From Minisyncoccota bacterium (lineage in GTDB: Bacteria; Patescibacteriota; Minisyncoccia; Phycocordibacterales; SBAW01): a DNA stretch of 64,000 nucleotides. The position numbers were made by a program, and so were the translations under genes. Each line of letters begins with the position of its first letter. Positions within the stretch are counted from its first letter, which is position 1. A model generated the notes under the pieces. That model saw nothing but the letters and a program-made list of their open reading frames with translations. It ran no database searches and had not been told where the DNA came from. The DNA is taken from NCBI GenBank assembly GCA_035546575.1, contig DASZWN010000001.1:119254-183253 (forward strand), written 5' to 3'. Shown piece by piece: positions 1 to 64,000 of this stretch.

Positions 1-1152
1 TGCTCCGCCGGTCGATTGAATGTCGATTCTCCAACCCGTGAGCTTTGCTGCAAGGCGCACGTTTTGGCCGCCGCGGCCGATAGCGAGGCTCTGCTGGTCC
101 TCGGCAACTTTGATAGTTGCTTTATGCTCACCCTCGTCCAAATCTACCGAGACAATGCGCGCAGGGGAGAGGGCCTCCTGGATAAATGCTTTAGTGTCTT
201 CGTTCCACTCGATAATGTCGATCTTTTCGCCACCGAGTTCCGAGGTAACGGTGCTTACGCGCACACCGCGCTGGCCAACCAGTGAGCCAACCGGGTCAAC
301 ATGCGGGTCGGTCGATGCAACAGCAACCTTTGAGCGGCTGCCAGCCTCGCGAGCGATAGCTTTAAACACCACGGTGCCGTGTGCGGCCTCGGGAGCTTCC
401 ATCTCAAACAATTTTGCGAGGAACTGCCCGTTGGCGCGCGAGAGGCGGAGGTAAATGCCGCGAGGAGATTCCTCTACTTGGTAAAGCAGTGCGCGGATGC
501 GCTCGCCTTGGCGATAGCGCTCGCCCGGGATCTGTTCCTCGTATGGCAAGATGCCCGTTGCACGGCCGAGGTCCACATAAATATTGCCGCGCTCCATACG
601 CTGCACGGTGCCCGAGACAATTTCGCCGGCGCGCTTGCCAAACTCTGCGACAACAGAAACTTTTTCCGCTTCGCGGATCTTCTGGATAATGACCTGCTTT
701 GCAGTTTGTGCGGCAATGCGGCCGTAGTCGTCCTTGGCCTCAAGCGGGAAGACAAGCTCGTCTCCAACCTGCGCGTCGCGCTTGATAAACTTGGCGTCTG
801 CAAGGAGGATGTGCTGCTCGGGGTTGAAGTAAGGCAACTCAACAGCGCCTTCAGTTACTTCGTCTACCGGCGCAGTATGGCGTGCAGGCTTGTGCAACTC
901 TTCCGGAATCTCTTCGCCCTCTTCGCCAAAACGAACGGTGTTCTCGTCGACGACTTCCTTCACCTGTACAAACTGCGTGGTGCCTGCGTCCATGTCGATA
1001 ACGGCGCGGATAACCTGGCCCTTTTTTGCGTACTCTTTTTTATATGCGGTTGCGAGTGCGGCCTCGATAGCCTCGATAACCTTTGCACGAGGGATACCGC
1101 GCTCCTCTTCGAGCTCGCCCAATACCGAATTCATTACTTTAAGGTCAAACAT
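1..1152 (-). CDS. nusA: Transcription termination/antitermination factor NusA (partial; C-terminal end lies beyond the window start)
   Basis: Minus-strand translation from the ATG at 1152 reads MFDLKVMNSVLGELEEERGIPRAKVIEAIEAALATAYKKEY..., then S1-like and KH-like regions (IGRGGQNVRLAAKLTGWRIDIQS). The reading frame is still open at position 1. The ORF track misses it because it is truncated. Confidence 0.85.
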   Translation of the reverse strand, partial: MFDLKVMNSVLGELEEERGIPRAKVIEAIEAALATAYKKEYAKKGQVIRAVIDMDAGTTQFVQVKEVVDENTVRFGEEGEEIPEELHKPARHTAPVDEVTEGAVELPYFNPEQHILLADAKFIKRDAQVGDELVFPLEAKDDYGRIAAQTAKQVIIQKIREAEKVSVVAEFGKRAGEIVSGTVQRMERGNIYVDLGRATGILPYEEQIPGERYRQGERIRALLYQVEESPRGIYLRLSRANGQFLAKLFEMEAPEAAHGTVVFKAIAREAGSRSKVAVASTDPHVDPVGSLVGQRGVRVSTVTSELGGEKIDIIEWNEDTKAFIQEALSPARIVSVDLDEGEHKATIKVAEDQQSLAIGRGGQNVRLAAKLTGWRIDIQSTGGA

Positions 1153-1251
1153 ATAGTTGTTGTGATGTGTAAGTTTGGTAACAAAAAAACCGACCCTATT
1201 CAGGACGGTTATCAGTCAATATGAGTATACGCTTGTATACGGGTTAGTCAA

Positions 1252-1275
1252 CCTACCTGCCGGTAGGCAGGTAGG
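1252..1275. repeat. Palindromic element copy 1 (cctacctgcc-ggta-ggcaggtagg), intergenic between nusA and the gspE-like gene
   Basis: 10-bp arms with a 4-nt centre. Same core as the copies at 2472, 14472 and 32532. Confidence 0.7.
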
Positions 1276-1293
1276 CATTGTATACTATGTGTA

Positions 1294-2973
1294 ATGCAGG
1301 TTGATGAAGGGCAGCTCAGGGACTTTCTTATTGACTCAGGTCTGATGACCCGGAGCCAAGTGGCCGATGCCACAAGGCACTCGCAAGAGGAAAGCCTGCC
1401 TCTTTATACAACGCTCTCGCAGGGCGGTTACCTTGCGGCCGACGAGCTGCGCCGCGCGCTTGCCCACGCCTCGGGGGTAGCGTTTGTGCAGCTTAAGCAT
1501 GACGACATCTCCGCCAATGCGCTTGTGCTTATACCCGAGCCGGTCGCCCGCACCTACAACATGGTTGCGTTTAAGCAAGACGGCAACATAGTTGAGGTTG
1601 CGATGCTCGACTTGGCCGACTTGTCGCGTATCGACTTTTTGCGCGAAAAGCACGGCCTTACCATTGTGCCGCGGCTCACGACTGCCGAGTCTATAAAGCG
1701 CGCGCTCCATATCTACCAGAAGCATCTTAAAGAAAAGTTTTCGGCGCTGTTGCAGCATGGCACTACTGCTGTCGATGCGCTCATCCACCACGCGATACTC
1801 TCGTATGCCTCGGGCGTGCATCTCGACTTACACGACACGAGCATGTTGGTGCGCTACCGCATACAAGGTGTGCTCCACGAGGCAATGCGCTTGCCTGCCG
1901 ATGCCGCCACGATGCTCGAGCGTCTTAAAGAGTTGGCAAAGTTATCGCTCACACTGCATGTACCGCAAGAAGGCAGCTTTAGAGTCGAGATGGAAGGTGG
2001 GGACCAGGTAGGCGTGCGCGTTGCAACAGCACCAACCGCAAACGGCGAGCGCATGGTGCTGCACTTGACCCCCGATCGTGTTAGCAGCACCGGCTTTACG
2101 CTCTCGTCGCTTGGGCTGCACGGGCAAGCGCTCGAGGAAGCGCATCACATGCTGCAAACACGCTCAGGCCTTATTGTTGTGGCAGGGCGCGCGGGTGCGG
2201 GTAAAACTACAACGCTCTACACACTGCTCGACAATCTCTCGCAGCGCGACGCTGCAATCGCCACTATCGAGAGCGAGATAGAGCATCGCTTCCCGCATAT
2301 TGCACAGACACAAGTACGCCCCGACATCGGCGTAACATACGCGTCTGGTTTGCGTGCGCTGCTTAAACAAGACCCGGACATGGTAATGGTGGGGGAACTG
2401 AATGACGAAAAGACCGCAGCGCTCGCCGCGGCCGCAGCTGCGCGCGGCGTGCTGGTGCTCGCAGGCGTTGACCTGCCTGCCGGTAGGCAGGGGCTCGCTG
2501 CTGCAGCAATAGAGGTGCTGCGCGGGTTTGGTATCTCCGACCATTTGCTCGCGTCAACCTTACGCGGGGTTATAGGCGTGGAAGTTGTACGCAAACTTTG
2601 TAAAGAAGAGCGCGAGGAATATAGGCTTTCGCGCGCCGAGGGCGAGCCCATGGAGGGGCGGGCCAACTTTGGCCACGTGCTAGCGCAGCTTAAAGAGGAG
2701 GGGATAGTCCACAAAGACCTACCCTGGAAGGAATTACTGTTTGCCCGGGCCGAGCCCTGCTCTAACTGCGAGGATGGTTATGTGGGCCAAGTTGGCCTGC
2801 AGGAGGTGCTCCCCATCACCGCTACTATTAAAGAGAAGCTTATGGCTGGGGCCTTGGCCGAGGATATCGAGGCCTTGGCTCGGGCAGACGGGATGACCAC
2901 TACTATAGAAGACGGGCTTTTTAAGGCTGCCCAAGGAATAACAAGCGTTGAGGAGGTAGTTCGGGTTGTCTAA
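1294..2973 (+). CDS. Type II secretion / type IV pilus assembly ATPase, GspE/PilB family
   Basis: N-terminal T2SSE_N/MshEN-like domain. Walker A GRAGAGKTTT. Walker B/Glu box DPDMVMVGELND. C-terminal Cys cluster CSNCEDGY. The His box and Asp box look degenerate. Palindrome copy 2 lies in-frame at 2472-2493 and encodes LPAGRQG. Confidence 0.8.
   Translation: MQVDEGQLRDFLIDSGLMTRSQVADATRHSQEESLPLYTTLSQGGYLAADELRRALAHASGVAFVQLKHDDISANALVLIPEPVARTYNMVAFKQDGNIVEVAMLDLADLSRIDFLREKHGLTIVPRLTTAESIKRALHIYQKHLKEKFSALLQHGTTAVDALIHHAILSYASGVHLDLHDTSMLVRYRIQGVLHEAMRLPADAATMLERLKELAKLSLTLHVPQEGSFRVEMEGGDQVGVRVATAPTANGERMVLHLTPDRVSSTGFTLSSLGLHGQALEEAHHMLQTRSGLIVVAGRAGAGKTTTLYTLLDNLSQRDAAIATIESEIEHRFPHIAQTQVRPDIGVTYASGLRALLKQDPDMVMVGELNDEKTAALAAAAAARGVLVLAGVDLPAGRQGLAAAAIEVLRGFGISDHLLASTLRGVIGVEVVRKLCKEEREEYRLSRAEGEPMEGRANFGHVLAQLKEEGIVHKDLPWKELLFARAEPCSNCEDGYVGQVGLQEVLPITATIKEKLMAGALAEDIEALARADGMTTTIEDGLFKAAQGITSVEEVVRVV
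2472..2493. repeat. Palindromic element copy 2 (cctgcctgcc-ggta-ggcagggg), inside the gspE-like CDS
   Basis: Same core as 1252, 14472 and 32532. In-frame, encoding DLPAGRQGL. Confidence 0.7.
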
Positions 2974-3054
2974 ACAGTAGATTTTAAAAAATCGCCCAAA
3001 TACCTATATTTTAGGCCACATTCTGGCTACTCGAGAAGTAACTTGACCACATAC

Positions 3055-3083
3055 TTGACAAATAGTCCAATAGGGTGTATACT
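3055..3083 (+). promoter_or_regulatory. Sigma70-like promoter, TTGACA-17-TATACT
   Basis: Near-consensus -35 TTGACA at 3055-3060, a 17-nt spacer, and -10 TATACT at 3078-3083. A second TTGACC lies at 3043. It sits in an AT-rich segment downstream of the gspE-like gene. Confidence 0.5.
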
Positions 3084-3111
3084 TATACCAGTTACGATCG
3101 ATTACATATTC

Positions 3112-3162
3112 TTGGGTAAGCAGCTTTTAGAGGAGGCGGCACACCATCATCACCATATATAG
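3112..3162 (+). CDS. Candidate leader peptide, 16 aa, M(TTG)GKQLLEEAAHHHHHI, with five consecutive His codons
   Basis: TTG start about 25 nt downstream of the predicted transcription start. The run CAC CAT CAT CAC CAT lies immediately before the stop. It is followed by a 9-bp perfect palindrome (3158-3176) and a terminator-like hairpin. Confidence 0.3.
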   Translation: MGKQLLEEAAHHHHHI

Positions 3163-3177
3163 ACTGTCTATATATAG

Positions 3178-3228
3178 AGGCGATTGGGGAGCATTTCTTC
3201 TAAAGGAATACTGCCCAATCGCCTTTTT
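3178..3228 (+). terminator. Terminator/attenuator-like hairpin: 11-bp stem (aggcgattggg/cccaatcgcct), 25-nt loop, then TTTTT
   Basis: Perfect 11-bp inverted repeat followed by a T-run on the plus strand. Lies downstream of the His-codon ORF. Confidence 0.45.
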
Positions 3229-3405
3229 CGTTAGGGCGGATCGTTAGCCTGGTCTCTGACAACAAAATAGCAATTAGGAATAAAGCAGAACAATAGTGGC
3301 AAAGCCACAACTGATGTTGTTCCTCGTTGCCGGACTGACTCACCTAGTCGGTACGGTACGAGGGATCGCTTCCGCGATACCCGATAGTTCAACAGGAGAG
3401 AAGTC

Positions 3406-3528
3406 ATGAAGATCATTCGTAAGGTCGGTAATTGGTGGATGAGCCTCAGTCTCGGCGAGGCTGCGATCATCTCGTTCGGTTCGGCTGTGGCGGCAATGGT
3501 TGCCATAGCAGCGATCGTCGCCAGCTAG
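3406..3528 (+). CDS. Small hydrophobic peptide, 40 aa: MKIIRKVGNWWMSLSLGEAAIISFGSAVAAMVAIAAIVAS
   Basis: Strong SD (caGGAGAgaagtcATG). Single predicted TM helix. The stop is followed at once by a 12-bp perfect hairpin at 3536-3565. Not in the ORF track because it is under 60 aa. The overlapping antisense ORF 3231..3506 has poor codon usage. Confidence 0.35.
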   Translation: MKIIRKVGNWWMSLSLGEAAIISFGSAVAAMVAIAAIVAS

Positions 3529-3647
3529 TTCGTTCGGTAACCTGCAATACGTTTTGCAGGTTACCGATCCATTCAAGTACTTGATTCGCTCGAGTATTTT
3601 AATGGGAGTAGATTATCGAAACCACCGAATGCGCGTCGGTATCGCGC

Positions 3648-3914
3648 ATGAGCCCGATGGAGGGCAAGATGTACAAAGTTCAAGTTGGGGTGTGCGGTTT
3701 GGTTCTTTTTGGTCTGCTCGGACTTGTGTTTGTGTACGGAGGGTTATTCGCATTCTTAATCGCGTTTATTGCGACGCTCGCATCTCATCGTATGGCCGTG
3801 GTTACGGCACATGAGGAGCTTGCAGAGCTGACCAAGACGCTGATTTCGCTAAGTGCGGAGAATTCCCGCTACTATCAGAAGTTCGGGGAACTGGAAGAAT
3901 CATCCGCCACCTAA
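3648..3914 (+). CDS. Hypothetical small membrane protein; likely start at the ATG at 3669 (MYKVQVGV...)
   Basis: ORF-track ORF. SD GGAGGG 4-5 nt before the ATG at 3669. One TM segment plus a charged C-terminus. An operator-like inverted repeat lies upstream. Confidence 0.4.
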   Translation: MSPMEGKMYKVQVGVCGLVLFGLLGLVFVYGGLFAFLIAFIATLASHRMAVVTAHEELAELTKTLISLSAENSRYYQKFGELEESSAT

Positions 3915-4049
3915 GCTCAGGGCGTCGTTGATGTAAACGTCTACGACGCCCATCCATTCAAGTACTCAAGATATTGAATATTTGAATGGGTCCATAGTGC
4001 GGCCCTGAACGCGAGCATTGTGCTCGCACAACGCTGAGGAGAAGTTAGA

Positions 4050-4352
4050 ATGGAAATGATGATCACGCGGGTGCACAATATGCCCGCTTTCCTGATCCCT
4101 GGGGCGTACGATCTTCTGCGGCCGGTTCCGGTCGAGGTCGTCCAGCAAGTGCGGCAGGAGCGTCAGCGTCCGGCCAAGCCGTTGGTGGTTCTGGCCAAGA
4201 AGCAGCCGCAGGTGCTGCTGCCTGCATCCATCACCACACCGACGCATTCGACGAAGTTCTACGAGCCCAAGAAGCTCGACTCCTGCATCGTCGTGGTCCG
4301 GCGCAAGGGTCGCGGGGTGCGTTCCCCGCGCGTGAAGTTCCGGGTCCACTAG
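4050..4352 (+). CDS. Hypothetical protein, 100 aa, basic C-terminus
   Basis: SD GAGGAG 8 nt upstream. Strong GC3 bias in this frame, about 62% GC, higher than the neighbouring genes. Operator-like inverted repeat upstream. Confidence 0.45.
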   Translation: MEMMITRVHNMPAFLIPGAYDLLRPVPVEVVQQVRQERQRPAKPLVVLAKKQPQVLLPASITTPTHSTKFYEPKKLDSCIVVVRRKGRGVRSPRVKFRVH

Positions 4353-4693
4353 TCCGAGTTCGGTGGCGATTGTAATGGCTCAAACCCATTACACTCGCCG
4401 CCCCTTTCAAGCATTTATCCGTCTCGATGCCGAGATGAGTGTTTGAAAGGGGAGGTTAGTATGTGCGTACTCCCCACAAGTTCTTCTCGCTGCGCTGGTT
4501 AACGCCCCGTGAGCCATGCGCGCGGTTGGCGCGGCGATCCCGACGAGTGTACTTCGTGCAGGGATCGCCGCCGCCTTCTTCTTTGTGGCAGTTTTTGGGC
4601 TATAAACGGATCCTCTACACTTCAGTCGACACAAATCCTGGGATTTGCATCGATTGGAGCGACCCGTTTGTAGCCCTAAGACTGTCATACCAA

Positions 4694-4718
4694 GCCCTGC
4701 CCAACGGCGGGGCTTTTT
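4694..4718 (+). terminator. Intrinsic terminator (gccctgcc-caac-ggcggggc + TTTTT)
   Basis: 8-bp GC-rich stem with one G-U pair, tetraloop, U5 tract. Ends the structured region 4353-4718 just upstream of tpiA. Confidence 0.7.
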
Positions 4719-4742
4719 CCTACCCAAAAATGGTATAGTTGC

Positions 4743-5504
4743 TTGGTGAAGAAACGCCTCGTTGTCGGTAACTGGAAGATGTATATCACCTCAGCCGACA
4801 CTGCGAGTGAGTTTGCACTAATGTTGCGTAAAAAAGCTCGAGGACTCTCGGGCGCTGAGGTACTTATTGCGCCGTCTTTTACGCTCATACCCGTAGTTGC
4901 TGATGTGCTTGCAAGCTCGAGCATTCGCGTAGGAGCACAAGCGCTCTCAAGCTATACCGACGAGAAACATACCGGCGATGTCTCGGGCGCGATGCTGCGC
5001 GCCGCTGGTGCTAGCTTTGTAATTGTCGGCCACTCTGAGCGCCGCGCTGCGGGCGACACCGATGCGCTTGTGCATGCGCAGCTTGAGAATGCGATATCCG
5101 CAAAGCTTATGCCGATTTTGTGCGTAGGCGAGCTTGAGCGCACGCATGAGGCCGACCATTTTTCTTTTGTTGAAGAGCAGCTCAATACGGCGCTTATGGG
5201 CATTCCCAAAAATTTACTGAAGAAACTGGTGGTCGCATATGAGCCCGTGTGGGCGATAGGAAAAAGTGCTGCAGATGCGATGAAGCCGAGCGATGTGCAG
5301 GAGATGACTATTTTTATACGCAAAATTCTAACAGAGATCCTCGATCGCAAGATGGCACAACGCACTCCAGTTTTGTACGGTGGTTCAGTCGAGCCGGACA
5401 ACGCACCGACGCTACTTAAAGAGGGAGATGTCTCCGGTTTTTTGGTCGGGCACGCTAGCACGAATGTCGACTCGTTTGTGTCTATACTAAAAGCCGTTCG
5501 TTAG
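4743..5504 (+). CDS. tpiA: Triosephosphate isomerase
   Basis: VGNWKM, GHSERR, AYEPVWAIG, YGGSV motifs. TTG start per the ORF track. Confidence 0.92.
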   Translation: MVKKRLVVGNWKMYITSADTASEFALMLRKKARGLSGAEVLIAPSFTLIPVVADVLASSSIRVGAQALSSYTDEKHTGDVSGAMLRAAGASFVIVGHSERRAAGDTDALVHAQLENAISAKLMPILCVGELERTHEADHFSFVEEQLNTALMGIPKNLLKKLVVAYEPVWAIGKSAADAMKPSDVQEMTIFIRKILTEILDRKMAQRTPVLYGGSVEPDNAPTLLKEGDVSGFLVGHASTNVDSFVSILKAVR

Positions 5505-5512
5505 AACCCGCA

Positions 5513-6481
5513 ATGATTAAACCAGTAGTAAGGTCAGTGAGAGATGCAGAGGTGAGCGGCAAGCGAGTGCTCGTGCGCGTCGACTTTAATGTGCCGATCA
5601 AGGACGGCAAGGTGGCGGAAGACATGCGCATTCGCGTGGCAATTCCAACGCTAGAACTCATTCACGAGCACGGAGCGTCGCAAATTGTATTGATCACACA
5701 TATTGGCCGGCCCGATGGAAAGGTTGTCGAAGAGTTACGCGTTGCTCCGGTTGCAGCACGTTTGCGTGAGCTAACCTCAATACCGTTTACCATGGAGGAA
5801 AATCTACGCTTTGACCCAGGCGACGAGGCCAACGACCCCGAGTTTGCAAAAAAGCTGGCAAGTCTCGGAGATATATTTGTAAACGACGCATTCTCGGTCT
5901 CGCATCGTGCGCATGCCTCCACGGTTGGCGTGGCGCAACTCCTGCCATCGTATGCGGGGCTTAATTTGGAAAAAGAGATCGAAAAACTCTCAGGCGCACT
6001 CACGCCGCCCCAAGGCGCGGTCGCGCTCATGGCCGTTACCAAAAAAGACAAGATCCCTCTTATCGACAAATTAGCGGGGCTCTACGCCAAGGTGCTTGTG
6101 GGCGGCCCTGTCCCGCCAGACTACGTGCCGAGCGCGCCAAACATCTTAATTCCAGCAGACGGCATCCCGGAGCTTACAGGCTTGCTTGATATTGGCCCTA
6201 ATACTCGCGAAGCATGGGTCGCATATGTGGCTCAGGCTCCGTTTGTGCTCTGGAACGGCCCTTTGGGTTGGTATGAAAAAGGGTACACGCAGAGTACCGA
6301 TGCTATTGCAAACCAGATCATCGCAAGCGGTACCGAGGCAGTGATAGGTGGAGGCGATACGGTTGCTGCACTTGAGAAGTTTCAATTCAACAGAGAAAAA
6401 GTTTTTATCTCCACGGGCGGAGGAGCAATGCTCGAGTTTTTGATAGCAGGCACCTTGCCCGGGATTGAGGTGCTAAAATAG
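5513..6481 (+). CDS. pgk: Phosphoglycerate kinase (compact, 322 aa)
   Basis: RVDFNVP, DAFSVSHRAH, WNGPLG, GGGDT, STGGGA motifs. Confidence 0.9.
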   Translation: MIKPVVRSVRDAEVSGKRVLVRVDFNVPIKDGKVAEDMRIRVAIPTLELIHEHGASQIVLITHIGRPDGKVVEELRVAPVAARLRELTSIPFTMEENLRFDPGDEANDPEFAKKLASLGDIFVNDAFSVSHRAHASTVGVAQLLPSYAGLNLEKEIEKLSGALTPPQGAVALMAVTKKDKIPLIDKLAGLYAKVLVGGPVPPDYVPSAPNILIPADGIPELTGLLDIGPNTREAWVAYVAQAPFVLWNGPLGWYEKGYTQSTDAIANQIIASGTEAVIGGGDTVAALEKFQFNREKVFISTGGGAMLEFLIAGTLPGIEVLK

Positions 6482-6487
6482 AAACAT

Positions 6488-6814
6488 ATGTACCCGAAGG
6501 GGACCGTAGTTGCGAGTGTTATTGCCGCATGTGTCTTGCTGCTTTTGCTCGCTGGAGCATTTTGGTATGGAATCCATGCGCCCCCAGCTCCAACCGCTAT
6601 TACAGAACCTGCTCAGGACATCATGCAAGCGGCAGAAAACAGAAAACAAGATTTGCTGCAACTTGCCGCTACGCTACAAACAGGTACCTCTTCCGAAACT
6701 GATGCAAAGCGCATGAGGGAGTTTGAGCATTTGCAGTCGCACGATACATCGGTCGCCAATACTGCCGCCGAAGAACAGCGCAGACAAGACCTCCTAAAAA
6801 TCGAAATTAAATAA
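6488..6814 (+). CDS. Hypothetical membrane-anchored protein
   Basis: N-terminal TM helix followed by a charged coil. Confidence 0.5.
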   Translation: MYPKGTVVASVIAACVLLLLLAGAFWYGIHAPPAPTAITEPAQDIMQAAENRKQDLLQLAATLQTGTSSETDAKRMREFEHLQSHDTSVANTAAEEQRRQDLLKIEIK

Positions 6815-6818
6815 AAGC

Positions 6819-7808
6819 ATGCATCGCTTATCACTCAAGCAAAAAACGATATTCTTGTGGGGCATTGAGTTGGCTATGGCTGTTGCTTTGGTGCTGGCAA
6901 TTACAGCTCCTCGTGCATACGTACCCAACGCTCATGCGCAGGCCGCAACTAACGCGGGTACTCTTACAGGATATGCATGGAGCGAGAACGTAGGCTGGCT
7001 CAGTTTCAGCGGCAGCAACTATGGCGTTACTGTTTCTCCGACCGATGGCAACACTCTCACAGGATATGCATGGAGCGAGAACGTAGGCTGGGTCAGTTTT
7101 ACGTCGAGCGATTTATCGGGTTGTCCCTCAGGCGCATGCTCCGCACGACTTACCGGCACAAAACCAAATGTCTCTTTGGCGGGTTGGGCGCGCGCATGCG
7201 CAAGTACCGACAGCGGCGCATGTAGTGGGGCACAACATGTCGGTGGGTGGGATGGATGGATAAGCCTAAGTGGCACCTCTCCCAACTATAGTCCGACGAT
7301 TTCAACATACGCACCTAAGCCGGGGGCTGGCGGGATATTGGAAGGCTATGCGTGGGGGAGTACCGTAATGGGATGGTTGCAATTTAACCCAGCCTTCGGG
7401 GGAGTAACCGTTGCACTCACCGCATGCAACGACGGACTCGACGAAGATGGTGACGGCAATCCTGACCTAACCGACCCAGATTGTGTCGATCTCACTACCG
7501 ACTCTGAGGGTTCTACAGCAGTTGGTGCAGTAGATATCAAAGTAAACGGGAGCGATAGCCTTTCGGTGCGCAGTGGTTCCAGTGTGTCTGTGACTTGGAC
7601 GAGCGCTCTAGTTGGAGGATGTACGCTGCAGTCGCCATCCGGCACAAACTCAGTTGCTGCCCAAAACACTACAGGTACTCCATTTACCATAGCTGCTATC
7701 ACCAAGTTTGCGCTCACATGTACTACGCTTGTCGGCGGTAATCCGACGGGCCCTGCAATAAGCGACTCGGTCACGGTGCGACTTATTCCGGTATACAAAG
7801 AAATTTAG
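6819..7808 (+). CDS. Secreted/surface repeat protein; two LTGYAWSENVGW(L/V)SF repeats, Cys-rich middle, shared C-terminal domain ending IPVYKEI
   Basis: Signal-anchor N-terminus. Tandem repeats. The C-terminal ~90 aa align with the C-terminus of 15723..19997 (..VTW..C.L....G....T.FT..CT......IPV[YF][KQ]EI). Confidence 0.7.
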   Translation: MHRLSLKQKTIFLWGIELAMAVALVLAITAPRAYVPNAHAQAATNAGTLTGYAWSENVGWLSFSGSNYGVTVSPTDGNTLTGYAWSENVGWVSFTSSDLSGCPSGACSARLTGTKPNVSLAGWARACASTDSGACSGAQHVGGWDGWISLSGTSPNYSPTISTYAPKPGAGGILEGYAWGSTVMGWLQFNPAFGGVTVALTACNDGLDEDGDGNPDLTDPDCVDLTTDSEGSTAVGAVDIKVNGSDSLSVRSGSSVSVTWTSALVGGCTLQSPSGTNSVAAQNTTGTPFTIAAITKFALTCTTLVGGNPTGPAISDSVTVRLIPVYKEI

Positions 7809-7826
7809 CCCTATAATTGTAAGCAT

Positions 7827-8888
7827 ATGCAAAGTGTCAAAACAAAAGTAGCTGAGCTGACCCGCTTCGCCAAGGCGTTCCTTTTAGCGGCACTGGTGCT
7901 GCTTGCCGCAGGTGCCTATGCCTGGACTGCGCCAACGCAAGCGCCACCTGCTGGCAACGTACAACCGCCTATCAACGCAGGCGGCTCATATCAAACAATC
8001 GGGATTCTTGCCAACGGCACGACTACCGCCATTACCGGCGGTCTCTTATCGAGCGATGTGTTTGTGGTGGGCTCACCTACACCAAGCTCTGCGCCGCATG
8101 GCTCTATTTGTCTTTCCGGGTCGTGCATTACGAGCTGGAATCAGGCGGCTGGAGGCACCGACTATCAAGTTTTTACGTCGAGCGGTACTTGGACAAAGCC
8201 TGCCGATACGAGCGCATCGTCGCGTACGCTTATCGAGTGCTGGGGCGCAGGCGGGGGAGGCAGCAATAACGGAGGCGGGGGAGGCGGTGCATACGATGCC
8301 GTATGGTCCCTTACCTCTTCACTTAGCTCGACCATTGCGGTAACCGTAGCTACAGCGCCGGCTACGTCGGTGGCGGGGGGCGACTCCTCTTTCGGTTCGC
8401 TCGTTATTGCCAAGGGGGGAGGCGCCGGCGGCGCTGGCGGAGGCGGAGGAGGCGGAGGATACAGCGCAACGGGGAGTAACGGCACTTCTGCTGGGGGAGA
8501 CGGCGGTAATCCGAAGGGTAGTTGGATCTACCCGGGGGTAATTCCTTACTGTCGAGGAGGTACAAGCAGCAAGGGGGCCACCGGCGGTTCCGCATGCGGC
8601 GGAGGTGGCGGCAACGCCAATACGGAAGGCTACGATAAGGGCGGTTATTCCGTCACCGGAGGGGGCGGCGGTGCCGGTAATCACAATGATTCCAACCCTG
8701 CTAACGGTGGCGACTCTGTGTATGGCGGCGGCGGCGGGTCGGCAGGATCTTCCGGGGGTACTGGCGGCCAAAGCATGTTCGGCGGCAATGGCGGGGCTAC
8801 GGGCAGTGCCGGAATTGCCCCCGGCGGCGGCGGCGGGCGCAACGCGCAAGGTGCTCGCGGTGAGTGCCGCGTGACTACGTTTAAATAA
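7827..8888 (+). CDS. Secreted glycine-rich protein carrying a TWTKP...LIECWGAGGGG module
   Basis: Signal anchor. The module FTSSGTWTKPAD...TLIECWGAGGGGSNNGGGGGGAY recurs at residues ~1000-1050 of 15723..19997. Long Gly/Ser/Thr/Asn-rich tail. Confidence 0.7.
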   Translation: MQSVKTKVAELTRFAKAFLLAALVLLAAGAYAWTAPTQAPPAGNVQPPINAGGSYQTIGILANGTTTAITGGLLSSDVFVVGSPTPSSAPHGSICLSGSCITSWNQAAGGTDYQVFTSSGTWTKPADTSASSRTLIECWGAGGGGSNNGGGGGGAYDAVWSLTSSLSSTIAVTVATAPATSVAGGDSSFGSLVIAKGGGAGGAGGGGGGGGYSATGSNGTSAGGDGGNPKGSWIYPGVIPYCRGGTSSKGATGGSACGGGGGNANTEGYDKGGYSVTGGGGGAGNHNDSNPANGGDSVYGGGGGSAGSSGGTGGQSMFGGNGGATGSAGIAPGGGGGRNAQGARGECRVTTFK

Positions 8889-8890
8889 TT

Positions 8891-9220
8891 TTAAAGCGCA
8901 GAGGCTTTCTCGCGCCCTATCTGGGGCAGCAAGTGTAAGTGCGTATGTGGTACGTCTTTTCCGACTATGCCCACCTGTACGTATCCTATATTCGGCCTCT
9001 TTTTCATCTCGCGCGCTAGCTTTTTTGCGATGCGGAATACATGGTCCGACACTTCGTCTGACATTTCCTCAAACCATGTAGAGTGCTCTTTCGGTATAAG
9101 GAGCGTATGACCGGGCACTTTTGGGTTTTTGTCTATAAACGCCAGCACTTTATCATCCTCATATATCTTTTCTGCCGGAATCTGACCCGCAATTATTTTG
9201 CAAAAAATACAGTCATCCAT
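8891..9220 (-). CDS. HIT-family (histidine triad) nucleotide hydrolase
   Basis: C-x-F-C at the N-terminus and the HTHLHLLP histidine triad. Confidence 0.85.
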   Translation of the reverse strand: MDDCIFCKIIAGQIPAEKIYEDDKVLAFIDKNPKVPGHTLLIPKEHSTWFEEMSDEVSDHVFRIAKKLAREMKKRPNIGYVQVGIVGKDVPHTHLHLLPQIGREKASAL

Positions 9221-9243
9221 CCCTTTAGTATATACTTGCTTGG

Positions 9244-10899
9244 ATGAAATCGTACAGAATCCGCGAACGCCAGGACGAAAATCTGCTTTCTGATTTGCTG
9301 TTGGCGCGTGGAGTAGAGGGCGAGGAGGCGCAGAAGCAGTTCTTGGTACCCGACTTTGAGCGCGACTCGGGCGACCCGATGCTATTGCCAGACATGGAAA
9401 AAGCAGTGGATCGTATTTTGTCTGCTGTAAAAAATAACGAGCCTGTGTGCGTGTGGAGCGACTACGACTGCGACGGTATCCCCGGTGGCGTGATGCTCAC
9501 TGAGTTTTTGCGAGGCATAGGGCTCACGGTGCGCCATTATATCCCGCATCGGCATACGGAAGGGTACGGATTGAACGAAGAGGGGATTGAAGAACTGTTT
9601 CAGCAGGGCATCAAGCTCATCATCACCATTGACCTGGGCACCACAGAGATAGAGCAGATCGCATATGCAAATACAAAAGGAGTTGATGTAATCGTGACCG
9701 ACCACCACGTAGTGCAGCACGACTTGCCGGATGCGTTTGCGCTTTTAAACCCTAAACGCCCCGACAGCAAATATGGGTTCGACGGCTTGTGTGGTGCAGG
9801 TGTCGCCTGGAAGTTGATACAAGGCATCCTTAGCAAAAACCGTTTTGGTTTGAAGGAAGGGCAGGAAAAGTGGCTGCTCGATTTTGTCGGTATTGCGACG
9901 CTCTCCGACATGGTGCCCTTGGTGGGAGAAAACCGGATGCTCGCGCACTTTGGCTTGCGCGTCATGCGCCGCGACCGCCGGCCGGGAATCTCCGCCCTCT
10001 TAAAAATGCTGCGCATTAAGCCCGCAAGCCTTACCGAAGACGATATCGGTTTTATGATCTCTCCGCGCATTAATGCCGCATCGCGCATGGACAAGCCCGA
10101 CACTGCTGCGCGGTTGCTTGCTACAAGCGACACAGTTGAGGCTGCTGAGATTGCGGAGGAGTTGAATCACATTAATGATGAGCGTAAAGGAGTTGTTGCT
10201 GCAATAGTAAAAGAGGCAAACAAACGCATGGCCGACACTCCTATTGATGGACCAGTTATTGTAATGGGCAACCCTAAGTGGCGCCCAGGCGTACTTGGGC
10301 TTGTTGCAAACAAGTTGATGGAGGATCACAACAAGCCGGTATTTTTGTGGGGACGCGAGGGCGGCGACGTTATAAAAGGCTCGTGTCGCAGTGACGGCAG
10401 CGTGAGCGTTGTCGACCTGATGGCTGCGACAGGAGATGTGTTTCTCGGGTTTGGCGGACATACCGCCTCAGGTGGATTTTCTGTAGACGCTGGAAACGTG
10501 CACGAGCTATTGCCGCGGCTTACTCAGGCATACGAGATCCTTAAAGCAAAGGCATCAGTGCAGCAAGATGTTGTAATCGATCGCCAGGCAGATGTTGCAG
10601 AAATCCCGCACGCGCACCGCGACCTTCTGAAGCTCGCTCCGTTTGGCATAGGCAATCCAAAGCCGTTATTTATGTTCCCGGGGGTGTCTATAGGCAACAC
10701 CAAAATGTTTGGCAAAACCGAGAACCATCTCGACATGAGCTTACAGAAAGATGGCGCTAGGATCTCGGGCATCGCGTTTTTCTCGACACGCGACTCGTTT
10801 ACTAAACCTGTCGCTACTGGCGAACGCGCCGACATCGTGGGTCATATAGAGAGCGACTGGCGCGGCAACTCCCGTATCCGAGTAGTTGATATACTGTAA
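9244..10899 (+). CDS. recJ: Single-stranded-DNA-specific exonuclease RecJ (DHH family)
   Basis: DYDCDG, VTDHHV (DHH) and GGHTASGG (GGGH-like) motifs; typical length. Confidence 0.85.
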   Translation: MKSYRIRERQDENLLSDLLLARGVEGEEAQKQFLVPDFERDSGDPMLLPDMEKAVDRILSAVKNNEPVCVWSDYDCDGIPGGVMLTEFLRGIGLTVRHYIPHRHTEGYGLNEEGIEELFQQGIKLIITIDLGTTEIEQIAYANTKGVDVIVTDHHVVQHDLPDAFALLNPKRPDSKYGFDGLCGAGVAWKLIQGILSKNRFGLKEGQEKWLLDFVGIATLSDMVPLVGENRMLAHFGLRVMRRDRRPGISALLKMLRIKPASLTEDDIGFMISPRINAASRMDKPDTAARLLATSDTVEAAEIAEELNHINDERKGVVAAIVKEANKRMADTPIDGPVIVMGNPKWRPGVLGLVANKLMEDHNKPVFLWGREGGDVIKGSCRSDGSVSVVDLMAATGDVFLGFGGHTASGGFSVDAGNVHELLPRLTQAYEILKAKASVQQDVVIDRQADVAEIPHAHRDLLKLAPFGIGNPKPLFMFPGVSIGNTKMFGKTENHLDMSLQKDGARISGIAFFSTRDSFTKPVATGERADIVGHIESDWRGNSRIRVVDIL

Positions 10900-10903
10900 T
10901 CTC

Positions 10904-11329
10904 ATGCAAAAGATCACGATTCATACCGATGGAGGAGCGAGGGGGAATCCGGGTCCGGCAGGCATTGGTGCTGTTGTCACAGACGAGAGGGGTACGGTGA
11001 TACGCGAGGTTTCCAAATACATCGGCGAGCAGACAAATAACTTTGCCGAGTACGAGGCACTTATTGTCGTCCTGAATGAGCTAAAGAAAATGTTTGGCGA
11101 AAAGCTGCGCGAGATGCAGTTGGAAGTAAAAATGGACTCCGAGCTCGTGGTGCGCCAGCTCTCCGGCATCTACAAAGTAAAAGAGCCAACGCTCAAAGAG
11201 CAATTTGCAAAGGTAGCCAAAATCCGCCTCGAAGACGCCCCCAACATGACCTTTACTCATGTCTTCCGCGAGGCAAACGCCCACGCCGACAAGCTGGTAA
11301 ACAAAGCCATAGACGCGAGCCTGAAATAA
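10904..11329 (+). CDS. rnhA: Ribonuclease HI
   Basis: TDGGARGNPGPAG, NNFAEYEAL, DSELVVRQ, REANAHADKL motifs. Start taken at the ATG of MQKITIH. Confidence 0.8.
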   Translation: MQKITIHTDGGARGNPGPAGIGAVVTDERGTVIREVSKYIGEQTNNFAEYEALIVVLNELKKMFGEKLREMQLEVKMDSELVVRQLSGIYKVKEPTLKEQFAKVAKIRLEDAPNMTFTHVFREANAHADKLVNKAIDASLK

Positions 11330-11344
11330 CGCTAAGGTACTGGC

Positions 11345-12676
11345 GTGAAATATTGGAGCATCTTTGGCCTCCTGGTGTTTGCATACGCGGCGCTTTTATT
11401 TGCTCGCGTTGTTTTTACGCTCAATGCCGAGGCTGCGGAGACTTTGCCTCTGTACGACGGACACACGGGTGCAGTGGTGGGGAGGGTAGTTAACGACCCT
11501 GACCGACGCGCTACTTCGCTCCATGTACATGTGAGGGTGGCGACAGTTGATGGCGAGCCCGCACGCGGTACGCTGCTTGCGCTTTTGCCGCCACAAGCAG
11601 AAGTTTCGTACGGCGACACCGTTGAGGTGTCGGGGACAATCAAAACACCAGAGCCGTTTGAGACCGACACGGGCCGCGAGTTTAACTACGCAGGCTATCT
11701 GCGCGTGCAAGGGGTCTCAATGATGATGCAAAAAGCTACGCTACAAAATGTAGAAGAGGGAGGACTATCTTTGCAAAAAACTCTTTTTAGCATCAAACAC
11801 ACGTTTGAACACTCGCTCGAGAAATTATTCCCCGAGCCGGACAACTCGCTGCTTGAGGGGATTCTGCTCGGCGAGCGCTCGGGGCTCCCGAAAGATGTAC
11901 AGAATGCGTTTATCGCATCGAGCTTGGTGCACGTGGTGGTGCTCTCCGGCTACAATATATCGATTGTTGCCAACGCGGTGCTCTACGCCACCTCGGGTTT
12001 GCCGCGCACATTCTCCTACGGCTTTGGCGGAATGCTCATGATCTTGTTTGCCATGATGACTGGTGCAGGTGCCACTACGGTGCGTGCATGCGCCATGGGA
12101 GTTATCTCTATTGTTGCGCAGTACATGCACCGGCCAACGGTCGCGATGCGCAGCCTTATCGCAGCGGCGGGTGCGATGATACTCTGGAACCCGCTTATTG
12201 TGCTCTACGACTCCTCTTTTATATTGAGTGTGCTCGCGACATTTGGACTCGTGACACTGTCACCGACGACCGAGCGGTGGGTAAGGTGGATCCCAGAGAA
12301 GTTTGGCCTACGGTCAATTGCCGCAGCAACAATCGCAGTGCAACTGTTTGTGCTGCCAGCACTTTTGTATTTTACCGGCGTACTTTCTGTTGTTGCACTG
12401 CCTGCAAATTTACTCGCGCTCCCTGTTGTGTCTTGGGCAATGTTGTTTGGTTTTATTGCGGGGCTTCTTGGATTTGTACATCCTGCACTCGCACTACCGT
12501 TCGCGATCCTCGGTGACGCGCTCCTTAGGTGGATGATGCTTGTAGCAAACACAGCAACCGCGTTCCCGTTCTCCTCGACAGTAGTGGCGGCTTTTCCTGC
12601 TTGGATACTTATAGCGATGTATATTCCGCTAACGACTATTGCCACTAAGATTTACCTTACACAAAGTAACTCATAA
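11345..12676 (+). CDS. comEC: ComEC/Rec2 DNA internalisation channel, N-terminal DUF4131-like plus competence domain only (no MBL domain)
   Basis: LLGERSGLPKDVQNAFIASSLVHVVVLSGYNISIV core and multiple TM segments. The protein ends before an MBL domain. Confidence 0.8.
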   Translation: MKYWSIFGLLVFAYAALLFARVVFTLNAEAAETLPLYDGHTGAVVGRVVNDPDRRATSLHVHVRVATVDGEPARGTLLALLPPQAEVSYGDTVEVSGTIKTPEPFETDTGREFNYAGYLRVQGVSMMMQKATLQNVEEGGLSLQKTLFSIKHTFEHSLEKLFPEPDNSLLEGILLGERSGLPKDVQNAFIASSLVHVVVLSGYNISIVANAVLYATSGLPRTFSYGFGGMLMILFAMMTGAGATTVRACAMGVISIVAQYMHRPTVAMRSLIAAAGAMILWNPLIVLYDSSFILSVLATFGLVTLSPTTERWVRWIPEKFGLRSIAAATIAVQLFVLPALLYFTGVLSVVALPANLLALPVVSWAMLFGFIAGLLGFVHPALALPFAILGDALLRWMMLVANTATAFPFSSTVVAAFPAWILIAMYIPLTTIATKIYLTQSNS

Positions 12677-12739
12677 AAAAGTCCTTAGCCCCATTTCGCT
12701 TCGCGAAACGGCACGCCCCCACCTAGACTTTTTTCTGAG

Positions 12740-13333
12740 CTACTTTGTCACGGCTTCAAACCGCTTCTCGATAACAGACCAATTAAGATTTTTGAAAAAC
12801 GCGTCTATATATTTGCCGCGGCCGGTGGCACCTTGGTCAAGTATGTATGCGTGCTCCCACACGTCGATGGCAAGCATAATAGGGAGCGTCACAAAGTGGC
12901 CCTGATGCTGCTCGCCCGAGAAGCCAGCAATAAATTGTTTTGTCTCAGGGTCCCAGTACAAAATCGCCCAACCCGGCCCGCGTGTTGACGCGATGCTCTT
13001 GAGATACGGCTCAATGTGCGCAGCCTTCATATAATCTTTTGTGAGCGCTGCCTCGAATGCACCGCCGCTTGTAATCGGCGTAGCGCCACCCTCGAGCTGC
13101 TCAAAGTAATACTCGTGCAAGCGCATACCGTCCCACTCAAACGCGCGGCGGCGGAATATCTCGGCGAGCGCGTGGGCGTTCTTCTCGGCCTCCTTGGCGT
13201 ACTCCGGCATCAAGGCCGACATCGCATTAAAGTTTTTTACATAGCCTGCATAGAGGGCGAGGTGCTGGTCTATAGATTCCTTAGAGATACCCTCTAGAGC
13301 GGGGATAGTAAACTGTTTTTCTTGGTATTGCAT
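12740..13333 (-). CDS. sodA: Fe/Mn superoxide dismutase
   Basis: DVWEHAYILD metal-binding motif and N-terminal FTIPALEG. The ORF-track GTG start at 13366 is also possible. Confidence 0.85.
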   Translation of the reverse strand: MQYQEKQFTIPALEGISKESIDQHLALYAGYVKNFNAMSALMPEYAKEAEKNAHALAEIFRRRAFEWDGMRLHEYYFEQLEGGATPITSGGAFEAALTKDYMKAAHIEPYLKSIASTRGPGWAILYWDPETKQFIAGFSGEQHQGHFVTLPIMLAIDVWEHAYILDQGATGRGKYIDAFFKNLNWSVIEKRFEAVTK

Positions 13334-13471
13334 GTGTTCAGTAAAACATCTTAATTCTAAAGACACCCTAAAGATATCCCCATAAGGGTTGCAAAAAGTA
13401 CTATTTGTGGCATAGTTCTGTGTAGTTAGTCCTTAGCCGCAATCTGCGGCGTTTCAAAACGGGGGAACCCA

Positions 13472-13780
13472 ATGAAATATGTTTTAGGTGTTGCTTTGGT
13501 CGGGATAGCGGCGGGAGCGTGTTTCGCACTCGCTAATCCCAGCCCAATCGATACGCTGTTCACAAAAGCGGGAATGATGATCCTGCCCCACAAAGGGCAA
13601 GACCGCATTTTTCCGGCCGGCAAGGGTTTTGGCACGGTAGTGGTGCCAGATCCTGAGAACCGTATCACCAGGGTCAGCAAGCCAATTACGGTCGAGATGG
13701 AGCCGAGCGCAGCCGATCTGGCAGCGTACGACTACATGCTCGCCATCGGCCTGGCCGACACTGGCAAGCCCGACCACTAA
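13472..13780 (+). CDS. Hypothetical secreted protein
   Basis: SD GGGGGA. Signal-peptide-like N-terminus (VALVGIAAGACFALA). Intrinsic terminator downstream at 13800-13836. Confidence 0.5.
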   Translation: MKYVLGVALVGIAAGACFALANPSPIDTLFTKAGMMILPHKGQDRIFPAGKGFGTVVVPDPENRITRVSKPITVEMEPSAADLAAYDYMLAIGLADTGKPDH

Positions 13781-13799
13781 CAATCCCAGATTTTCTGGG

Positions 13800-13836
13800 C
13801 AAGAAGGCGCGATGCGAATCGCGCCTTCTTTCTTTT
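13800..13836 (+). terminator. Intrinsic terminator (agaaggcgcga/tcgcgccttct 11-bp stem + T-run)
   Basis: Perfect 11-bp stem, 6-nt loop, TTTCTTTTT. Confidence 0.65.
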
Positions 13837-13837
13837 T

Positions 13838-14743
13838 ATGTATACTTTGCGCATGCAGTTTTTGCGCCGATACTTTTCTTACCTTATCCTTGCTGCTCTG
13901 GTTTTAATTTCAATCGGCATCTGGTCAGTTGTTTGGGCCGAGACTGCGCCCGGCAAACTCATTGTTGCGGTGCTCGACGTCGGCCAAGGCGACTCCATTT
14001 TTATAGAGTCTCCAACCGGAGTGCAGATTATTATCGATGGCGGCCCCGACAACTCTCTTTTGCACGACCTGCCGCATGTGATGCCGCTCTCTGACCGCTC
14101 TATCGACGCGGTGCTCGCAACGCACCTCGACGCTGACCACATCACCGGCTTTATTGACCTGCTCAAGCGCTACTCAGTTGGCGCGTTTATTGAATCAGGT
14201 TTAGTTAAGAGTACACTCACTGCGCGCACATTAGAAAAAGAAGTTGATGCGGAAAAAATCCCCCGCACGATCGCACGCCGGGGCATGTCGCTTGACCTCG
14301 GCGGGGGAGCGTATCTTGATGTCTTGTCTCCTGACTACGATGTCTCCATCTTGCCAGAGGACAAAGGCAACGAGGGGTGCATTGTCGCACATTTGGTCTA
14401 CGGCAAAACCTCGATGCTTTTAATGTGCGACGCATCTATGGATGTTGAGGATCATATTATGGCACTTGGGAGCCTGCCTACCGGACAGGCAGGCACAACG
14501 CAGATCAAAAGCGATATTTTAAAAGTCGGACACCATGGTTCGCACTCTTCGACGGGAGATGAATTTGTGAGCGAGGTTGACCCGTCGGTTGCCATTATCT
14601 CGGTTGGCGCACACAACACGTACGGTCACCCGGCTGAGCAGACACTCGACACCCTCGCAGCTCATAATGTAGAAACCCTCCGTACAGACGAGGAGGGGAC
14701 TATCAAGTTTATTTCGAACGGGGAGAAGTTTGTGAGGGATTAG
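13838..14743 (+). CDS. ComEC C-terminal metallo-beta-lactamase domain protein, encoded as a separate gene
   Basis: VLDVGQGDS, THLDADHITG, VGHHGSHSS, NTYGHP motifs and an N-terminal TM. Palindrome copy 3 lies in-frame at 14472-14494 and encodes LPTGQAGT. Confidence 0.8.
   Translation: MYTLRMQFLRRYFSYLILAALVLISIGIWSVVWAETAPGKLIVAVLDVGQGDSIFIESPTGVQIIIDGGPDNSLLHDLPHVMPLSDRSIDAVLATHLDADHITGFIDLLKRYSVGAFIESGLVKSTLTARTLEKEVDAEKIPRTIARRGMSLDLGGGAYLDVLSPDYDVSILPEDKGNEGCIVAHLVYGKTSMLLMCDASMDVEDHIMALGSLPTGQAGTTQIKSDILKVGHHGSHSSTGDEFVSEVDPSVAIISVGAHNTYGHPAEQTLDTLAAHNVETLRTDEEGTIKFISNGEKFVRD
14472..14494. repeat. Palindromic element copy 3 (gcctgcct-accggac-aggcaggc), inside the comEC-MBL CDS
   Basis: Same CCTGCC...GGCAGG core as 1252, 2472 and 32532. 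Confidence 0.6.
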
Positions 14744-14982
14744 ATAACCCCGGCTGCCTTGAGAGTCTTGTACGCGCCGTTTTTTGTAACGGTGCGCATA
14801 CCTTTTGTCGAGAGAGTAACGGTAACGGTGCGATTAAGTTCTGGTACAAAGATGCGCTTCTTCTGCATATTCGGTTGTTTCCGAACTATACCAGTGGGGT
14901 TGAACTTGGTTGCGCGGATGCGGTTAGAATAGCCGCCTGCGACCTTGGACCCCTTTTTTGTTACCGGGCAGATTTTAGCCAT
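14740..14982 (-). CDS. rpmB: 50S ribosomal protein L28
   Basis: MAKICPVTKKGSKV..NRIRATKFNPTG.. is typical of bL28. Confidence 0.85.
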   Translation of the reverse strand: MAKICPVTKKGSKVAGGYSNRIRATKFNPTGIVRKQPNMQKKRIFVPELNRTVTVTLSTKGMRTVTKNGAYKTLKAAGVI

Positions 14983-15022
14983 ACGTTTTAGTGCTCAAGC
15001 ATGATATCATCATTCTACAAAT

Positions 15023-15670
15023 ATGCCAACTGAGCTTGTTTTCGGCCTCCTGGTGCTCATTTTCTCGGTTATTTTGCACGAGGTGGCCCACGGCTATATG
15101 GCCAATTGGCTAGGCGATCCGACAGCGCGTCTTGCTGGTCGGCTAACGCTCAATCCAATCTCGCATATCGACCCGATAGGTTCGGTTATCTTGCCGGGTC
15201 TACTCCTCATCACGCAGCCGCTCACGGGCTTTCCGTTTTTGATCGGCTATGCCAAGCCGGTGCCCTATAATCCGTATAACCTGCATGGTAAGTACGACGA
15301 GGCGCTTGTTGCCGGCGCCGGCCCGGCAACCAATATCTTACTCGCTCTTATTTTTGGTCTGCTTATCCGCTTTGGAGGAGCGGGGATCGACATCTCAGTA
15401 CTGAGCGCGTTTGCTACGATCGCTTACATCAATATGCTGCTCGCACTCTTCAACCTCATTCCCATCCCGCCCCTGGACGGCTCCAAAGTGCTTTCGGGTA
15501 TTTTGCCTCGAGGTTTGGCGCACTCATATGACCTCTTCCGTTCCAACTTTGAGCGGCTCGGCGTGCTCCAGGGGACTCTCCTTATAATGATCGTTTTCTA
15601 CTTTTTATCGCCGTTTTTTACCGCACTTCTGAGATTTTGCTTTGGCGTGCTCACTGGCGTGACAATATAA
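15023..15670 (+). CDS. Site-2 protease family (M50) membrane metalloprotease
   Basis: HEVAHG (HExxH) zinc site, NLIPIPPLDGSKVL motif and multiple TM helices. Confidence 0.75.
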   Translation: MPTELVFGLLVLIFSVILHEVAHGYMANWLGDPTARLAGRLTLNPISHIDPIGSVILPGLLLITQPLTGFPFLIGYAKPVPYNPYNLHGKYDEALVAGAGPATNILLALIFGLLIRFGGAGIDISVLSAFATIAYINMLLALFNLIPIPPLDGSKVLSGILPRGLAHSYDLFRSNFERLGVLQGTLLIMIVFYFLSPFFTALLRFCFGVLTGVTI

Positions 15671-15722
15671 TGTGTGTTGATAACCCTTCGTTCTAAAAAG
15701 GCCGCAGCACCCTATACTTACG

Positions 15723-18700
15723 TTGATGTCTCACGAATTCCTGCCGAGGATTTCTTTCAACAGACTTACACTACTAGCTAAGCTCACCGGAGGTGTTGCG
15801 GCGCTGGTTATGTTTGCCGTTGTCTTTAGCGGACGCATACCGATTAGCGGAGGGCTTGGAGCGGCGACCGCTACGTTCGCCGACGGCTCTGTGCTTACTC
15901 TCACTGCGGCAGACTCCTCTGTTACATCGGGGAATTCGACTAAACTTTCTTGGAACGCAAATTTACTCCCATCCTGTTTCGGCAGCGATACGACCGGTTG
16001 CGGCAAAGCAAATGCATCTATTGCAAGCATACTTCCGGTACAAGTATTTACTATTGGAACAGACCCCACACCGTATCTTTTGGCGCAGAACGGGATATAT
16101 AAATGGATCACGTCCGGCCCCACCGGAGCGCCATGCTTTGGCAAGGATACCTCAAGCTCGTGCGGAACAGTATTCCAATCAATTCCTCCATTAACCAATG
16201 GCCAGCAGGGAATAATGGCATTTACAGCGAGCAACGGCACTACCTACCTTGCGACGGTGGAAGTATATGCTTCTCCTCGCCTCTACAAATGGCTTCCGAC
16301 GCAAAATAGCGGAAACGGATGCTTCGGCAATGGCACTACCTGCATGAGTTCTGCGGCCGCATCCATGTTTCAGAATAACTTTCCTACAGGACCGTATTCT
16401 GAAGGAGGATTTGATTGGGAATATGCATATATAGGAGGCAATGACTACGTAATGCTCACGGTAGGAAATGCGGTGTATGTATACAAATGGATAGCAGGTA
16501 CCAAGAACTGCTTCGGAGACGGAACAAACTGCGCGACACCGGCAGTCCAATTCCAAACTATTGCGCCGCCATCTCCTCAAAGTTTCTACATGAGAGCTTT
16601 CTCTATAGGAACTGGTGCGTATCTTATTGTCGCCGACAGTACTACCTCTACCGGAGGGAACTCCGTCGTCTACCGGTGGAACCCGACCGCCAACAGTAGC
16701 AAGGGCTGCTTCGGGAGTACCTCGAGTTCCAATTGTGGTACGGCCTTCCAAAGCGGATTGTCCCGCGGGGCGTCTGCCTCGACAGCGGTGTCGGTGACCA
16801 CGCTTGGAAGCGATCAAAATCCTTACCTATTTCTCGCCCCTGGCGTAGGAGGTGTAGGAGGTTCTGATAATGCGGGGCTCATATATAAATGGAATCCCTC
16901 TGGTAATAGTAGTAATGGCTGTTTCGGTACTGGCTCGGGAACTGCCTGCGGTACAAGCAGCGGTAATTTCTTCCAGAAACTGCCTCTAGCTAACTGGCAA
17001 ATGACGGCAACTACCACACCAATCGGCACATTTTTGGTAACTATGGTTAACAGCTATGACGCAACTCCGGGGAACGTATATAAGTGGAACCCGACCGGCA
17101 ATGGCGGCTTAGGTTGTTTCGGTAATGGAACTGCTTGCGAATCCGCAACGACCAAAACCAATGTATGGCAGACGCCGTTTGATTATATAGCTGCGCCAAC
17201 TACCTACGCCCTCCTTTCGGGGAATACTTATATCGTTACGCCGTATTCCGCAACTCAAGGCGGCACGTACGGAGCGGGCATCTTTAAACCTCGATATCCG
17301 ACCTGTTCGGTAACATGGAGTAATGCAGGAGGTTCAGGGACGATTGGATCTGGAGTCGTCGGTGTAAACGTAGATACCCCGCCTATAACCCAAAACACCA
17401 CCTACACGCTCAACTGTGTTGGCGTGGGCAGCGTACAAGTTCAGGTAACTATCGCGGCAGCTGCGGTTACTCCTATTGTCTCTGTCTCCACGATTGCATC
17501 TCCCGCAACCGAGTCCGGCACACCGGGAACATTGCGCATCACTCGGGCTGCCGGTACCACCGCATCCAAAACAGTATTTTTAGATTCTGCCTCTGGTTGG
17601 ACACAACGACCGTCAGCCGGCAACCGTAGCTGGTCGAGCATCACCTCTTCTTCCGACGGCACCAAGCTTGCGGCGGTGGTAGGGCTCGATTCAGCCGGCT
17701 ACATCTATACCTCGACCGACTCCGGCGCTACGTGGACGGAGCGTACCGGCGCGGGAAGTCATAAGTGGGGAAGCATCGCATCGTCCGCCGACGGCACTAA
17801 GCTCGTGGCGGTAGTAGGTGGACCGGGAGAAGGACAATCTGAATTAGGCTACATCTATACCTCGACCGACTCCGGCGCCACGTGGACCCAGCGCACTGGC
17901 TCCGGCAGCCGCGATTGGATCTCCGTTACCTCTTCTAGCAATGGAACTAAGCTTGCGGCTGCAGTATTCGGCGGCTACATCTATACCTCGACCGATTCCG
18001 GCGCTACGTGGACGCAACGTGCAAGCAGCCGTCTGTGGAGTTCAATCACTTCCTCTGCCGACGATGGCACCAAGCTCGCCGCAGCGGTACAAAGCGGCTA
18101 CATCTATACCTCGACCGATTCCGGCGCTACGTGGACGGAGCGCACGACTGCAGGCAATCGTTATTGGAATTCCATCACCTCTTCTTCCGACGGCACCAAG
18201 CTTGCGGCGGGAGTGTACCCTCAAAGCCCAGACGAATCCATCTACCGCTCTTCGGATAGCGGTGCCACCTGGGCTCCTGATCCTAGCGTCGGTTCGCATG
18301 ATTGGCAGTCAGTCACCTCCTCTTCCGACGGTACTAAACTTGCTGCAGTTACTGAATCAGATACGGAAGGAGGCGGTTATTCTTACACAGGTAGTTTTCC
18401 TGTGAATCAGTGGACGGTACCTTCCGATTGGAACAGCAGTAATAATAAAATTGAGGTTATTGGTGGCGGAGGAGGCGCTGCTTCGACTGGCGGTGGCGGT
18501 GCAGGAGGCGGATACTCAAAATCATTAAATGTCTCTCTTACACCCGGCGCCTCTCTTGCTTATAGCGTTGGTTCGGGCGGTGCGGGAGGAGGTCCAGGGG
18601 GCACTTACCCATCCTGTGTCCTCGGTGCAGTCGGGGGCAATACATACATATGTAATTCGACCGGCAGTTGCACTTCCTTGTCGGATAGCGGAGTTTTGGT

Positions 18701-19997
18701 AGGTGCCCAAGGCGGCGGCGGCGGATCGTTCGGTGCCCCGAGCACTAACGCTGTAGGCGGCGATGCGGCTAATGGGAAGGGCAATTCCAGCAAATATTCG
18801 GGAGGGAACGGCGGATACGGATATGGAGGGACTTCGGGCGGCGGTGGCGGCGCTGCCGGTCCTGCCGGTAAAGGGGGCGCAGGCGGTCCTGCTTTTGGAG
18901 GGACTGCAGTATCAGGTGCTGGCGGTGGTGGCAATGGCGGCGGCACAGACGGTACAAAGGGCGCGGGAGTAACTACCGGCGGGGCGGGTGGAAATAATGC
19001 GAATGGTACCGGCGGAGGGACAGCGGGCAATCCCGGTAATCCTGGTTCCAGCGGCGGCGGAGGCGGTGGTGCCGGAGGAGGAAACAGTAATCCCAATGTT
19101 GCCGGCGGAGCAGGAGGCGGAGGGATTGAATGGGATTCTTCTCACGGTTCGGGCGGCGGCGGCGGCGCTGGCGCACGGAAGAATAGCTCTATGTCCAATG
19201 GAGGAAACGGCGGACTGTATGGCGGCGGCGGCGGTGCCGGAGGAGCGGATGCCGGCACCGGTGCCTGCGGCACAGGCGGCAATGGAGCTCCAGGCATTAT
19301 CGTCATTACCTATACGCCTGCCGGCGGCACGCTTGATACCTCTGCAGCTCTTCCTGTTACGTTTTCGCTCGCGACGGGTGGTAATAACGCGATTCGCAAC
19401 AGCGACTACACGCTGTCGGGCGCAAGTATTGCAAATCCTTCCGGAAATACACTCACTATTCCGGCAGGACAAGCGTCTGTCGACGTGACAATAACTCCCG
19501 TCCAGGATCTTCTTTATGAAGGCAATGAGCCGGTCACTATGACTATCCAACCGCCTGGCGACTCCAGCTATACCGTCGGTTCTCCGAACAGCGATACTGT
19601 CACCATCGTGGATCAGCAGGGTCCGACATCGTTACCAAATTCTTCAGGAGGGCTCACCTCATGTGTAGGCGTCGCAAGCGCGTCATGCAATCTCGGAGTT
19701 ACGCCGCAGCGTGTCCGCAGCGGAAGCTCCGTAACGGTTACGTGGTACGTGTCTGGTCTCATTACCGGAGCCAACGGGAACGGAAGCGACTCGTGCGTTA
19801 TTACTAAAACTCCTGATGACTCAGTCTTTCCTCAGAGTTGGAATCAATCCGGCAGTACCTGGATAAACGGCGGGGGTGTTTCGTCAGTCATCACTCAAAA
19901 CAGCGTATTCACGCTTACCTGTACCGCCCCTGACGGGATTACTAAAACCAGCACTTCGCAGTTGATCAGCATCATACCGGTTTTCCAAGAGATATAA
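15723..19997 (+). CDS. Giant secreted/surface protein, 1424 aa. Order: seven Cys-containing YKW-P..GCFG..C..FQ repeats, six BNR/Asp-box repeats (TDSGATWT), a Gly-rich TWTVP...VIGGGGG module, a Calx-beta-like domain, then the shared C-terminal domain ending IPVFQEI
   Basis: Signal anchor. Repeats visible in the translation: SxDxGxTW six times, consistent with a beta-propeller. Gly-rich region of about 300 aa. C-terminal ~90 aa homologous to the C-terminus of 6819..7808. Confidence 0.8.
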   Translation: MMSHEFLPRISFNRLTLLAKLTGGVAALVMFAVVFSGRIPISGGLGAATATFADGSVLTLTAADSSVTSGNSTKLSWNANLLPSCFGSDTTGCGKANASIASILPVQVFTIGTDPTPYLLAQNGIYKWITSGPTGAPCFGKDTSSSCGTVFQSIPPLTNGQQGIMAFTASNGTTYLATVEVYASPRLYKWLPTQNSGNGCFGNGTTCMSSAAASMFQNNFPTGPYSEGGFDWEYAYIGGNDYVMLTVGNAVYVYKWIAGTKNCFGDGTNCATPAVQFQTIAPPSPQSFYMRAFSIGTGAYLIVADSTTSTGGNSVVYRWNPTANSSKGCFGSTSSSNCGTAFQSGLSRGASASTAVSVTTLGSDQNPYLFLAPGVGGVGGSDNAGLIYKWNPSGNSSNGCFGTGSGTACGTSSGNFFQKLPLANWQMTATTTPIGTFLVTMVNSYDATPGNVYKWNPTGNGGLGCFGNGTACESATTKTNVWQTPFDYIAAPTTYALLSGNTYIVTPYSATQGGTYGAGIFKPRYPTCSVTWSNAGGSGTIGSGVVGVNVDTPPITQNTTYTLNCVGVGSVQVQVTIAAAAVTPIVSVSTIASPATESGTPGTLRITRAAGTTASKTVFLDSASGWTQRPSAGNRSWSSITSSSDGTKLAAVVGLDSAGYIYTSTDSGATWTERTGAGSHKWGSIASSADGTKLVAVVGGPGEGQSELGYIYTSTDSGATWTQRTGSGSRDWISVTSSSNGTKLAAAVFGGYIYTSTDSGATWTQRASSRLWSSITSSADDGTKLAAAVQSGYIYTSTDSGATWTERTTAGNRYWNSITSSSDGTKLAAGVYPQSPDESIYRSSDSGATWAPDPSVGSHDWQSVTSSSDGTKLAAVTESDTEGGGYSYTGSFPVNQWTVPSDWNSSNNKIEVIGGGGGAASTGGGGAGGGYSKSLNVSLTPGASLAYSVGSGGAGGGPGGTYPSCVLGAVGGNTYICNSTGSCTSLSDSGVLVGAQGGGGGSFGAPSTNAVGGDAANGKGNSSKYSGGNGGYGYGGTSGGGGGAAGPAGKGGAGGPAFGGTAVSGAGGGGNGGGTDGTKGAGVTTGGAGGNNANGTGGGTAGNPGNPGSSGGGGGGAGGGNSNPNVAGGAGGGGIEWDSSHGSGGGGGAGARKNSSMSNGGNGGLYGGGGGAGGADAGTGACGTGGNGAPGIIVITYTPAGGTLDTSAALPVTFSLATGGNNAIRNSDYTLSGASIANPSGNTLTIPAGQASVDVTITPVQDLLYEGNEPVTMTIQPPGDSSYTVGSPNSDTVTIVDQQGPTSLPNSSGGLTSCVGVASASCNLGVTPQRVRSGSSVTVTWYVSGLITGANGNGSDSCVITKTPDDSVFPQSWNQSGSTWINGGGVSSVITQNSVFTLTCTAPDGITKTSTSQLISIIPVFQEI

Positions 19998-20088
19998 TCC
20001 TATAGTCCGGATATATCGTAGATTTGCAGATATTGGCTCTGTATAGTAGAGTATCGGCACACGCCTTTGGGGCGTTTTTACTTGAACG

Positions 20089-20499
20089 ATGGCACGCATC
20101 TCACAACTCGTCCGTAAAGGGCGTACACAGATGAAGAGCAAGACAAAGTCGCCCGCACTCGCGCGCGGCTTTAACGTGCTTAAAAACCGCCCGGTTTACT
20201 ATCCATCGCCTTTTAAGCGTGGCGTATGCACCAAGGTTACGACCACTACTCCTCGCAAGCCTAACTCAGCTATCCGCAAGATCGCCCGCGTTCGCCTCAC
20301 CAACGGTATGGAGATCACCGCCTACATTCCGGGCGAGGGTCACAACCTCCAGGAGCACTCGGTGGTTATCGTGCGCGCCGGCCGCGTGAAGGACATCAAC
20401 GTTCGTTACACGGTTGTGCGCGGCAAGCTCGACGCTGCTGGTGTAGAAAAGCGCAATGTGTCCCGCTCACGCTACGGTGTAAAGCGTCCGAAGAAATAA
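20089..20499 (+). CDS. rpsL: 30S ribosomal protein S12
   Basis: QLVRKGR...[55 protein letters not shown]. Confidence 0.95.
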
Positions 20500-20535
20500 A
20501 CTTTTTAACTGAAATAAAATAAATTTTATTTATAT

Positions 20536-21006
20536 ATGCGACGCCCAGTAAAAAACAGAAATATCGTCGGCCCTGATATGAAGTATCAGTCTTTGCGCGT
20601 GGAGAAGTTTATCAACTCGGTCATGCGCGACGGCAAAAAGTCGACTGCCCGCAAGGTGGTCTACGACGCACTCGATATCATAAAAGAAAAGACAAAGGAC
20701 GAGCAGCCGGTCGAGATTTTTGAGACTGCAATCCGCAATGTTGGCCCTGCGATGGAAATCCGCTCCCGCCGCGTGGGTGGCGCCAACTATCAGGTGCCGC
20801 GCGAGGTTCGCCCAGAGCGCAAGCAGGCGCTCGCCTTCCGCTGGATACTCCTTGCTGCCCGCACAAAAAAGGGCAAACCAATGGCAGAGAAACTTGCCGA
20901 GGAAATCATCTTAGCTTCCAACAACGAGGGCTCAGCTATCAAGAAGAAGGACGACACGCTGCGCATGGCAGAATCGAACAAGGCGTTTGCTCACTTTGCT
21001 TGGTAA
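20536..21006 (+). CDS. rpsG: 30S ribosomal protein S7
   Basis: S7 family sequence throughout. Confidence 0.95.
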
Positions 21007-21029
21007 TTCAGATACATCATGTTTCAAAA

Positions 21030-21057
21030 ACAGCGCCATCGGGCGCTGTTTTTGTAT
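21030..21057 (+). terminator. Intrinsic terminator after rpsG (aacagcgcc-atcg-ggcgctgtt + TTTTT)
   Basis: 9-bp stem, tetraloop, T-run. The following TTGACA-17-TAGTCT promoter-like sequence lies upstream of glmM. Confidence 0.65.
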
Positions 21058-21127
21058 ACGTTGACAAGCACTCTCGCGGCAACTAGTCTTGCCGCAGACT
21101 TGTATTCAGATAAAGGGAGTACGTTCA

Positions 21128-22510
21128 ATGCAGAAACAGAAACCGAAGAAAAACGTCTTCCGTCGGCAGTTCGGCCGCTTTGGTACCGATGGTATCCGCG
21201 GAGTCGCTAATACCGAGGTTACTGCTGAACTTGCAATGCAGGTTGGCAAGGCAGCCGGCGCAGTGTTCATGAAGAATAATGGCGCCCATCGGCACCGTGT
21301 CATTATCGGCAAGGACACGCGCGAGTCGGGCTACATGATCGAGAACGCGATCACGTCCGGCTTTCTGGCCGTGGGAGTCGACGTTCTTCTGACCGGCCCG
21401 CTGCCGACCCCCGCTATTGCAATGCTGACAGTCTCCATGGGTTGTGATATCGGCGTCATGATATCGGCGTCGCATAATCCATATGCTGACAACGGCATCA
21501 AGATATTCGGCTCGGACGGCCACAAGCTGCCCGATTCGGTCGAGGCGGAGATCGAGCAGTTGGTAAACTCTGATCTCTCTGAGTACGCAGCTCAGGCCGG
21601 GAAACTTGGCCGAGCGGAACGTATTCATGAGGTCCAGGGTCGCTACGTCGAGTTTGCGAAGAGGACCCTTCCTCGCAACACCAACTTCGAGAACCTCAAG
21701 GTTGTCATCGACTGCGCCAATGGTGCGGCCCACAAGGTTGCTCCGTGGGTACTGCGCGAGTTGCGTGCTGACGCGATCCCGATCGGGATCGAACCTAACG
21801 GCGTCAATATCAACCAAAAGGTCGGCTCTACGTACCCGTCTACAGTTGCGGCCCGTGTGCTGACCGAGGCGGCTGATGTCGGTATCGCGCTCGATGGCGA
21901 TGCCGACCGTGTCATCATCGTCGACGAGAAAGGGCAAGTCGTCGATGGCGACCAGATCATTGCGGCTATCGCAACCGCGATGCACGAAGGCAAACGTCTG
22001 CGCGGCGGAGTAGCGGTGACCGTGATGTCCAACCTCGGGCTTGAGCACTATCTCCGCGATCGGGATATCAAGGTCACGTACACCAAGGTTGGCGATCGAC
22101 ACGTGAACGAGGCTATGCAGTCGCTGGGGTATAACCTCGGCGGCGAGCAGTCCGGGCATATCATCTGCTCGGATTACTCCACCACCGGAGATGGTCTCAT
22201 TGCTGGCCTTCAGGCGCTCTCGATCCTCAAGAAGTCCGGGCGTCCGGCGAGCGAGGTGTTTCATTGCTTCGATCCGATTCCGCAGGACTTGCGTAACGTT
22301 CTCTACCGAGAGGGCACCAAGCCTTTGGAGCATCTCGCCGTCAAGCGGGTGATTGCCAAGAGCGAGAGGCTTCTTTTGGGGAGGGGTCGCCTCGTAGTTC
22401 GAGAGTCGGGCACTGAATCTGTAATTCGCATCATGGCGCAGGGCGAAAATCGTGCGGAAATCGAGGAAGTCGTACGTAGCATTGCCCACGCTATCGAAAT
22501 GACTTCCTAA
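21128..22510 (+). CDS. glmM: Phosphoglucosamine mutase
   Basis: FGTDGIRG and SASHNPYADNGIK (phospho-Ser loop). RBS GGGAG before the ATG at 21128. The fully overlapping antisense ORF 21125..22489 is rejected. Confidence 0.9.
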   Translation: MQKQKPKKNVFRRQFGRFGTDGIRGVANTEVTAELAMQVGKAAGAVFMKNNGAHRHRVIIGKDTRESGYMIENAITSGFLAVGVDVLLTGPLPTPAIAMLTVSMGCDIGVMISASHNPYADNGIKIFGSDGHKLPDSVEAEIEQLVNSDLSEYAAQAGKLGRAERIHEVQGRYVEFAKRTLPRNTNFENLKVVIDCANGAAHKVAPWVLRELRADAIPIGIEPNGVNINQKVGSTYPSTVAARVLTEAADVGIALDGDADRVIIVDEKGQVVDGDQIIAAIATAMHEGKRLRGGVAVTVMSNLGLEHYLRDRDIKVTYTKVGDRHVNEAMQSLGYNLGGEQSGHIICSDYSTTGDGLIAGLQALSILKKSGRPASEVFHCFDPIPQDLRNVLYREGTKPLEHLAVKRVIAKSERLLLGRGRLVVRESGTESVIRIMAQGENRAEIEEVVRSIAHAIEMTS

Positions 22511-22592
22511 ACAAGCATCGGGGCCGCGGGATTCATACTCCTGCGGCCTCTTTTATTTGCTTTTTGGGTTTCAAATATGCTACTAAAAACCA

Positions 22593-22632
22593 CTGTTCCT
22601 TAAATCTAACGACCGCGTATAATAAGGAACAT
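22593..22632 (+). repeat. 40-bp direct repeat copy 1 (ctgttccttaaatctaacgaccgcgtataataaggaacat). Contains a 9-bp inverted repeat TGTTCCTTA/TAAGGAACA and a TATAAT box, and ends at the ATG of the paaX-like gene
   Basis: Near-identical copy at 23226-23265 (one A/G difference). Confidence 0.75.
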
Positions 22633-23221
22633 GGATATTGAGAAAAGGGTTAAAACTCGAGCACGGCGGCAAAGAATACAGCATATCGTCCTTGGCTCTG
22701 TCTATGCGGCAACTGCTATTGGTATGGCAATGGTCGCACCAAACTCTGTGCAACTATTGCGGCATGTTCAAAAACATTTTGGCCCAAAAGAAAAACTCGG
22801 CCGGCGTATATCTCAAGCTATTACACGCCTACATAGCAAAGGCCTTGTTGTCCGTGTAAAAACTGAAAAAGGTTTCTCGCTCAAACTTACAGAGAAGGGG
22901 AATCGGCTCGCGGAGTCACTGGAGGCAAGAGAGTCTACTCATGCACATACGCCAAAGCGGTGGGACGGAAAGTGGCGGATTGTGATATTTGATGTGTGGG
23001 AGCGCAGGCGGGGAGTGCGCGACCAGTTGCGCCATATGCTCCAAAAAGCAGGTTTCGTAAAAATCCAAAACAGTGTATGGGTGTACCCGTATGACTGCGA
23101 GGAATTGTTTACCTTTCTACGTATCGACCTACATCTGGGGAAGGGGATTCTCTACATCGTTGCAGAAGAAATCGAGCATGACGAAAAGTTGCGCCAGCAC
23201 TTTCACCTCCCACGTCCATAA
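22631..23221 (+). CDS. PaaX-family transcriptional regulator (wHTH plus PaaX_C-like WDGKW domain), short form
   Basis: PKRWDGKWRIVIFDVWERRRGVRDQL matches the PaaX WDGKW signature. The N-terminal region is wHTH-like. Confidence 0.65.
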   Translation: MDIEKRVKTRARRQRIQHIVLGSVYAATAIGMAMVAPNSVQLLRHVQKHFGPKEKLGRRISQAITRLHSKGLVVRVKTEKGFSLKLTEKGNRLAESLEARESTHAHTPKRWDGKWRIVIFDVWERRRGVRDQLRHMLQKAGFVKIQNSVWVYPYDCEELFTFLRIDLHLGKGILYIVAEEIEHDEKLRQHFHLPRP

Positions 23222-23225
23222 GCCT

Positions 23226-23265
23226 CTGTTCCTTAAATCTAGCGACCGCGTATAATAAGGAACAT
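23226..23265 (+). repeat. 40-bp direct repeat copy 2 (downstream of the paaX-like gene, upstream of 23354)
   Basis: Matches 22593-22632. Confidence 0.75.
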
Positions 23266-23353
23266 AGAGAATAAGATTGTACTAGGAACTGACCTGTGCA
23301 CAGCAGCAAAAGCCAACACAGCCTTCGCCCGCCTTGCATGATAAAATAGAATC

Positions 23354-23656
23354 GTGAAAAAGTGGCTATATATCGGTGGTGTTCTCGCCGTTGTTGAGTA
23401 TTTTTTGTGGATTTTCTATGTTTGTGCTTCAGACACAAGTGGCGGATGCGGTGTCGGGTTATTAATTATCCACCCATGGCTTGGTCTTGCTTATATAATC
23501 CAAATTCCCGTTGATGGATCAATTGGCTATATATTAGAGCCTTATTTTTCAGATATTCTTTTCGTAGCTATTCAATTTATAGTAGGAATGTTTTTTGGAT
23601 GGTTAGCATACCGAATATTTAATTGGTTCAAGAAGTTACCGCCCAGCAGTTTCTAG
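23354..23656 (+). CDS. Hypothetical small membrane protein (AT-rich gene)
   Basis: Three predicted TM helices. Lower GC than the flanking genes. Confidence 0.45.
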   Translation: MKKWLYIGGVLAVVEYFLWIFYVCASDTSGGCGVGLLIIHPWLGLAYIIQIPVDGSIGYILEPYFSDILFVAIQFIVGMFFGWLAYRIFNWFKKLPPSSF

Positions 23657-23717
23657 AAGGTTGCATTTTTGCGGTTTTTTAGTATCTTAGTGGTAACGCC
23701 TTTGGCGATTTTTATTT

Positions 23718-25868
23718 ATGGCAGGACGCGACTATCCACTGGAGAAAGTTAGAAACTTCGGCATCATCGCACACATCGATGCGGGCAAGACCACCACGTC
23801 TGAGCGCGTGTTGTATTACACCGGCTCGCAGCACAAGATAGGCGAGGTACACGAGGGCGAGACAACCACCGACTGGATGGAGCAGGAGCGCGAGCGCGGC
23901 ATCACTATTACCGCCGCCGCTATTACCTGCTTCTGGTCCAAGACAAACGAGCCGGACAAGAAGGACGCTTCTAAAAAATTCCGTTTCAATATTATCGACA
24001 CTCCCGGACACATCGACTTTACCGTAGAGGTTAAGCGCTCGATGCGCGTGCTCGACGGCGCAGTGGTGGTGTTCGACGGCGTAGCCGGCGTAGAACCGCA
24101 GTCGGAGACAAACTGGCGCTATGCCGACGAGGCTAATGTGCCGCGCGTCTGTTTTATCAACAAGATGGACCGCATGGGCGCCTCGTTTGAAAAATCGTAC
24201 GCATCGATCCTCGACCGCCTCACCAAGCACGCGGTGCGCATGCAGATCCCGATAGGCGCAGAAGGGGATTTTGACGGCGTTGTCGACCTGCTGAGTATGA
24301 AGGCCTACAAATTTGAGGGCAACATGGGCGAAGATGTTGTTGAGACTGAGGTTCCAGAGAACCTTAAAGAGGAGGCTCTCAAATATCGCGGCATGCTGAT
24401 TGAGAAGATCGTCGAGCAGGACGATGCGCTCATGACCGCCTACCTCGACGGCAAAGAGCCAAGCATAGAGGAGCTTAAAGCCACTCTTCGCAAGGCAGTT
24501 ATCGCAAACAAGATCTTTCCGGTCTACACGGGCTCTGCTCTTAAAAACAAAGGCGTGCAGCTCGTGCTTGATGCGGTGGTGGACTATCTCCCGTCTCCAG
24601 TCGACATGCCGCCGGTTACCGGCACCGATCCTAAGACAGGTAATCCTATCGAGCGCCACGCATCAGACGATGAGCCGTTTACCGCACTCGCATTCAAACT
24701 CCAGGCCGACCCATTTGTGGGCCAGCTCACCTTCTTCCGCGTATACTCGGGCACCATCGAGGCAGGTTCATATATCTACAATTCAACTACCGGTACTAAG
24801 GAGCGCCTTGGCCGTATCGTGCGCCTCCAAGCAAACGAGCGCGAAGAGGTAAAGAAGGTCTACGCCGGCGAGATCGCTGCAGCCGTAGGTCTTAAGGACA
24901 CCAAGACATCGCACACGCTGTGCGACGAGGCACACCCGATCCAGCTCGAGCAGATCAAATTCCCTGAGCCGGTTATTTCTCTGCGCATTGAGCCAAAGAC
25001 AAAGGCCGACCAAGAGAAGATGGGCATGGCAATGAAGAAGCTCGCTGACGAGGACCCAACCTTTAAGGTGTCGACCGACTCCGAGACGATGGAGACCCTC
25101 ATTTCAGGCATGGGTGAGCTCCACCTCGAAATCCTCGTCGACCGCATGAAGCGCGAGTTCGGCGTAGAGGCAAACGTGGGCAAGCCGCAGGTGGCATACC
25201 GCGAGACTATCCAGAAGGAGGCCGAGGCAGAAGGCAAATACATCAAGCAAACCGGCGGTAAGGGCCAGTACGGTCATGTGCGCTTGCGTCTCAAGCCGCT
25301 CGAGCCGCTTGCTGAGGGTGCCAAAATTTCTAAAACAACTACGCGCGAAGATCACTTTGAGTTTATCAACTCGATTAAGGGAGGCGTTGTCCCGAACGAG
25401 TTTATCGGTCCTGTTGAAGACGGCGTGCGCGAGGCTATGGAGCGCGGTATTGTTGCCGGCTTTAAGATGGTGGACATCTCATGCGAGCTCTACGACGGCT
25501 CCTATCACGATGTCGACTCGTCAGAAATCGCCTTTAAGATTGCTGCGTCGATGGGCTTCCAGGAGGCTGCAAAGGCTGCAAAGCCTGTTCTGCTTGAGCC
25601 TATTATGAAAGTGGAGGTTGTAGTGCCAGAGAAGTTCATGGGTGATATTACCGGCTCGCTTAACTCCAAGCGCGGGCAGATCGAGGGTATGGAGGAGCGC
25701 GGTATGGCTCGCGCTGTTAAGGCAAAGGTGCCGCTGAGCGAGATGTTTGGCTACACCACCGCGCTTCGCTCGATGACCGAAGGCCGCGCCTCGTTTACCA
25801 TGGAGTTTGACCACTACGAGGTGGTGCCGCCAAACGTAGCTGCGACCATTGTTGCAGCTCGCAAATAG
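23718..25868 (+). CDS. fusA: Elongation factor G
   Basis: [12 protein letters not shown] and DTPGHIDF G-domain motifs; full-length EF-G. Confidence 0.95.
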
Positions 25869-25930
25869 AGCCTACTACTTATCCCCACCCGCCTCTTGCG
25901 GGGAATAGGGAAGATACTAGAATGAAGACA

Positions 25931-25975
25931 ACAGGGTGCGAGCGAAAGCTCGTGCCCTCTCTTCGTTTTAATTAT
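25931..25975 (+). terminator. Intrinsic terminator after fusA (10-bp stem with GAAA tetraloop + T-run)
   Basis: gggtgcgagc-gaaa-gctcgtgccc followed by tctcttcgtttt. Confidence 0.6.
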
Positions 25976-25982
25976 TAGTTTT

Positions 25983-26771
25983 TTGAAAATCATGACAAAA
26001 GCGCAGACGTTATCAGCAACTTTTATAAAAACACTCTACGTGTTTACGGTGATTTTTGCCGTTTTGTTGGCATATGCTTTCTGGGCGCCAAAGGCTCACG
26101 CCGCAGCACTCACCGAGACGCAAATCCAAGCCGTGAGCAGTTTGCTTGCCTCGTTTGGTGCGGAGCAATCAGTGCTGAGTAACGTGCAGTTGGCCCTTAA
26201 GGGTGCATCGCGGGAGGATATTTTAAAAGCGATGGGAGCGAACATGGGCTCAACCTCTCCAAGGGGGGATATGCGCCCAACCCTTTCTAATGTCATGGGC
26301 ACCTCAAGCCCTATTATGTGCCCGATGCTCGTCCGCACGGTGGGTAAGGGCGCAAACGGGGATGATGTCTCTAATCTCCAAGCCTTTTTGCAGAGAAGCG
26401 GCGATTTGAAAGAAGCTTCAACAACTGGTTACTTTGGCCAGAGCACTGAAGATGCGCTCAAGGCATGGCAGGCTCGCCAAGGTATAGCAACGAGCGGCGA
26501 TCGCTCCACGACAGGTTTTGGCGCTGCTGGTCCTAAGACTCGCGATGCGCTGGTAATAAACTGTATGAAGATGCAGGTAGAACAGCAGCAAAAAATGCGC
26601 ATGATGGAGCCGAAGCGCGTCTCGAGCACCACTCCGCTGGTGCCGCCTCCTCCAAAACAAAAAGATTCCGACGTTGTATCGCTCATTAACTCAATCAAGC
26701 AAGTATCCGGGCTTATCTCATTGGGGGCAGCCTCGGTATTTGAGGGCTACACCTCGTTGTTTGAGCAATAA
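25983..26771 (+). CDS. Secreted protein with a peptidoglycan-binding (PG_binding_1-like) domain
   Basis: Signal peptide. GANGDDVSNLQAFLQRSGDL...GYFGQSTEDALKAWQARQGIATSGD...GPKTRDAL fits the PGBD repeat pattern. Confidence 0.65.
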   Translation: MKIMTKAQTLSATFIKTLYVFTVIFAVLLAYAFWAPKAHAAALTETQIQAVSSLLASFGAEQSVLSNVQLALKGASREDILKAMGANMGSTSPRGDMRPTLSNVMGTSSPIMCPMLVRTVGKGANGDDVSNLQAFLQRSGDLKEASTTGYFGQSTEDALKAWQARQGIATSGDRSTTGFGAAGPKTRDALVINCMKMQVEQQQKMRMMEPKRVSSTTPLVPPPPKQKDSDVVSLINSIKQVSGLISLGAASVFEGYTSLFEQ

Positions 26772-26847
26772 CAACTTGCGTATCCTCTTAGGAGTGATTG
26801 AATAGGGGAAGAAGATAACTTGTGTGTAACATGCAGGAGAATGATCA

Positions 26848-27285
26848 ATGTCTATCTCCGAGCTTGAGTTCGAGTTGAAGAGTCGTCGAGCTCCTTACGA
26901 AAAGAACGAAGACGGAAGTCTTGTGCTAAGGGCGGAGAGCAAATCGTGTATATATCCGGTTCTCTTTACCCCTAGCGGTGATCATATCCAGGCCCTCGTG
27001 TGGTTTCCCGCCACCCAGCGTCTTGTCAGTGATGCCAAGGGTCTCTGCAGGAGTATCCTGGCACACTGGGTTTCCGGCATGGACATCGGCTTCGAGTTCA
27101 GTAATGGTAAGTTTTACGCCGGCGCTTTTCTCACCCCACAAAATGTATGGGCCCAGATGGATAAATTCGTCATGGCCTGCGACATACTGACGATCCTTTT
27201 CAAACGTGCGGGAGAGCTGGGTACATGGGATGGGCATCTTATAGACCTCGCATTTACTCCGGTCGAAAGATTGCCTCCCCAATAA
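26848..27285 (+). CDS. Hypothetical cytoplasmic protein (possibly YbjN-like)
   Basis: About 145 aa with no TM segment; weak resemblance only. Confidence 0.45.
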   Translation: MSISELEFELKSRRAPYEKNEDGSLVLRAESKSCIYPVLFTPSGDHIQALVWFPATQRLVSDAKGLCRSILAHWVSGMDIGFEFSNGKFYAGAFLTPQNVWAQMDKFVMACDILTILFKRAGELGTWDGHLIDLAFTPVERLPPQ

Positions 27286-27290
27286 ACTTT

Positions 27291-27316
27291 AACCGCCGGC
27301 CCACAAAGCCGGCGGT
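27291..27316 (+). terminator. Intrinsic terminator (aaccgccggc-cacaaa-gccggcggtt)
   Basis: 10-bp perfect stem. Confidence 0.6.
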
Positions 27317-27342
27317 TGACTCTTTTTCGTGCTCTGCTACTA
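27315..27342 (+). promoter_or_regulatory. Promoter TTGACT-16-TACTAT upstream of tuf
   Basis: -35 TTGACTCTTTT and -10 TACTAT. The same TTGACTCTTTT -35 element also occurs at 33570 and 34674. Confidence 0.55.
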
Positions 27343-27412
27343 TGGCCCTAACGCAATAGGGCGGGCTTTCCTTTGCTTGTAATTAAAAGTTATTAATTAG
27401 GGTTTCTTATAT

Positions 27413-28606
27413 ATGGCAACATTCGATAGACAGAAGCCGCACGTAAACGTCGGCACAATCGGTCACGTCGACCACGGCAAGACGACGCTCACTGCGTCGA
27501 TCCTCCACACACTCGACTTGGCAAAGGGTCAGGGCTACAGCGCACGCGTAGAAGGTGTCGATGGCATCGACAACGCTCCCGAGGAAAAGGCCCGCGGTAT
27601 TACCATTGCTCTCCACCACTCTGAGTACGAGACGCCGAAGCGCCACTACGCGCACATCGACGCTCCAGGCCACGCCGACTACATCAAGAACATGATTACC
27701 GGTGCCGCTCAAATGGACGGCGCAGTACTCGTGGTTGCGGCAACTGACGGCGTGATGCCTCAGACCCGCGAGCACATTCTCCTTGCAAAGCAGGTTGGTG
27801 TGCCGAAGCTTATCGTCTTCCTCAACAAGGTAGACATGGTAGACGACAAAGACCTCGTTGATCTCGTTGAAGAGGAGGTTAAAGACGCTCTCAAGAAGCA
27901 GGGCTACACTGACTCTCCGGTTATCAAGGGCTCAGGCCTCAAGGCGCTGGAAAGTACAGACATCAACAACGAATGGTCGCAGAAGGTCCTCGAGCTCGTT
28001 AACACGATGGATAGCTACTTCCCGGACCCTGTCCGCGAGACTGACAAGCCATTCCTCATGCCGATCGAAGACATCTTCTCGATCGAAGGTCGCGGTACCG
28101 TAGTTACCGGCCGCATCGAGCGCGGTATCGTTAAAGTAGGCGAGGAAGTCGAGATCGTTGGTCTTGAGCCAACCTCGAAGACCACCATCACTGGTATCGA
28201 GATGTTCAACAAGCAGCTCGACCAGGGTATGGCAGGCGACAACGCAGGCATTTTGCTCCGCGGTACTAAAAAAGAGGACATTCATCGCGGCCAGGTGCTC
28301 GCAAAGGCTGGCTCGGTTACGCCGCATACTGAGTTTGAGGGCGAGGTATACGTCCTCACCAAGGAGGAGGGTGGCCGCCACACGCCATTCTTTACTGGCT
28401 ACAAGCCTCAGTTCTACATCCGCACCACAGACGTTACCGGCGAGGTAACACTCCCAGCTGGTGTTGAGATGGTTATGCCAGGCGACACGATCACATTCAA
28501 GGTTAAACTCACCGCTCCGGTTGCGCTCGAAGACAAGCAGCGCTTCGCAGTTCGCGAAGGCGGCAAGACCGTCGGTGCCGGTGTCGTAACAAAGATTGTT
28601 GCGTAA
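27413..28606 (+). CDS. tuf: Elongation factor Tu
   Basis: [20 protein letters not shown] and NKVDMVDD motifs. Confidence 0.95.
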
Positions 28607-28629
28607 TCCAAATAAGATTTGAAAAGAAA

Positions 28630-28653
28630 AACCCGGTTTACGCCGGGTTTTTC
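28630..28653 (+). terminator. Intrinsic terminator after tuf (aacccgg-tttacg-ccgggtt + TTTTT)
   Basis: 7-bp stem plus U-tract. Confidence 0.7.
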
Positions 28654-28746
28654 TTATGCTATTGTCTACCTGTTCTCATTATCACTGTAAGCGTTAGCTA
28701 ATAGGGTATAGGTTACGGCATCGCCGAGAACTACGCCCAAACAATT

Positions 28747-29124
28747 ATGGCAACCGAACCAGCAGCAGAAAAGAAGGCAGCTCCTAAGCGCACTCGCAAA
28801 ACAGCCGCTCCGGCTGCAGTGCAGCGCCTTCGCATTAAGGTCCGTGCATACGAGCACAAAGTGCTCGACGCATCGGTAAAGCAGATCATGGAGACAGCGT
28901 TGCGTTACGACGCAAAGATCGCTGGCCCTATCCCGCTTCCGACCGAGATCAAAAAGTATACGGTCAACCGCTCAACCTTCGTCTACAAAGACGCTCGCGA
29001 GCAGTTTGAGATGCGCGTGCACAAGCGCCTCATCGACATCCTCGACCCGTCCCCGAAGGTGATTGAGGCTCTCACGAACCTCTCCCTCCCGTCTGGAGTC
29101 ACTATTGATGTAAAAATGGCGTAG
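28747..29124 (+). CDS. rpsJ: 30S ribosomal protein S10 (with N-terminal extension)
   Basis: [13 protein letters not shown]...GPIPLPT...[18 protein letters not shown]. Confidence 0.9.
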
Positions 29125-29232
29125 CGTAGCTACTGACATTTTTACAAATCAAAAAGAATGGCATTACAGAAAATCCCCGAAAGGGGATTTTCTGTGCTAC
29201 GTTGTAGGCAGGATAGGCAAAGGAGAAGTTCG

Positions 29233-29436
29233 ATGACATCAAAAAAGAGGGGAACGAAATTCGAAGATCAGCGCACGCGGCCTTCGGTACTCGACAAAAA
29301 GATAAGGCAGCCGGCAATTGTCGGCTCCAAACTCCCGAGACCTTCGGTGCGCGGGCGAAAGACTGCCAACAGCACTCTTTCTCCGGGAGGGCAGTTCGAA
29401 CGTCATATCAACTGGGTAAATTCCCACTTCAGGTAA
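29233..29436 (+). CDS. Candidate small basic protein, 67 aa, with an internal RPSV repeat. May instead be part of a structured RNA
   Basis: SD AAAGGAG 7 nt before the ATG. Heavy AGG/AGA codon use, atypical for this genome. Lies inside a highly structured spacer. Confidence 0.25.
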   Translation: MTSKKRGTKFEDQRTRPSVLDKKIRQPAIVGSKLPRPSVRGRKTANSTLSPGGQFERHINWVNSHFR

Positions 29437-29448
29437 TCCCTGAACTTC

Positions 29449-29480
29449 CTAAGCCTCGGCATTTGTCCCGAGGCTAATTT
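29449..29480 (+). terminator. Intrinsic terminator (gcctcgg-catttgtc-ccgaggc + TAATTTTTT)
   Basis: 7-bp stem plus T-run. Confidence 0.6.
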
Positions 29481-29772
29481 TTTGTAACCTTTTTGTTTCT
29501 ACTCAGTTTTTATAAGTGGATAGAGTAGTCTGACAGTGGAGGCCTGTGAGGGGAAACCCTCGGACGCTCACATACGAGCTCACACATTCCTTTTGAGCCT
29601 CTGTATTTTTTACACGCTCTCCCACTCCATCTTCGTTCTTTCTTCCCCCACCCGCCTCATCATTTTTGATGAGGCATATTTCTTGCTACACTCAGGTTGT
29701 CCGGTGCCAGAAGGTATTGAGGAGGGGCGCAAGCTCTGAATCAGAGCTCTGGCAAACGACGGCCGTAACTAT

Positions 29773-29820
29773 AACGGCCCTAGGGGGTGGAGGCGTCAAA
29801 ACCTCCACCCCTGCCTTTTT
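29773..29820 (+). terminator. Terminator-like hairpin (ggggtggagg/cctccacccc 10-bp stem, then TGCCTTTTTC)
   Basis: Perfect 10-bp stem followed by a T-run, inside the rpsJ-rplC spacer. Confidence 0.5.
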
Positions 29821-29927
29821 CTTGCATAATTTTAAACCTTAGGTTATAGTCTTCTGGACTCTCGACCCGCGCCCTTGGCGGGGTAAACATAGGGTTGTCC
29901 ACGTCCCCTCGGGGACCAATAGAAACC

Positions 29928-30551
29928 ATGAAATTCATCCTTGGAACAAAGGGCAAAATGACGACTGTATACACCGAAGAGGGTCAGGCCTTTGCCGCGA
30001 CCGTTATTACTGCTACTCCGGGTGTAGTTACACAGATCAAAACAGCCGAGAAGGAGGGTTACAACGCCGTCCAGATCGGTGGTATCGACGGCAACGTAAA
30101 GCACACCAACAAAGCGCAGCGGGGCCACGCAAAGGGCAAATTCTTTAAGCATTTCCGTGAGCTTCGCGCACGCGACGGCAAACTGCCGGAGGGTGTCGAG
30201 GTAGGTGCCACAATCGACCTTTCTGCGTTTGCAGTTGGCGACAAGGTGCAAGTGTCTGCAATCTCAAAGGGCAAAGGCTTTGCCGGCGTTGTTAAGCGCT
30301 ACAACTTTAAGGGCGGTCCACGTTCCCATGGCCAGAAGCACAGCGAGCGTGCACCGGGTTCTATCGGCGGCTCTGGCGGTCGCGCAGGCGGTCGCGTTGC
30401 TAAGGGTATGCGCATGGCAGGCCGCATGGGCCAAGACCGCGTAACCGTGCGCAACCTCGCAATACTCCAGGTGCTTCCAGAGACAAACGAGCTCGTTATT
30501 GCAGGTGCAATCCCGGGCCGCGCAGGTACGCTTGTTGAGATACGCGGCTAG
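29928..30551 (+). CDS. rplC: 50S ribosomal protein L3
   Basis: MKFILGTKGKMTTVYTEEG...; start chosen at the conserved N-terminus rather than the longer ORF-track start at 29895. Confidence 0.9.
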   Translation: MKFILGTKGKMTTVYTEEGQAFAATVITATPGVVTQIKTAEKEGYNAVQIGGIDGNVKHTNKAQRGHAKGKFFKHFRELRARDGKLPEGVEVGATIDLSAFAVGDKVQVSAISKGKGFAGVVKRYNFKGGPRSHGQKHSERAPGSIGGSGGRAGGRVAKGMRMAGRMGQDRVTVRNLAILQVLPETNELVIAGAIPGRAGTLVEIRG

Positions 30552-30556
30552 ATAAT

Positions 30557-31354
30557 TTGAATACCACTATGGAAACTACTATCTACAACAAACAAGGCAA
30601 AGAATCAGGAAAGATCACGCTTCCTGAAAACATTTTTGGCCTGCCGTGGAATGCAGACCTGGTACACCTGGTTGTAACTGCAATGCGCGCAAATGCTCGC
30701 GGCAATGTCGCACACACCAAAGACCGCGGCGAGGTTCGCGGAGGCGGGCGCAAGCCATGGGCCCAAAAAGGGACTGGCCGCGCTCGCCATGGCTCAAGCC
30801 GCTCACCAATCTGGAAGGGCGGCGGTGTGACCCACGGTCCTCGCAACGAGAAGATCTTTGGCCTCAAGGCAAACCGTCAGGCTCGCCAGAAGGCGCTTTT
30901 GGTTGCGCTCTCTCGCAAATTTAAAGACGGCGAGGTGCTCTTTATCGACTCGCTCGAGATGGAGACACCTAAGACAGCAGCAGCAAAGGTGATGCTCTCA
31001 GCGCTCGGTAAAAACTTCTCCGGTCTCAGCAAAACCAAGAATGCAGCACTCATTGCTATCCCTGCTGCTCACGCTGCAACACAAAAGAGCTTCCAGAACT
31101 TTGGCAATATCGAGGTGGCCGAGGTGCGTAATCTCAACCCGCTGTCGGTGCTCTCGAGCAAATACGTTATCTTTGCAAACCCAGAGGCTGCATTTGAGAC
31201 GCTTAGTGCCAAGAAGGTTGTAAAAAGCACTACGGGCGAAAAGAAGGTTAAGAAGGCAAAGGTGGTGGCCGAGGAAGCAGCGCCTGCACCAAAGGCAGTT
31301 AAAAAGGCACCGGCCAAAAAGGCAATAAAAAAGGTAGCTGCACCGGCAAAATAA
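30557..31354 (+). CDS. rplD: 50S ribosomal protein L4 (with Lys/Ala-rich C-terminal extension)
   Basis: L4 family core. C-terminal KKAKVVAEEAAPAPKAVKK tail. Confidence 0.9.
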   Translation: MNTTMETTIYNKQGKESGKITLPENIFGLPWNADLVHLVVTAMRANARGNVAHTKDRGEVRGGGRKPWAQKGTGRARHGSSRSPIWKGGGVTHGPRNEKIFGLKANRQARQKALLVALSRKFKDGEVLFIDSLEMETPKTAAAKVMLSALGKNFSGLSKTKNAALIAIPAAHAATQKSFQNFGNIEVAEVRNLNPLSVLSSKYVIFANPEAAFETLSAKKVVKSTTGEKKVKKAKVVAEEAAPAPKAVKKAPAKKAIKKVAAPAK

Positions 31355-31355
31355 T

Positions 31356-31643
31356 ATGAACAAGCCTCACTCAAAAATTCTCCTTTCTCCTCGCATTACC
31401 GAAAAGGGCGCGTACCTCGCCGAGGGCAGCGTATATGTCTTTAACGTCGCGATGGATGCAAACAAAAAGCAGATTGCCGATGCGGTACGCGATACCTTTA
31501 AGGTGACGCCTCGCTATGTGCGCATTGCGGCAGTGCCACGCAAGGTGGTGATGACTCGCGGCACTAACCGCAAGGGCAAGACTACTGCGGGCAAGAAGGC
31601 ATACGTATTCCTCAAGAAAGGAGAGACCATTGAGCTGGTCTAA
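31356..31643 (+). CDS. rplW: 50S ribosomal protein L23
   Basis: L23 family sequence. Confidence 0.9.
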   Translation: MNKPHSKILLSPRITEKGAYLAEGSVYVFNVAMDANKKQIADAVRDTFKVTPRYVRIAAVPRKVVMTRGTNRKGKTTAGKKAYVFLKKGETIELV

Positions 31644-31674
31644 ATTTATTTAGACCCAATCAAAAAGAAATCTT

Positions 31675-32523
31675 ATGAAACACTATCGACCATACACAAA
31701 ATCACGCCGTGGTATGACCACCATTACCTTCAAGGGTAAGCTCACGACCAATGAGCCGCACAAAGCTCTTGTACACGGCGGCAAACGCGATATGGGCCGC
31801 AATAATGCGGGCCGCATTTCGGTGCGCCACAAGGGCGGTGGACACAAGCGCATGTTCCGCGATGTGGACTTTTTCTACAACAAGCAGGTTCCGGCTCGCG
31901 TAGAGACTGTCGAGTACGATCCGAACCGCTCCGGCTTTATCGGCGTGCTTGCATATCGCGACGGCGAGCGCCGCTACGCACTCCTTCCGCAGTCGGTTAA
32001 AGTTGGCGACACTGTCGAGACTTCTGCTACCGCGCCTGCAACTCCAGGTAACCGCATGCCACTCAAGAATGTTCCGATCGGCGCGTTTGTCTACAACGTT
32101 GAGATTAAGCCGGGCAACGGTGCCAAGCTTGGCCGCGCTGCAGGTACGCACATCGAGGTTATCGCACGCGACGGCGGCTATGTAGACCTTAAGATGCCAT
32201 CGAGCGAGGTCCGTAAAGTCCTCGAGACCTGCTGGGCAACGCTCGGCGAGGTTTCAAACCCAGAGAACAAACTCATGAACATTGGTAAGGCAGGTCGCAG
32301 CCGCTGGCTCGGTATCCGCCCAACCGTGCGCGGTACTGCAATGAACCCGGTTGATCACCCATACGGCGGAGGCGAAGGCCGCCAAGGCCGCGGTACTCGC
32401 CGCGCCAAGTCTATGTGGGGCAAGCCGACAGGCAAGGGCCAGAAGTCTCGCCGCCCAAAGAAGTACTCCAACTACTTGATAGTTAGTCGAAGAAAGGTTG
32501 GTAAAAGAGGCGCGCAGCAATAA
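31675..32523 (+). CDS. rplB: 50S ribosomal protein L2
   Basis: GGGHKR..., GTAMNPVDHPYGGGEG motifs. Confidence 0.95.
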   Translation: MKHYRPYTKSRRGMTTITFKGKLTTNEPHKALVHGGKRDMGRNNAGRISVRHKGGGHKRMFRDVDFFYNKQVPARVETVEYDPNRSGFIGVLAYRDGERRYALLPQSVKVGDTVETSATAPATPGNRMPLKNVPIGAFVYNVEIKPGNGAKLGRAAGTHIEVIARDGGYVDLKMPSSEVRKVLETCWATLGEVSNPENKLMNIGKAGRSRWLGIRPTVRGTAMNPVDHPYGGGEGRQGRGTRRAKSMWGKPTGKGQKSRRPKKYSNYLIVSRRKVGKRGAQQ

Positions 32524-32531
32524 GTAGGCAA

Positions 32532-32551
32532 CCTGCCTGCCGGCAGGCAGG
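32532..32551. repeat. Palindromic element copy 4, a perfect 20-bp palindrome cctgcctgccggcaggcagg, intergenic just after rplB
   Basis: Perfect palindrome sharing its core with 1252, 2472 and 14472. Confidence 0.75.
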
Positions 32552-32582
32552 GCGCGGAGCCCAGCAGTAACTATAAAAAAGA

Positions 32583-32609
32583 GAAAAGGCGCCGAAGGGG
32601 CGCCTTTTG
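32583..32609. terminator. Bidirectional terminator (AAAAGGCGCC-gaagg-GGCGCCTTTT)
   Basis: A-run, 7-bp GC stem, T-run. Member of a three-copy terminator family with 38583 and 39133. Confidence 0.7.
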
Positions 32610-32634
32610 CAATAGCGGGGAAGCAGGCCTTAGC

Positions 32635-32829
32635 TTACTTCATCTGGATCTGCGGAACGGATACAAGCCTCGCGCGTGGCGAAGATTGCTGCTGTTGCGG
32701 AGTGACGTCGCGCCGAATTTGGTCGTCGGCGCAACCCGGGACACAATACAGGAAAGGTCCTCGTCTGGTGGGTTTGCCAAGAATTTGGCGAGTGCAGGTT
32801 GAGTTGTGACAAAACAACCTATGCGTCAT
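32635..32829 (-). CDS. Hypothetical small Cys-containing protein, 64 aa
   Basis: ORF track. CHNSTC and CVPGC motifs. Terminator on its 3' side. Weak call. Confidence 0.25.
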   Translation of the reverse strand: MTHRLFCHNSTCTRQILGKPTRRGPFLYCVPGCADDQIRRDVTPQQQQSSPRARLVSVPQIQMK

Positions 32830-33016
32830 TTCAGAATTCCTTCTGCTGCATCTGAAAACAAGATGAACTCTCAGCCTTTTCCCACCATACTCTCATATAT
32901 TTTATTTGGCAAGAATTTTCCGGTGCATAACGTAGAAATATTTTATTGGATCGCGCGTTGAAACTTGAAGGAAAATTAGTTACTCTTTGCAACAGATACG
33001 ATAGGAGAAACAATCC

Positions 33017-33238
33017 ATGTTCTACTTTTTTGCATTAGCGCTGGCTGCAGCCGCACTTCTTGTAATAGGCTATCTGTCGCGGGTTGCGACCGTGTTCGAG
33101 AAGATGGTTCAATATGAACGCAGTTGCGGCCGGAAGACTCACTGGGCACTCATTCTCCTTTATAGTCTTGTCCTAGTTGGGCTCATGTATGAAGGAGCTG
33201 ATATACGCATACCGCAGGTTAATCCTGCGAAGAAGTAA
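33017..33238 (+). CDS. Hypothetical small membrane protein, 73 aa
   Basis: Two TM helices. AT-rich upstream region. Terminator hairpin at 33245-33275. Confidence 0.35.
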   Translation: MFYFFALALAAAALLVIGYLSRVATVFEKMVQYERSCGRKTHWALILLYSLVLVGLMYEGADIRIPQVNPAKK

Positions 33239-33284
33239 AACGACGCCCCGGCAAAGTGCCGGGGTGATTTTCGCTCAGCCCTCA

Positions 33285-33524
33285 TTAATTGCGAGGGAGT
33301 TTTTTCTTCGGGACAATCTTGACCGCCTCCTCAAGCACTCCTCTGAATTGCTTCCTCGTGATACCTGGGCCGCCAGATTGCATTCGCCGCTGTAGAGGTG
33401 TCATATCCTTTTCGTCCACCACCTCCGGGTGTTTCTTCTTGTGGGCGAAGAACTCATCTGCGATCTTCTTTGCCACAGGCGATAGGGCGCCCTTAACCAC
33501 TCGCCGATCCCTTGCTTTCTTCAT
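33285..33524 (-). CDS. Hypothetical small basic protein, 79 aa
   Basis: Perfect SD GGAGGtacccc before the ATG at 33524. Confidence 0.5.
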   Translation of the reverse strand: MKKARDRRVVKGALSPVAKKIADEFFAHKKKHPEVVDEKDMTPLQRRMQSGGPGITRKQFRGVLEEAVKIVPKKKLPRN

Positions 33525-33641
33525 GGGGTACCTCCGTTTTGTTCAACTAAAGCCGAATATAGCACAATATTGACTCTTTTAATTTTTTCCAGCACCATTG
33601 CGCCAGCTTAGTTCGCCAAAACGTTCAACCAGGAGGACTCA

Positions 33642-34616
33642 ATGTCGAAGACAGACCAAATACGGCCGATGGTTATCGACTTGCCGCTCAAGTATCGCGG
33701 CAAAACGCGCGACACATATGAGGCCAAGTGGCCTGACCCAAACGACAAGCGCCGGCCGCCGCTCTTGATCGTGGCAAGCGACCGTATCTCGACGCATGAC
33801 GTCGTGCACAAGAGCATGATCCCAAAGAAGGGCGAGGTGCTCAATGCGCTAACGATCTTCTGGATCGTCGACGTGCTCGAGAAGCTCGGTATTGCTCACC
33901 ATCTCATTGCCTACGGCAAGAAGATCTATGATTACGTGCCGAAGCCGGACAGCGACCCCAAGGACGTACCGCTCCACCACCGAGCAATCGTAGTGAAGCA
34001 ACTCGATATAATTCTGGTCGAGTTTATCCTCCGGCAATTTCTGTGTGGGGGCTTGTGGAGCAAGCATTACAGTAAGGGTCTGGACCCTTACGGGCTCAGT
34101 ATCCCCGCAGGTCTTCCGCTCATGACGAACTTTGGCACGTTGGCAAAGTTTGCTGCACCCGTCTTCACTCCGACCAAGAAATCGGATGAAGAACATGATC
34201 CGCCGCTACTGAGCGAGGCGACTGCTCGGGAACATCCGGAGGCTCTTATGCTCAGCCGAAAAGTGTTCGATCGCGGCAGGCAACGTCTCCGTACGAGGGG
34301 AATCGAGCTCATCGACTCCAAGTTCGAGTTTGGGATCGACGAAGATGGTCAGGTGGTGCTCGCCGATGAGGTTCTCACGCCTGACTCAAGCCGCTTCGCA
34401 CTGCTCAGCGACATCAAGGAGGGGGAGAACCCGCCTTGGCTCGATAAGCAGATCGCTCGCGATTGGGCGGAAAAGCATTGGGGGCTTAACCCCAAAGAGC
34501 CTCTGGTATTTCCACCTCTTACGATCAGCGGCATCCGCAATACCTACGTCGATCTATTCGAGCAGATCGTCGGCATGAAGCTCAGTCAGTTCCAGCACGA
34601 ACGGCTCGACAACTAG
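33642..34616 (+). CDS. purC: Phosphoribosylaminoimidazole-succinocarboxamide (SAICAR) synthase
   Basis: YRGKTRDTYE, LLIVASDRISTHDVV, DSKFEFG, DEVLTPDSSRF motifs. SD GGAGG. Confidence 0.85.
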   Translation: MSKTDQIRPMVIDLPLKYRGKTRDTYEAKWPDPNDKRRPPLLIVASDRISTHDVVHKSMIPKKGEVLNALTIFWIVDVLEKLGIAHHLIAYGKKIYDYVPKPDSDPKDVPLHHRAIVVKQLDIILVEFILRQFLCGGLWSKHYSKGLDPYGLSIPAGLPLMTNFGTLAKFAAPVFTPTKKSDEEHDPPLLSEATAREHPEALMLSRKVFDRGRQRLRTRGIELIDSKFEFGIDEDGQVVLADEVLTPDSSRFALLSDIKEGENPPWLDKQIARDWAEKHWGLNPKEPLVFPPLTISGIRNTYVDLFEQIVGMKLSQFQHERLDN

Positions 34617-34632
34617 AGTTCCCAAGCAAACG

Positions 34633-34664
34633 CCCCGGCCGTTTACGGCCGGGGTTCTCTTTTT
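34633..34664 (+). terminator. Intrinsic terminator after purC (ccccggccg-ttta-cggccgggg + T-run)
   Basis: 9-bp stem. Confidence 0.7.
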
Positions 34665-34673
34665 GCCCTAAAT

Positions 34674-34702
34674 TTGACTCTTTTGGGCTTATCCTGTAGT
34701 AT
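34674..34702 (+). promoter_or_regulatory. Promoter TTGACT-17-TAGTAT upstream of rpsS
   Basis: Near-consensus -35 and -10 with a 17-nt spacer. Shares TTGACTCTTTT with the tuf and purC upstream regions. Confidence 0.6.
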
Positions 34703-34772
34703 CTCCTTACTTCCGTGCCGCAAGGTTTGAGCGCTCTCTGCTTAAACGGGCAGGGAATTTAATTTTGGAAAT

Positions 34773-35129
34773 ATGGCACGCAGCCTCAAAAAAGGACCAT
34801 ACGTAGACGCAAAGCTCCTCAAGAAGATTGAGGGCAAGAAAGCTCAGGGCTCTGAGCTTATTAAGACGTGGGCACGCCGCAGCCAGATCTCTCCGGAGAT
34901 GGTTGGCTTTAAGTTTGGCGTACACAACGGCAAGACGCACATTGAGGTACTTGTAAGCGAGGACATGGTCGGGCACCGCCTGGGCGAGTTCTCTCCTACA
35001 AAGAAGTTCCAGCGCCACGGAGGCAAGATGCAGAAGGAGATGGAGACCAAGGCTAAGGAGGCCGAGATCGCAGCAGCATCTGCAGCAAAGGCAGCTACCG
35101 ACACCAAGGGCGCCGCAGCAAAGAAATAA
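34773..35129 (+). CDS. rpsS: 30S ribosomal protein S19 (with C-terminal extension)
   Basis: SLKKGPYVD...HNGK..I.V...MVGH.LGEF. Confidence 0.95.
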
Positions 35130-35132
35130 TAT

Positions 35133-35507
35133 ATGGCTGACTCAACCGCATCACTTAAGAATTACCGCCAGTCGCCTCGCAAGGTGCGTCTTGTGGCTGA
35201 TCTTATCCGCGGCAAGTCGGCAGACCGCGCGCTCGCGCTTTTGAACACGCTCCCAAAGCGCGCGTCTGATCCGGTTGCCAAACTCCTCCTCTCGGCTATC
35301 GCAAATGCAAAGCAGGCGGCCCCGCAGTCGGAGCTCTATGTTTCGAGCATTCAGGTCAACGGCGGGATTGTCTTTAAGCGCTCGATGCCTCGCGCACGCG
35401 GTCGCGCATCGGCTATCCGCAAGCGCACCAGCCACATCACCTTGGCCCTCAGCCGCAAGGCTGAAAGTCAAAAAGCAAGAAGCGCTTCTTCGAAGGCCCA
35501 AAAATAA
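35133..35507 (+). CDS. rplV: 50S ribosomal protein L22
   Basis: L22 family sequence. Confidence 0.9.
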   Translation: MADSTASLKNYRQSPRKVRLVADLIRGKSADRALALLNTLPKRASDPVAKLLLSAIANAKQAAPQSELYVSSIQVNGGIVFKRSMPRARGRASAIRKRTSHITLALSRKAESQKARSASSKAQK

Positions 35508-35508
35508 T

Positions 35509-36183
35509 ATGTCTAAAGTTGTACACCCATTTGCACATCGGCTCGGTATCCTGCGTGACTGGCGTCATCGCTGGTTTGTGACGGGCCCTAAGTACCAGCA
35601 GTACCTCAAGGCCGACATTCTTTTGCGTGAGTACCTCCAAAAGGAGCTCCGCGGCATGTATATCGGCGGTATGGAGATTGAGCGCAACGAGAAGCAGCTC
35701 CGCGTTATCATCAAAACATCGCGCCCGGGCGTTATCATCGGTCGCAGCGGCGAGGGCTCTGCTAAAATGCGCGACAAGATCACCGCATTCCTCCGCAAGC
35801 ACAAACTCCCGGTTCCGGAGATCAAGCTCGATATCGAGGAGATCCGCTCACCAGAATCGAGCGCTGCTATTGTTGGCTACATGGTAGCCGAGGGTCTCGA
35901 AAAGCGCATGCCATTCCGCCGCGTACTCAAGCAGACTATCGAAAAGGTTATGGCAAACCGCGATGTTAAGGGTGTCCGTATCGGCCTCTCGGGCATGCTC
36001 GGCGGTGGCTCTATGTCCCGCACCGAGGAGCTCAAGAAGGGCCGTATTCCGCTGCAGACTTTCCGCTCTGATATCGACTTTGCTAAGGAGCGCGCAAACC
36101 TCCCGCTCGGCGTGATCGGTATTAAAGTGTGGATCTACCGCGGCGAGGTCTTTGCGGACGCGCCTAAAGAGAAGACCAAATAA
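35509..36183 (+). CDS. rpsC: 30S ribosomal protein S3
   Basis: MSKVVHPFAHRLGI... The ORF-track ORF 35275..36183 begins 78 codons upstream of the conserved S3 N-terminus; start set at the ATG at 35509. Confidence 0.9.
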   Translation: MSKVVHPFAHRLGILRDWRHRWFVTGPKYQQYLKADILLREYLQKELRGMYIGGMEIERNEKQLRVIIKTSRPGVIIGRSGEGSAKMRDKITAFLRKHKLPVPEIKLDIEEIRSPESSAAIVGYMVAEGLEKRMPFRRVLKQTIEKVMANRDVKGVRIGLSGMLGGGSMSRTEELKKGRIPLQTFRSDIDFAKERANLPLGVIGIKVWIYRGEVFADAPKEKTK

Positions 36184-36188
36184 ACTGT

Positions 36189-36611
36189 ATGTTGACTCCT
36201 AAGAAAGTAAAATTTAGAAAGTGGCACACCATGCGCCACAATGCCAAGAAGGGGAAGGTGGCTTCTCGCGGCATTACGGTTGCGTTTGGCTCGCACGGCC
36301 TCAAGGCAACGAGCCAGGCCCGCCTTCGCTCCAACCAGCTCGAAAGTGCTCGCAAGGTTATCGTCCGCTCGCTCGGCAAGACCGGCAAGATGTGGTTGCG
36401 CGTTTTCCCAGACAAGCCATTTACCCAGAAGCCGCCGGAAGTGAAGCTCGGCAAGGGTAAGGGCGACCCGGTTGGCTACGAAGTGGAGGTATGGCCAGGC
36501 CGCGTGCTCTTTGAGGTAGACGGCGTATCTGCCGCTATCGCATCCGAGACGCTCATCAAGGCAGGCAAGAAGCTCCCGCTCAAGACAAAGGTTGTCACCC
36601 GCGCGCATTAA
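36189..36611 (+). CDS. rplP: 50S ribosomal protein L16
   Basis: L16 family sequence. Confidence 0.95.
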   Translation: MLTPKKVKFRKWHTMRHNAKKGKVASRGITVAFGSHGLKATSQARLRSNQLESARKVIVRSLGKTGKMWLRVFPDKPFTQKPPEVKLGKGKGDPVGYEVEVWPGRVLFEVDGVSAAIASETLIKAGKKLPLKTKVVTRAH

Positions 36612-36618
36612 AATCCGT

Positions 36619-36816
36619 ATGGCTACTAAAAAAACAACACTAAAAAACCACACTCCAGAGGAACTCAACAAGCTCGCTCTCGATAAGCAGGAAGAGCTCC
36701 GGGTCTTGCGCTTTTCTGCTTCTGGTGGTAAAAACCACAATGTAAAGCAGACTAAAATGCTCCGCAAGCAGATTGCGCGTGCACTCACAGAGCTTAACGC
36801 CCGCCGCACCAAGTAA
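36619..36816 (+). CDS. rpmC: 50S ribosomal protein L29
   Basis: MATKK...EELNKLALDKQEELRVLRF...; start set at the internal ATG of the ORF-track ORF. Confidence 0.85.
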   Translation: MATKKTTLKNHTPEELNKLALDKQEELRVLRFSASGGKNHNVKQTKMLRKQIARALTELNARRTK

Positions 36817-36820
36817 ACCT

Positions 36821-37066
36821 ATGGAACCAAAAGTAATACATAAAAAGACGCTTCGCGGCACCGTAGTCTCCGACAAAATGCAGGAGACTGCGGTAGTTGC
36901 CGTGTCTCGCTACGTTAAGCACCCAAAGTACAAAAAGTATATGAAGAGCACCAAAAAGTACCATGCTCACAACCCAGGCAACCGCGCTAAGGAGGGGGAG
37001 ATGGTAACAATCCGCTCCTGCCGACCAATGTCTAAGACAAAGTCGTTCGAGATCGTGTTTGCATAA
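36821..37066 (+). CDS. rpsQ: 30S ribosomal protein S17
   Basis: TLRGTVVSDKMQETAVVAV.RYVKHPKY.K; start set at MEPKV. Confidence 0.85.
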   Translation: MEPKVIHKKTLRGTVVSDKMQETAVVAVSRYVKHPKYKKYMKSTKKYHAHNPGNRAKEGEMVTIRSCRPMSKTKSFEIVFA

Positions 37067-37071
37067 TTTTT

Positions 37072-37452
37072 ATGATCCAGCCACAAACATTAGTAGTGAT
37101 TGCAGATAACTCCGGCGGCAAGATCGGGCGCATTTTCAAAGTGCTCGGCTCATCGCACAAGCGCTATGCGGAGATCGGCGAGCTCGTAGTGCTCTCGGTA
37201 CAGGTTGCCGAGCCGCGCAAGGGTGTAAAGAAAAAGGATATTCTCCGCGGTGTGGTAGTGCGCCAGAAAAAGGCAATGCGCCGCAAAGACGGCTCGTACA
37301 TCCGCTTTGACGAGAACGCAGTCGTGATCCTTGAGACTGCAGGCAAAGACAAGAAGGAGCCTAAGGCGGGCCGCATCTTTGGTCCAATTCCGCGCGAGCT
37401 CCAGGAGCTTGGCTACCAGACAATCATCTCCCGTGCTCCGGAGGTTGTATAA
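37072..37452 (+). CDS. rplN: 50S ribosomal protein L14
   Basis: [17 protein letters not shown]... Confidence 0.95.
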
Positions 37453-37457
37453 ACACT

Positions 37458-37682
37458 ATGAACACTCTCCACATTAAAAAAGGCGATAGCGTTGTAGTGC
37501 TCTCTGGCAACGACAAAGGCAAGAGCGGCAAAGTGACCGCAGTGCTCCCAAAGCTCAACCAGGTGGTTGTTGAGGGTGTTGGTATGCGCAAAAAGCACGC
37601 AAAGCCTCGCCGCGAAGGCCAAAAGGGCCAGATCATCGATAAGCAGTTTCCAATCCACGCCAGCAATGTAGCGAAGAAGTAA
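37458..37682 (+). CDS. rplX: 50S ribosomal protein L24
   Basis: [20 protein letters not shown]. Confidence 0.9.
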
Positions 37683-37689
37683 ATCGTAT

Positions 37690-38241
37690 ATGTCTAAACT
37701 ACTTCAAGAACAACAGAAAACAGTATTTGCTGATCTCAAGGGCAACTTTGGATGGGTAAATGTCATGCAGACACCAAAGATCGAGAAGGTGGTTGTCTCG
37801 GTTGGTGTAGGCTCTACTAAAGACAAAAAGAAAGTGGAACTGATCGAGAACCGCCTTGCTACTATCACGGGCCAGAAGCCGGCTCCTCGCGCAGCTAAAA
37901 AGGCTATCGCCACGTTTAAGACTAGGCTGGGCGACAAGGTTGGCTACCAGGTTACGCTCCGCGGCAAGCGTGCAGAGGACTTTGTTAACCGCCTTATCCA
38001 CATTGCACTTCCTCGCACCAAGGACTTTAAGGGCATTCCGGTTACTGCTATCGACGAGATGGGCAACTACACGCTCGGCATCAAGGAGCACTCGGTGTTT
38101 GCAGAAACTGCAGACGAGGAGCTCAAAGACATCTTCGGCATGGCTATCACGGTTGTTACGACCGCAAAAAACAAGGACGAGGCAAAAGCATATCTCACAC
38201 ACCTCGGATTCCCCTTCAAAAAGGACCCGACGCAAAAATAA
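37690..38241 (+). CDS. rplE: 50S ribosomal protein L5
   Basis: L5 family sequence. Confidence 0.95.
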   Translation: MSKLLQEQQKTVFADLKGNFGWVNVMQTPKIEKVVVSVGVGSTKDKKKVELIENRLATITGQKPAPRAAKKAIATFKTRLGDKVGYQVTLRGKRAEDFVNRLIHIALPRTKDFKGIPVTAIDEMGNYTLGIKEHSVFAETADEELKDIFGMAITVVTTAKNKDEAKAYLTHLGFPFKKDPTQK

Positions 38242-38261
38242 TTTTTAGAAAATAGTTTGAC

Positions 38262-38293
38262 AAAGAGTGCTTAAAGGAGCACTCTTTTGTTTG
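38262..38293 (+). terminator. Intrinsic terminator after rplE (aaagagtgct-taaagg-agcactcttt + T-run)
   Basis: 10-bp perfect stem. Its position is unusual, in the middle of the normally contiguous spc operon. Confidence 0.7.
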
Positions 38294-38321
38294 GTGGTTC
38301 AACTAGGCGGAGGAATGAAGC

Positions 38322-38522
38322 ATGAAAGACGGGGAACATACTCAGGGTCAGCGGGGCAAACGCCCCATGTCCAAGCATGAGCGTGCGGTTGCATATGCGC
38401 TGAGCCAGGAGGGCCAGCGTGAAGCCCGGGGGTTTCAGAAAGATGTTGCTCGCCACCGGCACGACGAAGTAGTAACTGCTCTGGTGGGAGACTTCCGTCT
38501 CCGCCTCTTTTACAGGCATTAG
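38322..38522 (+). CDS. Hypothetical small protein, 66 aa
   Basis: SD GGCGGAGGA 7 nt upstream. Followed by the terminator cccgcg-tatcgctg-cgcggg + T-run at 38531-38567. Confidence 0.4.
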   Translation: MKDGEHTQGQRGKRPMSKHERAVAYALSQEGQREARGFQKDVARHRHDEVVTALVGDFRLRLFYRH

Positions 38523-38582
38523 GCCTCCTGGGTCCCGCGTATCGCTGCGCGGGGCCTTTCTTTTTATAAAATTGAGAAAAGT

Positions 38583-38611
38583 AAAAGGCGCTCCTTACGG
38601 GGCGCCTTTTT
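38583..38611. terminator. Bidirectional terminator (AAAAGGCGCtcc-ttac-ggGGCGCCTTTTT), family member 2
   Basis: On the 3' side of the minus gene 38610..39077. Near-identical core to 32583 and 39133, including a shared upstream AGTAAAAGGCGC. Confidence 0.7.
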
Positions 38612-39077
38612 AGAAAAATTCTCCTGCCTTGTACTCCTTCATCAGCTTCTGTGCTGTTTCTCTTTCTTCTTCGTCGTTGATTCGCTCTGCCCACTGTTCA
38701 GCCTCAGGAAGGTTGTCGTATACAAGAAGGGTCAGGAGTGTCGTAATCTGGTTCGGGTGGTCGTCGCCTTGGTATATCAAGGCCGCAACTGCGTTGAGAC
38801 GAGCTGCCTCCTTGTCTTTGTGCATCCAGATTGCACTGCTGATTGCATGATGATGCCAGAACCACAGTATCTCGAGACACCATTCGCGCTCCTCTTTTGG
38901 AAGTGCGCGCAGATTTGTACGACTGAGGATTTTTCGGACCTTATTGGTGAGTAGGAAAGGGTTTTCGTAATCCCACTCTCCAGCCTTAAATAGCCGCTGG
39001 TCTTCATCGATGTACGCACGATACAGGTCGCGGATAGTAGTGACTCCCGCCACCGCGTACGCCTCAAGAAGTGACAT
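38610..39077 (-). CDS. Hypothetical protein, 155 aa, inserted inside the spc operon
   Basis: ORF-track ORF. Sits between a promoter-like AT-rich region and a terminator. No recognisable family. Confidence 0.5.
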   Translation of the reverse strand: MSLLEAYAVAGVTTIRDLYRAYIDEDQRLFKAGEWDYENPFLLTNKVRKILSRTNLRALPKEEREWCLEILWFWHHHAISSAIWMHKDKEAARLNAVAALIYQGDDHPNQITTLLTLLVYDNLPEAEQWAERINDEEERETAQKLMKEYKAGEFF

Positions 39078-39132
39078 GTTGTCCTCCGTATTTCAAACCA
39101 ACCATCACTGTGTCATATCTGCGGAAAAAGTA

Positions 39133-39160
39133 AAAGGCGCCGGTGGAAGGGCGCCTTTCT
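39133..39160. terminator. Bidirectional terminator (AAAAGGCGCC-ggtggaag-GGCGCCTTTCT), family member 3
   Basis: On the 3' side of the minus gene 39175..39480. Confidence 0.65.
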
Positions 39161-39174
39161 GCATTCTTGGGCAG

Positions 39175-39480
39175 TCAGTCCAACTGCTCGACGAGCTTCT
39201 CAGCTGTCGCTTTATCAACACCGTGGATGACGAAGCACCCAACCAATGTCGAGCGTCCCGACTGAGCCTGCTTCTCCTGGATAAGTCGGAGGGCCTCCTC
39301 CGGGAGTCCCTTTGGGAGGGACCGTCCGGCGAAACGCACCTTCATGTCCTTCGCTCCTGCGAAGGCGAGGGCAAGGCTCCTTTCGGCAGCTGCCTTGACC
39401 TCGGGTGAAGCCGGATCTGCCCGGCCAGCCGCTAGGCGGACTGCAACTTGCCCAAGCGCCTCTGTACGAGGGTCGCTCAT
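39175..39480 (-). CDS. Hypothetical protein, 101 aa
   Basis: ORF-track ORF with its own terminator. No recognisable family. Confidence 0.45.
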   Translation of the reverse strand: MSDPRTEALGQVAVRLAAGRADPASPEVKAAAERSLALAFAGAKDMKVRFAGRSLPKGLPEEALRLIQEKQAQSGRSTLVGCFVIHGVDKATAEKLVEQLD

Positions 39481-39612
39481 CTCGATTTCTCCTTGTTTCG
39501 AAGAACGCTTAACCAGACTATATTATACCATAGGATATAGATAAAAGTCAAGTGATAGAAATGGCCCTCAAAATAGGGTTGGTACATAAGGGTGGGGCAG
39601 GAGGGCGGGTAT

Positions 39613-39641
39613 TTGCATTTCTGCCTGGGCTACGGTATAGT
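39613..39641 (+). promoter_or_regulatory. Promoter TTGCAT-17-TATAGT that restarts transcription of rpsZ-rpsH-rplF-... after the insertion
   Basis: Good -35 and -10 with a 17-nt spacer. Followed by a gcccatatgggc palindrome plus T6 (possible attenuator) and a leader of about 120 nt. Confidence 0.55.
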
Positions 39642-39775
39642 CTCTCCACGCCCATATGGGCTCCTTTTTTCTGTCAGGTGCCGCTTAGTCTTAATTGGCG
39701 AGGCAAACCCACAGAATCACCCTTCGACAGGTTTGAGCATGGGGCTTAGCCGAGGGATCGAAGGAACAAAAGTAT

Positions 39776-39961
39776 ATGGCAAAAAAGTCTACAGTAGCGC
39801 GCTCAAACCGTGCCCCGAAATTCAAGTCGAGGGTTGTTAATCGTTGCTTCCGCTGCGGCCGCAAGCGCTCATTTATGCGCGACTTCGGCATGTGCCGCGC
39901 CTGCTTCCGCGAGGCAGCGCTTGAGGGCCTTATACCTGGCGTTCGCAAATCATCTTGGTAA
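39776..39961 (+). CDS. rpsZ: 30S ribosomal protein S14, type Z (zinc-binding, 61 aa)
   Basis: [23 protein letters not shown] with CxxC...CxxC. Confidence 0.9.
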
Positions 39962-39970
39962 TCATCTTTT

Positions 39971-40357
39971 ATGGTAACTGACCCTATCGCAGATTTTTTG
40001 ATCCGACTTCGCAACGCGCTTATGGCGAATAAGGAGTCTGTCGTCGTACCGTCCTCTAAGATGACCCTCGCTCTTTCCGAGGTGCTCTCTCGCGAGGGAT
40101 ACATCGGCGCTGTCGACAAAAAGGTCAAAAACAACTCACTCACGATTGCGCTCACCTACAAAAACGGCCGTCCATCTATATTGGGCAGCAAGCGCATCAG
40201 CAAGCCGTCGCGCCGCATGTACATCGGAGTACACGATGTAAAGCCGGTTAAACGCGGCCACGGCCTCCTTGTACTCTCAACCCCGGCAGGCATTCTCACA
40301 GGCAAAGAAGCGAAGGAGAAGCATGTCGGCGGGGAAGCGCTGTTCGAAATCTGGTAG
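39971..40357 (+). CDS. rpsH: 30S ribosomal protein S8
   Basis: MVTDPIADFLIRLRNA... Confidence 0.95.
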   Translation: MVTDPIADFLIRLRNALMANKESVVVPSSKMTLALSEVLSREGYIGAVDKKVKNNSLTIALTYKNGRPSILGSKRISKPSRRMYIGVHDVKPVKRGHGLLVLSTPAGILTGKEAKEKHVGGEALFEIW

Positions 40358-40389
40358 TTCGATATGACTCACCACAAGTAATCATTCGT

Positions 40390-40923
40390 ATGTCACGCCT
40401 TGCTAAAAGACCAATAACGCTCCCCGCTAAAACCGAGATAACATTCTCCGGCGATTTGCTGACGGTTAAGGGGCCTAAAGGCACGCTCACGCGCCAAGGT
40501 CATCGCCTTATCACTATCGAGAAAGGGGAGGAAGGCGTGCAGGTGTCGATGAAGAAGGACACGCTTGAGGCCCGCGCGCTTGTCGGCAGTTTTGCTTCGC
40601 ATGTGCGCAACATGATCGAGGGCGTCAACGCCGGCTTCAGCAAAAAGCTGATCATCGAGGGCGTCGGCTACAAGTGGGACGTTGCGGGTAAGACACTCAA
40701 TTTGGCACTCGGCTTTTCGCACCCTGTCAAAATGTCGATCCCCGAAGGCCTCACCGTAACGATCGAGAAGGGAGTACTCTCAGTTGCGGGATTTGATAAA
40801 GAACTCGTGGGCCAGTTTGCCGCAAACGTCCGCGCGCTCAAGGTGCCGGAGCCGTACAAGGGCAAGGGTATCCGCTACAGCGACGAAGTGATCCGCCGCA
40901 AGCAGGGCAAGAAGGCGGCGTAA
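40390..40923 (+). CDS. rplF: 50S ribosomal protein L6
   Basis: L6 family sequence. Confidence 0.95.
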   Translation: MSRLAKRPITLPAKTEITFSGDLLTVKGPKGTLTRQGHRLITIEKGEEGVQVSMKKDTLEARALVGSFASHVRNMIEGVNAGFSKKLIIEGVGYKWDVAGKTLNLALGFSHPVKMSIPEGLTVTIEKGVLSVAGFDKELVGQFAANVRALKVPEPYKGKGIRYSDEVIRRKQGKKAA

Positions 40924-40956
40924 TCCCGAGCTTGCGAGGAACAATACAAAGAACGT

Positions 40957-41301
40957 ATGAAAAACAACATTAAAACTCAAGGCCGTGAACGCCGCCACAA
41001 CCGCATTCGCTCTCGCGTCGTGGGTTCAGCTGCGCGCCCACGCCTCACCGTATACAAATCAAACCGCTACCTCCATGCCCAGATTATCGACGATGCTGAG
41101 GGTAAAACCCTTGTCTCTGGTACGACACAGGGAGTGAAGGCCACGAAGATGGACGCTGCAAAGAAACTCGGCGCTGATATGGCAAAGCGCGCACAGGAGG
41201 CGGGGATCAAGGCGGTTGTATTTGATCGCGGCGGCTTCCGCTACACTGGTCGCGTAGCCATGCTCGCAACGGCAGCGCGCGAAGCAGGACTCAACTTTTA
41301 A
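40957..41301 (+). CDS. rplR: 50S ribosomal protein L18
   Basis: L18 family sequence. Confidence 0.9.
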   Translation: MKNNIKTQGRERRHNRIRSRVVGSAARPRLTVYKSNRYLHAQIIDDAEGKTLVSGTTQGVKATKMDAAKKLGADMAKRAQEAGIKAVVFDRGGFRYTGRVAMLATAAREAGLNF

Positions 41302-41307
41302 TTACGT

Positions 41308-41916
41308 ATGGACGATATGACTGAACAAAAGAATGATATGGAAGTGGTAGCACAAGAGGCTGCGGTTGAGACTGCTACCGAAAACGCTGCACCGGCAGCA
41401 GACACCCGCGCTCCTCGCGAGCGTCGTGGTCGTACGGGCGGTCGTGGCGGACGCCCAGGCAGCAATCGTGCGCGTCCGGAGCGCAAGAGCGAGTACGACC
41501 AGCGCATCATCAATATCCGCCGAGTGTCTCGTGTGACTACTGGCGGTCGCCGCTTCACCTTTAGCGTTTCGGTTATTATCGGCAATAAAAAAGGCAAGGT
41601 GGGTGTGGGTGTCGGCAAAGCGGGGGACACTACGCTCGCTATCGACAAGGCGGTGCGCGATGCAAAAAAGCACATGATCACCGTGGCGCTGCGCAAAGAC
41701 TCTTCTATTGCGCACGACGTGCTCGCAAAGTTTAACGCGTCTCGCGTTTCGCTCACTCCGGCGCACGGCCGCGGTCTTGTTGCAGGCTCATCGGTACGCC
41801 CGGTACTCGAACTCGCAGGTATCACCAACATCGTTGCCAAGGTGCATTCGGGCAGCAAGAACGGCCTCAACAATGCGCGCGCAGCAATCGAGGCACTCAA
41901 ATCTCTTAAGGCATAA
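41308..41916 (+). CDS. rpsE: 30S ribosomal protein S5 (with Arg/Gly-rich N-terminal extension)
   Basis: S5 core sequence IINIRRVSRVTTGGRRFTFS... Confidence 0.9.
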   Translation: MDDMTEQKNDMEVVAQEAAVETATENAAPAADTRAPRERRGRTGGRGGRPGSNRARPERKSEYDQRIINIRRVSRVTTGGRRFTFSVSVIIGNKKGKVGVGVGKAGDTTLAIDKAVRDAKKHMITVALRKDSSIAHDVLAKFNASRVSLTPAHGRGLVAGSSVRPVLELAGITNIVAKVHSGSKNGLNNARAAIEALKSLKA

Positions 41917-41926
41917 AACACCCACC

Positions 41927-42346
41927 ATGCAACTCAACGAACTTAAACGGGCAACCCCGAACAAAAAAGAAAAGCGCGTAGGCCGCGGAGGCGGTCGCGG
42001 CAAAACCTCTGGTCGCGGTACCAAGGGCCAGAAGGCGCGCGCGGGCCACAGCATCATGCCGGCAATCCGCGAGCAGCTGAAGAAACTTCCGAAGCGCCGC
42101 GGCTACAGCTTTAAGAGCATCCAGGCAAAGTCGTCGGTAGTTAACCTCTCCTTGCTCGAAAAGGTGTTTCAGGCAGGTGATACCATTAACCCAAAGATCC
42201 TCATGGATCGCGGCGTCGTGCGTGACACGGGCGCGGTCAAGATCTTGGGCGATGGCGAACTCACTAAAAAATTTACGATCTCCGGGTGCGCGATCTCTGC
42301 AAGCGCTCGGGCAAAAGTAGAGAAGGCAGGCGGCTCGGTTTCCTAA
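41927..42346 (+). CDS. rplO: 50S ribosomal protein L15
   Basis: MQLNELKRATPNKKEKRVGRGGGRGKTSGRG...; start set at the internal ATG at 41927. It directly follows rpsE; no L30 gene lies between them. Confidence 0.9.
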   Translation: MQLNELKRATPNKKEKRVGRGGGRGKTSGRGTKGQKARAGHSIMPAIREQLKKLPKRRGYSFKSIQAKSSVVNLSLLEKVFQAGDTINPKILMDRGVVRDTGAVKILGDGELTKKFTISGCAISASARAKVEKAGGSVS

Positions 42347-42358
42347 CACCACTCGGAT

Positions 42359-43633
42359 ATGAATACCTTTATACAACGACTCACGCTTCTCATCGCAGAC
42401 AAGTCGCTGCGCAATCGGCTATTGTTCGTAGTCGGCGCGCTCGCTGTATTCCGCGTACTCGCGGCTATTCCGATTCCGGGCGTTAACGCGGCCCAGCTGC
42501 AAAACTTTTTTGCTAACAATCAGTTTTTCGGTCTCCTCAACCTCTTCTCGGGCGGCGGCCTTTCGAGCCTCTCCATTGTGATGCTCGGCGTAGCGCCGTA
42601 CATCACGGCCTCTATCATCATGCAGCTCCTTACGATGATGATTCCGGCGCTCAAACAGCTCTACCAGGAAGAGGGGGAAGCGGGTCGCCAGCGCTTTAGC
42701 CAATACACCCGCATGCTCGCGCTTCCGATAGCGGTGCTCCAGGGTGTTAGCTTTTTGCTTATCCTCGAGCGCCAGGGCGTACTCACGGTACTTTCGCCAT
42801 TTAACTTTGCGGCAAACTTGCTTGTGATAACGGCAGGCTCACTCCTCCTTATGTGGATCGGCGAGCTTATCTCGGAGTTCGGTCTCGGCAACGGCGTATC
42901 GCTCATCATTTTTGCCGGCATTGTGTCCCGCCTTCCAGAAACTATCAGCCAGAGCATCTTCGCATTCGACTCAACGCAGGTTCCGGTATATCTCGGCTTC
43001 CTTGCGGGGGCTATCGCAGTTATCGCGGCAGTCGTCGTTATCAGCGAGGCTGAGCGTCCGGTGCCGGTAACCTACGCCAAGCGCGTTCGCGGTATGAAGT
43101 TTATCTCCGGCGGCGGTTCAACCTACCTTCCGCTTCGCCTTAACCAGGCAGGCGTTATCCCGATTATCTTTGCGCTCTCACTCCTCCTTATCCCGCAGAT
43201 GTTCGCGAGTTTCTTCTCAACCTCAAGCAACGCAATCCTTTCCGGCATCTCGGCTTCAATACTCAGCACCTTCCAAAACCTGACCATCTACGGCAGCCTC
43301 TACTTTGTCTTCGTGTTCCTCTTTACCTACTTCTACACTGCAGTTACGTTCGACCCGAACCAGATCTCGGAAAATCTGCAGAAGAACGGCGCGTTTATCC
43401 CGGGTGTGCGCCCAGGCATTTCCACCTCTGAGCATCTCGCACGCATCATTACGCGCATCACGTTTGTGGGCGCGCTCTTCCTCGCGATCATCGCGGTGCT
43501 CCCGATTATCATGCAGTCGATAACGGGTATCACCACGCTCGCGCTGGGCGGTACTGCGCTCCTCATCGTGGTTCAGGTGATCCTCGACCTCGCGCGTCGC
43601 ATTGACGCGCAGATCTCAATCCGCGAGTATTAA
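42359..43633 (+). CDS. secY: Protein translocase subunit SecY
   Basis: 10-TM SecY family with conserved segments. Confidence 0.95.
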   Translation: MNTFIQRLTLLIADKSLRNRLLFVVGALAVFRVLAAIPIPGVNAAQLQNFFANNQFFGLLNLFSGGGLSSLSIVMLGVAPYITASIIMQLLTMMIPALKQLYQEEGEAGRQRFSQYTRMLALPIAVLQGVSFLLILERQGVLTVLSPFNFAANLLVITAGSLLLMWIGELISEFGLGNGVSLIIFAGIVSRLPETISQSIFAFDSTQVPVYLGFLAGAIAVIAAVVVISEAERPVPVTYAKRVRGMKFISGGGSTYLPLRLNQAGVIPIIFALSLLLIPQMFASFFSTSSNAILSGISASILSTFQNLTIYGSLYFVFVFLFTYFYTAVTFDPNQISENLQKNGAFIPGVRPGISTSEHLARIITRITFVGALFLAIIAVLPIIMQSITGITTLALGGTALLIVVQVILDLARRIDAQISIREY

Positions 43634-43636
43634 TAG

Positions 43637-44218
43637 ATGGAGAAGCAGGGCAAACTCGTTCTCGTTATTGGCCCAACTGGCAGCGGAAAGAGTGCGCTCA
43701 TGGCACATGCGCGGCAAGCCGTGCCTGGCCTCGTGTTTCCGATATCGTGCACTACTCGCGCGATGCGACCCGGCGAAGTCGAAGGAGAAAATTATTTTTT
43801 TGTAACTCCAGAGGAGTTTGAACGCCGCGTTAAAGCGGGCGATTTTCTAGAGTGGAAGCATACCGACGAAAAGCGCTACGGCACCCTTAAATCACAGATT
43901 CTTACGCCGCTCGCAGAAGGTAAGACCGTCATTCGAGAGGTTGAGATACGCGGCGCGCGCGATATTTTGGGCGGCCTCGTCCCGCGCGATCTCGTACACA
44001 CTATATATATCGACGGCGGTTCGTGGGAGCAGCTTGAGGCGCGCATTTTAAGACGTGCTTCCATGGGAGAGGTCGAGCTTGCATCACGCCGCACCCGCTA
44101 TGCGGAGGAGTCGGTTTTTAAGAACGAAGCGGATGTGGTGATAGAAAATACGGAGGGCAAGCTGGAAGAGGCAAAACAAGAGTTCGAGAAAGCTATCCGG
44201 GCTATCATGGAAGCGTAA
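43637..44218 (+). CDS. gmk: Guanylate kinase
   Basis: GPTGSGKSAL P-loop; RPGEVEGENYFFV. Confidence 0.85.
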   Translation: MEKQGKLVLVIGPTGSGKSALMAHARQAVPGLVFPISCTTRAMRPGEVEGENYFFVTPEEFERRVKAGDFLEWKHTDEKRYGTLKSQILTPLAEGKTVIREVEIRGARDILGGLVPRDLVHTIYIDGGSWEQLEARILRRASMGEVELASRRTRYAEESVFKNEADVVIENTEGKLEEAKQEFEKAIRAIMEA

Positions 44219-44238
44219 TATAGTTTAAAATACCTAGC

Positions 44239-44832
44239 GTGAATCAACTTACCGTAATCTTTTTAGGGCCGCAAGGGAGTGGAAAGGGCACACACGCAAA
44301 TATGTTTCAGGAGGACCTCAAGCGGCTCGACGCCGGTCGTCCCATCGTTCACTTTGAGATGGGCAAAAATCTGCGCGACTTGGCTTCCGGCAACTCGTAC
44401 ACGGGGAGACTGCTCCAAGAAGTAATCAGCCGCGGAGAGCTGGTACCGTTTAACATCAGCAGCAGCGTGCTCTCGCAATATCTCATCAGCGCCATGCAAG
44501 GCAACGAACATCTTATCATCGACGGCTTTCCCCGCAGCGAAACACAGATGGACGTTGTAGACACCACCATGCAATTTTATAAGCGCGAGTCTCCAACCGT
44601 CGTGCACATCAATATTTCCGATGAAGAAGGGCTTAAGCGCCTCCTCAAGCGCGGCCGCTCCGACGATACCGAGGACAATATTCGCAGACGTCTTGCCTGG
44701 ACTCGTGCTGAGTGGGATAAAATCCGCAAACGACTAGACGCAAATCCAATGTACAAAGTACTCGAGATAGATGGCGACCACAGTATCGAGGACGTACATG
44801 CCGATATTCTCGCCAAATTAGGTTTAGCATGA
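44239..44832 (+). CDS. adk: Adenylate kinase
   Basis: GPQGSGKGT P-loop; IDGFPR. Confidence 0.9.
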   Translation: MNQLTVIFLGPQGSGKGTHANMFQEDLKRLDAGRPIVHFEMGKNLRDLASGNSYTGRLLQEVISRGELVPFNISSSVLSQYLISAMQGNEHLIIDGFPRSETQMDVVDTTMQFYKRESPTVVHINISDEEGLKRLLKRGRSDDTEDNIRRRLAWTRAEWDKIRKRLDANPMYKVLEIDGDHSIEDVHADILAKLGLA

Positions 44833-45590
44833 TAGCAAAAACACAAAGCGAAATAAAAAATCTGCGCGAAGCAGGGAAGCGCATGGCTGAGGTGGTGCGC
44901 GAGGTGCTTGCTGCGGTCAAGCCGGGAGTTTCTTCTATGGAGCTTGAGCGTATCGCACGCGAGGCAACCAAACGGGTTGATGCTGTGCCATCGTACTTAG
45001 GCTATGGCGTAAAAGGGGAAAACATATATCCGGCAGCACTCTGTGTTTCTATCAACGACGATATTGCGCATAGTCCGCCCACTCCAGATAAAATTTTAAA
45101 AAAGGGAGATGTGGTCTCGATCGACTTCGGTCTCAACTATAAGGGCGCGTTTATGGATACTGCCTACACGATTGCCGTGGGCGAGGTAGACAGCAAAGCA
45201 AAAAATCTTATTGCTGGCACTGAAGCCGCGCTTGCGGTTGGTATAGATGCTGCGCGTGTCGGAGGCAAAACTGGCGACATTGGTGCGGCAGTTGAGGCAG
45301 TAGCAAAGCAATACAAACTCGACGTCGTGCGCGACTTACGCGGTCACGGCGTTGGCAAGGCAGTGCACGAGGCACCAAATATTCCAAACTTTGGCACTAA
45401 AGGCAAAGGAGTAGAGATGGTAGAGGGCTTGGTGATTGCGATCGAACCGATTTTCGCAGAAGGCTCCGGTGAGATGGTAGACAAGGGCGACGGATTTACC
45501 TACACGACCAAAGACGGCTCGCGCGCCGCGCATTTTGAGCACACGGTGCTTATCACCAAAGACGGTCCGGAGATTTTAACGCTCTTGTAA
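44829..45590 (+). CDS. map: Methionine aminopeptidase, type I
   Basis: Pita-bread fold sequence with metal-ligand residues (D..D..H..E..E). Confidence 0.9.
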   Translation: MIAKTQSEIKNLREAGKRMAEVVREVLAAVKPGVSSMELERIAREATKRVDAVPSYLGYGVKGENIYPAALCVSINDDIAHSPPTPDKILKKGDVVSIDFGLNYKGAFMDTAYTIAVGEVDSKAKNLIAGTEAALAVGIDAARVGGKTGDIGAAVEAVAKQYKLDVVRDLRGHGVGKAVHEAPNIPNFGTKGKGVEMVEGLVIAIEPIFAEGSGEMVDKGDGFTYTTKDGSRAAHFEHTVLITKDGPEILTLL

Positions 45591-45619
45591 AAACTCCCGC
45601 ACTATTGTAGAGTGCTGCC

Positions 45620-46204
45620 ATGCAGCATCCTAAAGAGGAGAAGACATTCGTGCTTATAAAACCCGATGGGGTCCGTAAGGGCCTGGTGGGTGAGATTATC
45701 AAGCGCTTTGAGCAGCGCGACCTTAAGGTCGTGGCGCTCGAAATGTTTGAGCCATCGCGCGCCGAGATGGATCAACATTATCCAAAAGACGAAAAGTGGC
45801 TGACCCGCATCGGCGACAAGACCGCCGCAACCTACGAGAAGTACGGTTACGATATCAAAAAAGATTTTGGCACGACCAACCGTCTTTCGATCGGCAAAGA
45901 AGTACGCAAATGGCTCATCACGTTCATGACCTCGGCGCCGATGGTTAAGATGGTGGTACAGGGCGTGCATTCGGTAGATATGGTCCGCAAAATCGTGGGG
46001 CCTACGATGCCATACCTAGCTGAGATGGGCACCATCCGTGGCGATTACTCCGCAGATTCGGCCATAAGCGCAAATATGGAGAAACGCGCGGTGTTTAACC
46101 TGGTCCATGCAAGCGAGACTCCCGAGGAGGCGCGTCACGAGATCAATCATTGGTTTGGTAAAAAGAACATCTTTCACTACAAGCGTTTTGGTATTGATGA
46201 ATAA
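45620..46204 (+). CDS. ndk: Nucleoside diphosphate kinase (with insertion)
   Basis: EKTFVLIKPDGVRKGLVGEIIKRFE...GPTMPY...GTIRGDY. Confidence 0.85.
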   Translation: MQHPKEEKTFVLIKPDGVRKGLVGEIIKRFEQRDLKVVALEMFEPSRAEMDQHYPKDEKWLTRIGDKTAATYEKYGYDIKKDFGTTNRLSIGKEVRKWLITFMTSAPMVKMVVQGVHSVDMVRKIVGPTMPYLAEMGTIRGDYSADSAISANMEKRAVFNLVHASETPEEARHEINHWFGKKNIFHYKRFGIDE

Positions 46205-46255
46205 AGCTTTTTAGCCTCTTCATTGCATCTTTTTAGAGTTTGCTATAATAGGTCT

Positions 46256-46420
46256 AGGACTGCGAAGGCAAATGTCCTTAAGTGATCTATCGGGAGTTCG
46301 CTGTGGCGGGGCACCGTGGTGTACCGCTTAGAACACCCACTTTGCACAAAGGTAGACGCTTGCTTTCGGAGTCCCACAAAGAACAACAAACTCTGCGTAT
46401 GCAGGGGTTTTTTGTTCCCA
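46256..46420 (+). ncRNA. Candidate small RNA of about 165 nt with its own promoter (TTGCAT-15-TATAAT at 46223-46249) and a weak terminator (ctgc-gtat-gcag + GGGGTTTTTT)
   Basis: No convincing ORF. Several internal hairpins. Promoter-like and terminator-like signals bracket it. Family not recognised. Confidence 0.25.
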
Positions 46421-46466
46421 AAAAATAGACCGCGTTTTCTCTGGGATTTTTTGTTACAATTACACG

Positions 46467-47828
46467 ATGCAATCGACCATATATTTTTACGGAGGCGCGG
46501 GAGCCGTGACAGGCTCTAATTTTTTGCTCGACACGGGCGGCGCAAAATTTTTGATAGACTGCGGTCTCTCGCAGGGGAGGCATGATGCAGAAGAGGACAA
46601 TTGGAAAGCGTTTCCCTATGACCCTGCCTCAATCCCGTTTCTCGTTGTGACGCATGCTCACATCGATCACGTCGGGCGCATTCCTAAGCTGGTGCGTGAT
46701 GGCTTTAAGGGCAAGATTATTTCGACCGAGGCAACCAAGGCATTATCCGAGCCGTTACTCATGGACAGCATGGAACTGCTCGCGCACGACGCGCGCAAGC
46801 ACGGCCGCGAAGAGCTCTACAACGAGCATGACATCGCAAAAGCCTTCACCATGTGGGAAGGCGTCGGCTATCATCAAAGGCAAGAACTCGCAGACGGAGT
46901 TATGCTAGAATTTTTTGATTCCGGACACATCCTCGGTTCCGCAATGGCGCAGTTTGAGAGGGGAGGAGTAAAAGTAGTGTTTACCGGCGACTTGGGCGGC
47001 GGCAACTCCCCGCTCTTGGTTGGTGCGGACGAAATCCCTGGTACGAACTATCTCACTATGGAGAGCGTCTATGGGGACCGCATCCGCGGCAAAGAGGAGA
47101 ATCATAAAGATCAGCTCGAGGATGTTATTGAAGACACTGCAGCGCGCGGTGGCACGCTGCTTATACCTGCGTTCTCAACCGAGCGCACCCAAGACCTCTT
47201 GTTTGAGGTCAGGAGCCTCATGATGGATAAAAAAGTCCCTTCTATGCCGGTGTATGTCGACTCGCCGTTAGCGCAAAAGATAACGGCCGCGTATTTGGCA
47301 CACCCCGAATACTTTCCTCCTACTATACGTGAGCGAATACAAAACGGAGAGAATATTTTTACGTTTCCGGAGCTCAAGTTTGTTGAGAGTGTCGAGGAGT
47401 CCAAACATACAGCCGGGCTCCCCGGGCCAAAAATAGTTATTGCCGGCTCTGGCATGAGCAACGGCGGGCGCGTGCAAGGCCACCAAAAGTACGTGCTCCC
47501 GGACGCAAAGTCAACCCTCCTGATTGTTGGATACCAAGCAGCAGGCAGCCTCGGCCGCCGCCTGCTCGAGGGCGAAAAGCATGTCCGTGTGGCGGGCGAG
47601 GAGGTAGTAGTGCGCTCAAAAGTTGAGGCTATCTACGGCTACTCGGCCCACATGGACGGCGAGCAGCTGCTTGAGTTTGCTAACAAAGCGGCACCGTCGC
47701 TTAAGCAGGTGTTTGTGGTGATGGGGGAGCCTGCATCATCGGGTTTTTTGGTGCAGCGTATTCGCGATTACCTTGGTATTAAGGCGAATGCTCCCAACGT
47801 GGGTGATAAAGCGCAAATAGATTTTTAA
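46467..47828 (+). CDS. Beta-CASP family metallo-beta-lactamase ribonuclease (RNA-metabolising MBL hydrolase)
   Basis: HAHIDHVG (HxHxDH). Beta-CASP region. C-terminal RMMBL-like segment. Confidence 0.8.
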   Translation: MQSTIYFYGGAGAVTGSNFLLDTGGAKFLIDCGLSQGRHDAEEDNWKAFPYDPASIPFLVVTHAHIDHVGRIPKLVRDGFKGKIISTEATKALSEPLLMDSMELLAHDARKHGREELYNEHDIAKAFTMWEGVGYHQRQELADGVMLEFFDSGHILGSAMAQFERGGVKVVFTGDLGGGNSPLLVGADEIPGTNYLTMESVYGDRIRGKEENHKDQLEDVIEDTAARGGTLLIPAFSTERTQDLLFEVRSLMMDKKVPSMPVYVDSPLAQKITAAYLAHPEYFPPTIRERIQNGENIFTFPELKFVESVEESKHTAGLPGPKIVIAGSGMSNGGRVQGHQKYVLPDAKSTLLIVGYQAAGSLGRRLLEGEKHVRVAGEEVVVRSKVEAIYGYSAHMDGEQLLEFANKAAPSLKQVFVVMGEPASSGFLVQRIRDYLGIKANAPNVGDKAQIDF

Positions 47829-47887
47829 GTCCCGACGTAAATTCGGGGTCCCGACCAAGGCGTCGGGAGTAAGATATAATACATAGA

Positions 47888-48490
47888 ATGGATCCTAAAC
47901 AGACGCATCTGCAGCTGAAGCTTTGCGTGTCCGGTGCTGCCGAGACTGGACACTGCGGTATCGATGCATACGACAAAGGTGTTGAGCTTGGCCGCCAGAT
48001 AGCAAAACATGGCGCGATTGTTGTAACTGGTGCGACTACTGGCTTTCCACTTTGGTCGGCGATGGGCGCAAAACAGGCGGGCGGTTTTTCAATAGGGTTT
48101 TCTCCTGCAAACACCGAGAAGGAACATGTCGAGAGCTACAACCTGCCGATCGAGTACATGGACATGATTGTGTACACCGGCTTTGGCTATCCGGGCCGCG
48201 ACTTGATACTCACGCGCGCGTCGGACGCCGTATTTTTTGGCTGTGGGCGCATTGGTACCATCCACGAGTTTACTATCGCGTTTGAGGACAAAAAGCCGAT
48301 AGGCATTCTTGAGGCAGACTGGGAGACCGACGAGGTACTCAAAAATATTATCGAGAACGGCCATCGCGACAACGACCGCATCGTATTTGATACTGACCCA
48401 AAGGCGCTCGTGGAGCGTATTATCGAGCTTGTTAACAAAGACAAGATAAACAGAGCATCTTTCCACTTTGATGCAACGCAGAAAGCATAG
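47888..48490 (+). CDS. LOG/TIGR00725-like Rossmann-fold nucleotide-binding protein
   Basis: CVSGAAETG...IVVTGATTG...GGFSIGFSP fits the LOG/SLOG-type glycine-rich motifs. Confidence 0.5.
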   Translation: MDPKQTHLQLKLCVSGAAETGHCGIDAYDKGVELGRQIAKHGAIVVTGATTGFPLWSAMGAKQAGGFSIGFSPANTEKEHVESYNLPIEYMDMIVYTGFGYPGRDLILTRASDAVFFGCGRIGTIHEFTIAFEDKKPIGILEADWETDEVLKNIIENGHRDNDRIVFDTDPKALVERIIELVNKDKINRASFHFDATQKA

Positions 48491-48547
48491 TAACCTTTGC
48501 CTTTGCGGCGCAGTTGCAGTAAGAAGTTGCACAAAACGAGGAGGATT

Positions 48548-48727
48548 ATGGTGAGAGACCTCAAGTTGAGAGCGGCGGTGGAACGTGATTTTCCGCAGTT
48601 TGTTGCGGGGATTCATGCCAAGCATGGTCTGCAGCCTCCGGAGCACATACAGTTTGCAAGCGATCTTCCGGCCGGGCAGGGGAGACTTACCGAAAAGCCC
48701 GATACTACAAAGGGTGAGAAACCCTAA
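48548..48727 (+). CDS. Hypothetical small protein, 59 aa
   Basis: Strong SD GAGGAGG 6 nt before the ATG at 48548. Confidence 0.3.
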   Translation: MVRDLKLRAAVERDFPQFVAGIHAKHGLQPPEHIQFASDLPAGQGRLTEKPDTTKGEKP

Positions 48728-48774
48728 TTCCCCTGGCAGCAAAAACGAAAAGAGCCCTTGCGGGCTCTTTTACT

Positions 48775-49125
48775 TTATCCGATTTTCTTAACGAATCGAG
48801 CAAACGACTCAGGAGACTTTTGCGCGAGCTCGGCGAGCATCTTGCGGTTAACCAGTACTCCCTTTTTGCGCATCGCGCCCATAAACTTGCTGTACGAGAA
48901 CTTGGGGTCAATCGCACGGAGCCCTGCGTTTGCCTGGACATTCCAGAGACGCTTAAAGTCGTTCTTTTTATCGCGGCGGTGCGCAAATGCATACTTACCG
49001 GCGTGGAAGATCGCCTCGCGTGCCTGGCGCTTTTTGGTCGAGCGGCCAAAGCGATAGCCCTTGGTCATCGCAAGGATATTCTTGCGACGCTTATTACTTG
49101 TTTTACCTCCTTTTACGCGTGCCAT
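48775..49125 (-). CDS. rplT: 50S ribosomal protein L20
   Basis: MARVKGG...RRKN..K.AKGYRG. Confidence 0.95.
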   Translation of the reverse strand: MARVKGGKTSNKRRKNILAMTKGYRFGRSTKKRQAREAIFHAGKYAFAHRRDKKNDFKRLWNVQANAGLRAIDPKFSYSKFMGAMRKKGVLVNRKMLAELAQKSPESFARFVKKIG

Positions 49126-49131
49126 ATATGT

Positions 49132-49332
49132 TTAATTCTTTGATTTAGAAGCAGTACCAATATAGCGCTGGCTCACCTTTGGGGTGAGGGAGAGCGACTG
49201 CGAGCGACGACCGTCCATCTGAGAAGCGCGGTTCTCCTTGGCATTAAAGTGATTCTGCCCAGGCTTGCGCGCAATAATCTTCCCCGTACGGGTAATTTTG
49301 AGGCGCTTTGTAAATGACTTATTAGTTTTCAT
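49132..49332 (-). CDS. rpmI: 50S ribosomal protein L35
   Basis: MKTNKSFTKRLKITRTGKIIARKPGQNH...; start set at the internal ATG at 49332. Confidence 0.85.
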   Translation of the reverse strand: MKTNKSFTKRLKITRTGKIIARKPGQNHFNAKENRASQMDGRRSQSLSLTPKVSQRYIGTASKSKN

Positions 49333-49336
49333 ACGA

Positions 49337-49855
49337 TTATTTGTTTTTTGACGCACGCTCTAGCACAGTACTGAGGCCTTTCGGGCTTTTGCCTATCGGC
49401 TCAGCTATCTTATACTCCTCGGGAATCAGCTTCAAAAATTGCTCCAAGCGGTCCTTTAGGAAGTTAAATTCCATGTACTTGTACCGCCCCCACAAAAAGA
49501 GGTCTACCTTGACCCGGTGCCCCTCCCCAAGCCACTCGGCCGCCTTGCGGGCCTTGAGGTTGAGGTCGTGGTCTCCCGTGCCTATTTTGACCTGGACGCC
49601 CTTCGTCTCAGTAACGTGGGATTTGGCCTTCATTTCCCGGCGTTTCTTCTGCTGTTCGTATTGGAATTTACCATATTCCATGATTTTTGCAACCGGAGGG
49701 ACGGCGTTGGGGGAGATCTCGATAAGGTCGAGTCCGGCGTCCTGGGCGCGCTGTATAGCCTCGGAAAGGGGGATAACCCCGATATTTTCGCCCTCGGGGC
49801 CGATAACGCGGACCTCAGCCGCACGGATTTGGTGGTTAATGCGAGTGGTATCCAA
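49337..49855 (-). CDS. infC: Translation initiation factor IF-3 (non-AUG start likely)
   Basis: IF3 N- and C-terminal domain sequence. The ORF track gives a TTG start. Confidence 0.9.
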   Translation of the reverse strand: MDTTRINHQIRAAEVRVIGPEGENIGVIPLSEAIQRAQDAGLDLIEISPNAVPPVAKIMEYGKFQYEQQKKRREMKAKSHVTETKGVQVKIGTGDHDLNLKARKAAEWLGEGHRVKVDLFLWGRYKYMEFNFLKDRLEQFLKLIPEEYKIAEPIGKSPKGLSTVLERASKNK

Positions 49856-50077
49856 AGTTGTCGTAACACTATACCAGAAAATGTCATCCCCGACAACGTG
49901 GTTGACAGAGGTATGCCGTGCCGATACAGTCGATATATGGAGTCATATGCAGCCAATCCTCACTTCGATTTCGCGACAACATGTGTCGCGCTCTTCTGCC
50001 GTATGTGGAAGCGCACGATGCCGGAGATTAGGCTGCAGTATGTGAGGATCTAAAACCACCAAACTATTTGCATCTCG

Positions 50078-50108
50078 AAATCTCCGGCAACCGCCGGAGA
50101 TTTTTTGT
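50078..50108 (+). terminator. Hairpin atctccggc-aacc-gccggagat + TTTTT upstream of infC, oriented as a plus-strand terminator
   Basis: 9-bp perfect stem with a T-run on the plus strand. A related hairpin (aatctccggcgcggg...) lies at 50745-50790. Confidence 0.5.
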
Positions 50109-50213
50109 TCGGACCCTGATGCAAGGAAAAAGAAAAAAGTTTTTGCACCAGCGCCTGAGCAGGGTAGAGCTGGGTTGATCTTTAACTTATTACAATAGAG
50201 GAGGAATTCGGTA

Positions 50214-50741
50214 ATGCCGGAAGCTAGCACTCAGTCCGGATTACGTCCCATAGTGTTCTACACCATCATGGAAGGAGGCCAGAATCTGCATAGCGTACGT
50301 GTAATCGATGCGATGGAATGGATTATTTCCACCCAGCTTGAAGAAAAGCCCTATCTCAGAGGCATACTTTGCTCCAAGCTGCATTCCGAGTCGCAGATGC
50401 ATAGTATTCCTTTGAATTCGGTCGCCATCTTCGATGGTTACGTGAACAGGCGCTTTAGCTTTCTTGCTCCGTCGCACAATAAGGGCGCACCCGCATGGTC
50501 CAAGAGTTCTTCATGGGCCATAGTGGTTGGGCCACAAGCGGGGGAGAAGGGGGATTACATACGCTCCTGCGCTTTCAATGCCGTTGCAAACTTTGCACGG
50601 CACTTCGAGGATAGGCTCGCAGCCGGACACTATCCGTGGGGTGAGCGTCGCACAGGGCCGAGGCATCGAGGTGGCAAGCAGCAGCGACTGAAGAAGCAGA
50701 TGAAGGAAGCCGGAGGCCCCGGCGGCTGGCCCTCGCTCTAA
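50214..50741 (+). CDS. Hypothetical protein, 175 aa
   Basis: Strong SD GAGGAGG 8 nt upstream. No recognisable family. Confidence 0.5.
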   Translation: MPEASTQSGLRPIVFYTIMEGGQNLHSVRVIDAMEWIISTQLEEKPYLRGILCSKLHSESQMHSIPLNSVAIFDGYVNRRFSFLAPSHNKGAPAWSKSSSWAIVVGPQAGEKGDYIRSCAFNAVANFARHFEDRLAAGHYPWGERRTGPRHRGGKQQRLKKQMKEAGGPGGWPSL

Positions 50742-50746
50742 CAATC

Positions 50747-50786
50747 TCCGGCGCGGGTTTAAAACCCGCGCCGGATTTCTATGTAT
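50747..50786. terminator. Bidirectional terminator (ccggcgcgggttt-a-aaacccgcgccgg)
   Basis: Perfect inverted repeat of 13 nt between convergent genes. Confidence 0.65.
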
Positions 50787-50837
50787 AAAAAGAGAAAGCA
50801 CGCGCGTACGCGTGCCTCTTAAGAATGTGAGTGGAGT

Positions 50838-51095
50838 TTAGTTTCTCCGCCGCAGCACTTTCTCGAAGTCGGAGGAAAAACTGACCACCATTTCACCTCG
50901 GCTAGAGGTAAGGTTGATGGTGCGGCTTTCCCCGGCTGGGGACTCAAGGATCACCTCCAGAGTATGCAGCTCCGCCGGAATATCCGGCGAGGCGTATTCT
51001 TCTGCGGCCTTTTTGAGGCCCTCCGGCGAGTTATCGAACTTCTGGTCCGGATGCGGCAGCACCCGGTACGCTCTAACAGAGTATCTGCGTGCCAT
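50838..51095 (-). CDS. Hypothetical protein, 85 aa
   Basis: SD AGGAG before the ATG. Confidence 0.45.
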   Translation of the reverse strand: MARRYSVRAYRVLPHPDQKFDNSPEGLKKAAEEYASPDIPAELHTLEVILESPAGESRTINLTSSRGEMVVSFSSDFEKVLRRRN

Positions 51096-51165
51096 CTAGC
51101 GCTCCTGTAAAACAGGGGTGGGGTGCATCTATTTGCACCTTACCGTATATCCCTGGATTCCTCAA

Positions 51166-51552
51166 CTATCTCCCAACCCAACTGTTCTTAAAAAACCTTT
51201 GTCTCCACAGTTTTAAACAAAAACCAATAAGATTTCCTAAAATAGTCACACCAATAAATCCTAAATATATCTTTAGGCTAAGGTTATACAAAAGAAAGAA
51301 GCCCAGAAAAGCATATAGTGTAATAATAATATAGTCGGCTTTTTTCCCTAGGGCGCCAAAAATAACACTAACCCATAGAGCGTAAGAAAATACTAAGGCT
51401 AAAAAATCTGTAGCGAACCCCTGGAATGCCCCAAAAAAAGTGGAAGATTCACTATAACCAAGGTATTGAGTTACAAATGGAATAAAGCCATCTACTAGTA
51501 TAAATCCAATTACCAATACAAAAATTAACCAAAACATTCTCATGAGCACCAT
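51166..51552 (-). CDS. Hypothetical membrane protein (AT-rich gene)
   Basis: Four predicted TM helices. About 35% GC segment. Start trimmed to the internal ATG to avoid overlap with the upstream gene. Confidence 0.45.
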   Translation of the reverse strand: MVLMRMFWLIFVLVIGFILVDGFIPFVTQYLGYSESSTFFGAFQGFATDFLALVFSYALWVSVIFGALGKKADYIIITLYAFLGFFLLYNLSLKIYLGFIGVTILGNLIGFCLKLWRQRFFKNSWVGR

Positions 51553-51560
51553 TTTAGTAA

Positions 51561-53807
51561 TTACTGCGTCTGATGATCTCTGAACCATGTTGTGTATTTG
51601 TGTATTAAGTCTACACCATCTTTCATATTACCCTTGTCCTTTGCCAACAGATCCATGTCAGCTAAAGTCAACTTAATAGCTGCGGTCGTTATAGTAAGAA
51701 GTAATGCGTTTGCCTTAGTGCGTTTCGCAGGGATAACCTTCTCGATAGTTTCTTTAGTCTTAAGGAGCTCCTTTAATGCTTTGCAGTCAAAGACTAAATT
51801 GTCAGCAACAGCTTTTTTACCAATCCACTTGTTTTTGTAAGCCAGAGTCATGTCCGTAACACAAGTGTCTGGAGTGAGTGTGGTTAGTGGAGGCGGCGGG
51901 GAAGCGTCGGCAGTAATTGTAACCGCTGTGGTCGTAGAGGATAAGTAAAGCGAATTGTTTATTACTTGGTTGAGGGTAGTGGTGCCGCTCACGTAAGCCT
52001 CGTTTGTGGTTGTGCTCTGTATATAGCTTGTAGCGATGGTGTAAGTGCCATTGCCAGTACCCTTGGTTTGCACTTTATATGTGCCAGGCAAGGGGTCAAA
52101 AATAATTGCGTACTCATGTTCGGCATCCGGGCCTGAGTACAAAGCGTTAGGAATTTCGTTAACTACTGACCCGGTCGTAATATCTTTACCTATATGCGCG
52201 CCATTAGGAGCAGTAATCTCCATATTGATAGGAGAGAAAAGAAGAAAGAATAATATTGTATGATTTTCGGCAAAACTACCTATGGTTTGCATCAAATCCT
52301 TAAATTCCGAAGGCGTTGGTGATAGTTTATTTATCAAAACAGAGTAATCAGCATCTTTAAGAGGTACGAACACATTTCCCACGATTATCTGTGGATCCTT
52401 GTTATTTAATTGTCTAAATATATAAGCTGCACTTGTAGAAGCTACTTCTGTATGGTTCACCCCGTGAAACTCCTTATCAGCCGCACCAACAAGATTTTCT
52501 ATACTTACTCTTGGAACCGTCACGTCTCCTGTGTCAAAATAAGTCGCCGTAATTTCTCCATCTTGCCACTTTGGCAACACCGTGGAAGGTTTGGTAATAA
52601 AAAAACTGATGGTATTGCTAAGATCTGTATCAGCCAGAATAGTGTCAGTCCGTGCCGCCTTTGTAATCTTTGCGAAGTTAGACGCAATATTCTCTAGAAA
52701 TATATTTTTAGGTGGAGTGATGGTGTTGAAGTCGGAATCAAACAAATAATCATACGTAGGCAAAAGTTGTTGTATCGAAAGAACAGGCTTGTTTCTTAGG
52801 TAACTAAATGTATCGTTATAACCTGCTTGCTTTGCTTCTTTAGTAAAAACTCTTTCCAGCAGCATGTTTTGGAGTTTTGAGAAAATATCGTTTGAATCAG
52901 GGTCAATCTGACCACCTTCCCACATCTTATAAGCTTTAGGGGAACCTGATAGGGGGGTTGCGAGGAAGAAGACCTGGTCGACATCGTTTTTGTACCCAGG
53001 GCTCTCGATGTATTGGGCCGCAACCAGTCCTCCCATCGAGTGTCCTATCAAGTTTACATGGCTACAGTTGCAGATAGTTTTTATATCCTGGATCTTTTTT
53101 GCCAACACCGATGCGGTAACTTCGTTCGGCTCCTCCCAATCGTAGGGGAATTTAAAAAGAGTTTTACCGTCTACATAGCCGTTGGCTAGGAAAGTGTCGA
53201 CCAAGTTGTCGTAAATATGAGTAATTGGATCGAGTACCCACTCGCCGTTCTTTTGCCATGATCCGAGGATCCCAGGAATGATCACCACCGGCTCATACTC
53301 GCTCGCGGGTACGCCGCCCCACTTCCACTGTATGATCGCGTAGTTATTGCTTGGCAGTAGCGTGCCGGTAGTCGAGCCTGTTTTAAATGCGGCATCAAAC
53401 CTAGCAGCTTCGGTGCTTGAGCTGTATCCGTATACTACGGAAAAATAATTCTGATCCTGCGCTGGGCTGCCAAAGTTATTGGTATCTTCCTGTACAAGGG
53501 TAGGAGAGTCGCCCTGTATTTTATCACCAGCCACAAATATCGAGTTGCCAGGTACTCCTTTGTAGGTGGCGATCGTTTTGGTGCCGGGGATCTTCGAGGG
53601 AATGCTATACACGCACGGCCCCCCATTTTGAGCTACATAATGCTTTCCTGACTCAAAAGAAAATTTGTATGGACTACAGGAGAAGCTGAATGGTTGGGCT
53701 CCATATACAGGATCAAAGGAGAGGTTGGTAGTGTTGGCAAGGGCTACCGATGTTCCCAGAGATAGGAATATGCCTGCAACCAGAGAGATAATGCCAACTA
53801 CACGCAT
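51561..53807 (-). CDS. Secreted alpha/beta-hydrolase (lipase/esterase-like, GHSMGG nucleophile elbow) with C-terminal beta-rich domains
   Basis: Signal peptide. GxSxG motif as GHSMGG. The N-terminal ~430 aa are paralogous to 53985..57239. The 3' half is markedly AT-rich. Confidence 0.8.
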   Translation of the reverse strand: MRVVGIISLVAGIFLSLGTSVALANTTNLSFDPVYGAQPFSFSCSPYKFSFESGKHYVAQNGGPCVYSIPSKIPGTKTIATYKGVPGNSIFVAGDKIQGDSPTLVQEDTNNFGSPAQDQNYFSVVYGYSSSTEAARFDAAFKTGSTTGTLLPSNNYAIIQWKWGGVPASEYEPVVIIPGILGSWQKNGEWVLDPITHIYDNLVDTFLANGYVDGKTLFKFPYDWEEPNEVTASVLAKKIQDIKTICNCSHVNLIGHSMGGLVAAQYIESPGYKNDVDQVFFLATPLSGSPKAYKMWEGGQIDPDSNDIFSKLQNMLLERVFTKEAKQAGYNDTFSYLRNKPVLSIQQLLPTYDYLFDSDFNTITPPKNIFLENIASNFAKITKAARTDTILADTDLSNTISFFITKPSTVLPKWQDGEITATYFDTGDVTVPRVSIENLVGAADKEFHGVNHTEVASTSAAYIFRQLNNKDPQIIVGNVFVPLKDADYSVLINKLSPTPSEFKDLMQTIGSFAENHTILFFLLFSPINMEITAPNGAHIGKDITTGSVVNEIPNALYSGPDAEHEYAIIFDPLPGTYKVQTKGTGNGTYTIATSYIQSTTTNEAYVSGTTTLNQVINNSLYLSSTTTAVTITADASPPPPLTTLTPDTCVTDMTLAYKNKWIGKKAVADNLVFDCKALKELLKTKETIEKVIPAKRTKANALLLTITTAAIKLTLADMDLLAKDKGNMKDGVDLIHKYTTWFRDHQTQ

Positions 53808-53876
53808 GGCGGCACATTACACGTCTGCACGGCCCAATGCAACTACACTGGCTTTATCAAAGCCGGATTGACCTTA

Positions 53877-53902
53877 TTCGCACATTCGCGCGAATGTACG
53901 AA
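53877..53902. promoter_or_regulatory. 26-bp near-perfect palindrome (16-bp perfect core acattcgcgcgaatgt) about 70 bp upstream of lipase gene 51561..53807
   Basis: ttcgCacattcgcgcgaatgtAcgaa; operator-like. Confidence 0.4.
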
Positions 53903-53926
53903 TATCTGAGGAGGTGGAGGTAGATA

Positions 53927-53956
53927 TCTAAAAAGAGGCGTGGGAGCGCCTCTTTT
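53927..53956. terminator. Bidirectional terminator (aaaaagaggcg-tggga-gcgcctcttttta)
   Basis: 8-bp stem flanked by A-run and T-run, between the two lipase paralogues. Confidence 0.65.
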
Positions 53957-53984
53957 TATTTCTCTATGCTACTGCGGGTTAGAC

Positions 53985-56900
53985 TTACAAACCTGCAGGG
54001 ACGGGAATTGTGCTGTTGCCGCTCGGGAGCGTGAAGGTCATCGTTGGCGAGCCCGAGATGTTTATCGTGTCGGCTACGACTGCAAAGAAGTTCGAAGGGG
54101 TGTTCTTGGCACTGCCTGCGACATTGAGCTGCTGGCGAGGGAGGTAGACTACGCCGTCGAGCGTCAGAGTACCCGATCCTGCGAGCGTGGTTGCCGCAAG
54201 CGGCGTGCCGTTTGTATTTGAAGGATCAAGGAAGATAGCAAAACCTGCCATCGTGCCCGAGGTTGGCGCCGAGATGTCGAGCTTGCCGGAGCCGGCCAGA
54301 GTGAGGCCCGCACCGCTGCCTGTCATAAAGAACGAGACGCCGTCGCCCGTGACCGACGCACTACCCGCGATGCTCAAGTCGCCGCCCTTAAGGATATAGA
54401 TGCCCGGGTTAAGCGTGAGTTTTGCCGAGCCGTCTACCGTGATGCCGCCGCAGTATACGCCGGGGCTGATTGTTGCTTTGTTATTTTGTGCCAGCGTGTA
54501 GTTGGTCTGCGTGCATGCGCCGACTGCTGGTTTTGCGTGGCTGGCAAACGGATCGGCGATGGCGGTGCACGAAACCGCGTTAGGCGAGATTGACGCGCTT
54601 CCGGATTTAGAAACCGTGCCGACGATGCAGTTCTTAGTCGAAGTAATCTTGGTGCTGCCGCTAATGTTGACTGCGCCGCTTGAGTTTGAGTTTACCTGCA
54701 CGCCGCAGTTGGTGCCCTTGATCTGCGTGCTGCCCGCAAGCGTAATCGCGCCCGCACCGCTTGTCTTGAGTGCTACTGCACATGCGCCTGTGCCGGTTGA
54801 AACTTGCGGCGCGCTTATCTTGAACGAGCTCGTCGCATAGCCAGTGTTGCCTGCAGCGTCGGTCGCAGAGATCACGAACGTGCTGGTACCTACCGGTGCA
54901 GACGAGAATGGCAGGGCTTGTGCTGGGTTTACTGAGGCGCCATTAAACTTGTACGTCTTGGTAGGTATAGCCGATCCCTCCGGGTCGGTGATCGTGAAGG
55001 CGGGCACGACGGAATCGGTCGTGAGATACGAACCGTTGTTTTGCGGCGCGGTTATGGTTATCACCGGAGCACCTGTGTCTGCCGGCGGAGGCGCTACAAC
55101 AACCGAGAACGATGACGTTGCGTAGCCAGTGTTGGTAAACACATCGGTTGCAGACACAACTAGTGTTGATGTGCCGAGCGGGAGATTTGCGAAGTTGATC
55201 GGCTGCGCTGGGTTGATCAGTACACCGTTAAGACGATAGGTGCTTGTTGCGATAGGGGAGTTTTCCGGATCGGTAAATGTTGCAGACACCGAGGTTGTCG
55301 CGTTGTTGAAGTATGCGTGGTTTTGCTGTGGGCTGTTGATAACGACTGCAGGCGGATTGATGTCGAGCGACTCGATAGTGATTGAGTCTGATGTGGTTGC
55401 AAGCGTGAACTGGAGACCTATGAGTTGACCGGGTGTTGTTTGGGTCGGGGCAGTACTTGTTGCAACAACGCCCTGGCCGCAGACATCGGATGCGTTAACG
55501 CTAAAGTTGCCGGTACCGGAGCCCTGCGTGCGGATCTGGTAGATGCCGTTGATCGGGTTTACGACAATACCGTACTCAGGAGCTGCAGCAAAACCGGAAT
55601 AGATAGAGTTGCCGATCTCGTGGAAGGTGCCGCTACCGCCCAGGTCCTTGCCAAGGCGATTGCCGTTAGGGTCCGTAATCTGCATGTCGGCCGGCGAAGT
55701 GGTGGTGAGGAAGAGCACGCAACTCACCGGATATGAGGTTGTTACGGTCGGAAGCGGCGCTTTGCTGTTGAGGAGCGTAAAGACATAGCTCTGCGATGCG
55801 GTAGGGAGTGCGCGGTGCGCCACGGGGAACTCATGGTCGGGTTGGACATAATTCTCGATACTTGCACGTGGCACCATGCCGTCGCCTGTATCGGTAAAGG
55901 TGTTGGTTGGCTGACCCTCGGGCCACAGCGGCGGCTGCGAGGACGGCGCTACGGTATAAAGCGTAGTTGTCTGCCCCGTGTTGTCATCTGCAAGGATCGT
56001 GTTTACGCGCACGCGGTTAAACACATTGAGCCCGTAGTTCGAGATCAAGTTCTCGATAAAGGTGTTGCGCGGGTAACCGGTTGGGTACGTGTAGGTGTTA
56101 AAGTCGTTGTCAAAGAGATAATCATAGGTCGGGAGCATTTCTTGGAACGAGAGCACCGGCTTGTTATGAATATAGTCGAACACACTCAGGAATCCGAGCT
56201 CTTTTGCTGATGCGCCCAGGAATACCTGCGCAAGGCCGTCTGAAAGCGGACTGCCAAAAGAGATCTGGCCGCCCTCCCATGCGAGGTACGCCGCCGGCAC
56301 GCCGCCGAGTGGTGTTGCCATCAGCACAAGCTGGTCGACGTCGTTTTGGTAGTCGGTTCCGCCGATGTACTGCTCGGCAATGAGGCCGCCGGTGCCGTGC
56401 GCGACAACATCAACATGCGAGCAGCCGCAGGCAGCTTTTACGTCCTGGATTTTATTCTTGAGTGCCTGCGCCGTCAGGATATTTGAATCCTGCCAGTTGT
56501 ACGGCATCGGAAAGAATGTCTGGTTGAGCACGTAGCCGTTTGCCAAGAATGTGTCAGTAAGGTTTTGGTAGATATGGAATATCGGGTCGATTACGAGCCC
56601 CGTGTCGGTCTGCCATGAGTTAAGAATGTCGGGTACCAATAGCACAGGCTCGTACTCGCTTGCGGGCTTGCCGCCCCATTTCCACTGAATGAGCGCGTAA
56701 TTATTGCCGGGAGGGAGCACGTTGGTCGAGGAGCCGTTTTTAAATGATGCGTCGTAGAGCGCAGCATCGGCCGGAGTTGTGTAGCCGTATACAACCGAGA
56801 AATAGTTCTGATCCTGGAGCGGCGAGCCAAAGTTGTTGGTGTCCTCCTGCACCAAAGTAGGAGAGCCCTGTATCTGGTCGCCAGCTACGAAGGTCGAGTT

Positions 56901-57239
56901 GCCAGGTACTCCTTTATAGGTAGCGATAGTCTTGGTACCAAGGACTGTCGAAGGGATAGTGTACACGCACGGACCGCCGTTTTGCGCGACGTAATGGTTA
57001 CCGGCCTGGAAGCCGATTTTGTACGGACTGCAGTAAAAGGTGAGCGGCTGTGAGCCGTAGCTCGGATCAGATGAGAGATTAGTAGTGTTTGCAAAAACGG
57101 GTGTAATAAATAAAAAGAATCCTGCCAGCACCCCAACCGCGCCCGTGATAAGTCGTGTATGCATATGCCTATACGATACTATATATAGGAGCTGCGTATA
57201 AGAAGCCTTCAGGATACCTGTGTAAAAGCTCCTAGACAC
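53985..57239 (-). CDS. Large secreted lipase-like paralogue, 1084 aa. The nucleophile Ser is replaced (AHGTGG), so it is probably non-catalytic. Ig-like and beta-helix-like C-terminal region
   Basis: N-terminal 430 aa align with 51561..53807, but GHSMGG becomes AHGTGG. Long Thr/Ser/Gly-rich C-terminus with repeated ..SGSG..LTLAGS.. segments. Confidence 0.8.
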   Translation of the reverse strand: MSRSFYTGILKASYTQLLYIVSYRHMHTRLITGAVGVLAGFFLFITPVFANTTNLSSDPSYGSQPLTFYCSPYKIGFQAGNHYVAQNGGPCVYTIPSTVLGTKTIATYKGVPGNSTFVAGDQIQGSPTLVQEDTNNFGSPLQDQNYFSVVYGYTTPADAALYDASFKNGSSTNVLPPGNNYALIQWKWGGKPASEYEPVLLVPDILNSWQTDTGLVIDPIFHIYQNLTDTFLANGYVLNQTFFPMPYNWQDSNILTAQALKNKIQDVKAACGCSHVDVVAHGTGGLIAEQYIGGTDYQNDVDQLVLMATPLGGVPAAYLAWEGGQISFGSPLSDGLAQVFLGASAKELGFLSVFDYIHNKPVLSFQEMLPTYDYLFDNDFNTYTYPTGYPRNTFIENLISNYGLNVFNRVRVNTILADDNTGQTTTLYTVAPSSQPPLWPEGQPTNTFTDTGDGMVPRASIENYVQPDHEFPVAHRALPTASQSYVFTLLNSKAPLPTVTTSYPVSCVLFLTTTSPADMQITDPNGNRLGKDLGGSGTFHEIGNSIYSGFAAAPEYGIVVNPINGIYQIRTQGSGTGNFSVNASDVCGQGVVATSTAPTQTTPGQLIGLQFTLATTSDSITIESLDINPPAVVINSPQQNHAYFNNATTSVSATFTDPENSPIATSTYRLNGVLINPAQPINFANLPLGTSTLVVSATDVFTNTGYATSSFSVVVAPPPADTGAPVITITAPQNNGSYLTTDSVVPAFTITDPEGSAIPTKTYKFNGASVNPAQALPFSSAPVGTSTFVISATDAAGNTGYATSSFKISAPQVSTGTGACAVALKTSGAGAITLAGSTQIKGTNCGVQVNSNSSGAVNISGSTKITSTKNCIVGTVSKSGSASISPNAVSCTAIADPFASHAKPAVGACTQTNYTLAQNNKATISPGVYCGGITVDGSAKLTLNPGIYILKGGDLSIAGSASVTGDGVSFFMTGSGAGLTLAGSGKLDISAPTSGTMAGFAIFLDPSNTNGTPLAATTLAGSGTLTLDGVVYLPRQQLNVAGSAKNTPSNFFAVVADTINISGSPTMTFTLPSGNSTIPVPAGL

Positions 57240-57262
57240 TTGTTTTTATAGGATACAATGGT

Positions 57263-57721
57263 GTGCATATAAGTAATGGTGCGTATTTGATGTTCTTTAT
57301 GAAAAATAGCTCTTTACACGAGATAGCAAAGTTTGCTGCGGGGCTTGTGGCGGCGGATTTTCTCTGGTTGCTCTGGTTCTCCCAGCAGCACCTGAGGTCA
57401 ATAAGCTTCTTCGGAATGAACGTAACGTCCGAAATGCTCCTGCCAAACCTTATTTTTGACCTCGCACTCTTTATTGTGCTTGTCCACTACGCATGGCATG
57501 TGGGCAAGATCCCGGCTATGCGCGAGCGCTCGTATGTATTTATCGCAGGAATTATCTTTGCCTTTGTGGCGGTGCTCCATATCTGGCGCATCTTCACCGG
57601 CGCGGACCTGCAGCTGGGCGACTGGGACGCTCCGGTCTGGCTCTCGTGGTTTGGCGTCGCAGTGACGACCTATCTCGCCTACATGAGCTTCCACCTCGCG
57701 GCTCGCATCAAGGGTAAATAA
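57263..57721 (+). CDS. Hypothetical membrane protein
   Basis: Four TM helices. The start could instead be the internal ATG at 57290. Confidence 0.5.
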   Translation: MHISNGAYLMFFMKNSSLHEIAKFAAGLVAADFLWLLWFSQQHLRSISFFGMNVTSEMLLPNLIFDLALFIVLVHYAWHVGKIPAMRERSYVFIAGIIFAFVAVLHIWRIFTGADLQLGDWDAPVWLSWFGVAVTTYLAYMSFHLAARIKGK

Positions 57722-57840
57722 AGTTCACCCGTATTTCACGGCAAGTGTGGCCTCCTAATTTTAGGAGGCCTTCTTGTTTTTAGGCGAGCGTCACACTTTT
57801 TTGAAATTTTTACATACCCATTTTGGTATAATAAGTACTT

Positions 57841-58269
57841 ATGCTCAAAAAATTGAAGACGCACGTGCACAACCGCGTCCTGGTGCAGCTCGTGCTATTT
57901 GCGATTGTGTCACTCGGGCTGCTTGGAGCTGTCTTATACGATGTTATAGAAGGGGAGATTGGGCTCATGCTTCTGGTAGTGGCACTTTTAGTCGGCTTCG
58001 TTGTCGGATATGTTGTGGGCAAAATATTCAAGCTCAGCTGGCACGAAGACACGCGCAAGGTGATCATGAGCCTCGATAAAATGAGCTTTGTCTTAATCGG
58101 TATCTACGTAGTATTCCGCATTTTTGGCGAGCAACTTCTTGGTCAGTATATCCATGGCGACGAGTTGAGTGCGTTCACTTTTACATTCCTCGACGGACTC
58201 CTTATCGGCCGCTTAGTGAGCGTCTGGCGCGGTGTCACTCGAATACTGCGCGAGCAGGGGATTATGTAA
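57841..58269 (+). CDS. Hypothetical membrane protein, 142 aa
   Basis: Three or four TM helices. Extended -10 TGgTATAAT upstream. GAAA-capped terminator at 58276-58300. Confidence 0.55.
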   Translation: MLKKLKTHVHNRVLVQLVLFAIVSLGLLGAVLYDVIEGEIGLMLLVVALLVGFVVGYVVGKIFKLSWHEDTRKVIMSLDKMSFVLIGIYVVFRIFGEQLLGQYIHGDELSAFTFTFLDGLLIGRLVSVWRGVTRILREQGIM

Positions 58270-58308
58270 AGAAAGAAAACGCCCGAAAGGGCGTTTTCTT
58301 TATATCTG

Positions 58309-58678
58309 TGGAAGTGGAGAGATTTGAACTCTCGTGCAATATAAGATAGAACGCAGGTCTACAAGAGATAGACTATCTTATTTTCTTAGACTCAGTTGTA
58401 AGAGATAGACAGAATAAAACTGAGCTGCAGATCCTTTTTCTTGATTAGCAGCGAATCACTTTGCCAACCACAGCCCGATATATAACACCCTATCTCCCTA
58501 CTCAGACACTCGGGAGGGGATGGACCTTAGGCTCGCGCAGTGGCGAGAGAAAGATCATTCACCGAGAAATACGGTGAGCTAACTGATTTTGCAGTTATGG
58601 TTTGGAGCTTTTAAAGCAGATCTCCACTGCTCCCTTGCGTGTGAACTATTGATTACATTGTCTAAGCCTGTCACTCCC
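58309..58678 (-). ncRNA. ssrA: tmRNA (SsrA), about 370 nt, encoded without a CCA end
   Basis: Minus-strand RNA begins GGGAGUGACAGGCUUAGACAAUG... (compare the GGNUUCGACA consensus). It ends ...GAGAGUUCAAAUCUCUC-CACUUCC-A, with a T-arm and a 7-bp acceptor stem containing the G3-U70 wobble typical of Ala identity. Resume codon GCA near nt 87. Adjacent to smpB. Confidence 0.7.
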
Positions 58679-58722
58679 CATCAAAGCGCGAGTAGTCGCG
58701 CACTGGTGGGGACGGCCTAGGT

Positions 58723-59205
58723 TTATTGATTTTTCAACGTTCTGCGAATATCTCGCTCGGTATCGCGCTCTTTTAAGACGGCGCGCTTGTCGTACTTCTT
58801 ACGGCCTCGCGCTAGAGCGATACGGAGCTTGAGATTCTTACCCTTATTATACACCGAAATAGGTACGATTGTCAACCCCTTCTGTCCCTCAAACCCGGCA
58901 AGCGCCGCAAGTTCTTTTTTAGTGAGCAGGAGCCGGCGGCTGCGCTCAGGGTCGTACTCTTTTGGAGTGTTAGCCGGTTGGTAGGGGGGGATACTCATGC
59001 CCACTACCCACGCTTCGCCACCGCGCACTAGTATATGTGCGCCCTCGAGCTTGCCGTGGCGAGCGCGCAAAGATTTAACCTCATGGCCAAGCAATTCCAA
59101 GCCGGCCTCGTATTCCTCGAGGATTTCGTACTCAAGCCGGGCCTTTTTGTGCTCGATCAAGTTCATACGGGTGAATATAGCATGCGATATGCTACTATGG
59201 GTCAA
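58723..59205 (-). CDS. smpB: SsrA-binding protein SmpB
   Basis: SmpB family sequence (..GHEVKSLR..G..L.GA...). Confidence 0.9.
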   Translation of the reverse strand: MTHSSISHAIFTRMNLIEHKKARLEYEILEEYEAGLELLGHEVKSLRARHGKLEGAHILVRGGEAWVVGMSIPPYQPANTPKEYDPERSRRLLLTKKELAALAGFEGQKGLTIVPISVYNKGKNLKLRIALARGRKKYDKRAVLKERDTERDIRRTLKNQ

Positions 59206-59210
59206 TCATC

Positions 59211-61184
59211 ATGGCAGAGGGTGAAAAAAATAGGCCGCAGGGGCAAGGCGGAGGTAAGCGCCCAAAAGGCATGCCGCCCGTACCACCCCTGCCTAAACTC
59301 CCGCGCAGCGACTCGTTTTGGTTTAATTTGGCAACGAGCGTAATGATCCTGCTCCTCCTCGCAGGCGGGTACGCGTACTTTACGCAAAGCGGCAGCACCG
59401 AAAAGGAGTCGATTCCGATCTCGCAACTCGCCCAAGACATTGGCGCGGGCAAGGTTGCTACCATTGTCGTAAGCGGCGAGACGCTCAACATAACGTACTC
59501 CGACGAGACAGAAAAAACCTCTAAAAAAGAGCCTGATGCATCGCTCACCACAACGCTTGCTAACTACGGCGTTGCAAAAGAGGCGCTCGACAAGGTTTCT
59601 ATCGAGATCAAGCGCGAGAGCTCATTCCAATTTTGGCTTGGCGCGCTCGCGCCCTTTTTGGCACCGCTTCTCCTGATTGCATTTTTTGTGTGGTACCTCA
59701 GCCGCCAAGTGCGCGGTGCGGGTATGCAGGCATTCTCGTTTGGGCAGAGCAAGCCGCGCGTGATCGACCCGAACGACCAGAACTCGCGCGTGACCTTTAA
59801 AGACGTTGCCGGCGCAAAAGAGGCAAAAGAGGAGCTCCTGGAGGTCGTAGACTTTCTTAAAAATCCTAAAAAATTCCTCGACATCGGCGCGCGCATACCA
59901 AAAGGCATTCTGATGATGGGCGCTCCGGGTACCGGCAAAACCTTGCTCGCACGCGCGGTAGCGGGGGAGGCAGGCGTGCCGTTTTTCTCGATCTCGGGCT
60001 CGGAGTTTGTTGAGATGTTTGTAGGCGTGGGCGCAAGCCGCGTACGCGATCTCTTTTTGACCGCTAAGAAAGCAGCTCCTGCAATTATCTTTGTTGACGA
60101 GATCGATGCGGTGGGCCGCGTACGCGGTACGGGTGTCGGTGGCGGCAACGACGAGCGCGAGCAGACTCTCAACCAGATACTCGTGGAGATGGACGGATTT
60201 GAACCGAACGAAAAGGTGATTGTGATGGCCGCAACCAACCGCCCCGATGTGCTCGACCCGGCGCTCCTCAGGCCCGGCCGCTTTGACCGCCGCGTTACGA
60301 TCGACCTACCGGATCGCTCCGACCGCCTCGAAATTTTGAAAGTACACTCGCGTAAAAAGCCTTTTGCCGAGGACGTAAACCTGGAGGTTATCGCCGAGCG
60401 CACACCAGGCTTCTCGGGTGCAGACCTCTTCTCGCTTATGAACGAGGGTGCAATCTTAGCCGCACGCGAGAACCGCAAGACTGTCGGACAGTTCGATCTC
60501 ATTCGCTCAATCGAGAAGGTGATGCTCGGCCCGGAGCGTAAATCGCACGTGCTCAATAAAAAAGAAAAGGAGATCACTGCATATCACGAGGCCGGCCATG
60601 CGCTTGTGGCCTCGGTCTTACCGTATGCTGACCCGGTCCACAAAATCTCGATCATTTCTCGCGGCCGCGCTGCAGGCTACACGCTCAAGCTGCCACTCGA
60701 CGACCGCAAAATGCAGAGCAAAAAAGAGTTCCTCGACGACATCGCAATGAGCCTCGGCGGCTACATTGCCGAGAAGGAGATCTTTGGTGATGTGACGACC
60801 GGACCAAGCAACGATCTCCAAGTGCTCACGGGCTTGGCGCGCGACATGGTGACCCGCTTTGGTATGTCTGACAAGATGGGCACCATAGCGCTTGAAGGGG
60901 AAGGAGGCCGAGCGCTCTTTGGCCGTGGAGTAGAGGATAAATCATACTCAGAGAAAGTTTCTGGTGAGATCGATACTGAAGTCAAGAAAATAATCGACGA
61001 GGCATATGCTAAAGCCACCAATATTATTACCGAGCATCGCAAGCTGCTCGATGCTATTGCAGCCCGCCTGATCGAAAAGGAGACTATTGAGCGCGATGAG
61101 TTTGAGGGCATGCTGGTAGCGCACGGTATCCAACCTAAAAAGAAAGAGGAGATAACGATAGACCCGATTAAGGTAGATTTTTAA
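59211..61184 (+). CDS. ftsH: ATP-dependent zinc metalloprotease FtsH
   Basis: [22 protein letters not shown] Walker A, SRF, HEAGHAL zinc site. Confidence 0.95.
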
Positions 61185-61190
61185 TAGTGT

Positions 61191-61592
61191 ATGACCAGAG
61201 AGCGGGGCATTATAAAATTCTTCGACAAGCTTGAGGATAAAGTGAGAATCAGCCTGAGTCATCGGCCGATACTCTACGCGCTTATTGGTGGTATCGGCGT
61301 CGTGCTGTTTTGGAAAGGGGTGTGGGAAACAGCAGAGGCATTTCCAGTTTTGTTCGGGCTGCCTTCGGCCATACTCGGGACCGTTATCATGCTCATGACG
61401 GGGCTTTTCGTCTCGTTTTTTATCGGCGACAGCATTCTGCTCTCGGGCTTTAAGCACCAGAAAAAGATCGCCGACAAAACCGAGGAGGAGGTGGTTAAAG
61501 ACGTCGACATTACGCAAACAATAAAAGCCCAACTCGATGTGCTTGCTAAAGAAATAGCCGAGATAAAAGCAAAACTCTCGCAGACACAATAA
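61191..61592 (+). CDS. Hypothetical membrane protein, 133 aa
   Basis: Two TM helices plus a C-terminal coiled-coil-like segment. Terminator at 61601-61628. Confidence 0.5.
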   Translation: MTRERGIIKFFDKLEDKVRISLSHRPILYALIGGIGVVLFWKGVWETAEAFPVLFGLPSAILGTVIMLMTGLFVSFFIGDSILLSGFKHQKKIADKTEEEVVKDVDITQTIKAQLDVLAKEIAEIKAKLSQTQ

Positions 61593-61600
61593 AAAAGAAG

Positions 61601-61628
61601 ATCCCCGGCCAAGGTGGCCGGGGATAGT
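61601..61628. terminator. Bidirectional terminator (atccccggcca-agg-tggccggggat)
   Basis: 11-bp perfect stem. Confidence 0.7.
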
Positions 61629-61630
61629 TC

Positions 61631-62356
61631 TTATTGGGCTACTGCGAGCGCTTCTTTCAGGTCGAGCGTACCTGCGTACAGAGCCTTGCCGACAATGACG
61701 CCTTCGACGCCAGTCTGCTTCAGCTGTCGAATGTGTTCGATCGATTTCACGCCTCCGGCGGCTAGTACATGCATCGGTGCCATTAGTCCTTCCGCATATT
61801 TAACCACCCGCTCGGTAGCATGCAGGTTTGGCCCCGCAAGAGTCCCATCGCGCGAGATATCCGTGTACACGATCCTCGTTATGCCAACGTCCGATAAGAG
61901 GAGAATCAGATCATGCACCGACATGGTGCTGTGCTTCGACCAACCTTCGATAGCGATCGCGCCGTCCTTGGTGTCTATGCTGACGACCATATAGGGTGCA
62001 TGTTGTTTTGCCATCCGCTTGAACGTGTCGCGCGCGGTTACCGCAGCGGTCGAGATTACCACTCGGTCGGCTCCAAACGTGCGGTAGTGTCCAATTGCAG
62101 GACTACTGCGAAGGCCTCCGCCCACTTGCACGTGCACAGAGGTTTGCTGCATGAGCGCGTGTATGATTTTGAAGTTTTCCGCTTTCCCCGAACGCGCGGC
62201 GTCTAAGTCGATAACATGCAGACGTTTTGCGCCCGCATCAGTCCACCTTTTGGCTGCTGCCGTGGGTGTGCCGTAGTACTCCGGCTTGTCAGCGATACCC
62301 TGGGTGAGCCGCACACAGCGACCCCCCTGTATGTCGATTGCAGGAATGATTTCCAT
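61631..62356 (-). CDS. hisA: HisA/PriA-family (beta/alpha)8 ProFAR isomerase
   Basis: MEIIPAIDIQGGRCVRLTQG..., GGGLRS. SD AGGAGG before the ATG at 62356. The longer ORF-track start at 62401 is rejected. Confidence 0.75.
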   Translation of the reverse strand: MEIIPAIDIQGGRCVRLTQGIADKPEYYGTPTAAAKRWTDAGAKRLHVIDLDAARSGKAENFKIIHALMQQTSVHVQVGGGLRSSPAIGHYRTFGADRVVISTAAVTARDTFKRMAKQHAPYMVVSIDTKDGAIAIEGWSKHSTMSVHDLILLLSDVGITRIVYTDISRDGTLAGPNLHATERVVKYAEGLMAPMHVLAAGGVKSIEHIRQLKQTGVEGVIVGKALYAGTLDLKEALAVAQ

Positions 62357-62517
62357 TTCAAGCCTCCTTTTGAATCGTCTGATCTGGAGGCACCATAACA
62401 TAAGTCATACATTTTTTAAATTAAAGGACTTTTGTGATATAGTGGTACTTTAGAGTCTCAGGGTTCATCCCAACAGCTCTTTTCTCAAATTCTAGAGAGG
62501 CAAAAGGAGGAATAATC

Positions 62518-63945
62518 ATGGCCGATGGCCAAGATCTCGAGTTACTCGCTTTCCGGTTGAAGCTTGGAGGTTCGCGCATCAAAAAGCGCGCGTTTCTGAG
62601 CACCGGTAACCCCGACAATAAACAGCGCATGCTTTCTGGAGCCAAATCTCTCGCCGAGCTTGGCGTGGAGATATATGCAACCAGCGGCACAAGCGCTTTT
62701 CTCGACGAGCACGGGGTCTCCAATACCCGCGTCAACAAGATTGCGGAAGGGGGAGGCTCCAGTATCCAGCCCCTGCTCGAAAGCGGCCGGTTTGACCTGG
62801 TCGTCAACGTGCTCACCGGTGACAGCGACTACGACGAAAATTCCGATGCAAAGGTGATCCGGCGGCTTGCCATCGAGCACGGCGTTCCGCTTATCACCGA
62901 CGTTGTGGTCGCCGTCGACACTATCGAGCGCATGGTCGCTCAGATCAAGAGCGAACGTGGGCGAAAGACTTATGTGAGCATGCAGGAGTACTTTGCATCG
63001 CTTGTTCACGATCGTGGTGGTTATGCTGACAATCACGGCCACTACGACAAGGCGTACCTTATCACGCCTGACACGCTGCAAGTTGGGCAGATTGACATGA
63101 CGGAAAAGTGGCGGCTCTACCGCCAGCTCAAGGAAGGCTATACGCATGAAGATCTGATCACGCGCATTTCCCGATGCGTCGACTTTCGCTCGTCGCATGG
63201 TGTGCCCTTCATGCGTACCATGGTAGATGCGGATACTCTCGTCGAACTCAAGTGCATCGAAGCAGCGCTTGAGGTGAAGCGGCGGTATGCCGGCAAGGCT
63301 ACCATCGAGATCGGCATCCAACCACTCGAAGGTGTTCTTGAACCCGGTCCACGCAAGTGGGTGGAGAAGGCCTGTGGCATGGCCGACTTTATCGGAGGCT
63401 TGCCGTCTCGCGACGGTCCGCGCCCCGAAGCCCATCTGGACTTCATCATGGGCATGGCTCGCGAAATGGGAAAGCGGATCGACGTGCATGTCGATCAAAA
63501 AGGTGTGCCGTGGGAGAACGAAACCAAATTACTCGCCCTCAAGACGATCGAGTACGGACTTGAAGGTCGAGTTGCTGCGGTCCACTCGATTATCTCCCGC
63601 AAGCCACTCTACGAGCAAAAAGAGATCGCCAAGATGACCACGGACGCGGGTATCACCGTTGTGGTGTGTCCCGGCGCCGAGATCAGCATGAAGCAGGAGG
63701 ACATGCAGGGGCAGCTTTCAAACTGCATCCCTCCCGTTTCTATCTATCGAGAAGCGGGCACGAAGGTGGTCTACGGTTCCGACAACACCGAAGATCCTTT
63801 CATGCCGTTCTCCGATGGTGATCCATGGTACGAAGCTCGCTTCCTTATGGATGCGGTGCGGACGTATGCGGCTAATGAGGTGGCCGACATAATGTGCGAT
63901 AAGTCCTTGTTCGGACAGAATGCCGCTGTCTCGCAAGCGGCATAA
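62518..63945 (+). CDS. Two-domain protein: N-terminal MGS-like domain (as in PurH IMP-cyclohydrolase or CarB C-terminus) fused to a C-terminal metal-dependent amidohydrolase domain
   Basis: KRAFLSTGNPDNKQ...EIYATSGTSAFL...RFDLVVNVL is MGS-like. Downstream HGH (HxH), HVDQ, HSI and YGSDN fit amidohydrolase-superfamily ligands. Confidence 0.65.
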   Translation: MADGQDLELLAFRLKLGGSRIKKRAFLSTGNPDNKQRMLSGAKSLAELGVEIYATSGTSAFLDEHGVSNTRVNKIAEGGGSSIQPLLESGRFDLVVNVLTGDSDYDENSDAKVIRRLAIEHGVPLITDVVVAVDTIERMVAQIKSERGRKTYVSMQEYFASLVHDRGGYADNHGHYDKAYLITPDTLQVGQIDMTEKWRLYRQLKEGYTHEDLITRISRCVDFRSSHGVPFMRTMVDADTLVELKCIEAALEVKRRYAGKATIEIGIQPLEGVLEPGPRKWVEKACGMADFIGGLPSRDGPRPEAHLDFIMGMAREMGKRIDVHVDQKGVPWENETKLLALKTIEYGLEGRVAAVHSIISRKPLYEQKEIAKMTTDAGITVVVCPGAEISMKQEDMQGQLSNCIPPVSIYREAGTKVVYGSDNTEDPFMPFSDGDPWYEARFLMDAVRTYAANEVADIMCDKSLFGQNAAVSQAA

Positions 63946-64000
63946 CAACTGGGGCGCTGATATCCGCAAGGATCCAGCGCCCTCACTTTTTATAAAAAGA

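Follow-up and report, generated by a model that had tools for sequence, protein, structure and literature searches.

Fixed borders interrupt the str-S10-spc ribosomal supercluster of an uncultured Candidatus Adlerbacteria genome and of related Paceibacteria

The "invasion" of ribosomal operon clusters by unrelated genes is already known. A survey of 204 genomes described 115 rearrangements, 65% of which leave operons intact, and long-distance horizontal transfer was not required to account for them. The borders involved are the classical ones, rpoBC/str, str/S10 and S10/spc, and spc and alpha were never found apart. The case described here, in Paceibacteria, is a variant at different borders. 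As in the known "invasion", a few ordinary, unrelated genes are inserted between intact, colinear translation operons, but the borders fall within stretches that form single operons in E. coli and Bacillus: S7/fusA and fusA/tuf within str, S10/L3 and L2/S19 within S10, and L5/S14 within spc. Conversely, the classical S17/L14 border is closed in Paceibacteria (median 6 nt). In the genome studied here, map is followed by ndk and an RNase J-like gene. The frequency is also much higher, with most genomes expanded at most borders.

In Archaea, rpsJ is linked to the gene for the elongation factor (tuf/EF-1alpha), a separate unit begins with the L3-L4-L23-L2 block, and neither L2-S19 nor L5-S14 is interrupted. 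Paceibacteria resemble this arrangement in their tight tuf-rpsJ pair and open S10/L3 border, but in them L2/S19 and L5/S14 are open borders as well. Described autoregulatory leaders of ribosomal protein operons include the S10 leader of E. coli, to which L4 binds, the spc operator, to which S8 binds, and the L20 leader of Bacillus (Fu et al. 2013, PMC3616713).

Gene map of the interrupted supercluster

We analyzed a window of 64,000 nt from a metagenome-assembled genome of an uncultured Candidatus Adlerbacteria (Paceibacteria, CPR). The interruption of the ribosomal supercluster in this genome is confirmed. Pfam confirmed the ribosomal genes throughout the cluster as well as the interruptions, which bore out the original prediction of a canonical gene order with interruptions; promoters and terminators were predicted as consensus matches from sequence alone. 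Features lie on the forward (+) strand unless stated otherwise.

The cluster falls into roughly six blocks, and each appears to have a predicted promoter of its own. Module 1 (20089-22550) comprises rpsL (20089-20499), rpsG (20536-21006) and glmM (21128-22510), with a strong terminator-like hairpin after glmM (22520-22550). Module 2 (23718-25958) contains fusA (23718-25868) and a predicted terminator (25933-25958) from the hairpin scan. In module 3 (27316-29195), a promoter-like site is followed by tuf (27413-28606), rpsJ (28747-29124) and a terminator hairpin (29166-29195). Module 4 (29928-32608) carries rplC-rplD-rplW-rplB (29928-32523) and a bidirectional terminator (32584-32608); a start of rplC at TTG 29895 was rejected in favor of ATG 29928, which matches relatives. 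Module 5 (34773-38287) spans rpsS-rplV-rpsC-rplP-rpmC-rpsQ-rplN-rplX-rplE (34773-38241) and a terminator (38262-38287). Module 6 and its tail (39776-46204) consist of rpsZ-rpsH-rplF-rplR-rpsE-rplO-secY (39776-43633), gmk (43637-44218), adk-map (44239-45590) and ndk (45620-46204). L30 is absent from module 6, and no infA, rpmJ or alpha operon was found after it in the window annotation, so that ndk indeed takes their place after map, as in relatives. The gmk gene, originally counted among the interruptions, does lie between secY and adk, but it is spaced by only 3 nt from secY and 20 nt from adk, with no terminator, and is therefore part of the operon; the same tight arrangement occurs in nine related loci.

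The gap contents largely agree with the original prediction. Between rpsG and fusA (gap 1) lie glmM, a gene for a PaaX_M/Cas2-like protein (22631-23221) and, just upstream of fusA, a 100-aa membrane ORF, TM100 (23354-23656; GC 0.38), with no family match and no homologue among the related loci. Gap 2, between fusA and tuf, has as residents (25983-27319) a PG_binding_1 protein gene (25983-26771; Pfam), a 145-aa hypothetical (26848-27285) with a homologue at the same position in one relative (L119), and a bidirectional terminator (27289-27319).

Gap 3, the spacer of roughly 800 bp between rpsJ and rplC, measures 803 nt (29125-29927) and is structured as predicted, with a folding z-score of -7.6 for the whole spacer. 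It contains a strongly structured, lineage-specific insert (29196-29477) that ends in a terminator (29452-29475), has no match in Rfam and is missing from L001 and L084, the relatives nearest to the window. A second lineage-specific insertion (29679-29825) carries a fragment derived from 23S rRNA helices 67-69 (29694-29804; Rfam RF02541, 58.8 bits, E = 7e-15), followed by a hairpin (29783-29812), and is flanked by an 8-nt direct repeat, TTTCTTGC, at 29679-29686 and 29818-29825. Alignment to L001 reveals this segment as an insertion in the window, and it is absent from all 163 related loci compared.

Gap 4 (32609-34655; mixed strands), between rplB and rpsS, contains the expected small ORFs and purC, with 1.1 kb ahead of purC: a 73-aa membrane ORF (33017-33238), a bidirectional terminator (33244-33266), the 79-aa ORF r79 on the minus strand (33285-33524), purC (33642-34616; Pfam) and a terminator after it (34632-34655). 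Homologues of r79 lie directly after rplB in L112, L123 and L125. Gap 5 (38242-39775), between rplE and rpsZ, had been described as a 1.5-kb cassette region; the stretch is there, at 1534 nt, but neither it nor gap 4 is a non-coding cassette. Gap 5 holds a 66-aa ORF (38322-38522), a terminator (38530-38557), hairpins (38585-38608 and 39134-39157) and two minus-strand ORFs, r155 (38610-39077) and r101 (39175-39480), with a strong predicted divergent promoter, TTGACT-18-TATAAT (39551-39522, minus strand). The small genes of gaps 4 and 5, of which r79, r155 and r101 are the minus-strand ones, have good ribosome-binding sites; the ORFs of gap 5 (38288-39551) have no match in Pfam, PHROG or NCBIfam. 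The window stretches 32920-33531 and 38339-39629 have no counterpart in the relative L083.

Given that the source is a metagenome-assembled genome, the interruptions might be artefacts of chimeric assembly or of mis-binned contig joins. We consider this highly improbable: junctions 1, 4 and 5 are each spanned by an independent Logan per-run contig, two sequencing runs being represented, with 99.9-100% identity to the window (L164, 20334-23894; L176, 30642-35053; L175, 38059-39687), and the same borders occur in dozens of independent genomes from other studies.

Fixed borders across Paceibacteria

A survey anchored on L2 homologues covered 80 species-level, metagenome-assembled genomes of the one class, Paceibacteria. 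Expanded junctions were found only at S7/fusA (median 758 nt, maximum 1814 nt), fusA/tuf (2474 and 6485 nt), S10/L3 (354 and 4156 nt), L2/S19 (842 and 9695 nt), L5/S14 (590 and 4081 nt) and, sometimes, secY/adk (105 and 1187 nt). All expansions of at least 500 nt fall within these six junctions; the 20 others have medians of 1-19 nt and never reach that length. A set of 80 metagenome contigs showed the pattern again. Closed junctions are nevertheless not absolutely closed, as shown by a 1.9-kb insertion at S17/L14 in L121.

The expanded borders are ancient and common to the whole class. What a given junction holds differs strongly among relatives, and its length ranges from about 10 nt to 9.7 kb. 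Outside the gaps, the window is colinear with its closest relatives, which share 94% amino-acid identity in L2; the nearest has about 80% DNA identity, a distance at which replacement of an ORFan spacer and its rapid divergence look alike. Synteny bears out the variable gap content, but the borders are class-wide and several residents are conserved. Because the same inter-block gaps gather unrelated genes throughout the class, we interpret the pattern as a re-partitioning that affects the lineage as a whole, and neither as an isolated peculiarity nor as a novel type of mobile element.

Our main reading, to which we assign a probability of about 70%, is that the supercluster was re-partitioned into independent operons, with permissive borders between them that accumulate genes. 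Paceibacteria keep the ancestral str-S10-spc gene order, but it would now be divided among independent transcription units, namely [rpsL-rpsG(-glmM)], [fusA], [tuf-rpsJ], [rplC-rplD-rplW-rplB], [rpsS...rplE] and [rpsZ...secY-gmk-adk-map(-ndk)]. Each unit would close with an intrinsic terminator, most would restart at their own sigma-70-type promoter, and three would begin with their own structured 5' leader RNA. Inserted DNA would then be tolerated because no transcriptional or translational coupling is needed across the five or six borders; genes would arrive and be lost there by ordinary rearrangement and horizontal transfer, some becoming fixed as residents, and the tightly coupled junctions inside units would remain closed.

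Predicted restarts and leader RNAs

The hairpin scan gave 46 terminator-like hairpins versus 23.5 +/- 5.2 expected, with the strong ones concentrated in the gaps. The original prediction that each insertion brings its own terminator stands to that extent, but the scan shows none in the rpsG-glmM spacer and none around gmk. The restart promoters proposed upstream of rpsS (TTGACT-17-TAGTAT, 34674-34702) and rpsZ (TTGCAT-17-TATAGT, 39612-39641) are present as consensus sites, and promoter-like sites also precede tuf (TTGACT-16-TACTAT, 27316-27343) and rplC (TTGCAT-17-TATAGT, 29822-29850). On direct reading, the TTGCAx and TAtAGT boxes upstream of rpsL and fusA in the window are only 12-13 nt apart, which makes these two promoters tentative. 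In the survey, which counted promoter-like motifs within 200 nt upstream of a gene, motifs were found before rpsS in 56/65 genomes, rpsZ in 37/46, rplC in 38/71, tuf in 30/46 and fusA in 20/39. They were rare before rpsJ (1/60) and occurred in 0-3 genomes each before 11 internal genes.

Covarying 5' leader RNAs were found upstream of rplC, rpsS and rpsZ. The L3-operon leader, with its promoter-like site, occupies 29822-29927 (core 29893-29927). Its stem P1, GGUU(G)UC/GAAACC, ends at the AUG, stem P2 is GUCCC/GGGAC, and the internal loop is CAC/CAAUA. The motif precedes rplC in 68 of 124 related loci, or 69 of 125 if the window is counted. In the alignment, base pairing holds in 97.5% of cells and compensatory changes are seen at 5 of 12 pairs; the score for covariation is 0.252, versus 0.085 after shuffling. 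Comparison of related loci suggests one core with two expression platforms: a predicted sequestration of the start codon in Adlerbacteria and a predicted antiterminator/terminator arrangement in Kaiserbacteria-like loci.

The S19-operon leader and its promoter (34674-34772) comprise an outer stem, a covarying inner stem and a conserved loop, CGCUCUCUG; RNAalifold on 15 sequences gave 17 pairs, 11 of them with compensatory changes. The complex form was found in 37 of 123 loci and a simple hairpin form in 35. In the S14-operon leader, which with its promoter spans 39612-39775, the hairpin GCCCnnnnGGGC with a U-run is accompanied by stems P1 (UUCUG/CAGAA) and P2 (UGCC/GGCA) and by a further element, UUAGUC-[variable hairpin]-GGCGAGG. 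Of 71 loci, 26 have this signature. Among the 15 pairs in alignment A2 (18 sequences), 6 carry compensatory changes; one of these is GC in 11 sequences but CG in the other 7.

Like the known autoregulatory leaders, these elements are structured, lie between a promoter and the first ribosomal protein gene, have conserved helices with compensatory changes, and show a sequestered start region or a terminator platform. Unlike them, they precede rplC, rpsS and rpsZ, internal genes in model organisms, and match no Rfam 15 family; their similarity to E. coli rRNA is not above chance. We infer that the three leaders are probably autoregulatory operators for an encoded ribosomal protein. With each block having its own promoter, and three their own leader RNA, the spacers between blocks would be permissive to insertion.

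Turnover, residents and the PaaX-type regulator unit

The 466 gap ORFs form 311 clusters, 251 of them singletons, so the borders do accumulate genes repeatedly, as the original description of a repeated landing site implied; the cluster as a whole is not such a site, since only five or six fixed, ancient borders are expanded. The mobility implied by that description fared less well. Mobile elements (islands, cassettes, insertion sequences or toxin-antitoxin modules) might target border sequences as site-specific landing pads. Consistent with this, a homologue of r155 (56% identity) in another genome belongs to an island that also encodes a tyrosine integrase, an excisionase-like HTH protein, a ParE/YafQ-RHH pair and a serine recombinase, and HepT/MNT and HicAB toxin-antitoxin modules occur in relatives' gaps. 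Some cargo, such as the r155 family and these modules, thus looks horizontally acquired. The 8-nt repeat around the 23S-derived insertion, the 57-nt repeats around the PaaX-like gene described below, and the low GC of that gene and TM100 point in the same direction. However, no integrase, transposase, attachment site or tRNA was found in the window gaps, and the repeated hairpins there are terminator-like and located at gene ends. In relatives, 150 representative gap proteins cover 93 Pfam families with a single transposase (IS1595), the cargo being overwhelmingly housekeeping genes or ORFans. The comparison of GC and codon usage suggested with the original prediction gave no foreign signature overall, as the inserted genes match the genome background in both GC3 and codon adaptation. 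Site-specific landing pads therefore appear unlikely.

Alternatively, selection may have placed the non-ribosomal genes for co-expression or co-regulation with translation, in an ancient, fixed functional arrangement; candidates are gmk, adk, ndk, purC, glmM, cell-wall proteins and a dedicated PaaX-type regulator. In line with this, gmk is embedded in the operon and ndk follows map in relatives; purC occupies L2/S19 in at least six other loci (L001, L083, L084, L095, L135 and L136) spanning 78-94% L2 identity; the PG-binding family is found in the fusA/tuf gap for 20 of 22 cluster members; and glmM lies upstream of fusA also in L003 and L021. We conclude that glmM, the PaaX-like gene, the PG-binding gene, purC, gmk and ndk are conserved residents and not recent arrivals. 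Selection would account for these residents but not for the turnover: most gap ORFs are unconserved singletons, gap lengths vary over three orders of magnitude, and many gap genes face the other way, have predicted promoters and terminators of their own, and so would not be co-transcribed. As an explanation of the gaps as a whole, selected placement is possible but doubtful. The conservation of gap genes in place is compatible with selected linkage and with tolerated insertion alike.

The PaaX-type regulator unit (22587-23276) consists of the gene at 22631-23221 between 57-nt direct repeats (22587-22643 and 23220-23276), each containing a palindrome, GTTCCTTA-N20-TAAGGAAC, around a TATAAT box. 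Its 196-aa product has a winged helix-turn-helix followed by a Cas2-like PaaX_M domain, as does PaaX, the repressor of phenylacetate catabolism, which is its best solved-structure match by sequence and by fold (PDB 8a39; Pfam PF20803). The flanking palindromes are what one would expect of operators. Unlike PaaX, the protein is without the PaaX C-terminal domain and scores 41 bits against the PaaX equivalog cut-off of 264.55 bits; its gene has no paa genes nearby and always adjoins translation genes. Homologues picked by sequence alone lie at S10/L3 or S7/fusA in 6/6 cases. In these, as in 13 L2-anchored loci, the strand never differs and the gene is always directly upstream of rplC or fusA, a regularity that selection on placement would also explain. 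Relatives keep the gene-between-palindromes layout, the palindromes themselves being lineage-specific. The gene with its repeats is a conserved resident, passed on vertically and divided into two position-specific subfamilies, rather than a cassette that hops. In GenBank, the gene is labeled 'Cas2', from a 37-residue match.

Gene order and recurrent gaps in the supercluster

The str-S10-spc supercluster is the textbook example of a gene order frozen for billions of years, and it underlies the marker-gene binning and phylogeny of uncultured bacteria. The window is part of a Candidatus Adlerbacteria/Paceibacterota genome (Patescibacteria, CPR); in a collection with one genome per species, its nearest L2 matches are at most 94% identical and belong to Adlerbacteria and 'Paceibacterota' metagenome-assembled genomes. 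The canonical order S12-S7-EF-G-EF-Tu-S10-L3-L4-L23-L2-S19-L22-S3-L16-L29-S17-L14-L24-L5-S14-S8-L6-L18-S5-L15-SecY-Adk-Map is kept on the plus strand, with a Pfam match for every gene and with L30 as the sole canonical member missing. The interruptions of this order claimed in the original prediction were confirmed, and its gene map was correct, with a few corrections, one being that rplC starts at ATG 29928 and not at TTG 29895.

According to the Pfam assignments, rpsL and rpsG are followed on the plus strand by glmM, a PaaX_M/Cas2-like protein (22631-23221), a 100-aa membrane ORF (TM100, 23354-23656) and fusA; then by a PG_binding_1 protein, a 145-aa hypothetical (hyp145, 26848-27285), tuf, rpsJ and an 803-nt spacer; by rplC-rplD-rplW-rplB, a 1.1-kb stretch and purC; by rpsS-rplV-rpsC-rplP-rpmC-rpsQ-rplN-rplX-rplE and a 1.5-kb stretch; and by rpsZ-rpsH-rplF-rplR-rpsE-rplO-secY-gmk-adk-map-ndk. 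The resulting gaps measure 2711 nt (S7/fusA), 1544 nt (fusA/tuf), 803 nt (S10/L3), 2249 nt (L2/S19) and 1534 nt (L5/S14). The cluster is not a contiguous block broken at the classical borders alone (tuf/rpsJ, rpsQ/rplN and after secY/rpmJ), and its S17/L14 spacer is 5 nt long. The long spacers at L2/S19 and L5/S14 house small genes with good ribosome-binding sites, among them three on the minus strand: r79 (33285-33524), r155 (38610-39077) and r101 (39175-39480). Similarly, glmM lies after rpsG and gmk between secY and adk as described, but no terminator separates rpsG from glmM, and gmk, with spacers of 3 nt and 20 nt, has no terminator of its own. On the 3' side of map, family matches identify ndk and then a beta-CASP RNase gene. 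The infA-rpmJ pair and the alpha operon do not directly follow spc, and the list of downstream ORFs, in which ndk and the RNase alone were family-matched, contains no set of the size of an alpha operon. Several ribosomal proteins carry low-complexity Ala/Lys-rich extensions, located at the N-termini of S10 (gene 28747-29124) and S5 (41308-41916) and at the C-termini of L4 (30557-31354) and S19 (34773-35129).

A chimeric assembly at the junctions can be dismissed. Contigs built separately from two sequencing runs match the window at 99.9-100% identity across 20334-23894 (rpsG-glmM-PaaX-like-fusA), 30642-35053 (rplD-rplB-gap-purC-rpsS) and 38059-39687 (rplE-gap-rpsZ leader), and the same borders are broken in unrelated genomes from many studies. 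The interruptions are not an artefact. Exact-protein look-ups for L14, the PaaX-like protein, r155 and purC returned only short contigs of the same strain, and those for L2 and S14 returned no match. The closest different genomes share about 80% DNA identity with the window, a distance at which recent insertion events are not datable.

We surveyed the junctions in an L2-anchored sample of 80 species-level genomes and 80 metagenome contigs, fetching as much as 10 kb on either side and mapping the cluster genes onto the loci by tblastn. The junctions interrupted in the window are expanded in the relatives too: among the species-level genomes, spacers of at least 500 nt occur at S7/fusA in 8 of 13 loci (median 758 nt), at fusA/tuf in 24 of 27 (2474 nt), at S10/L3 in 26 of 63 (354 nt), at L2/S19 in 38 of 65 (842 nt), at L5/S14 in 28 of 46 (590 nt) and at secY/adk in 7 of 18 (105 nt). 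Each of the 20 other junctions has a median of 1-19 nt and reaches 500 nt in 0 loci; these closed junctions include S17/L14, the classical S10/spc border, with a median of 6 nt. The single exception, and the only kilobase insertion at a normally closed junction, is a 1925-nt insertion at S17/L14 in one related locus (L121). L2/S19 and L5/S14 are open throughout the whole sample, and S10/L3 is open chiefly in its Adlerbacteria/Kaiserbacteria part (median 743 nt versus 52 nt). Since the expansions are confined to the same junctions across the sample, the interruptions, at fixed borders, characterise the class rather than this genome.

Transcription signals and leader RNAs at the borders

Terminator-like hairpins are in twofold excess (46 versus 23.5 in shuffled sequence), and the strong ones follow glmM, fusA, the 145-aa ORF, rpsJ, rplB, the 73-aa membrane ORF of the L2/S19 gap (tm73), purC, rplE and the small gap genes. 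Four hairpins, at 13804-13827, 32586-32606, 38585-38608 and 39134-39157, share the arms AAGGCGC...GCGCCTT, whereas chance would give none. The cluster gaps contain three of them, as GC stems with T-runs at gene ends, and the set resembles a preferred type of terminator more than a mobile repeat.

Promoter-like sites precede tuf (27316-27343, TTGACT-16-TACTAT), rplC (29822-29850, TTGCAT-17-TATAGT), rpsS (34674-34702, TTGACT-17-TAGTAT) and rpsZ (39612-39641, TTGCAT-17-TATAGT); those of rpsS and rpsZ lie exactly where restart promoters had been predicted. A near-consensus site on the minus strand (39551-39522) is oriented divergently, towards r155 and r101. The boxes upstream of rpsL and fusA in the window are merely 12-13 nt apart. 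When 80 genomes were scanned with a loose -35/-10 motif within 200 nt upstream of each gene, the motif was found before rpsS in 56/65, rpsZ in 37/46, rplC in 38/71, tuf in 30/46, fusA in 20/39 and rpsL in 5/11 genomes, and before each of eleven internal genes in 0-3. The motif is common before tuf and occurs before rpsJ in only 1 of 60 genomes, and tuf-rpsJ therefore behaves as a single unit; by the same reasoning, rplC, rpsS and rpsZ each begin a unit of their own.

A conserved RNA lies between the promoter-like site and the first gene of the rplC, rpsS and rpsZ modules, and all three of these leaders have a conserved secondary structure with compensatory changes. In 69 of 125 sequences, namely the window and 68 of 124 related loci, the core motif of the rplC leader lies no more than 130 nt from the rplC start; its occurrences on both strands of 3.9 Mb total 171. 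By sequence, helix P1 (GUUG(A)UC/GACAAC or GGUU(G)UC/GAAACC) ends in Adlerbacteria at position -1, the nucleotide before the AUG. Helix P2 (GUCCC/GGGAC, GUCGG/CCGAC, GUCCG/CGGAC or GUCCU/AGGAC) encloses a variable hairpin, and the internal loop CAC/CAAUA is conserved, with an A-U pair switching to G-C inside. In an alignment of 37 sequences (20 distinct), pairing holds in 97.5% of the cells, a value inflated by the hand-fitting of the alignment to the structure, and double compensatory changes affect 5 of the 12 pairs. The covariation score is 0.252, compared with 0.085 for shuffled alignments, none of which reached it in 500 trials, and with at most 0.047 for slid registers. In Kaiserbacteria-like loci, the rplC leader core is followed by CCAAUGGC...GCCAUUG and a GCGCC...GGCGC hairpin with a U-run, a tail that we interpret as a putative antiterminator/terminator platform. 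A shared core that serves two expression platforms is what genuine cis-regulators typically show.

Folding of 15 rpsS leader sequences with RNAalifold gave 17 pairs, of which 11 show compensatory changes, along with a conserved loop, CGCUCUCUG; in other lineages, this place is taken by no more than a short GC hairpin followed by a U-run. The rpsZ leader (18 sequences) comprises 15 pairs, six with compensatory changes, including one with GC in 11 sequences and CG in the other 7, and accommodates a hairpin insertion of variable length. A search of Rfam 15 over 28600-40000 (E <= 1) found no family for any of the three leaders, its four matches being at chance level and far below the gathering scores.

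Recognisable copies of ribosomal protein-binding sites on rRNA are not supported as an account of these leaders. Their resemblance to E. coli 16S and 23S rRNA, used as the reference in place of host rRNA, is no better than that of shuffled sequences in either motif searches or local alignments, and two likenesses noted by eye, of the S14 leader to 16S helix 21 and of GACCAAUAG to 23S position 442, are not significant. The leaders share with known ribosomal-protein leader RNAs a place in the 5' UTR before the first gene of an operon and a covarying structure. By position and architecture, all three are candidate autoregulatory ribosomal-protein operators, and they are probably new members of the ribosomal-leader class.

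Contents of the gaps

The rpsJ/rplC spacer folds strongly (z = -7.6) because it is a mosaic. It begins with the rpsJ terminator hairpin (29166-29195), followed by a 280-nt structured insert with its own terminator (29196-29477), a 210-nt segment shared with the closest relative and ending in a terminator at 29654-29675 (29478-29686), a 131-nt insertion (29687-29817), and the rplC promoter-like site and leader. The 280-nt insert is highly structured and lineage-specific, with UUCG/GNRA-type hairpins; it is absent in the closest relative, has no Rfam match and no copy in the relatives, and may represent a small RNA gene. The stretch 29478-29653 is 75% identical to two of the closest loci (L001 and L084). 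It includes a CT-rich tract as well as an element made of a hairpin and a U-run, and may specify a small conserved transcript in the rpsJ-rplC interval.

The 131-nt insertion is flanked by an 8-nt direct repeat, TTTCTTGC, at 29679-29686 and 29818-29825. Within it, 29694-29804 is a 111-nt copy of 23S rRNA helices 67-69, which matches RF02541 with 58.8 bits (gathering score 50) in searches of the whole window only, and not in those of sub-windows. The match spans only model positions 1856-2001 and is a fragment, not a gene; the helix 69 loop CCGUAACUAUAACGG is intact, and a terminator-like hairpin lies 3' of the fragment. A conserved rRNA mimic regulating rplC-rplB was rejected, as the piece is absent from all 163 related loci examined, including the closest relative. 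It sits upstream of the rplC promoter-like site and looks like a lineage-specific insertion of rDNA-derived filler, which indicates that the borders receive non-genic DNA too.

The gaps of the relatives contain 466 ORFs of at least 90 aa that fall into 311 clusters, 251 of them singletons. Among 150 representatives, 93 Pfam families were matched, nearly all of them covering ordinary roles in the cell (among others TruD, CofD, TatC, a ClpB-like ATPase, Mur ligase, M48 peptidase, diacylglycerol kinase, OMP decarboxylase, L7/L12, gmk and purC), and there was a single transposase. Some genes are recurrent residents: a PG-binding protein at fusA/tuf (20 loci), glmM before fusA, gmk at secY/adk (9 loci), purC at L2/S19 (six loci with 78-94% L2 identity), and a diacylglycerol-kinase-like protein, rplJ-like genes and others at L2/S19. 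In more distant Paceibacteria, such as L049, L070 and L071, the L2/S19 gap holds rplJ-like (L10) and L7/L12 genes, to all appearances part of another ribosomal operon moved in. HepT/MNT and HicA/HicB toxin-antitoxin pairs were found in the fusA/tuf or rpsJ/rplC gaps, or just upstream of tuf, in five loci (L167, L168, L170, L172 and L174).

In the window itself, r155, r101, p66 (a 66-aa ORF of the L5/S14 gap), tm73 and TM100 have no family match, and no gap ORF listed with them has a homologue in the related loci except for weak matches of r79 and hyp145. Fourteen relatives of the r155 protein are encoded elsewhere in Patescibacteria, and one of these belongs to an island (L178, 1-10459; ENA ERZ4222710 NODE_106, also GCA_037139975.1) together with a tyrosine integrase, an excisionase-like HTH (HTH_17), a ParE/YafQ-RHH pair, a PG_binding_1 protein and a serine recombinase. 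This context points to a mobile-element history for the r155 cargo, at least; a phage origin of the family was rejected, as it has no relatives in viral contigs. Outside the gaps, the window is colinear with its closest relatives, L083 and L084 (94% L2 and about 80% DNA identity). The non-colinear stretches are 29124-29477, 29687-29910, 32920-33531 and 38339-39629, for which replacement and fast divergence are inseparable at this distance.

Foreign composition of the inserted genes is not seen on average. Their GC3 and codon adaptation (0.571/0.476) are like those of the genome background (0.584/0.520) and unlike those of the ribosomal genes (0.637/0.699), with TM100 (GC 0.38) and the PaaX-like gene (0.48) as low-GC outliers. 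An integron-like 'cassette' reading of the L5/S14 gap was likewise rejected: the window gap ORFs include no family match to an integrase, and the hairpins are terminators. The gaps also differ from a genomic island or transposon, having no recombinase, no tRNA and a background-like composition; the exceptions are the repeats that flank the 23S insert (8 nt) and the PaaX-like gene (57 nt), and the low-GC TM100. The proposed 'repeated landing site' is partly supported: ordinary genes, with some mobile cargo, accumulate at five or six fixed borders, but the idea does not hold in the sense of a site-specific landing pad.

The PaaX-like protein consists of a winged helix-turn-helix and a PaaX_M (Cas2-like) domain (PF20803, 3.3e-20). 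The best fold-based PDB match is PaaX (8a39), which is merely indicative given the low confidence of the model (pLDDT 60.7). The architecture is shared with the PaaX family, but the protein scores below the PaaX equivalog cut-off (TIGR02277, 41.2 versus 264.55 bits), and only residues 60-157 align, so that there is no full-length match with the C-terminal domain. The GenBank name Cas2 reflects a marginal hit over 37 residues (TIGR01573, 26.3 versus 24.5 bits) and was rejected as an identity: 20000-46300 contains no CRISPR repeat array, and the neighbours are ribosomal genes.

The gene is bracketed by 57-nt direct repeats (unit 22587-23276), each of which contains a perfect palindrome (22595-22630 and 23228-23263) with a TATAAT box inside it; the first copy ends at the gene's own ATG, and the second faces into TM100-fusA. 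In eight of ten relatives tested, two palindromes of 36-43 nt likewise flank the homologue (the arrangement was noted in L005, L017, L020, L093, L100, L112 and L154), and their sequence is lineage-specific, as expected of a regulator co-evolving with its operators. The family comprises 834 matches. All six homologues picked by sequence lie inside the cluster on the same strand, a type of about 204 aa between rpsJ and rplC and the window's type of about 197 aa between rpsG and fusA. We infer that the gene is a conserved resident, probably a regulator tied to the modules, and not a random insertion.

Proposed re-partitioning of the cluster, and features of the surrounding region

The best-supported explanation is that the class divided the supercluster anew into independent operons, separated by spacers that would be permissive and would collect DNA. 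A more far-reaching version, to which we assign a probability of roughly one in three, is that Paceibacteria rebuilt the control of their translation genes as about six modules, at least three under new leader RNAs (with a translational or termination platform at rplC, depending on lineage), and that a CPR-specific PaaX-type protein encoded just upstream of rplC or fusA, with a co-evolving pair of palindromic operator-promoters, may serve these modules as a dedicated transcription factor, the gaps being a by-product.

The nearest known phenomenon is the 'invasion' described by Brandis in 2021, in which ordinary genes, a few at a time, enter between concatenated operons; 65% of rearrangements keep operons intact, and the spc-alpha link was never broken in 204 genomes (PMC8046335, PMC6735719). 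The likeness lies in a few unrelated genes between colinear, intact operons. In contrast, the borders in this class fall inside the E. coli str, S10 and spc operons, S17/L14 is closed, the spc-alpha link is lost, and the expansion is near-universal at multiple borders within one class. We found no paper on interruptions or leaders of ribosomal operons in CPR/Patescibacteria.

In a whole CPR class, gene order was kept while operon borders shifted, and the new borders behave as hot spots of gene insertion. The survey indicates that the cluster is unbreakable within co-translated blocks and breakable at borders, and it carries the idea of operon concatenation further than Proteobacteria and Firmicutes. 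To our knowledge, almost nothing is known of gene regulation in these organisms, for which three candidate ribosomal leader RNAs and one candidate regulator, with its operators, are put forward here. Binning and annotation pipelines for Paceibacteria should expect kilobase gaps, opposite-strand ORFans and a mis-named 'Cas2' within the cluster.

Directly upstream of rpsL, where rpoB-rpoC are the usual occupants, 15723-19997 encodes a secreted or surface protein of 1424 aa that has a long Gly-rich tract in addition to BNR/sialidase-like 'SxDxGxTW' repeats. No tRNA gene was found in the whole 64 kb; a tmRNA gene is present at 58306-58678 on the minus strand (Rfam, 81.4 bits), with AKSVSSPYFSVNDLSLATARA as the ARAGORN tag peptide. 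The stretch 51000-53000 is low in GC (0.41 versus about 0.53), overlaps two very large minus-strand ORFs (51561-53807 and 53985-57239) and may represent acquired surface-protein genes.

Follow-up and report, generated by a model that had tools for sequence, protein, structure and literature searches.

Terminator-delimited modules between rpsJ and rplC in a Minisyncoccota genome, with a probable 23S rRNA mimic and a conserved rplC leader

Cis-regulatory RNAs can imitate ribosomal RNA (rRNA), as in the leaders for L1, L10, L20 and S15 and in the '23S-methyl' motif that precedes genes for rRNA methyltransferases. To our knowledge, such mimicry is known only as short motifs in the leaders of r-protein or rRNA-enzyme genes, and we know of no r-protein that has helices H68-H69 of 23S rRNA as its primary binding site. 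Other macromolecular surfaces are imitated by decoy or sponge RNAs such as 6S RNA, which resembles an open promoter, and CsrB, which offers multiple CsrA sites. H69 is the hub of intersubunit bridge B2a and of contacts to tRNA, RRF and release factors. The H68-H69 surface carries the nucleotides of bridges B2a, B2b and B7a, together with those that RluD, RlmH and RlmG target in E. coli. No r-protein feedback element is known from CPR bacteria. The S10 leader of E. coli is bound by L4, and in Archaeoglobi a candidate L4 r-leader precedes rplC-rplD-rplW-rplB (Eckert & Weinberg 2020, PMC7247131). Ribosomal RNA encoded in pieces occurs in organelles (PMC3382252).

The window analysed here is a stretch of 64,000 nt from an uncultured, Candidatus Adlerbacteria-like bacterium of the Minisyncoccota, in which rpsJ and rplC are separated by 803 nt (29125-29927; Table 1). 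An earlier note on this DNA had described the spacer as about 800 bp long and highly structured, and the gene boundaries and the fold bear this out (-300.6 kcal/mol vs -240.0 +/- 7.9 for shuffles; z = -7.7). All the hairpins it named are present, with offsets of 0-9 nt; a GAAA-capped stem given as 12 bp has 13 bp, the CCTTCGG direct repeats are found at 29276-29302 and 29336-29362 (70% identical), and a T-run follows each of the two terminators, T2 and T4, to which a third on the + strand, T3, can be added. The interpretation that it offered, of structured non-coding RNAs or an autoregulatory r-protein leader inserted into the operon, is partly supported. Discrete structured RNAs ending in intrinsic terminators do occur, and the leader reading survives for the last 76 nt, a conserved and covarying rplC leader. 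It is not, however, a single inserted element: the spacer is a series of five independent, terminator-delimited modules (A-E) in a lineage-specific insertion hotspot. Nor did an S10/L4-type leader emerge, the element being downstream of rpsJ and matching no r-leader family in Rfam searches.

Table 1. Features in and around the rpsJ-rplC spacer (positions in the window)
Feature	Position	Strand	Basis or remark
rpsJ (ribosomal protein S10, N-terminal extension)	28747..29124	+	ORF; Pfam Ribosomal_S10 on identical gene in L001
Hairpin across rpsJ stop codon (TGTAAAAATG ... CATTTTTACA)	29109..29146	+	Inverted repeat, 10 nt, 100% complementary
Module A, 13-bp GAAA-capped hairpin, rpsJ terminator	29166..29195	+	Inverted repeat
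Module B, genome-unique	29196..29451	+	67-aa ORF (29233-29436) and two CCTTCGG repeats
Intrinsic terminator T2 (AGCCTCGG/CCGAGGCT plus AATTTTTTG)	29452..29484 (hairpin 29452-29475)	+	
Module C, conserved small-RNA candidate	29484..29686	+	Includes CU-rich tract
Module C motif GTAACC-N16-GTT	29484-29508	+	Putative ECF-sigma-like promoter
Module C structured 5' domain, including GAAA hairpin	~29531-29612	+	
Hairpin GAGGG-GAAA-CCCUC	~29548-29561		
Terminator T3, end of module C	29654-29675	+	
Direct repeat TTTCTTGC flanking module D	left 29679..29686, right 29818-29825	+	Single copy in L003
Module D, 139-nt insertion relative to L003 and L009	29687..29825	+	Alignments
23S look-alike (E. coli ~1830-1930: H67 remnant, shortened H68, H69)	29694..29786	+	
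Palindrome AGCTCTGA/TCAGAGCT	29732-29748		
Hairpin GGCCGU/ACGGCC (H69 of look-alike)	29761-29779		
Intrinsic terminator T4 (GGGGTGGAGG/CCTCCACCCC plus TGCCTTTTTCTT)	29783..29822 (hairpin 29783-29812)	+	
rplC operon promoter TTGCAT-N17-TATAGT	29822..29850	+	Same hexamers and spacing 5' of rplC clade-wide
Module E, conserved structured rplC leader, 76 nt	29855..29930	+	Model R2, 58.1 bits
Module E P1, CUCU/AGGG		+	Extra inserted hairpin at 29866-29884
Module E P2, GGUU with AACC	29893-29896 with 29924-29927	+	Directly 5' of AUG
Module E P3, hairpin GUCCC(CUCG)GGGAC	29903-29916	+	CUCG cap
rplC (ribosomal protein L3), then rplD, rplW, rplB	29928..30551	+	ATG at 29928

That S10 and L3 normally abut, as the earlier note assumed, fails in this lineage, where the gap between rpsJ and rplC ranges from 13 to ~2750 nt among ~70 relatives. 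Its cargo is unrelated between genomes and includes PaaX/Cas2-like, MazF/PemK, DUF1761, CAAX protease, AI-2E transporter and integrase-repeat proteins. Throughout the Adlerbacteria clade rpsJ has a terminator of its own, and the segment between this terminator and the rplC promoter varies from genome to genome. The modular homology of the spacer is apparent from alignments with the relatives L003, L009 and L083, and the modules have accumulated in an Adlerbacteria-specific hotspot bounded by the rpsJ terminator and the dedicated rplC promoter. Since the identical locus is present in a Logan assembly and a diverged orthologue in an ENA assembly, the arrangement is authentic and not an assembly artefact. 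A decayed copy of a gene found in relatives was considered and rejected, tblastn with all the spacer ORFs of the relatives yielding only DNA-level homology to L003.

The flank of the hairpin spanning the rpsJ stop codon is conserved (29127-29177 in L009, 29137-29165 in L115), and L003 and L009 have, as counterpart of module A, a hairpin that is followed by a T-run and forms a canonical terminator. Module B and its CCUUCGG repeats are unique to this genome, have no DNA match in relatives and lack comparative support. The 67-aa basic ORF within it could be a real small-protein gene cassette with its own terminator, having a good Shine-Dalgarno sequence (AAGGAG) 7 nt 5' of its ATG and ending only 16 nt before a strong terminator. 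Against this, it has no homologue among 5.8 billion proteins, no Pfam family and no DNA conservation in relatives. Its codon usage, which the earlier note had called atypical, is not of the coding type, scoring -0.12 per codon vs 0.35 +/- 0.20 for true-gene windows and lower than 99% of them. A protein-coding cassette is improbable on this evidence, and module B is probably non-coding or an orphan.

Module C is 81% identical to its counterpart in L083, 75% to that in L003 and 68% to that in L009. Of the 33 pairs that RNAalifold predicts, two in T3 and one in the 5' domain covary, those in T3 being compensatory across relatives. The GTAACC-N16-GTT motif occurs once per locus and at the same position in seven loci. 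Module C is probably a CU-rich small RNA in its own right, with a putative ECF-sigma-like promoter. T2, T3 and T4 each consist of a GC-rich hairpin followed by a U tract, all on the + strand.

At the other end of the spacer, rplC-rplD-rplW-rplB have their own promoter and a conserved leader of 55-100 nt in the Adlerbacteria clade. Model R2 matched 36 loci of the clade, always directly 5' of rplC. Over sets of 31-36 sequences, 93-94% of cells are paired and 9-10 pairs have changed on both sides; with all 36 the values are 93.7% and 10 of 15 pairs, and controls with slid pairing collapse to 31-51% paired. One pair is AU in 24 sequences and GC in 12, and is never unpaired. In P2, the 4-7 nt that immediately precede the AUG pair with a conserved core further upstream; the helix joins GUUG(A)UC to GA-CAAC and ends at -1 of the AUG, and GUCG/CGAC and GGUU/AACC variants covary. 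Module E thus combines a 5' UTR position and a covarying structure with overlap of the translation-initiation region and, because it is found with covariation in 36 loci of the clade, it is a new r-protein leader candidate. Through it, one of the operon's r-proteins may exert feedback on translation, candidates being L4 by precedent and L3 by proximity. No Rfam family matches module E. When six leaders were aligned locally to E. coli 23S rRNA they scored no better than shuffles, so that imitation of rRNA, a common but not obligatory trait of such leaders, has no support at the level of sequence. As the leader has no detectable 23S similarity, the naming of its ligand is a guess. It is a testable candidate for an r-protein feedback element in CPR bacteria.

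The remaining module, D, contains a look-alike of 23S rRNA. The palindrome and the GGCCGU/ACGGCC hairpin, which the earlier note had listed separately, form together with their flanks a counterpart of H67-H69. Rfam searches returned LSU_rRNA_bacteria (RF02541) at 29694-29804, with 58.8 bits vs a gathering score of 50, and no other rRNA match in the 64-kb window. The match covers model positions 1856-2001 only, a fraction of the ~2.9-kb, six-domain LSU rRNA, and skips H70/H71, which are absent, while H67 is reduced to a remnant of 4 bp. It appears in the 20-kb and 64-kb submissions and is lost with ~1 kb or short loci; we treat this loss as an effect of the tool, homology being confirmed independently by blastn (E. 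coli rrlH 1834-1930, E = 1e-13) and by our own model R1 (99.6 bits). The look-alike is a two-helix domain of ~90 nt with ~75% identity to E. coli, and alone it folds into the rRNA architecture (z = -4.6). The insert that carries it occupies a slot filled in L083, the closest relative, and L084, and empty in L003 and L009. Despite the 8-bp direct repeat on its flanks, a transposon or MITE was rejected, the insert ends TACACTCAGG... and ...CCCCTGCCTT not being inverted repeats. As the TTTCTTGC repeat is made up of a terminator tail and a -35 box, promoter duplication explains it equally well.

The insert of L083 is 267 nt long, and module D is equivalent to its 3' half; L083 has an intact small RNA gene here, of which module D is an orthologue truncated at the 5' end. 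The L083 gene is made up of look-alikes of 23S H42-44 (the GAC), of 23S H67-H69 and, more weakly, of the 16S 690 loop. Its GAC-like piece aligns with E. coli 1054-1105, except that the closing stem has been re-paired and the 1095 loop replaced, and the 690-loop-like piece matches at 19 of 22 positions, a level reached by 1 of 300 shuffles. The window retains only the H67-H69 look-alike and the terminator, and has no recognisable -10 box of the kind found in L083. The two mimics are 80% identical with 17 differences, 10 of them in paired columns, where four double compensatory and two wobble changes occur and none is disruptive; base pairs have thus been preserved by compensatory change. The rRNA-identical loops and the basal internal loop of H68 are invariant between the copies. 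The two copies are unlike each other at positions where the true 23S genes sampled do not vary, and the U-A pair at the base of H68 and the CUCUGG 3' strand of the window are absent from the 26 true genes.

Similar stand-alone H68-H69 mimics with terminators are found at L100 and L103, unrelated loci on two other metagenome contigs, adjoining pyrimidine-synthesis and glycosyltransferase genes; that at L103 has only a mini-H68, to which its own closing stem has been added. All four independent sequences fold alone into a base stem, an H68-like hairpin and the H69 hairpin, run from U1834/G1835 to ~A1927, and have a terminator within ~5-45 nt. Across these four members 95% of the pair counts are paired and seven pairs have changed on both sides, although with so few members the statistics are thin and rest mainly on the one orthologous pair of the window and L083. 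A resemblance of the 5' domain of L100 to 16S h43, suggestive by eye in its conserved loop and flanks and its re-paired stem, was rejected as not significant against shuffles. Relatives of L100 have no mimic, and synteny around it is not conserved.

The family is sporadic. Model R1 found the mimic in the window and L083 alone among 92 Paceibacterota sources, Rfam searches of 20 plus 12 relatives found it in none beyond these two, and eight further loci, obtained from five more L3 homologues (80-82% identity), showed no rRNA-like DNA. When metagenomes were scanned for H69 with CCTAG directly after it, most matches were true 23S genes containing long-read errors, and only L093, L100 and L103 were informative. 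A viral scan with the H69 15-mer gave 59 matches, about the chance expectation, a handful of them with extended H69-like context.

These observations suggest that module D is a functional RNA rather than a dead rRNA fragment, and probably a structurally selected rRNA mimic and candidate decoy. It may act in trans, presenting its H68-H69 surface to a partner that normally recognises this surface on the 50S subunit. Candidates are factors for rRNA modification or assembly, factors for ribosome splitting or recycling, and the 30S subunit; nothing in the neighbourhood of the mimic points to a binding partner. Literature searches turned up no earlier small RNA that imitates H69 or an rRNA domain. 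In the window the L083-type -10 box has been lost, and the RNA would probably be made only when transcription passes the weak terminator of module C. For the joint reading, a stack of independent modules in a hotspot, with an rplC promoter and leader and with module D a functional mimic or decoy, we estimate a probability of about 0.55. More tentatively, and with doubt prevailing, Paceibacterota (CPR) may encode a class of stand-alone, terminator-ended small RNAs that are mosaics of look-alikes of ribosomal centres and serve as decoys in trans, the window holding a truncated member. The H68-H69 core would be constant in such a class and fused by lineage to the GAC (H42-44), 16S 690-loop look-alikes or other domains. 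A promoter can be proposed for two of the four members, and possible targets include assembly, modification or splitting factors, ribosome-targeting toxins or antibiotics, and the partner subunit.

A neutral origin would give module D its resemblance by descent only, as a pseudogene formed when a piece of a 23S gene or cDNA was captured at a double-strand break. The location is hypervariable and the region plainly accumulates junk, the distribution of the mimic is sporadic, and the window copy has no -10 box. The unrelated locus L093 carries a 150-nt 23S-like piece with other boundaries and a degenerate H68 5' strand, and the way L083 combines 16S-like with 23S-like pieces could be the product of template switching. 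A pseudogene, however, would not be expected to keep pairing at all 10 helix substitutions, four of them double changes, or to let its stems drift while its loops remain rRNA-identical. Shared limits and a terminator in four independent occurrences also argue against it, and neither L103, with its mini-H68 and added stem, nor the GAC-like part of L083, re-paired and with a replaced loop, is a raw copy. We therefore consider a pseudogene unlikely, though it is the alternative to be taken most seriously. Gene conversion from a divergent resident 23S gene could in principle also have shaped the mimic.

The mimic has a terminator behind it and sits ~140 nt 5' of rplC, and imitation of rRNA is the classic logic of r-protein leaders (PMC7247131), which would fit a cis autoregulatory element through which an r-protein, for example L2, controls read-through into rplC. 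The mimic is, however, upstream of the conserved rplC promoter and outside the 5' UTR; as this promoter and a strong terminator cut it off from rplC, it is not an operon leader. The promoter and leader are intact in relatives that have no mimic, and the L100 and L103 copies stand beside genes of other functions. H68-H69 is also not known to be the primary site of any protein of the operon, and a cis element is quite improbable. Still harder to credit is a separately encoded segment of 23S rRNA that assembles in trans. The look-alike is a self-contained structural unit with rRNA-identical functional loops, and fragmented rRNA genes do exist in organelles (PMC3382252). Such a segment should be present throughout the lineage, but the mimic is absent from the locus in close relatives (85% and 78% L3 identity), and in all from L003, L009 and 88 other sources. 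H70/H71 are missing, H67 is vestigial, and the copies differ where true 23S genes do not.

If the reading of module D as a functional mimic is true, an entire interface domain of the 50S subunit, with H69, is copied by an RNA that stands alone. The cell would thereby have a new means of titrating or misleading a factor that binds ribosomes, and this in organisms with ribosomes that are unusual already. Independently of this, terminators, promoters and cargo interrupt the S10 operon in this clade, although the operon is universally conserved, which matters for operon-based annotation and for the extraction of phylogenomic markers from metagenome-assembled CPR genomes.

Among known systems, module E is closest to the r-protein leaders, being a conserved, covarying 5' UTR structure directly 5' of rplC-rplD-rplW-rplB that is predicted to occlude nucleotides beside the start codon. 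Unlike the S10 leader of E. coli it is downstream of rpsJ, and unlike known r-protein leaders it is limited to the Adlerbacteria clade and has neither an Rfam match nor detected rRNA similarity. Module D shares with rRNA-mimic leaders the sequence and secondary structure of an rRNA site, invariant loops included. It departs from them in copying a whole two-helix domain of ~90 nt instead of a minimal motif, in having its own terminator and a place outside the 5' UTR of any gene, and in the fusion of its L083 version to look-alikes of other rRNA sites. With orphan or fragmented rRNA pieces it has in common a short, true 23S homology away from an rRNA operon, but it is accessory, absent in close relatives and terminator-ended, and unlike rRNA fragments it has diverged, through compensatory changes, at positions that do not vary in real 23S genes. 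The proposed logic is that of 6S RNA and CsrB, in that a stand-alone, terminator-ended RNA would offer a copy of a natural binding surface; unlike theirs, this surface is ribosomal, its distribution sporadic rather than clade-wide, and its partner a postulate.

The most remarkable component of the spacer between rpsJ (S10) and rplC (L3) is a look-alike of part of 23S rRNA, which the earlier note did not recognise as such. It lies in module D, one of the modules (A to E) into which the 803-nt spacer divides. The Rfam bacterial LSU rRNA model scores 58.8 bits at 29694-29804 (gathering score 50; E = 7e-15 in a search of the whole window), over model positions 1856-2001, equivalent to E. coli ~1830-1975. 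The match comprises a 4-bp remnant of H67, H68 in shortened form and all of H69, passing over H70/H71, and blastn to E. coli rrlH gives 75% identity across 1834-1930 (E = 1e-13). For the region 29000-30100, as for the closest relative (L083) and the metagenomic contig L100, the LSU match was reported only within stretches of at least 20 kb and nothing was returned from submissions of 1-4 kb; an Rfam search of a short locus that finds nothing is therefore unreliable for rRNA fragments.

Set against the related loci L003 and L009, module D shows up as 139 inserted nt that separate the module C terminator from the rplC -35 box, with the direct repeat TTTCTTGC on either side. Exactly the same slot in L083 holds a 267-nt insert, the 3' half of which is orthologous to the window's insert. 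Its 5' half includes a likeness of the GTPase-associated centre (23S 1054-1105, H42-44) with the closing stem re-paired and the 1095 loop replaced, and a 22-nt stretch of the insert agrees with the 16S 690 loop (E. coli 690-711) in 19 of its 22 positions; one of 300 shuffles scored as well. With these two likenesses the L083 RNA is a mosaic of 16S-like and 23S-like pieces. The L083 insert carries promoter-like hexamers (TTGCGT-N16-TAGACT), and the window has lost the -10 box together with the 5' half. In L084 the slot has a different occupant, barely H69-like, with its own terminator.

Four mimics (window, L083, L100 and L103) each fold alone into one shared architecture of a 3-bp base stem, an internal loop, an H68-like hairpin and a directly abutting H69 hairpin, and a terminator hairpin follows ~5-45 nt later in all four. 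Fold z-scores are -4.6 in the window and -4.2 in L083, and weaker in L100 (-1.7) and L103 (-1.9). The window and L083 mimics are 80% identical; ten of their 17 differences lie in paired columns, where six pairs are touched, four by double compensatory changes (U-A/C-G, A-U/G-C and, twice, G-C/A-U) and two by wobble-compatible ones, and no pair is disrupted. No change is seen in the H69 loop or in the basal internal loop of H68, both of which are the same as in E. coli. An alignment of the four mimics with E. coli has 95% of its cells paired, and changes on both sides occur in 7 of the 23 pairs. At the base of H68 the window has a U-A pair (ACGACG), and its 3' strand reads CUCUGG; neither feature occurs in any of 26 true 23S genes from the same scans. 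From the 92% identity of their L3 proteins we infer that the window and L083 organisms are unlikely to differ at such positions in their real 23S rRNAs.

R1, our own model of the look-alike, was run on 92 Paceibacterota sources, the remainder of the window among them, and found the mimic in the window and L083 only. A metagenome scan added two stand-alone mimics: that of L100, from another Paceibacterota lineage, lies beside pyrF- and pyrE-like genes, with a good promoter (TTGGAA-N17-TATACT) ~80 nt upstream, and that of L103, next to a glycosyltransferase gene, combines a mini-H68 with an 8-bp closing stem of its own. The mimic is absent from the relatives of L100. It is therefore sporadic and without a tie to r-protein genes.

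Other rRNA-like sequences were also seen. The 5' domain of the L100 RNA (3166-3243) resembles 16S helix 43 by eye (GCUAGUA ... AUCAG.AUG ... GAAUAC, stem re-paired), but shuffled sequences score as well when simply aligned. An unrelated bacterial contig, L093, has an intergenic 150-nt 23S-like piece (1415-1564; H68 3' strand to H71; Rfam LSU 73 bits) beside a large BTAD/TPR regulator, so H69-centred rRNA fragments recur outside CPR bacteria. A few viral (IMG/VR) contigs have H69-like hairpins with extended rRNA-like flanks; the hairpin of L138 has tRNA-like sequence before it and a terminator after it, and tRNA-like sequence was judged by eye to lie nearby in L126 and L165. The 59 viral matches to an H69 15-mer are mostly at chance level.

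Features of the spacer and of comparison contigs (window coordinates unless a contig is named)
Feature	Position	Remark
rpsJ	28747-29124	gene upstream of spacer
Module A	29109-29195	hairpin across rpsJ stop codon, and GAAA hairpin
GAAA hairpin	29166-29195	13 bp
Module B	29196-29484	window genome only; terminator T2 at its end
CCTTCGG direct repeats	29276-29302 and 29336-29362	
Terminator-like sites	29452-29475, 29654-29675, 29783-29812	+ strand
Module C	29484-29686	68-81% identity in L003, L009, L083
GAGGG-GAAA-CCCUC hairpin	near 29548-29561	
Palindrome AGCTCTGA/TCAGAGCT	29732-29748	
GGCCGU/ACGGCC stem	29761-29779	
rplC promoter	29822-29850	module E
rplC leader	29855-29930	module E
CUCG-capped stem	29903-29916	
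rplC	29928-30551	gene downstream of spacer
GTPase-associated-centre look-alike and 16S 690-loop-like stretch	L083 448-584	intact module D orthologue
Viral H69-like hairpin	L138 13942-14016	
Viral H69-like hairpin	L126 929-964	also L165, L180
Viral H69-like hairpin	L123 186-251	also L141, L156, L168
Viral H69-like hairpin	L133 876-958	also L170, L158

The spacer is highly structured, as the earlier note had held: all the hairpins that it listed were found, with coordinates shifted by at most 9 nt, there are three terminator-like sites, and the folding energy is -300.6 kcal/mol against -240.0 +/- 7.9 in dinucleotide shuffles (z = -7.7). The modular anatomy was derived from alignments to L083, L003, L084 and L009, whose L3 proteins are 92, 85, 84 and 78% identical to that of the window. 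The homologue of the module A GAAA hairpin in L003 and L009 is a canonical terminator. The 67-aa ORF of module B has no homologue and no Pfam match, 99% of 67-codon windows from the window's true genes exceed it in codon score (-0.12 per codon), and it is probably non-coding. Module C, a small-RNA candidate, has a structured 5' domain containing a GAAA hairpin already noticed earlier (GAGGG/CCCUC in the window, GAUGG/CCAUC in relatives), a CU-rich tract of varying length and a terminator with two covarying pairs (UC/GA to GU/AC). The motif at its 5' edge, G[TA]AACC-N16-GTT, is present in seven loci, with a single copy in each, and presumably resembles ECF-sigma promoters.

Clade-wide (Adlerbacteria), rplC is preceded by TTGCAT-N16/17-TATAGT or TATATT and then by a 55-100-nt leader. 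Three helices of the leader are supported by an alignment of 31 sequences, from which our model R2 was built; R2 matches the leader in 36 loci, every time on the + strand and directly 5' of rplC, and finds none in the more distant loci L033-L082. Across the 36 aligned sequences 93.7% of cells are paired, falling to 31-51% in slid controls; 10 of 15 pairs change on both sides, and one is AU in 24 and GC in 12 without exception. In helix P2, GUUG(A)UC pairs with GA-CAAC, which ends at -1 relative to the AUG, and the pairing is kept in the variants GUCG/CGAC (L031, L032) and GGUU/AACC (window, L014, L017, L084). An extra structured segment of ~75-100 nt separates leader and start codon in L009 (2923-3000; CAUAGCGGG...CGAUAUAA...) and, at equivalent positions, in L021, L117 and L015, so the leader is not invariably adjacent to the AUG. 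Module E has the look of an r-protein translational feedback leader. The closest precedent comes from Archaeoglobi, in which rplC is preceded by a candidate L4 leader (PMC7247131). No sequence similarity to E. coli 23S rRNA was found in the leader, and L4 or L3 as its ligand is therefore a guess. The earlier proposal, one or two structured RNAs or an autoregulatory leader inserted into the S10 operon, is partly borne out: both kinds of element are present, but the spacer is a mosaic rather than one inserted element and the leader is confined to its last 76 nt.

The closest L3 proteins are from metagenome-assembled genomes that carry the labels Candidatus Adlerbacteria, Paceibacterota or Patescibacteria. 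An identical locus occurs in an independent Logan assembly, so the spacer is no assembly artefact. Across ~70 related loci the rpsJ-rplC gap varies from 13 to ~2750 nt, and the longer gaps hold mutually unrelated cargo (PaaX/Cas2-like, MazF/PemK-like, DUF1761, CAAX-protease, AI-2E-transporter and integrase-repeat proteins); the junction is therefore a hypervariable insertion hotspot of the lineage. The statement that rpsJ and rplC normally abut applies only to more distant Paceibacterota (such as L041, L048, L062 and L072). The PaaX/Cas2-like protein is encoded in L007, L015, L018 and L027, and the MazF/PemK-like toxin gene in L045, L061, L071 and, on the minus strand, L012. The rplB-rpsS junction of the same cluster is interrupted by ~2.2 kb (32524-34772) containing two short ORFs (one of 73 aa, membrane-like, and one of 79 aa on the minus strand), a bidirectional terminator (33244-33266) and a 324-aa ORF (33642-34616) that is purC/SAICAR-synthetase-like by eye only; there are thus at least two breaks in the S10 operon. 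The N terminus of S10 is extended by ~24 Ala/Lys-rich residues (28747-28820), and L4 ends in a Lys/Ala-rich tail of ~60 aa (31150-31354), both absent from typical bacterial orthologues. A tmRNA gene lies at 58306-58678 on the minus strand (Rfam 81.4 bits, also ARAGORN; tag peptide AKSVSSPYFSVNDLSLATARA).

The best-supported reading of module D is that it belongs, in truncated form, to a family of small RNAs restricted to the lineage, which imitates ribosomal functional centres and whose structure is maintained by selection. Its weightiest competitor is a neutral rRNA pseudogene fragment, which would suit the sporadic distribution, the position in a hotspot and the L093 fragment, but the pattern of compensatory change and the boundaries common to the mimics argue against neutrality. 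Less weight falls on a cis-regulatory mimic for the rplC operon, given that a terminator and a promoter intervene before rplC and that the L100 and L103 mimics have other gene contexts, and least on a split 23S rRNA into which the piece would assemble in trans, since close relatives do not have it.

Literature searches found no description of a stand-alone H69 or rRNA-domain mimic RNA. As to how the small RNA of module D might work, we infer tentatively, with a probability of roughly one in three, that it would act in trans as a decoy, displaying the H68-H69 surface to the usual partner of that surface, either a factor or the 30S subunit. In the E. coli ribosome this surface contains the nucleotides of bridges B2a, B2b and B7a and the target sites of RlmG (G1835) and of RluD/RlmH (1911, 1915, 1917).

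Follow-up and report, generated by a model that had tools for sequence, protein, structure and literature searches.

Expanded junctions in the ribosomal-protein cluster of Paceibacteria: the gap between rplE and rpsZ as a probable operon boundary that gathers accessory genes

The window, a stretch of 64,000 nucleotides from a Minisyncoccota bacterium, carries a ribosomal-protein cluster in which a gap of 1.5 kb separates rplE from rpsZ and breaks the canonical rplE-rpsN adjacency with non-conserved DNA. The original prediction, made from the letters alone, described this DNA as resembling a set of mobile gene cassettes. The gap, referred to below as a slot, is probably a lineage-specific operon boundary that gathers accessory genes rather than a mobile cassette. 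Junctions expanded at set places, turnover of their content, a conserved promoter and leader RNA, and covariation within the leader were all observed. The features of the slot and its flanks are listed here; the ORFs, hairpins, promoter and palindrome described earlier were all found in place or at most two bases away.

37690..38241, plus strand: rplE (L5), which closes the rpsS..rplE unit and is the left anchor of the slot, 60-86% identical in relatives
38262..38287, plus strand: terminator hairpin after rplE, AAAGAGTGCT..AGCACTCTTT followed by TGTTT (-16.3 kcal/mol, z = -3.8)
38322..38522, plus strand: orf66, a small ORF with a GGAGGA Shine-Dalgarno sequence 8 nt upstream
38530..38567, plus strand: terminator of orf66, a 12-bp GC-rich stem (hairpin 38530-38557) plus TTTCTTTTT (-22.7 kcal/mol)
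38583..38610, minus strand: T2, bidirectional hairpin ending orf155, whose stop codon abuts the stem (-17.5 kcal/mol, z = -4.2)
38610..39077, minus strand: orf155, with a GGAGGA Shine-Dalgarno sequence
39132..39159, minus strand: T3, hairpin ending orf101 (-17.1 kcal/mol)
39175..39480, minus strand: orf101, with an AAGGAG Shine-Dalgarno sequence
39522..39551, minus strand: strong sigma-70-type promoter driving orf101, TTGACT-18-TGnTATAAT (11 of 12)
39612..39641, plus strand: promoter of rpsZ-rpsH-rplF, TTTGCA-18-TATAGT, right edge of the slot
39648..39721, plus strand: conserved leader RNA of about 75 nt, made up of P1 and P2
39776..40357, plus strand: rpsZ (zinc-type S14, 61 aa) and rpsH (S8, 39971-40357), with which the restarted unit opens

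Under the preferred reading, the S10-spc cluster of this Paceibacteria (CPR) lineage would be split into the units rpsJ, rplC-rplB, rpsS-rplE and rpsZ-rpsH-rplF onward, each of which would restart from its own sigma-70-type promoter and conserved structured leader RNA. DNA lying between a terminator and the next promoter would be selectively neutral and flanked by essential conserved genes, and such slots would gain and lose accessory or orphan genes over evolutionary time, presumably by recombination through the conserved flanks. Positions 38242-39611 would represent the present filling of this genome, consisting of orf66 and the minus-strand pair orf101 then orf155, whose promoter would diverge from that of rpsZ. 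Transcription of rpsZ onward would start at 39612-39641 whatever the slot holds. Because every slot gene is closed by an intrinsic terminator, antisense transcription would be kept out of rplE.

Relatives were compared at 160 loci, drawn from 80 GTDB species representatives (Paceibacteria, CPR) and 80 metagenome contigs. Among the GTDB representatives, expansion within the ribosomal-protein cluster is limited to three junctions: S10|L3 (median gap 382 bp), L2|S19 (median 851 bp, above 300 bp in 42 of 46 loci) and L5|S14 (median 1234 bp, range 35-7751, above 300 bp in 54 of 65 loci). The remaining 17 junctions of this genome set have medians of at most 51 bp, and gaps above 300 bp occur at just 4 of about 1000 other junctions. 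The metagenome contigs, in which S10|L3 was not scorable, repeat the pattern with medians of at most 91 bp at the other junctions, and the distance from rplE to rpsZ runs from 83 to 3445 bp across 45 metagenome loci. Every relative examined has a tight S14|S8 junction, and a genome of the same clade (L010) has a near-empty rplE|rpsZ site of 163 bp. The rplE|rpsZ interval combines constant flanks and differing content with unexpanded neighbouring intervals, as an accessory-gene hot spot does. Looking for the insertion in related genomes, a check proposed with the original prediction, finds the junction open in almost all of them and filled differently each time. The other two expanded junctions are composed as follows in the window, where the layout of promoter plus leader recurs at rpsS and rplC.

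29125..29924, plus strand: third expanded junction, rpsJ|rplC, with a conserved rplC promoter and leader
29694-29804: 111-nt mimic of 23S H67-H69 in the rpsJ|rplC gap
32524..34772: second variable slot, rplB|rpsS, recognised from the gap statistics and holding orf73 (plus strand), orf79 (minus strand) and a purC-like gene
32584..32608: T1, hairpin 60 nt after rplB, ending the rplC..rplB unit
33642-34616, plus strand: purC-like gene in the rplB|rpsS slot
34674-34702: promoter closing the rplB|rpsS slot, followed by the rpsS leader
34703-34772: structured rpsS leader, 10 of 17 pairs with compensatory changes

As in the precedent for ribosomal-protein clusters, accessory genes gather at operon boundaries only and the operon interiors are contiguous. 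However, the boundaries here lie at rpsJ|rplC, rplB|rpsS and rplE|rpsZ, which are classically interior to the S10/spc operons, and most genomes of the clade have filled slots, with content that changes between nearly all species representatives. For CPR or Patescibacteria, a literature search returned no account of such break points. Hot spots of horizontal transfer, or of the 'flexible genome', between core genes are reportedly the subject of a 2017 study by Oliveira et al. in Nat Commun. The slot resembles them in being a fixed interval with differing accessory genes, and many of those hot spots are likewise without recognisable mobile-element genes. It differs in that the comparison here was made across species and genera, not within species, and in that the flanks are ribosomal-protein genes, usually deemed the most syntenic stretch of a bacterial genome. 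Ribosomal-protein clusters are regarded as the portion of bacterial genomes that is most rigid and vertically inherited, and they form the backbone of CPR phylogenomics and contig binning. Three set break points in the cluster of a large CPR class, filled by fast-changing accessory genes, change the reading of synteny, assembly breaks and 'contamination' in such MAGs. The slots would mark the real operon boundaries of the lineage, and they could serve as natural 'neutral sites' beside essential genes if these organisms become genetically tractable.

An error of assembly or binning that joined foreign DNA into the ribosomal cluster can be given almost no credence. The sequence does come from a MAG, and an independent Logan contig breaks near both insert ends, as at strain-variable regions, but the end of rplE, orf66, orf155 and orf101 were assembled in this order independently from SRR12170516. 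The G+C of the insert matches the genome average (0.527 versus 0.530), expansion of the same two junctions is seen in more than 100 assemblies made independently in many projects, and both flanks run into conserved regulatory elements. A compositional anomaly of the insert was tested as a separate candidate and rejected, none being seen.

What fills the gaps differs in almost every related genome, and 147 of the 185 ORFs in relatives' gaps are singletons. Among gap ORFs of at least 80 aa, 40% run antisense to the cluster. The Pfam content is mixed and includes sigma and anti-sigma factors, PIF1, MFS, Cas1, a lyase and thioredoxin, among others. A defence island was considered and rejected, with just Cas1 (one locus) and PIF1/RecD-like proteins (two loci) found among 104 gap ORFs. 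The insertion is non-conserved DNA; orf66, orf155 and orf101 gave zero tblastn matches in the 160 related loci. The original prediction had counted conservation of the inserted genes at this position in all relatives as evidence against itself; the genes are not conserved there and the insertion site is. L5 identity to the best relative is 86%, and no strain-level pair differing in the slot alone was found.

The turnover also bears on whether the inserted genes work as part of the ribosomal operon, for instance as ribosome-associated or assembly factors proper to this position, which is very unlikely. This idea draws on orf155, which belongs to a conserved family confined to Patescibacteria and has a TPR-like, all-helical fold of the peptide-binding type, its stack of helix-turn-helix repeats being superposable on TPR domains. 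A sequence-profile search of the PDB with orf155 gave no match and Foldseek against the PDB gave nothing under E = 0.07. Homologues of orf155, however, occur in unrelated contexts, namely after rpoD, in an integrase/toxin-antitoxin island and beside a histidine phosphatase, and orf155 is an accessory gene. Both it and orf101 lie on the strand opposite to the cluster with their own promoter and terminators; the promoter at 39522..39551 probably drives orf155 in addition to orf101. Positional recurrence has also been seen, since orf66 has a counterpart in the closest relative (L002) and three to four genomes again have purC in their rplB|rpsS slot, but the three ORFs of the slot are absent from the related loci and orf101 and orf66 are without homologues. 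Scans of orf66, orf155 and orf101 against Pfam, NCBIfam, PADLOC and PHROGs returned nothing significant.

Both orf101 and orf66 are orphans. For orf101, no homologue other than itself was found among 5.8 billion proteins, nor among 1.84 billion representatives searched with full HMMER; its codon score (+0.16) is the highest of the six frames, and it is also called in the independent Logan assembly. For orf66, 5.8 billion proteins likewise held nothing besides itself, and its coding status is uncertain, with an ambiguous codon score of +0.10 versus +0.14 for an antisense frame. Its surroundings are shared with L002, where the rplE terminator is common to both genomes (flank 79% identical) and the orf66 terminator is 92% identical over 25 nt. 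Between these same flanks L002 has a colinear ORF of 67-68 aa whose protein is dissimilar; comparing the positional counterparts in L002 with orf66 and orf101 gave no protein match longer than five residues.

The terminators were the ground for the cassette prediction. In a rival account built on it, short genes would travel with, or be captured beside, a AAAAGGCGCC..GGCGCCTTTT element, either as mobile cassettes or as a REP/MITE-like module, and the element family would mark insertion events; the data make this improbable. A family of near-identical terminators does exist as predicted. GGCGCC-type AAAAGGCGC..GCGCCTTT(T) hairpins occur at three sites versus 0.00 expected (100 dinucleotide shuffles), and all three copies in the 64-kb window fall inside the two slots. 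Both minus-strand genes end at like hairpins, as had been noted, T2 and T3 having the common flank AAAAGTAAAAGGCGC (33 nt at 79% identity, with 15 identical flank-plus-stem bases), and T1 matches T3 over 18 nt at 83%. Terminators of the same locus in general share a stem core 6-mer twice as often as those of different loci (6.0% versus 3.0%, p = 0.013). The likeness of T2 and T3, together with the placing of all three copies in the slots, exceeds what a generic terminator shape would give, and copying of a module could be the source.

The hairpins nevertheless lie only 3' of genes, as any terminator does, and their loops and inner stems differ. All three have the GC-rich stem, short loop, U-tract and position at a gene 3' end of intrinsic (Rho-independent) terminators, with 9-10 perfect pairs, loops of 5-10 nt, folding energies of -17.1 to -18.8 kcal/mol (z = -3.3 to -4.3) and minus-strand tails TTTTCTCTTTTT, TTTTACTTTTCT and TTTTACTTTTT. 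In each of them the better T-tract is on the minus strand, and T2 and T3 lie 0 nt and 15 nt past stop codons, respectively. Hairpin matches in Rfam were all sub-threshold, T3 weakly resembling terminator-type ctRNA only. A hairpin of the same type is fixed at the T1 position after rplB in L009 and L014, and L091, in which rplB is off the locus, has a similar GGCGCC hairpin at position 129, upstream of purC. Since T1 is kept at the rplB position in relatives, it is an ordinary operon terminator and no mark of a cassette. In 1.06 Mb of relatives only two GGCGCC-type hairpins were found, both at the rplB position, and the window plus about 7 kb of further sequence of this organism contains no fourth copy apart from a looser relative at 13801. 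The third hairpin of the original prediction is thus present after rplB, but it is not tied to an orphan gene, as the ORFs adjoining T1 (32635-32829 and 32630-32812, minus strand) have no coding signal. The 64-aa Cys-rich ORF at 32635-32829 was considered as a third orphan with a terminator and rejected on codon statistics.

Signs of mobility were also sought around the genes themselves. In a repeat search, neither the insert nor its single genes proved to be bounded by direct or inverted repeats or by target duplications. Of the 37 Pfam families in relatives' gaps, the 25 most frequent include no integrase and no transposase, and no recombinase was found among the window ORFs from 28000 to 46000, in which the insert ORFs have no Pfam match. 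The polymorphism of REP or MITE elements is likewise absent, given the lack of flanking direct repeats and the fixation of T1 in L009 and L014. The arrangement is similar to integron cassettes in having a row of short, mostly orphan genes, each followed by an imperfect palindrome. Unlike integron cassettes, it is without an integrase, attI or attC-type architecture; the genes lie on both strands with their own promoters, and the palindromes are GC stems with U-tracts. No IntI or attI lies nearby, a private promoter is present at 39551-39522, and no outer core sites are shared beyond A/T tracts. With no flanking repeats, a G+C equal to that of the genome and neither integrases nor transposases in the Pfam families listed, the cassette claim is not supported; the terminators are ordinary and point to no cassette system.

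The right edge of the slot is the conserved part of the interval. A strong promoter restarting rpsZ-rpsH-rplF had been predicted there, and in at least 23 relatives a -35/-10 pair has the same spacing from the leader hairpin. The palindrome and T6 that follow were taken for an attenuator; they are instead the opening hairpin of a leader RNA that is conserved and covaries, not a stand-alone attenuator. The elements of the leader and the adjoining hairpin are as follows.

39650-39661, plus strand: P1, the 5' hairpin, equal to the palindrome GCCCATATGGGC, followed by a U-tract with T6 at 39665-39670
39669-39673 with 39712-39716, plus strand: outer stem of P2, UUCUG/CAGAA
A39676-G-G-U-G against C39704-A-A-A-C-C, plus strand: internal loop of P2, resembling the S8 site in 16S helix 21
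39721..39764, plus strand: P3 hairpin CCUUCGA...UCGAAGG from the minimum-free-energy fold, covering the rpsZ Shine-Dalgarno sequence GAAGGA at 39760-39765

Matches to the leader were found with nhmmer in the gaps of 22 relatives, and a covariance model finds it once per locus at 25 loci, always just upstream of rpsZ. Its distance upstream of rpsZ is 50-110 nt, and rpsH is the gene that follows rpsZ. In the alignment, 90% of cells are paired versus 28-48% in slid controls, and 7 pairs have double changes; 0 of 500 shuffles did as well. The counterpart of P3 in relatives is an ACUCCC..GGGAGU hairpin over their GGAG. Rfam has no family for the rpsZ leader at either gathering or E-value thresholds. 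The leader is limited to closer relatives, at roughly 70% L5 identity or above, and distant genomes with the same gap must rely on something other than this leader.

Within P2, the similarity to the S8 site extends to single nucleotides, taking reference positions from PMC4176348 and the E. coli 16S sequence. All 23 sequences agree at alignment columns A31, G32-C85, G33-C84, U34, A81 and A83, and the invariant loop letters A-G-G-U / A-N-A-C-C align to A595, A596, G597, U598 / A640, U641, A642, C643, U644, with A39707 as the equivalent of A642. The closing pair equivalent to 599-639 covaries between G-C (13 sequences) and C-G (9), and the column equivalent to 641 holds A, U or G and not a fixed U. 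The candidate has the helix and asymmetric loop that define an S8 site, including A595, the 596-644 pair, G597-C643, U598, A640 and A642. It also lies where an S8 leader would, in an mRNA encoding S8 and near a translation start.

From these sequence features, the ligand of the rpsZ leader is most likely S8, which would repress translation. Free S8 would bind the helix-21-like loop of P2, beside the hairpin that would sequester the Shine-Dalgarno sequence, and translation of rpsZ would be repressed. The E. coli spc operon is known to be autoregulated by S8 (Cerretti et al. 1988; Merianos et al. 2004; as presented in PMC3616713 and PMC4176348), and PMC3616713 gives the known E. coli element as confined to Gammaproteobacteria. 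Like the E. coli site, the candidate is an asymmetric-loop mRNA helix copying 16S helix 21, located upstream of the S8 gene and near a ribosome-binding site. Whereas the E. coli site overlaps the start of rplE, the candidate lies in the 5' leader of rpsZ, past its own promoter. At the 596-644 pair, the A-U of E. coli is G-C here, position 641 is variable, and P1 with its U-tract and a G.A/UUA-bulge hairpin are additional to the E. coli element. The sources checked report no ribosomal-protein regulation for this group.

A further account treats the three gaps as nurseries or landing pads, in which new ORFs arise or are captured, safeguarded by copied GGCGCC terminators, and in which rRNA-mimic leaders decouple ribosomal-protein output from the slot content; it is unlikely. 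The gaps are pictured there as strongly transcribed and accessible to recombination, with orf101 and orf66 as example ORFs. The operon-boundary reading leaves three candidate autoregulatory leader RNAs, of which one would be an S8-site mimic placed differently from that of E. coli. The candidates are the S8-like element before rpsZ, the covarying hairpin before rpsS and the 23S H69 mimic before rplC.

The plus strand of the window is a ribosomal-protein cluster with tuf and rpsJ at one end and secY at the other. The 1534 bp between rplE and rpsZ (38242-39775) hold exactly the features that the original prediction listed and likened to mobile gene cassettes or duplicated modules. These features, together with a related hairpin after rplB, are as follows.

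32584-32608: T1, 60 nt past rplB, a hairpin of the same kind as T2 and T3
37690-38241, plus strand: rplE (L5), left neighbour of the insert
38322-38522, plus strand: orf66, with a GGAGGA Shine-Dalgarno and its own hairpin and T-run (38530-38567)
38583-38610: T2, hairpin at the 3' end of minus-strand orf155, arms AAAAGGCGC/GCGCCTTT(T)
38610-39077, minus strand: orf155, ending at T2
39132-39159: T3, hairpin at the 3' end of minus-strand orf101, arms AAAAGGCGC/GCGCCTTT(T)
39175-39480, minus strand: orf101, ending at T3
39551-39522, minus strand: strong promoter (11 of 12 plus TG)
39612-39641, plus strand: promoter-like TTTGCA-18-TATAGT upstream of rpsZ
39650-39670: palindrome GCCCATATGGGC with T6, between this promoter and rpsZ
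39776-39961, plus strand: rpsZ (S14), right neighbour of the insert

Each adjacent ribosomal-protein gene pair was measured in 80 species-representative loci. Seventeen junctions were tight (medians of at most 51 bp) and three were expanded, namely S10|L3 (median 382 bp), L2|S19 (median 851 bp; above 300 bp in 42 of 46) and L5|S14 (median 1234 bp, range 35-7751; above 300 bp in 54 of 65 and above 1 kb in 34). The same expansion pattern was found in a second set of 80 independent metagenome contigs, with medians of 968 bp for L5|S14 (above 300 bp in 37 of 45), 534 bp for L2|S19 and at most 91 bp for the remaining junctions scored, S10|L3 not being among them. All three gaps are present in the window (S10|L3 800, L2|S19 2249 and L5|S14 1534 bp), and the rplE|rpsZ insertion is thus a single instance of a clade-wide, site-specific feature. 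The best L5 relatives (60-86% identity) come from MAGs filed under the names Paceibacterota, Adlerbacteria, Kaiserbacteria and Parcubacteria; the wrong label “Saccharibacteria”, from one bulk submission, is attached to many of them.

The content of the rplE|rpsZ slot turns over almost completely. In an all-against-all BLASTP of 185 gap ORFs of relatives (at least 45 aa), 147 were singletons, and the few shared ORFs connect close relatives. Pfam content, determined for the 104 gap ORFs of at least 100 aa, is a mixture of unrelated families (sigma-70 with DUF5667, PIF1 helicase, MFS transporters, Cas1, aromatic lyase, FMN reductase, IMP cyclohydrolase, thioredoxin, MerR). The 25 commonest of the 37 families include no integrase or transposase, defence genes are a small minority of the gap ORFs, and 40% of those of at least 80 aa run antisense to the cluster. 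A near-empty site of 163 bp is present in the same sub-clade (L010), where the rpsZ promoter starts about 20 nt past the rplE region. None of the window's three ORFs was found in the 160 related loci, but the site itself is expanded in most relatives. The absence of the three ORFs contradicts a role as ribosome-linked operon members.

No relative of orf101 was found among 5.8 billion clustered proteins or by full HMMER over 1.84 billion representatives, although its codon score is the best of six frames. For orf66, whose codon score is ambiguous, protein search found none either. In the closest relative (L002/L091, 86% L5 identity) a colinear ORF of 67-68 aa occupies the same place, and the rplE terminator before it and the terminator after it are both shared with the window; flank identity is 79-92%, whereas the encoded proteins are unalignable. 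A 287-kb contig of “Candidatus Paceibacterota bacterium” carries annotations for both orf155 and orf66. The orf155 family (with P0001-P0015) is Patescibacteria-only, unannotated and about 155 aa long, with a confidently predicted TPR-like fold and invariant His/Asp-rich motifs (WFWHHHAIS, DHPNQIT). Its gene adjoins a His_Phos_1 phosphatase in two genomes and lies within an integrase/toxin-antitoxin island in one.

An assembly artefact is contradicted by an independent Logan assembly with the same gene order. The Logan contig (L089, SRR12170516_1561288, 1629 nt), from the same population, ends at both slot edges, once within rplE and once close to the rpsZ leader; strain-level variation in the slot or its flanks would produce such breaks.

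The three near-identical hairpins of the original prediction were confirmed, with three occurrences of the AAAAGGCGC/GCGCCTTT motif against none in 100 shuffles. Their folding energies are about -17 to -19 kcal/mol, the T-tract of each is better on the minus strand, and T2 and T3 have the flank AAAAGTAAAAGGCGC in common. The 64 kb contain 11 strong terminators with a perfect stem; the 3 with the GGCGCC core all lie in the rplB|rpsS and rplE|rpsZ slots. No further copies were found in about 7 kb of additional sequence from this organism, and the only two GGCGCC-type hairpins in 1.06 Mb of relatives (L009 and L014) sit at the same position after rplB as T1. L091 has a similar hairpin upstream of purC, rplB itself being outside this locus. 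T1 was rejected as a cassette mark given this positional conservation and the lack of coding signal in its adjoining ORFs. An integron- or REP-like mobile module is contradicted by these observations, the REP-like variant less than fully: a search found no repeats bounding the insert, its G+C equals that of the window (0.527 vs 0.530) and T1 is positionally conserved. The mobile-cassette reading is therefore unsupported at a junction expanded across the clade.

Terminators within a locus share a 6-mer stem core more often than those of different loci (6.0% vs 3.0%, p = 0.013), which indicates a mild genome-specific terminator “dialect”; T2 and T3 may be local copies. Nothing was found that links them to gene mobility beyond their 3'-terminal position. 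The evident role of T2 and T3 is to halt minus-strand transcripts from the promoter at 39551-39522 before antisense entry into rplE. In the closest relative, the rplE|rpsZ gap (L002:4263-5559) likewise has two terminators with a common core CCGCGCG..CGCGCGGGG, one being the orthologue of the orf66 terminator. Past the rplB terminator, about 400 bp (32609-33016) without a credible ORF have the region's lowest G+C (0.43-0.44) and a minus-strand promoter-like site (32912-32884); a 64-aa Cys-rich ORF (32635-32829, minus) has no coding signal.

The strong promoter and the palindrome with T6 that had been proposed to restore rpsZ expression were both located, and the restart-promoter part of the claim is supported and can be extended. 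The final ~150 nt upstream of rpsZ are 73-92% identical in DNA in more than 20 relatives, regardless of upstream content. This element comprises a -35/-10 pair placed at a constant distance, the 5' hairpin P1 (AGCCCnnnnGGGCU), a CCUUUUUU stretch and a helix P2, which has the pattern UUCUG-nn-AGGU-S[hairpin]S-A-N-ACC-nn-CAGAA with AUCAU after it. Paired cells reach 90% in the hand-written structure vs 28-48% in slid controls, double changes occur at 7 pairs, no shuffle attains the observed values, and the pair that closes the inner helix switches between G-C (13 sequences) and C-G (9). RNAalifold recovered the same P2. With a covariance model, each of 25 loci gave a single copy, in every case on the plus strand and directly 5' of rpsZ, and there was no credible match elsewhere in 1.13 Mb; no Rfam family matches the leader. 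Downstream, a hairpin P3 is predicted to hide the window's GAAGGA Shine-Dalgarno in a CCUUCGA/UCGAAGG fold, and in most relatives the GGAG is covered by ACUCCC/GGGAGU.

Letter for letter, the invariant positions of the P2 loop correspond to the S8 site of 16S helix 21, i.e. A595, the 596-644 pair, G597-C643, U598, A640 and invariant A642 (PMC4176348). At 596-644, E. coli has A-U, Thermus C-G and the leader G-C, and E. coli UUAAGUC...GAUACUGG was confirmed as 16S rRNA. The main weakness of the match is the position-641 equivalent, which is A, U or G in the leaders. Within the rpsZ unit, S8 is encoded by the second gene. Judged from this likeness, S8 would most likely act at the leader by feedback repression of translation, by analogy with the E. 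coli spc operon, whose S8 site overlaps the rplE start whereas the candidate site here lies upstream of rpsZ.

The rpsS and rplC junctions behave like the rplE|rpsZ junction, with the following features.

29694-29804, plus strand: 111-nt 23S mimic, inside the rpsJ|rplC gap (29125-29924) and upstream of the rplC promoter
29821-29924, plus strand: conserved rplC promoter TTGCAT-17-TATAGT and leader
34674-34702, plus strand: rpsS promoter TTGACT-17-TAGTAT, followed by a structured leader (region to 34772)

The rpsS leader (~60 nt) is a long irregular hairpin, CCGUGCCG-CAAGG-UUUGAGC-GCUCUCU-GCUCAAA-CGGGCAGGG, with compensatory changes at 10 of 17 pairs across 13 sequences and no matching Rfam family. 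The rplC promoter and leader (GGACUCUC...GUCCCCUCGGGGACCAAUAGA, also given as GGACUCUC..AUAGGGUUGUCCACGUCCCCUCGGGGACCAAUAGA) recur in seven relatives (L001, L010, L012-L015, L020). The mimic copies 23S rRNA domain IV H67-H69 (Rfam LSU positions 1856-2001, 52-59 bits), with the H69 hairpin GGCCGUAACUAUAACGGCC letter-perfect and H70/71 deleted. It begins right past a promoter-like TTTTGA-17-TACACT and is followed immediately by a strong terminator hairpin (GGGGGTGGAGG..CCTCCACCCC+TTTTT); the copy in L020 has diverged and shows a compensatory change in a stem. The mimic could serve rplC-rplB as an attenuator that depends on an L protein, or it could be a small RNA of its own.

On this reading, the cluster of this lineage is split into rpsJ | rplC-rplB | rpsS-rplE | rpsZ..., with a promoter and leader per unit. 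The spaces between units would accept insertions because downstream expression is independent of read-through, and the highly conserved genes around them may act as recombination anchors. Inter-operon insertions of the same pattern have been described in the gammaproteobacterial cluster (PMC6735719, PMC8046335). The overall pattern is shared with these and with accessory-gene hot spots in general, but the boundaries here are lineage-specific and turnover is very high. The main value lies in the break points common to the clade and in the three candidate leader RNAs rather than in the terminators.

Purine-pathway genes recur in the slots. A purC-like SAICAR-synthetase gene (33642-34616, plus) lies in the rplB|rpsS gap, as in three to four relatives (L002, L091, L020; 59-73% identity), and IMP-cyclohydrolase and AICARFT domains are found in rplE|rpsZ gaps of others. 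Within the cluster, L4 (30557-31354) has a long Ala/Lys-rich C-terminal extension of ~60 aa, S19 (34773-35129) has an Ala/Lys-rich tail, and rpmD (L30) is apparently missing between rpsE and rplO. A tmRNA gene is located at 58306-58678 on the minus strand (Rfam 81 bits; ARAGORN tag peptide AKSVSSPYFSVNDLSLATARA).
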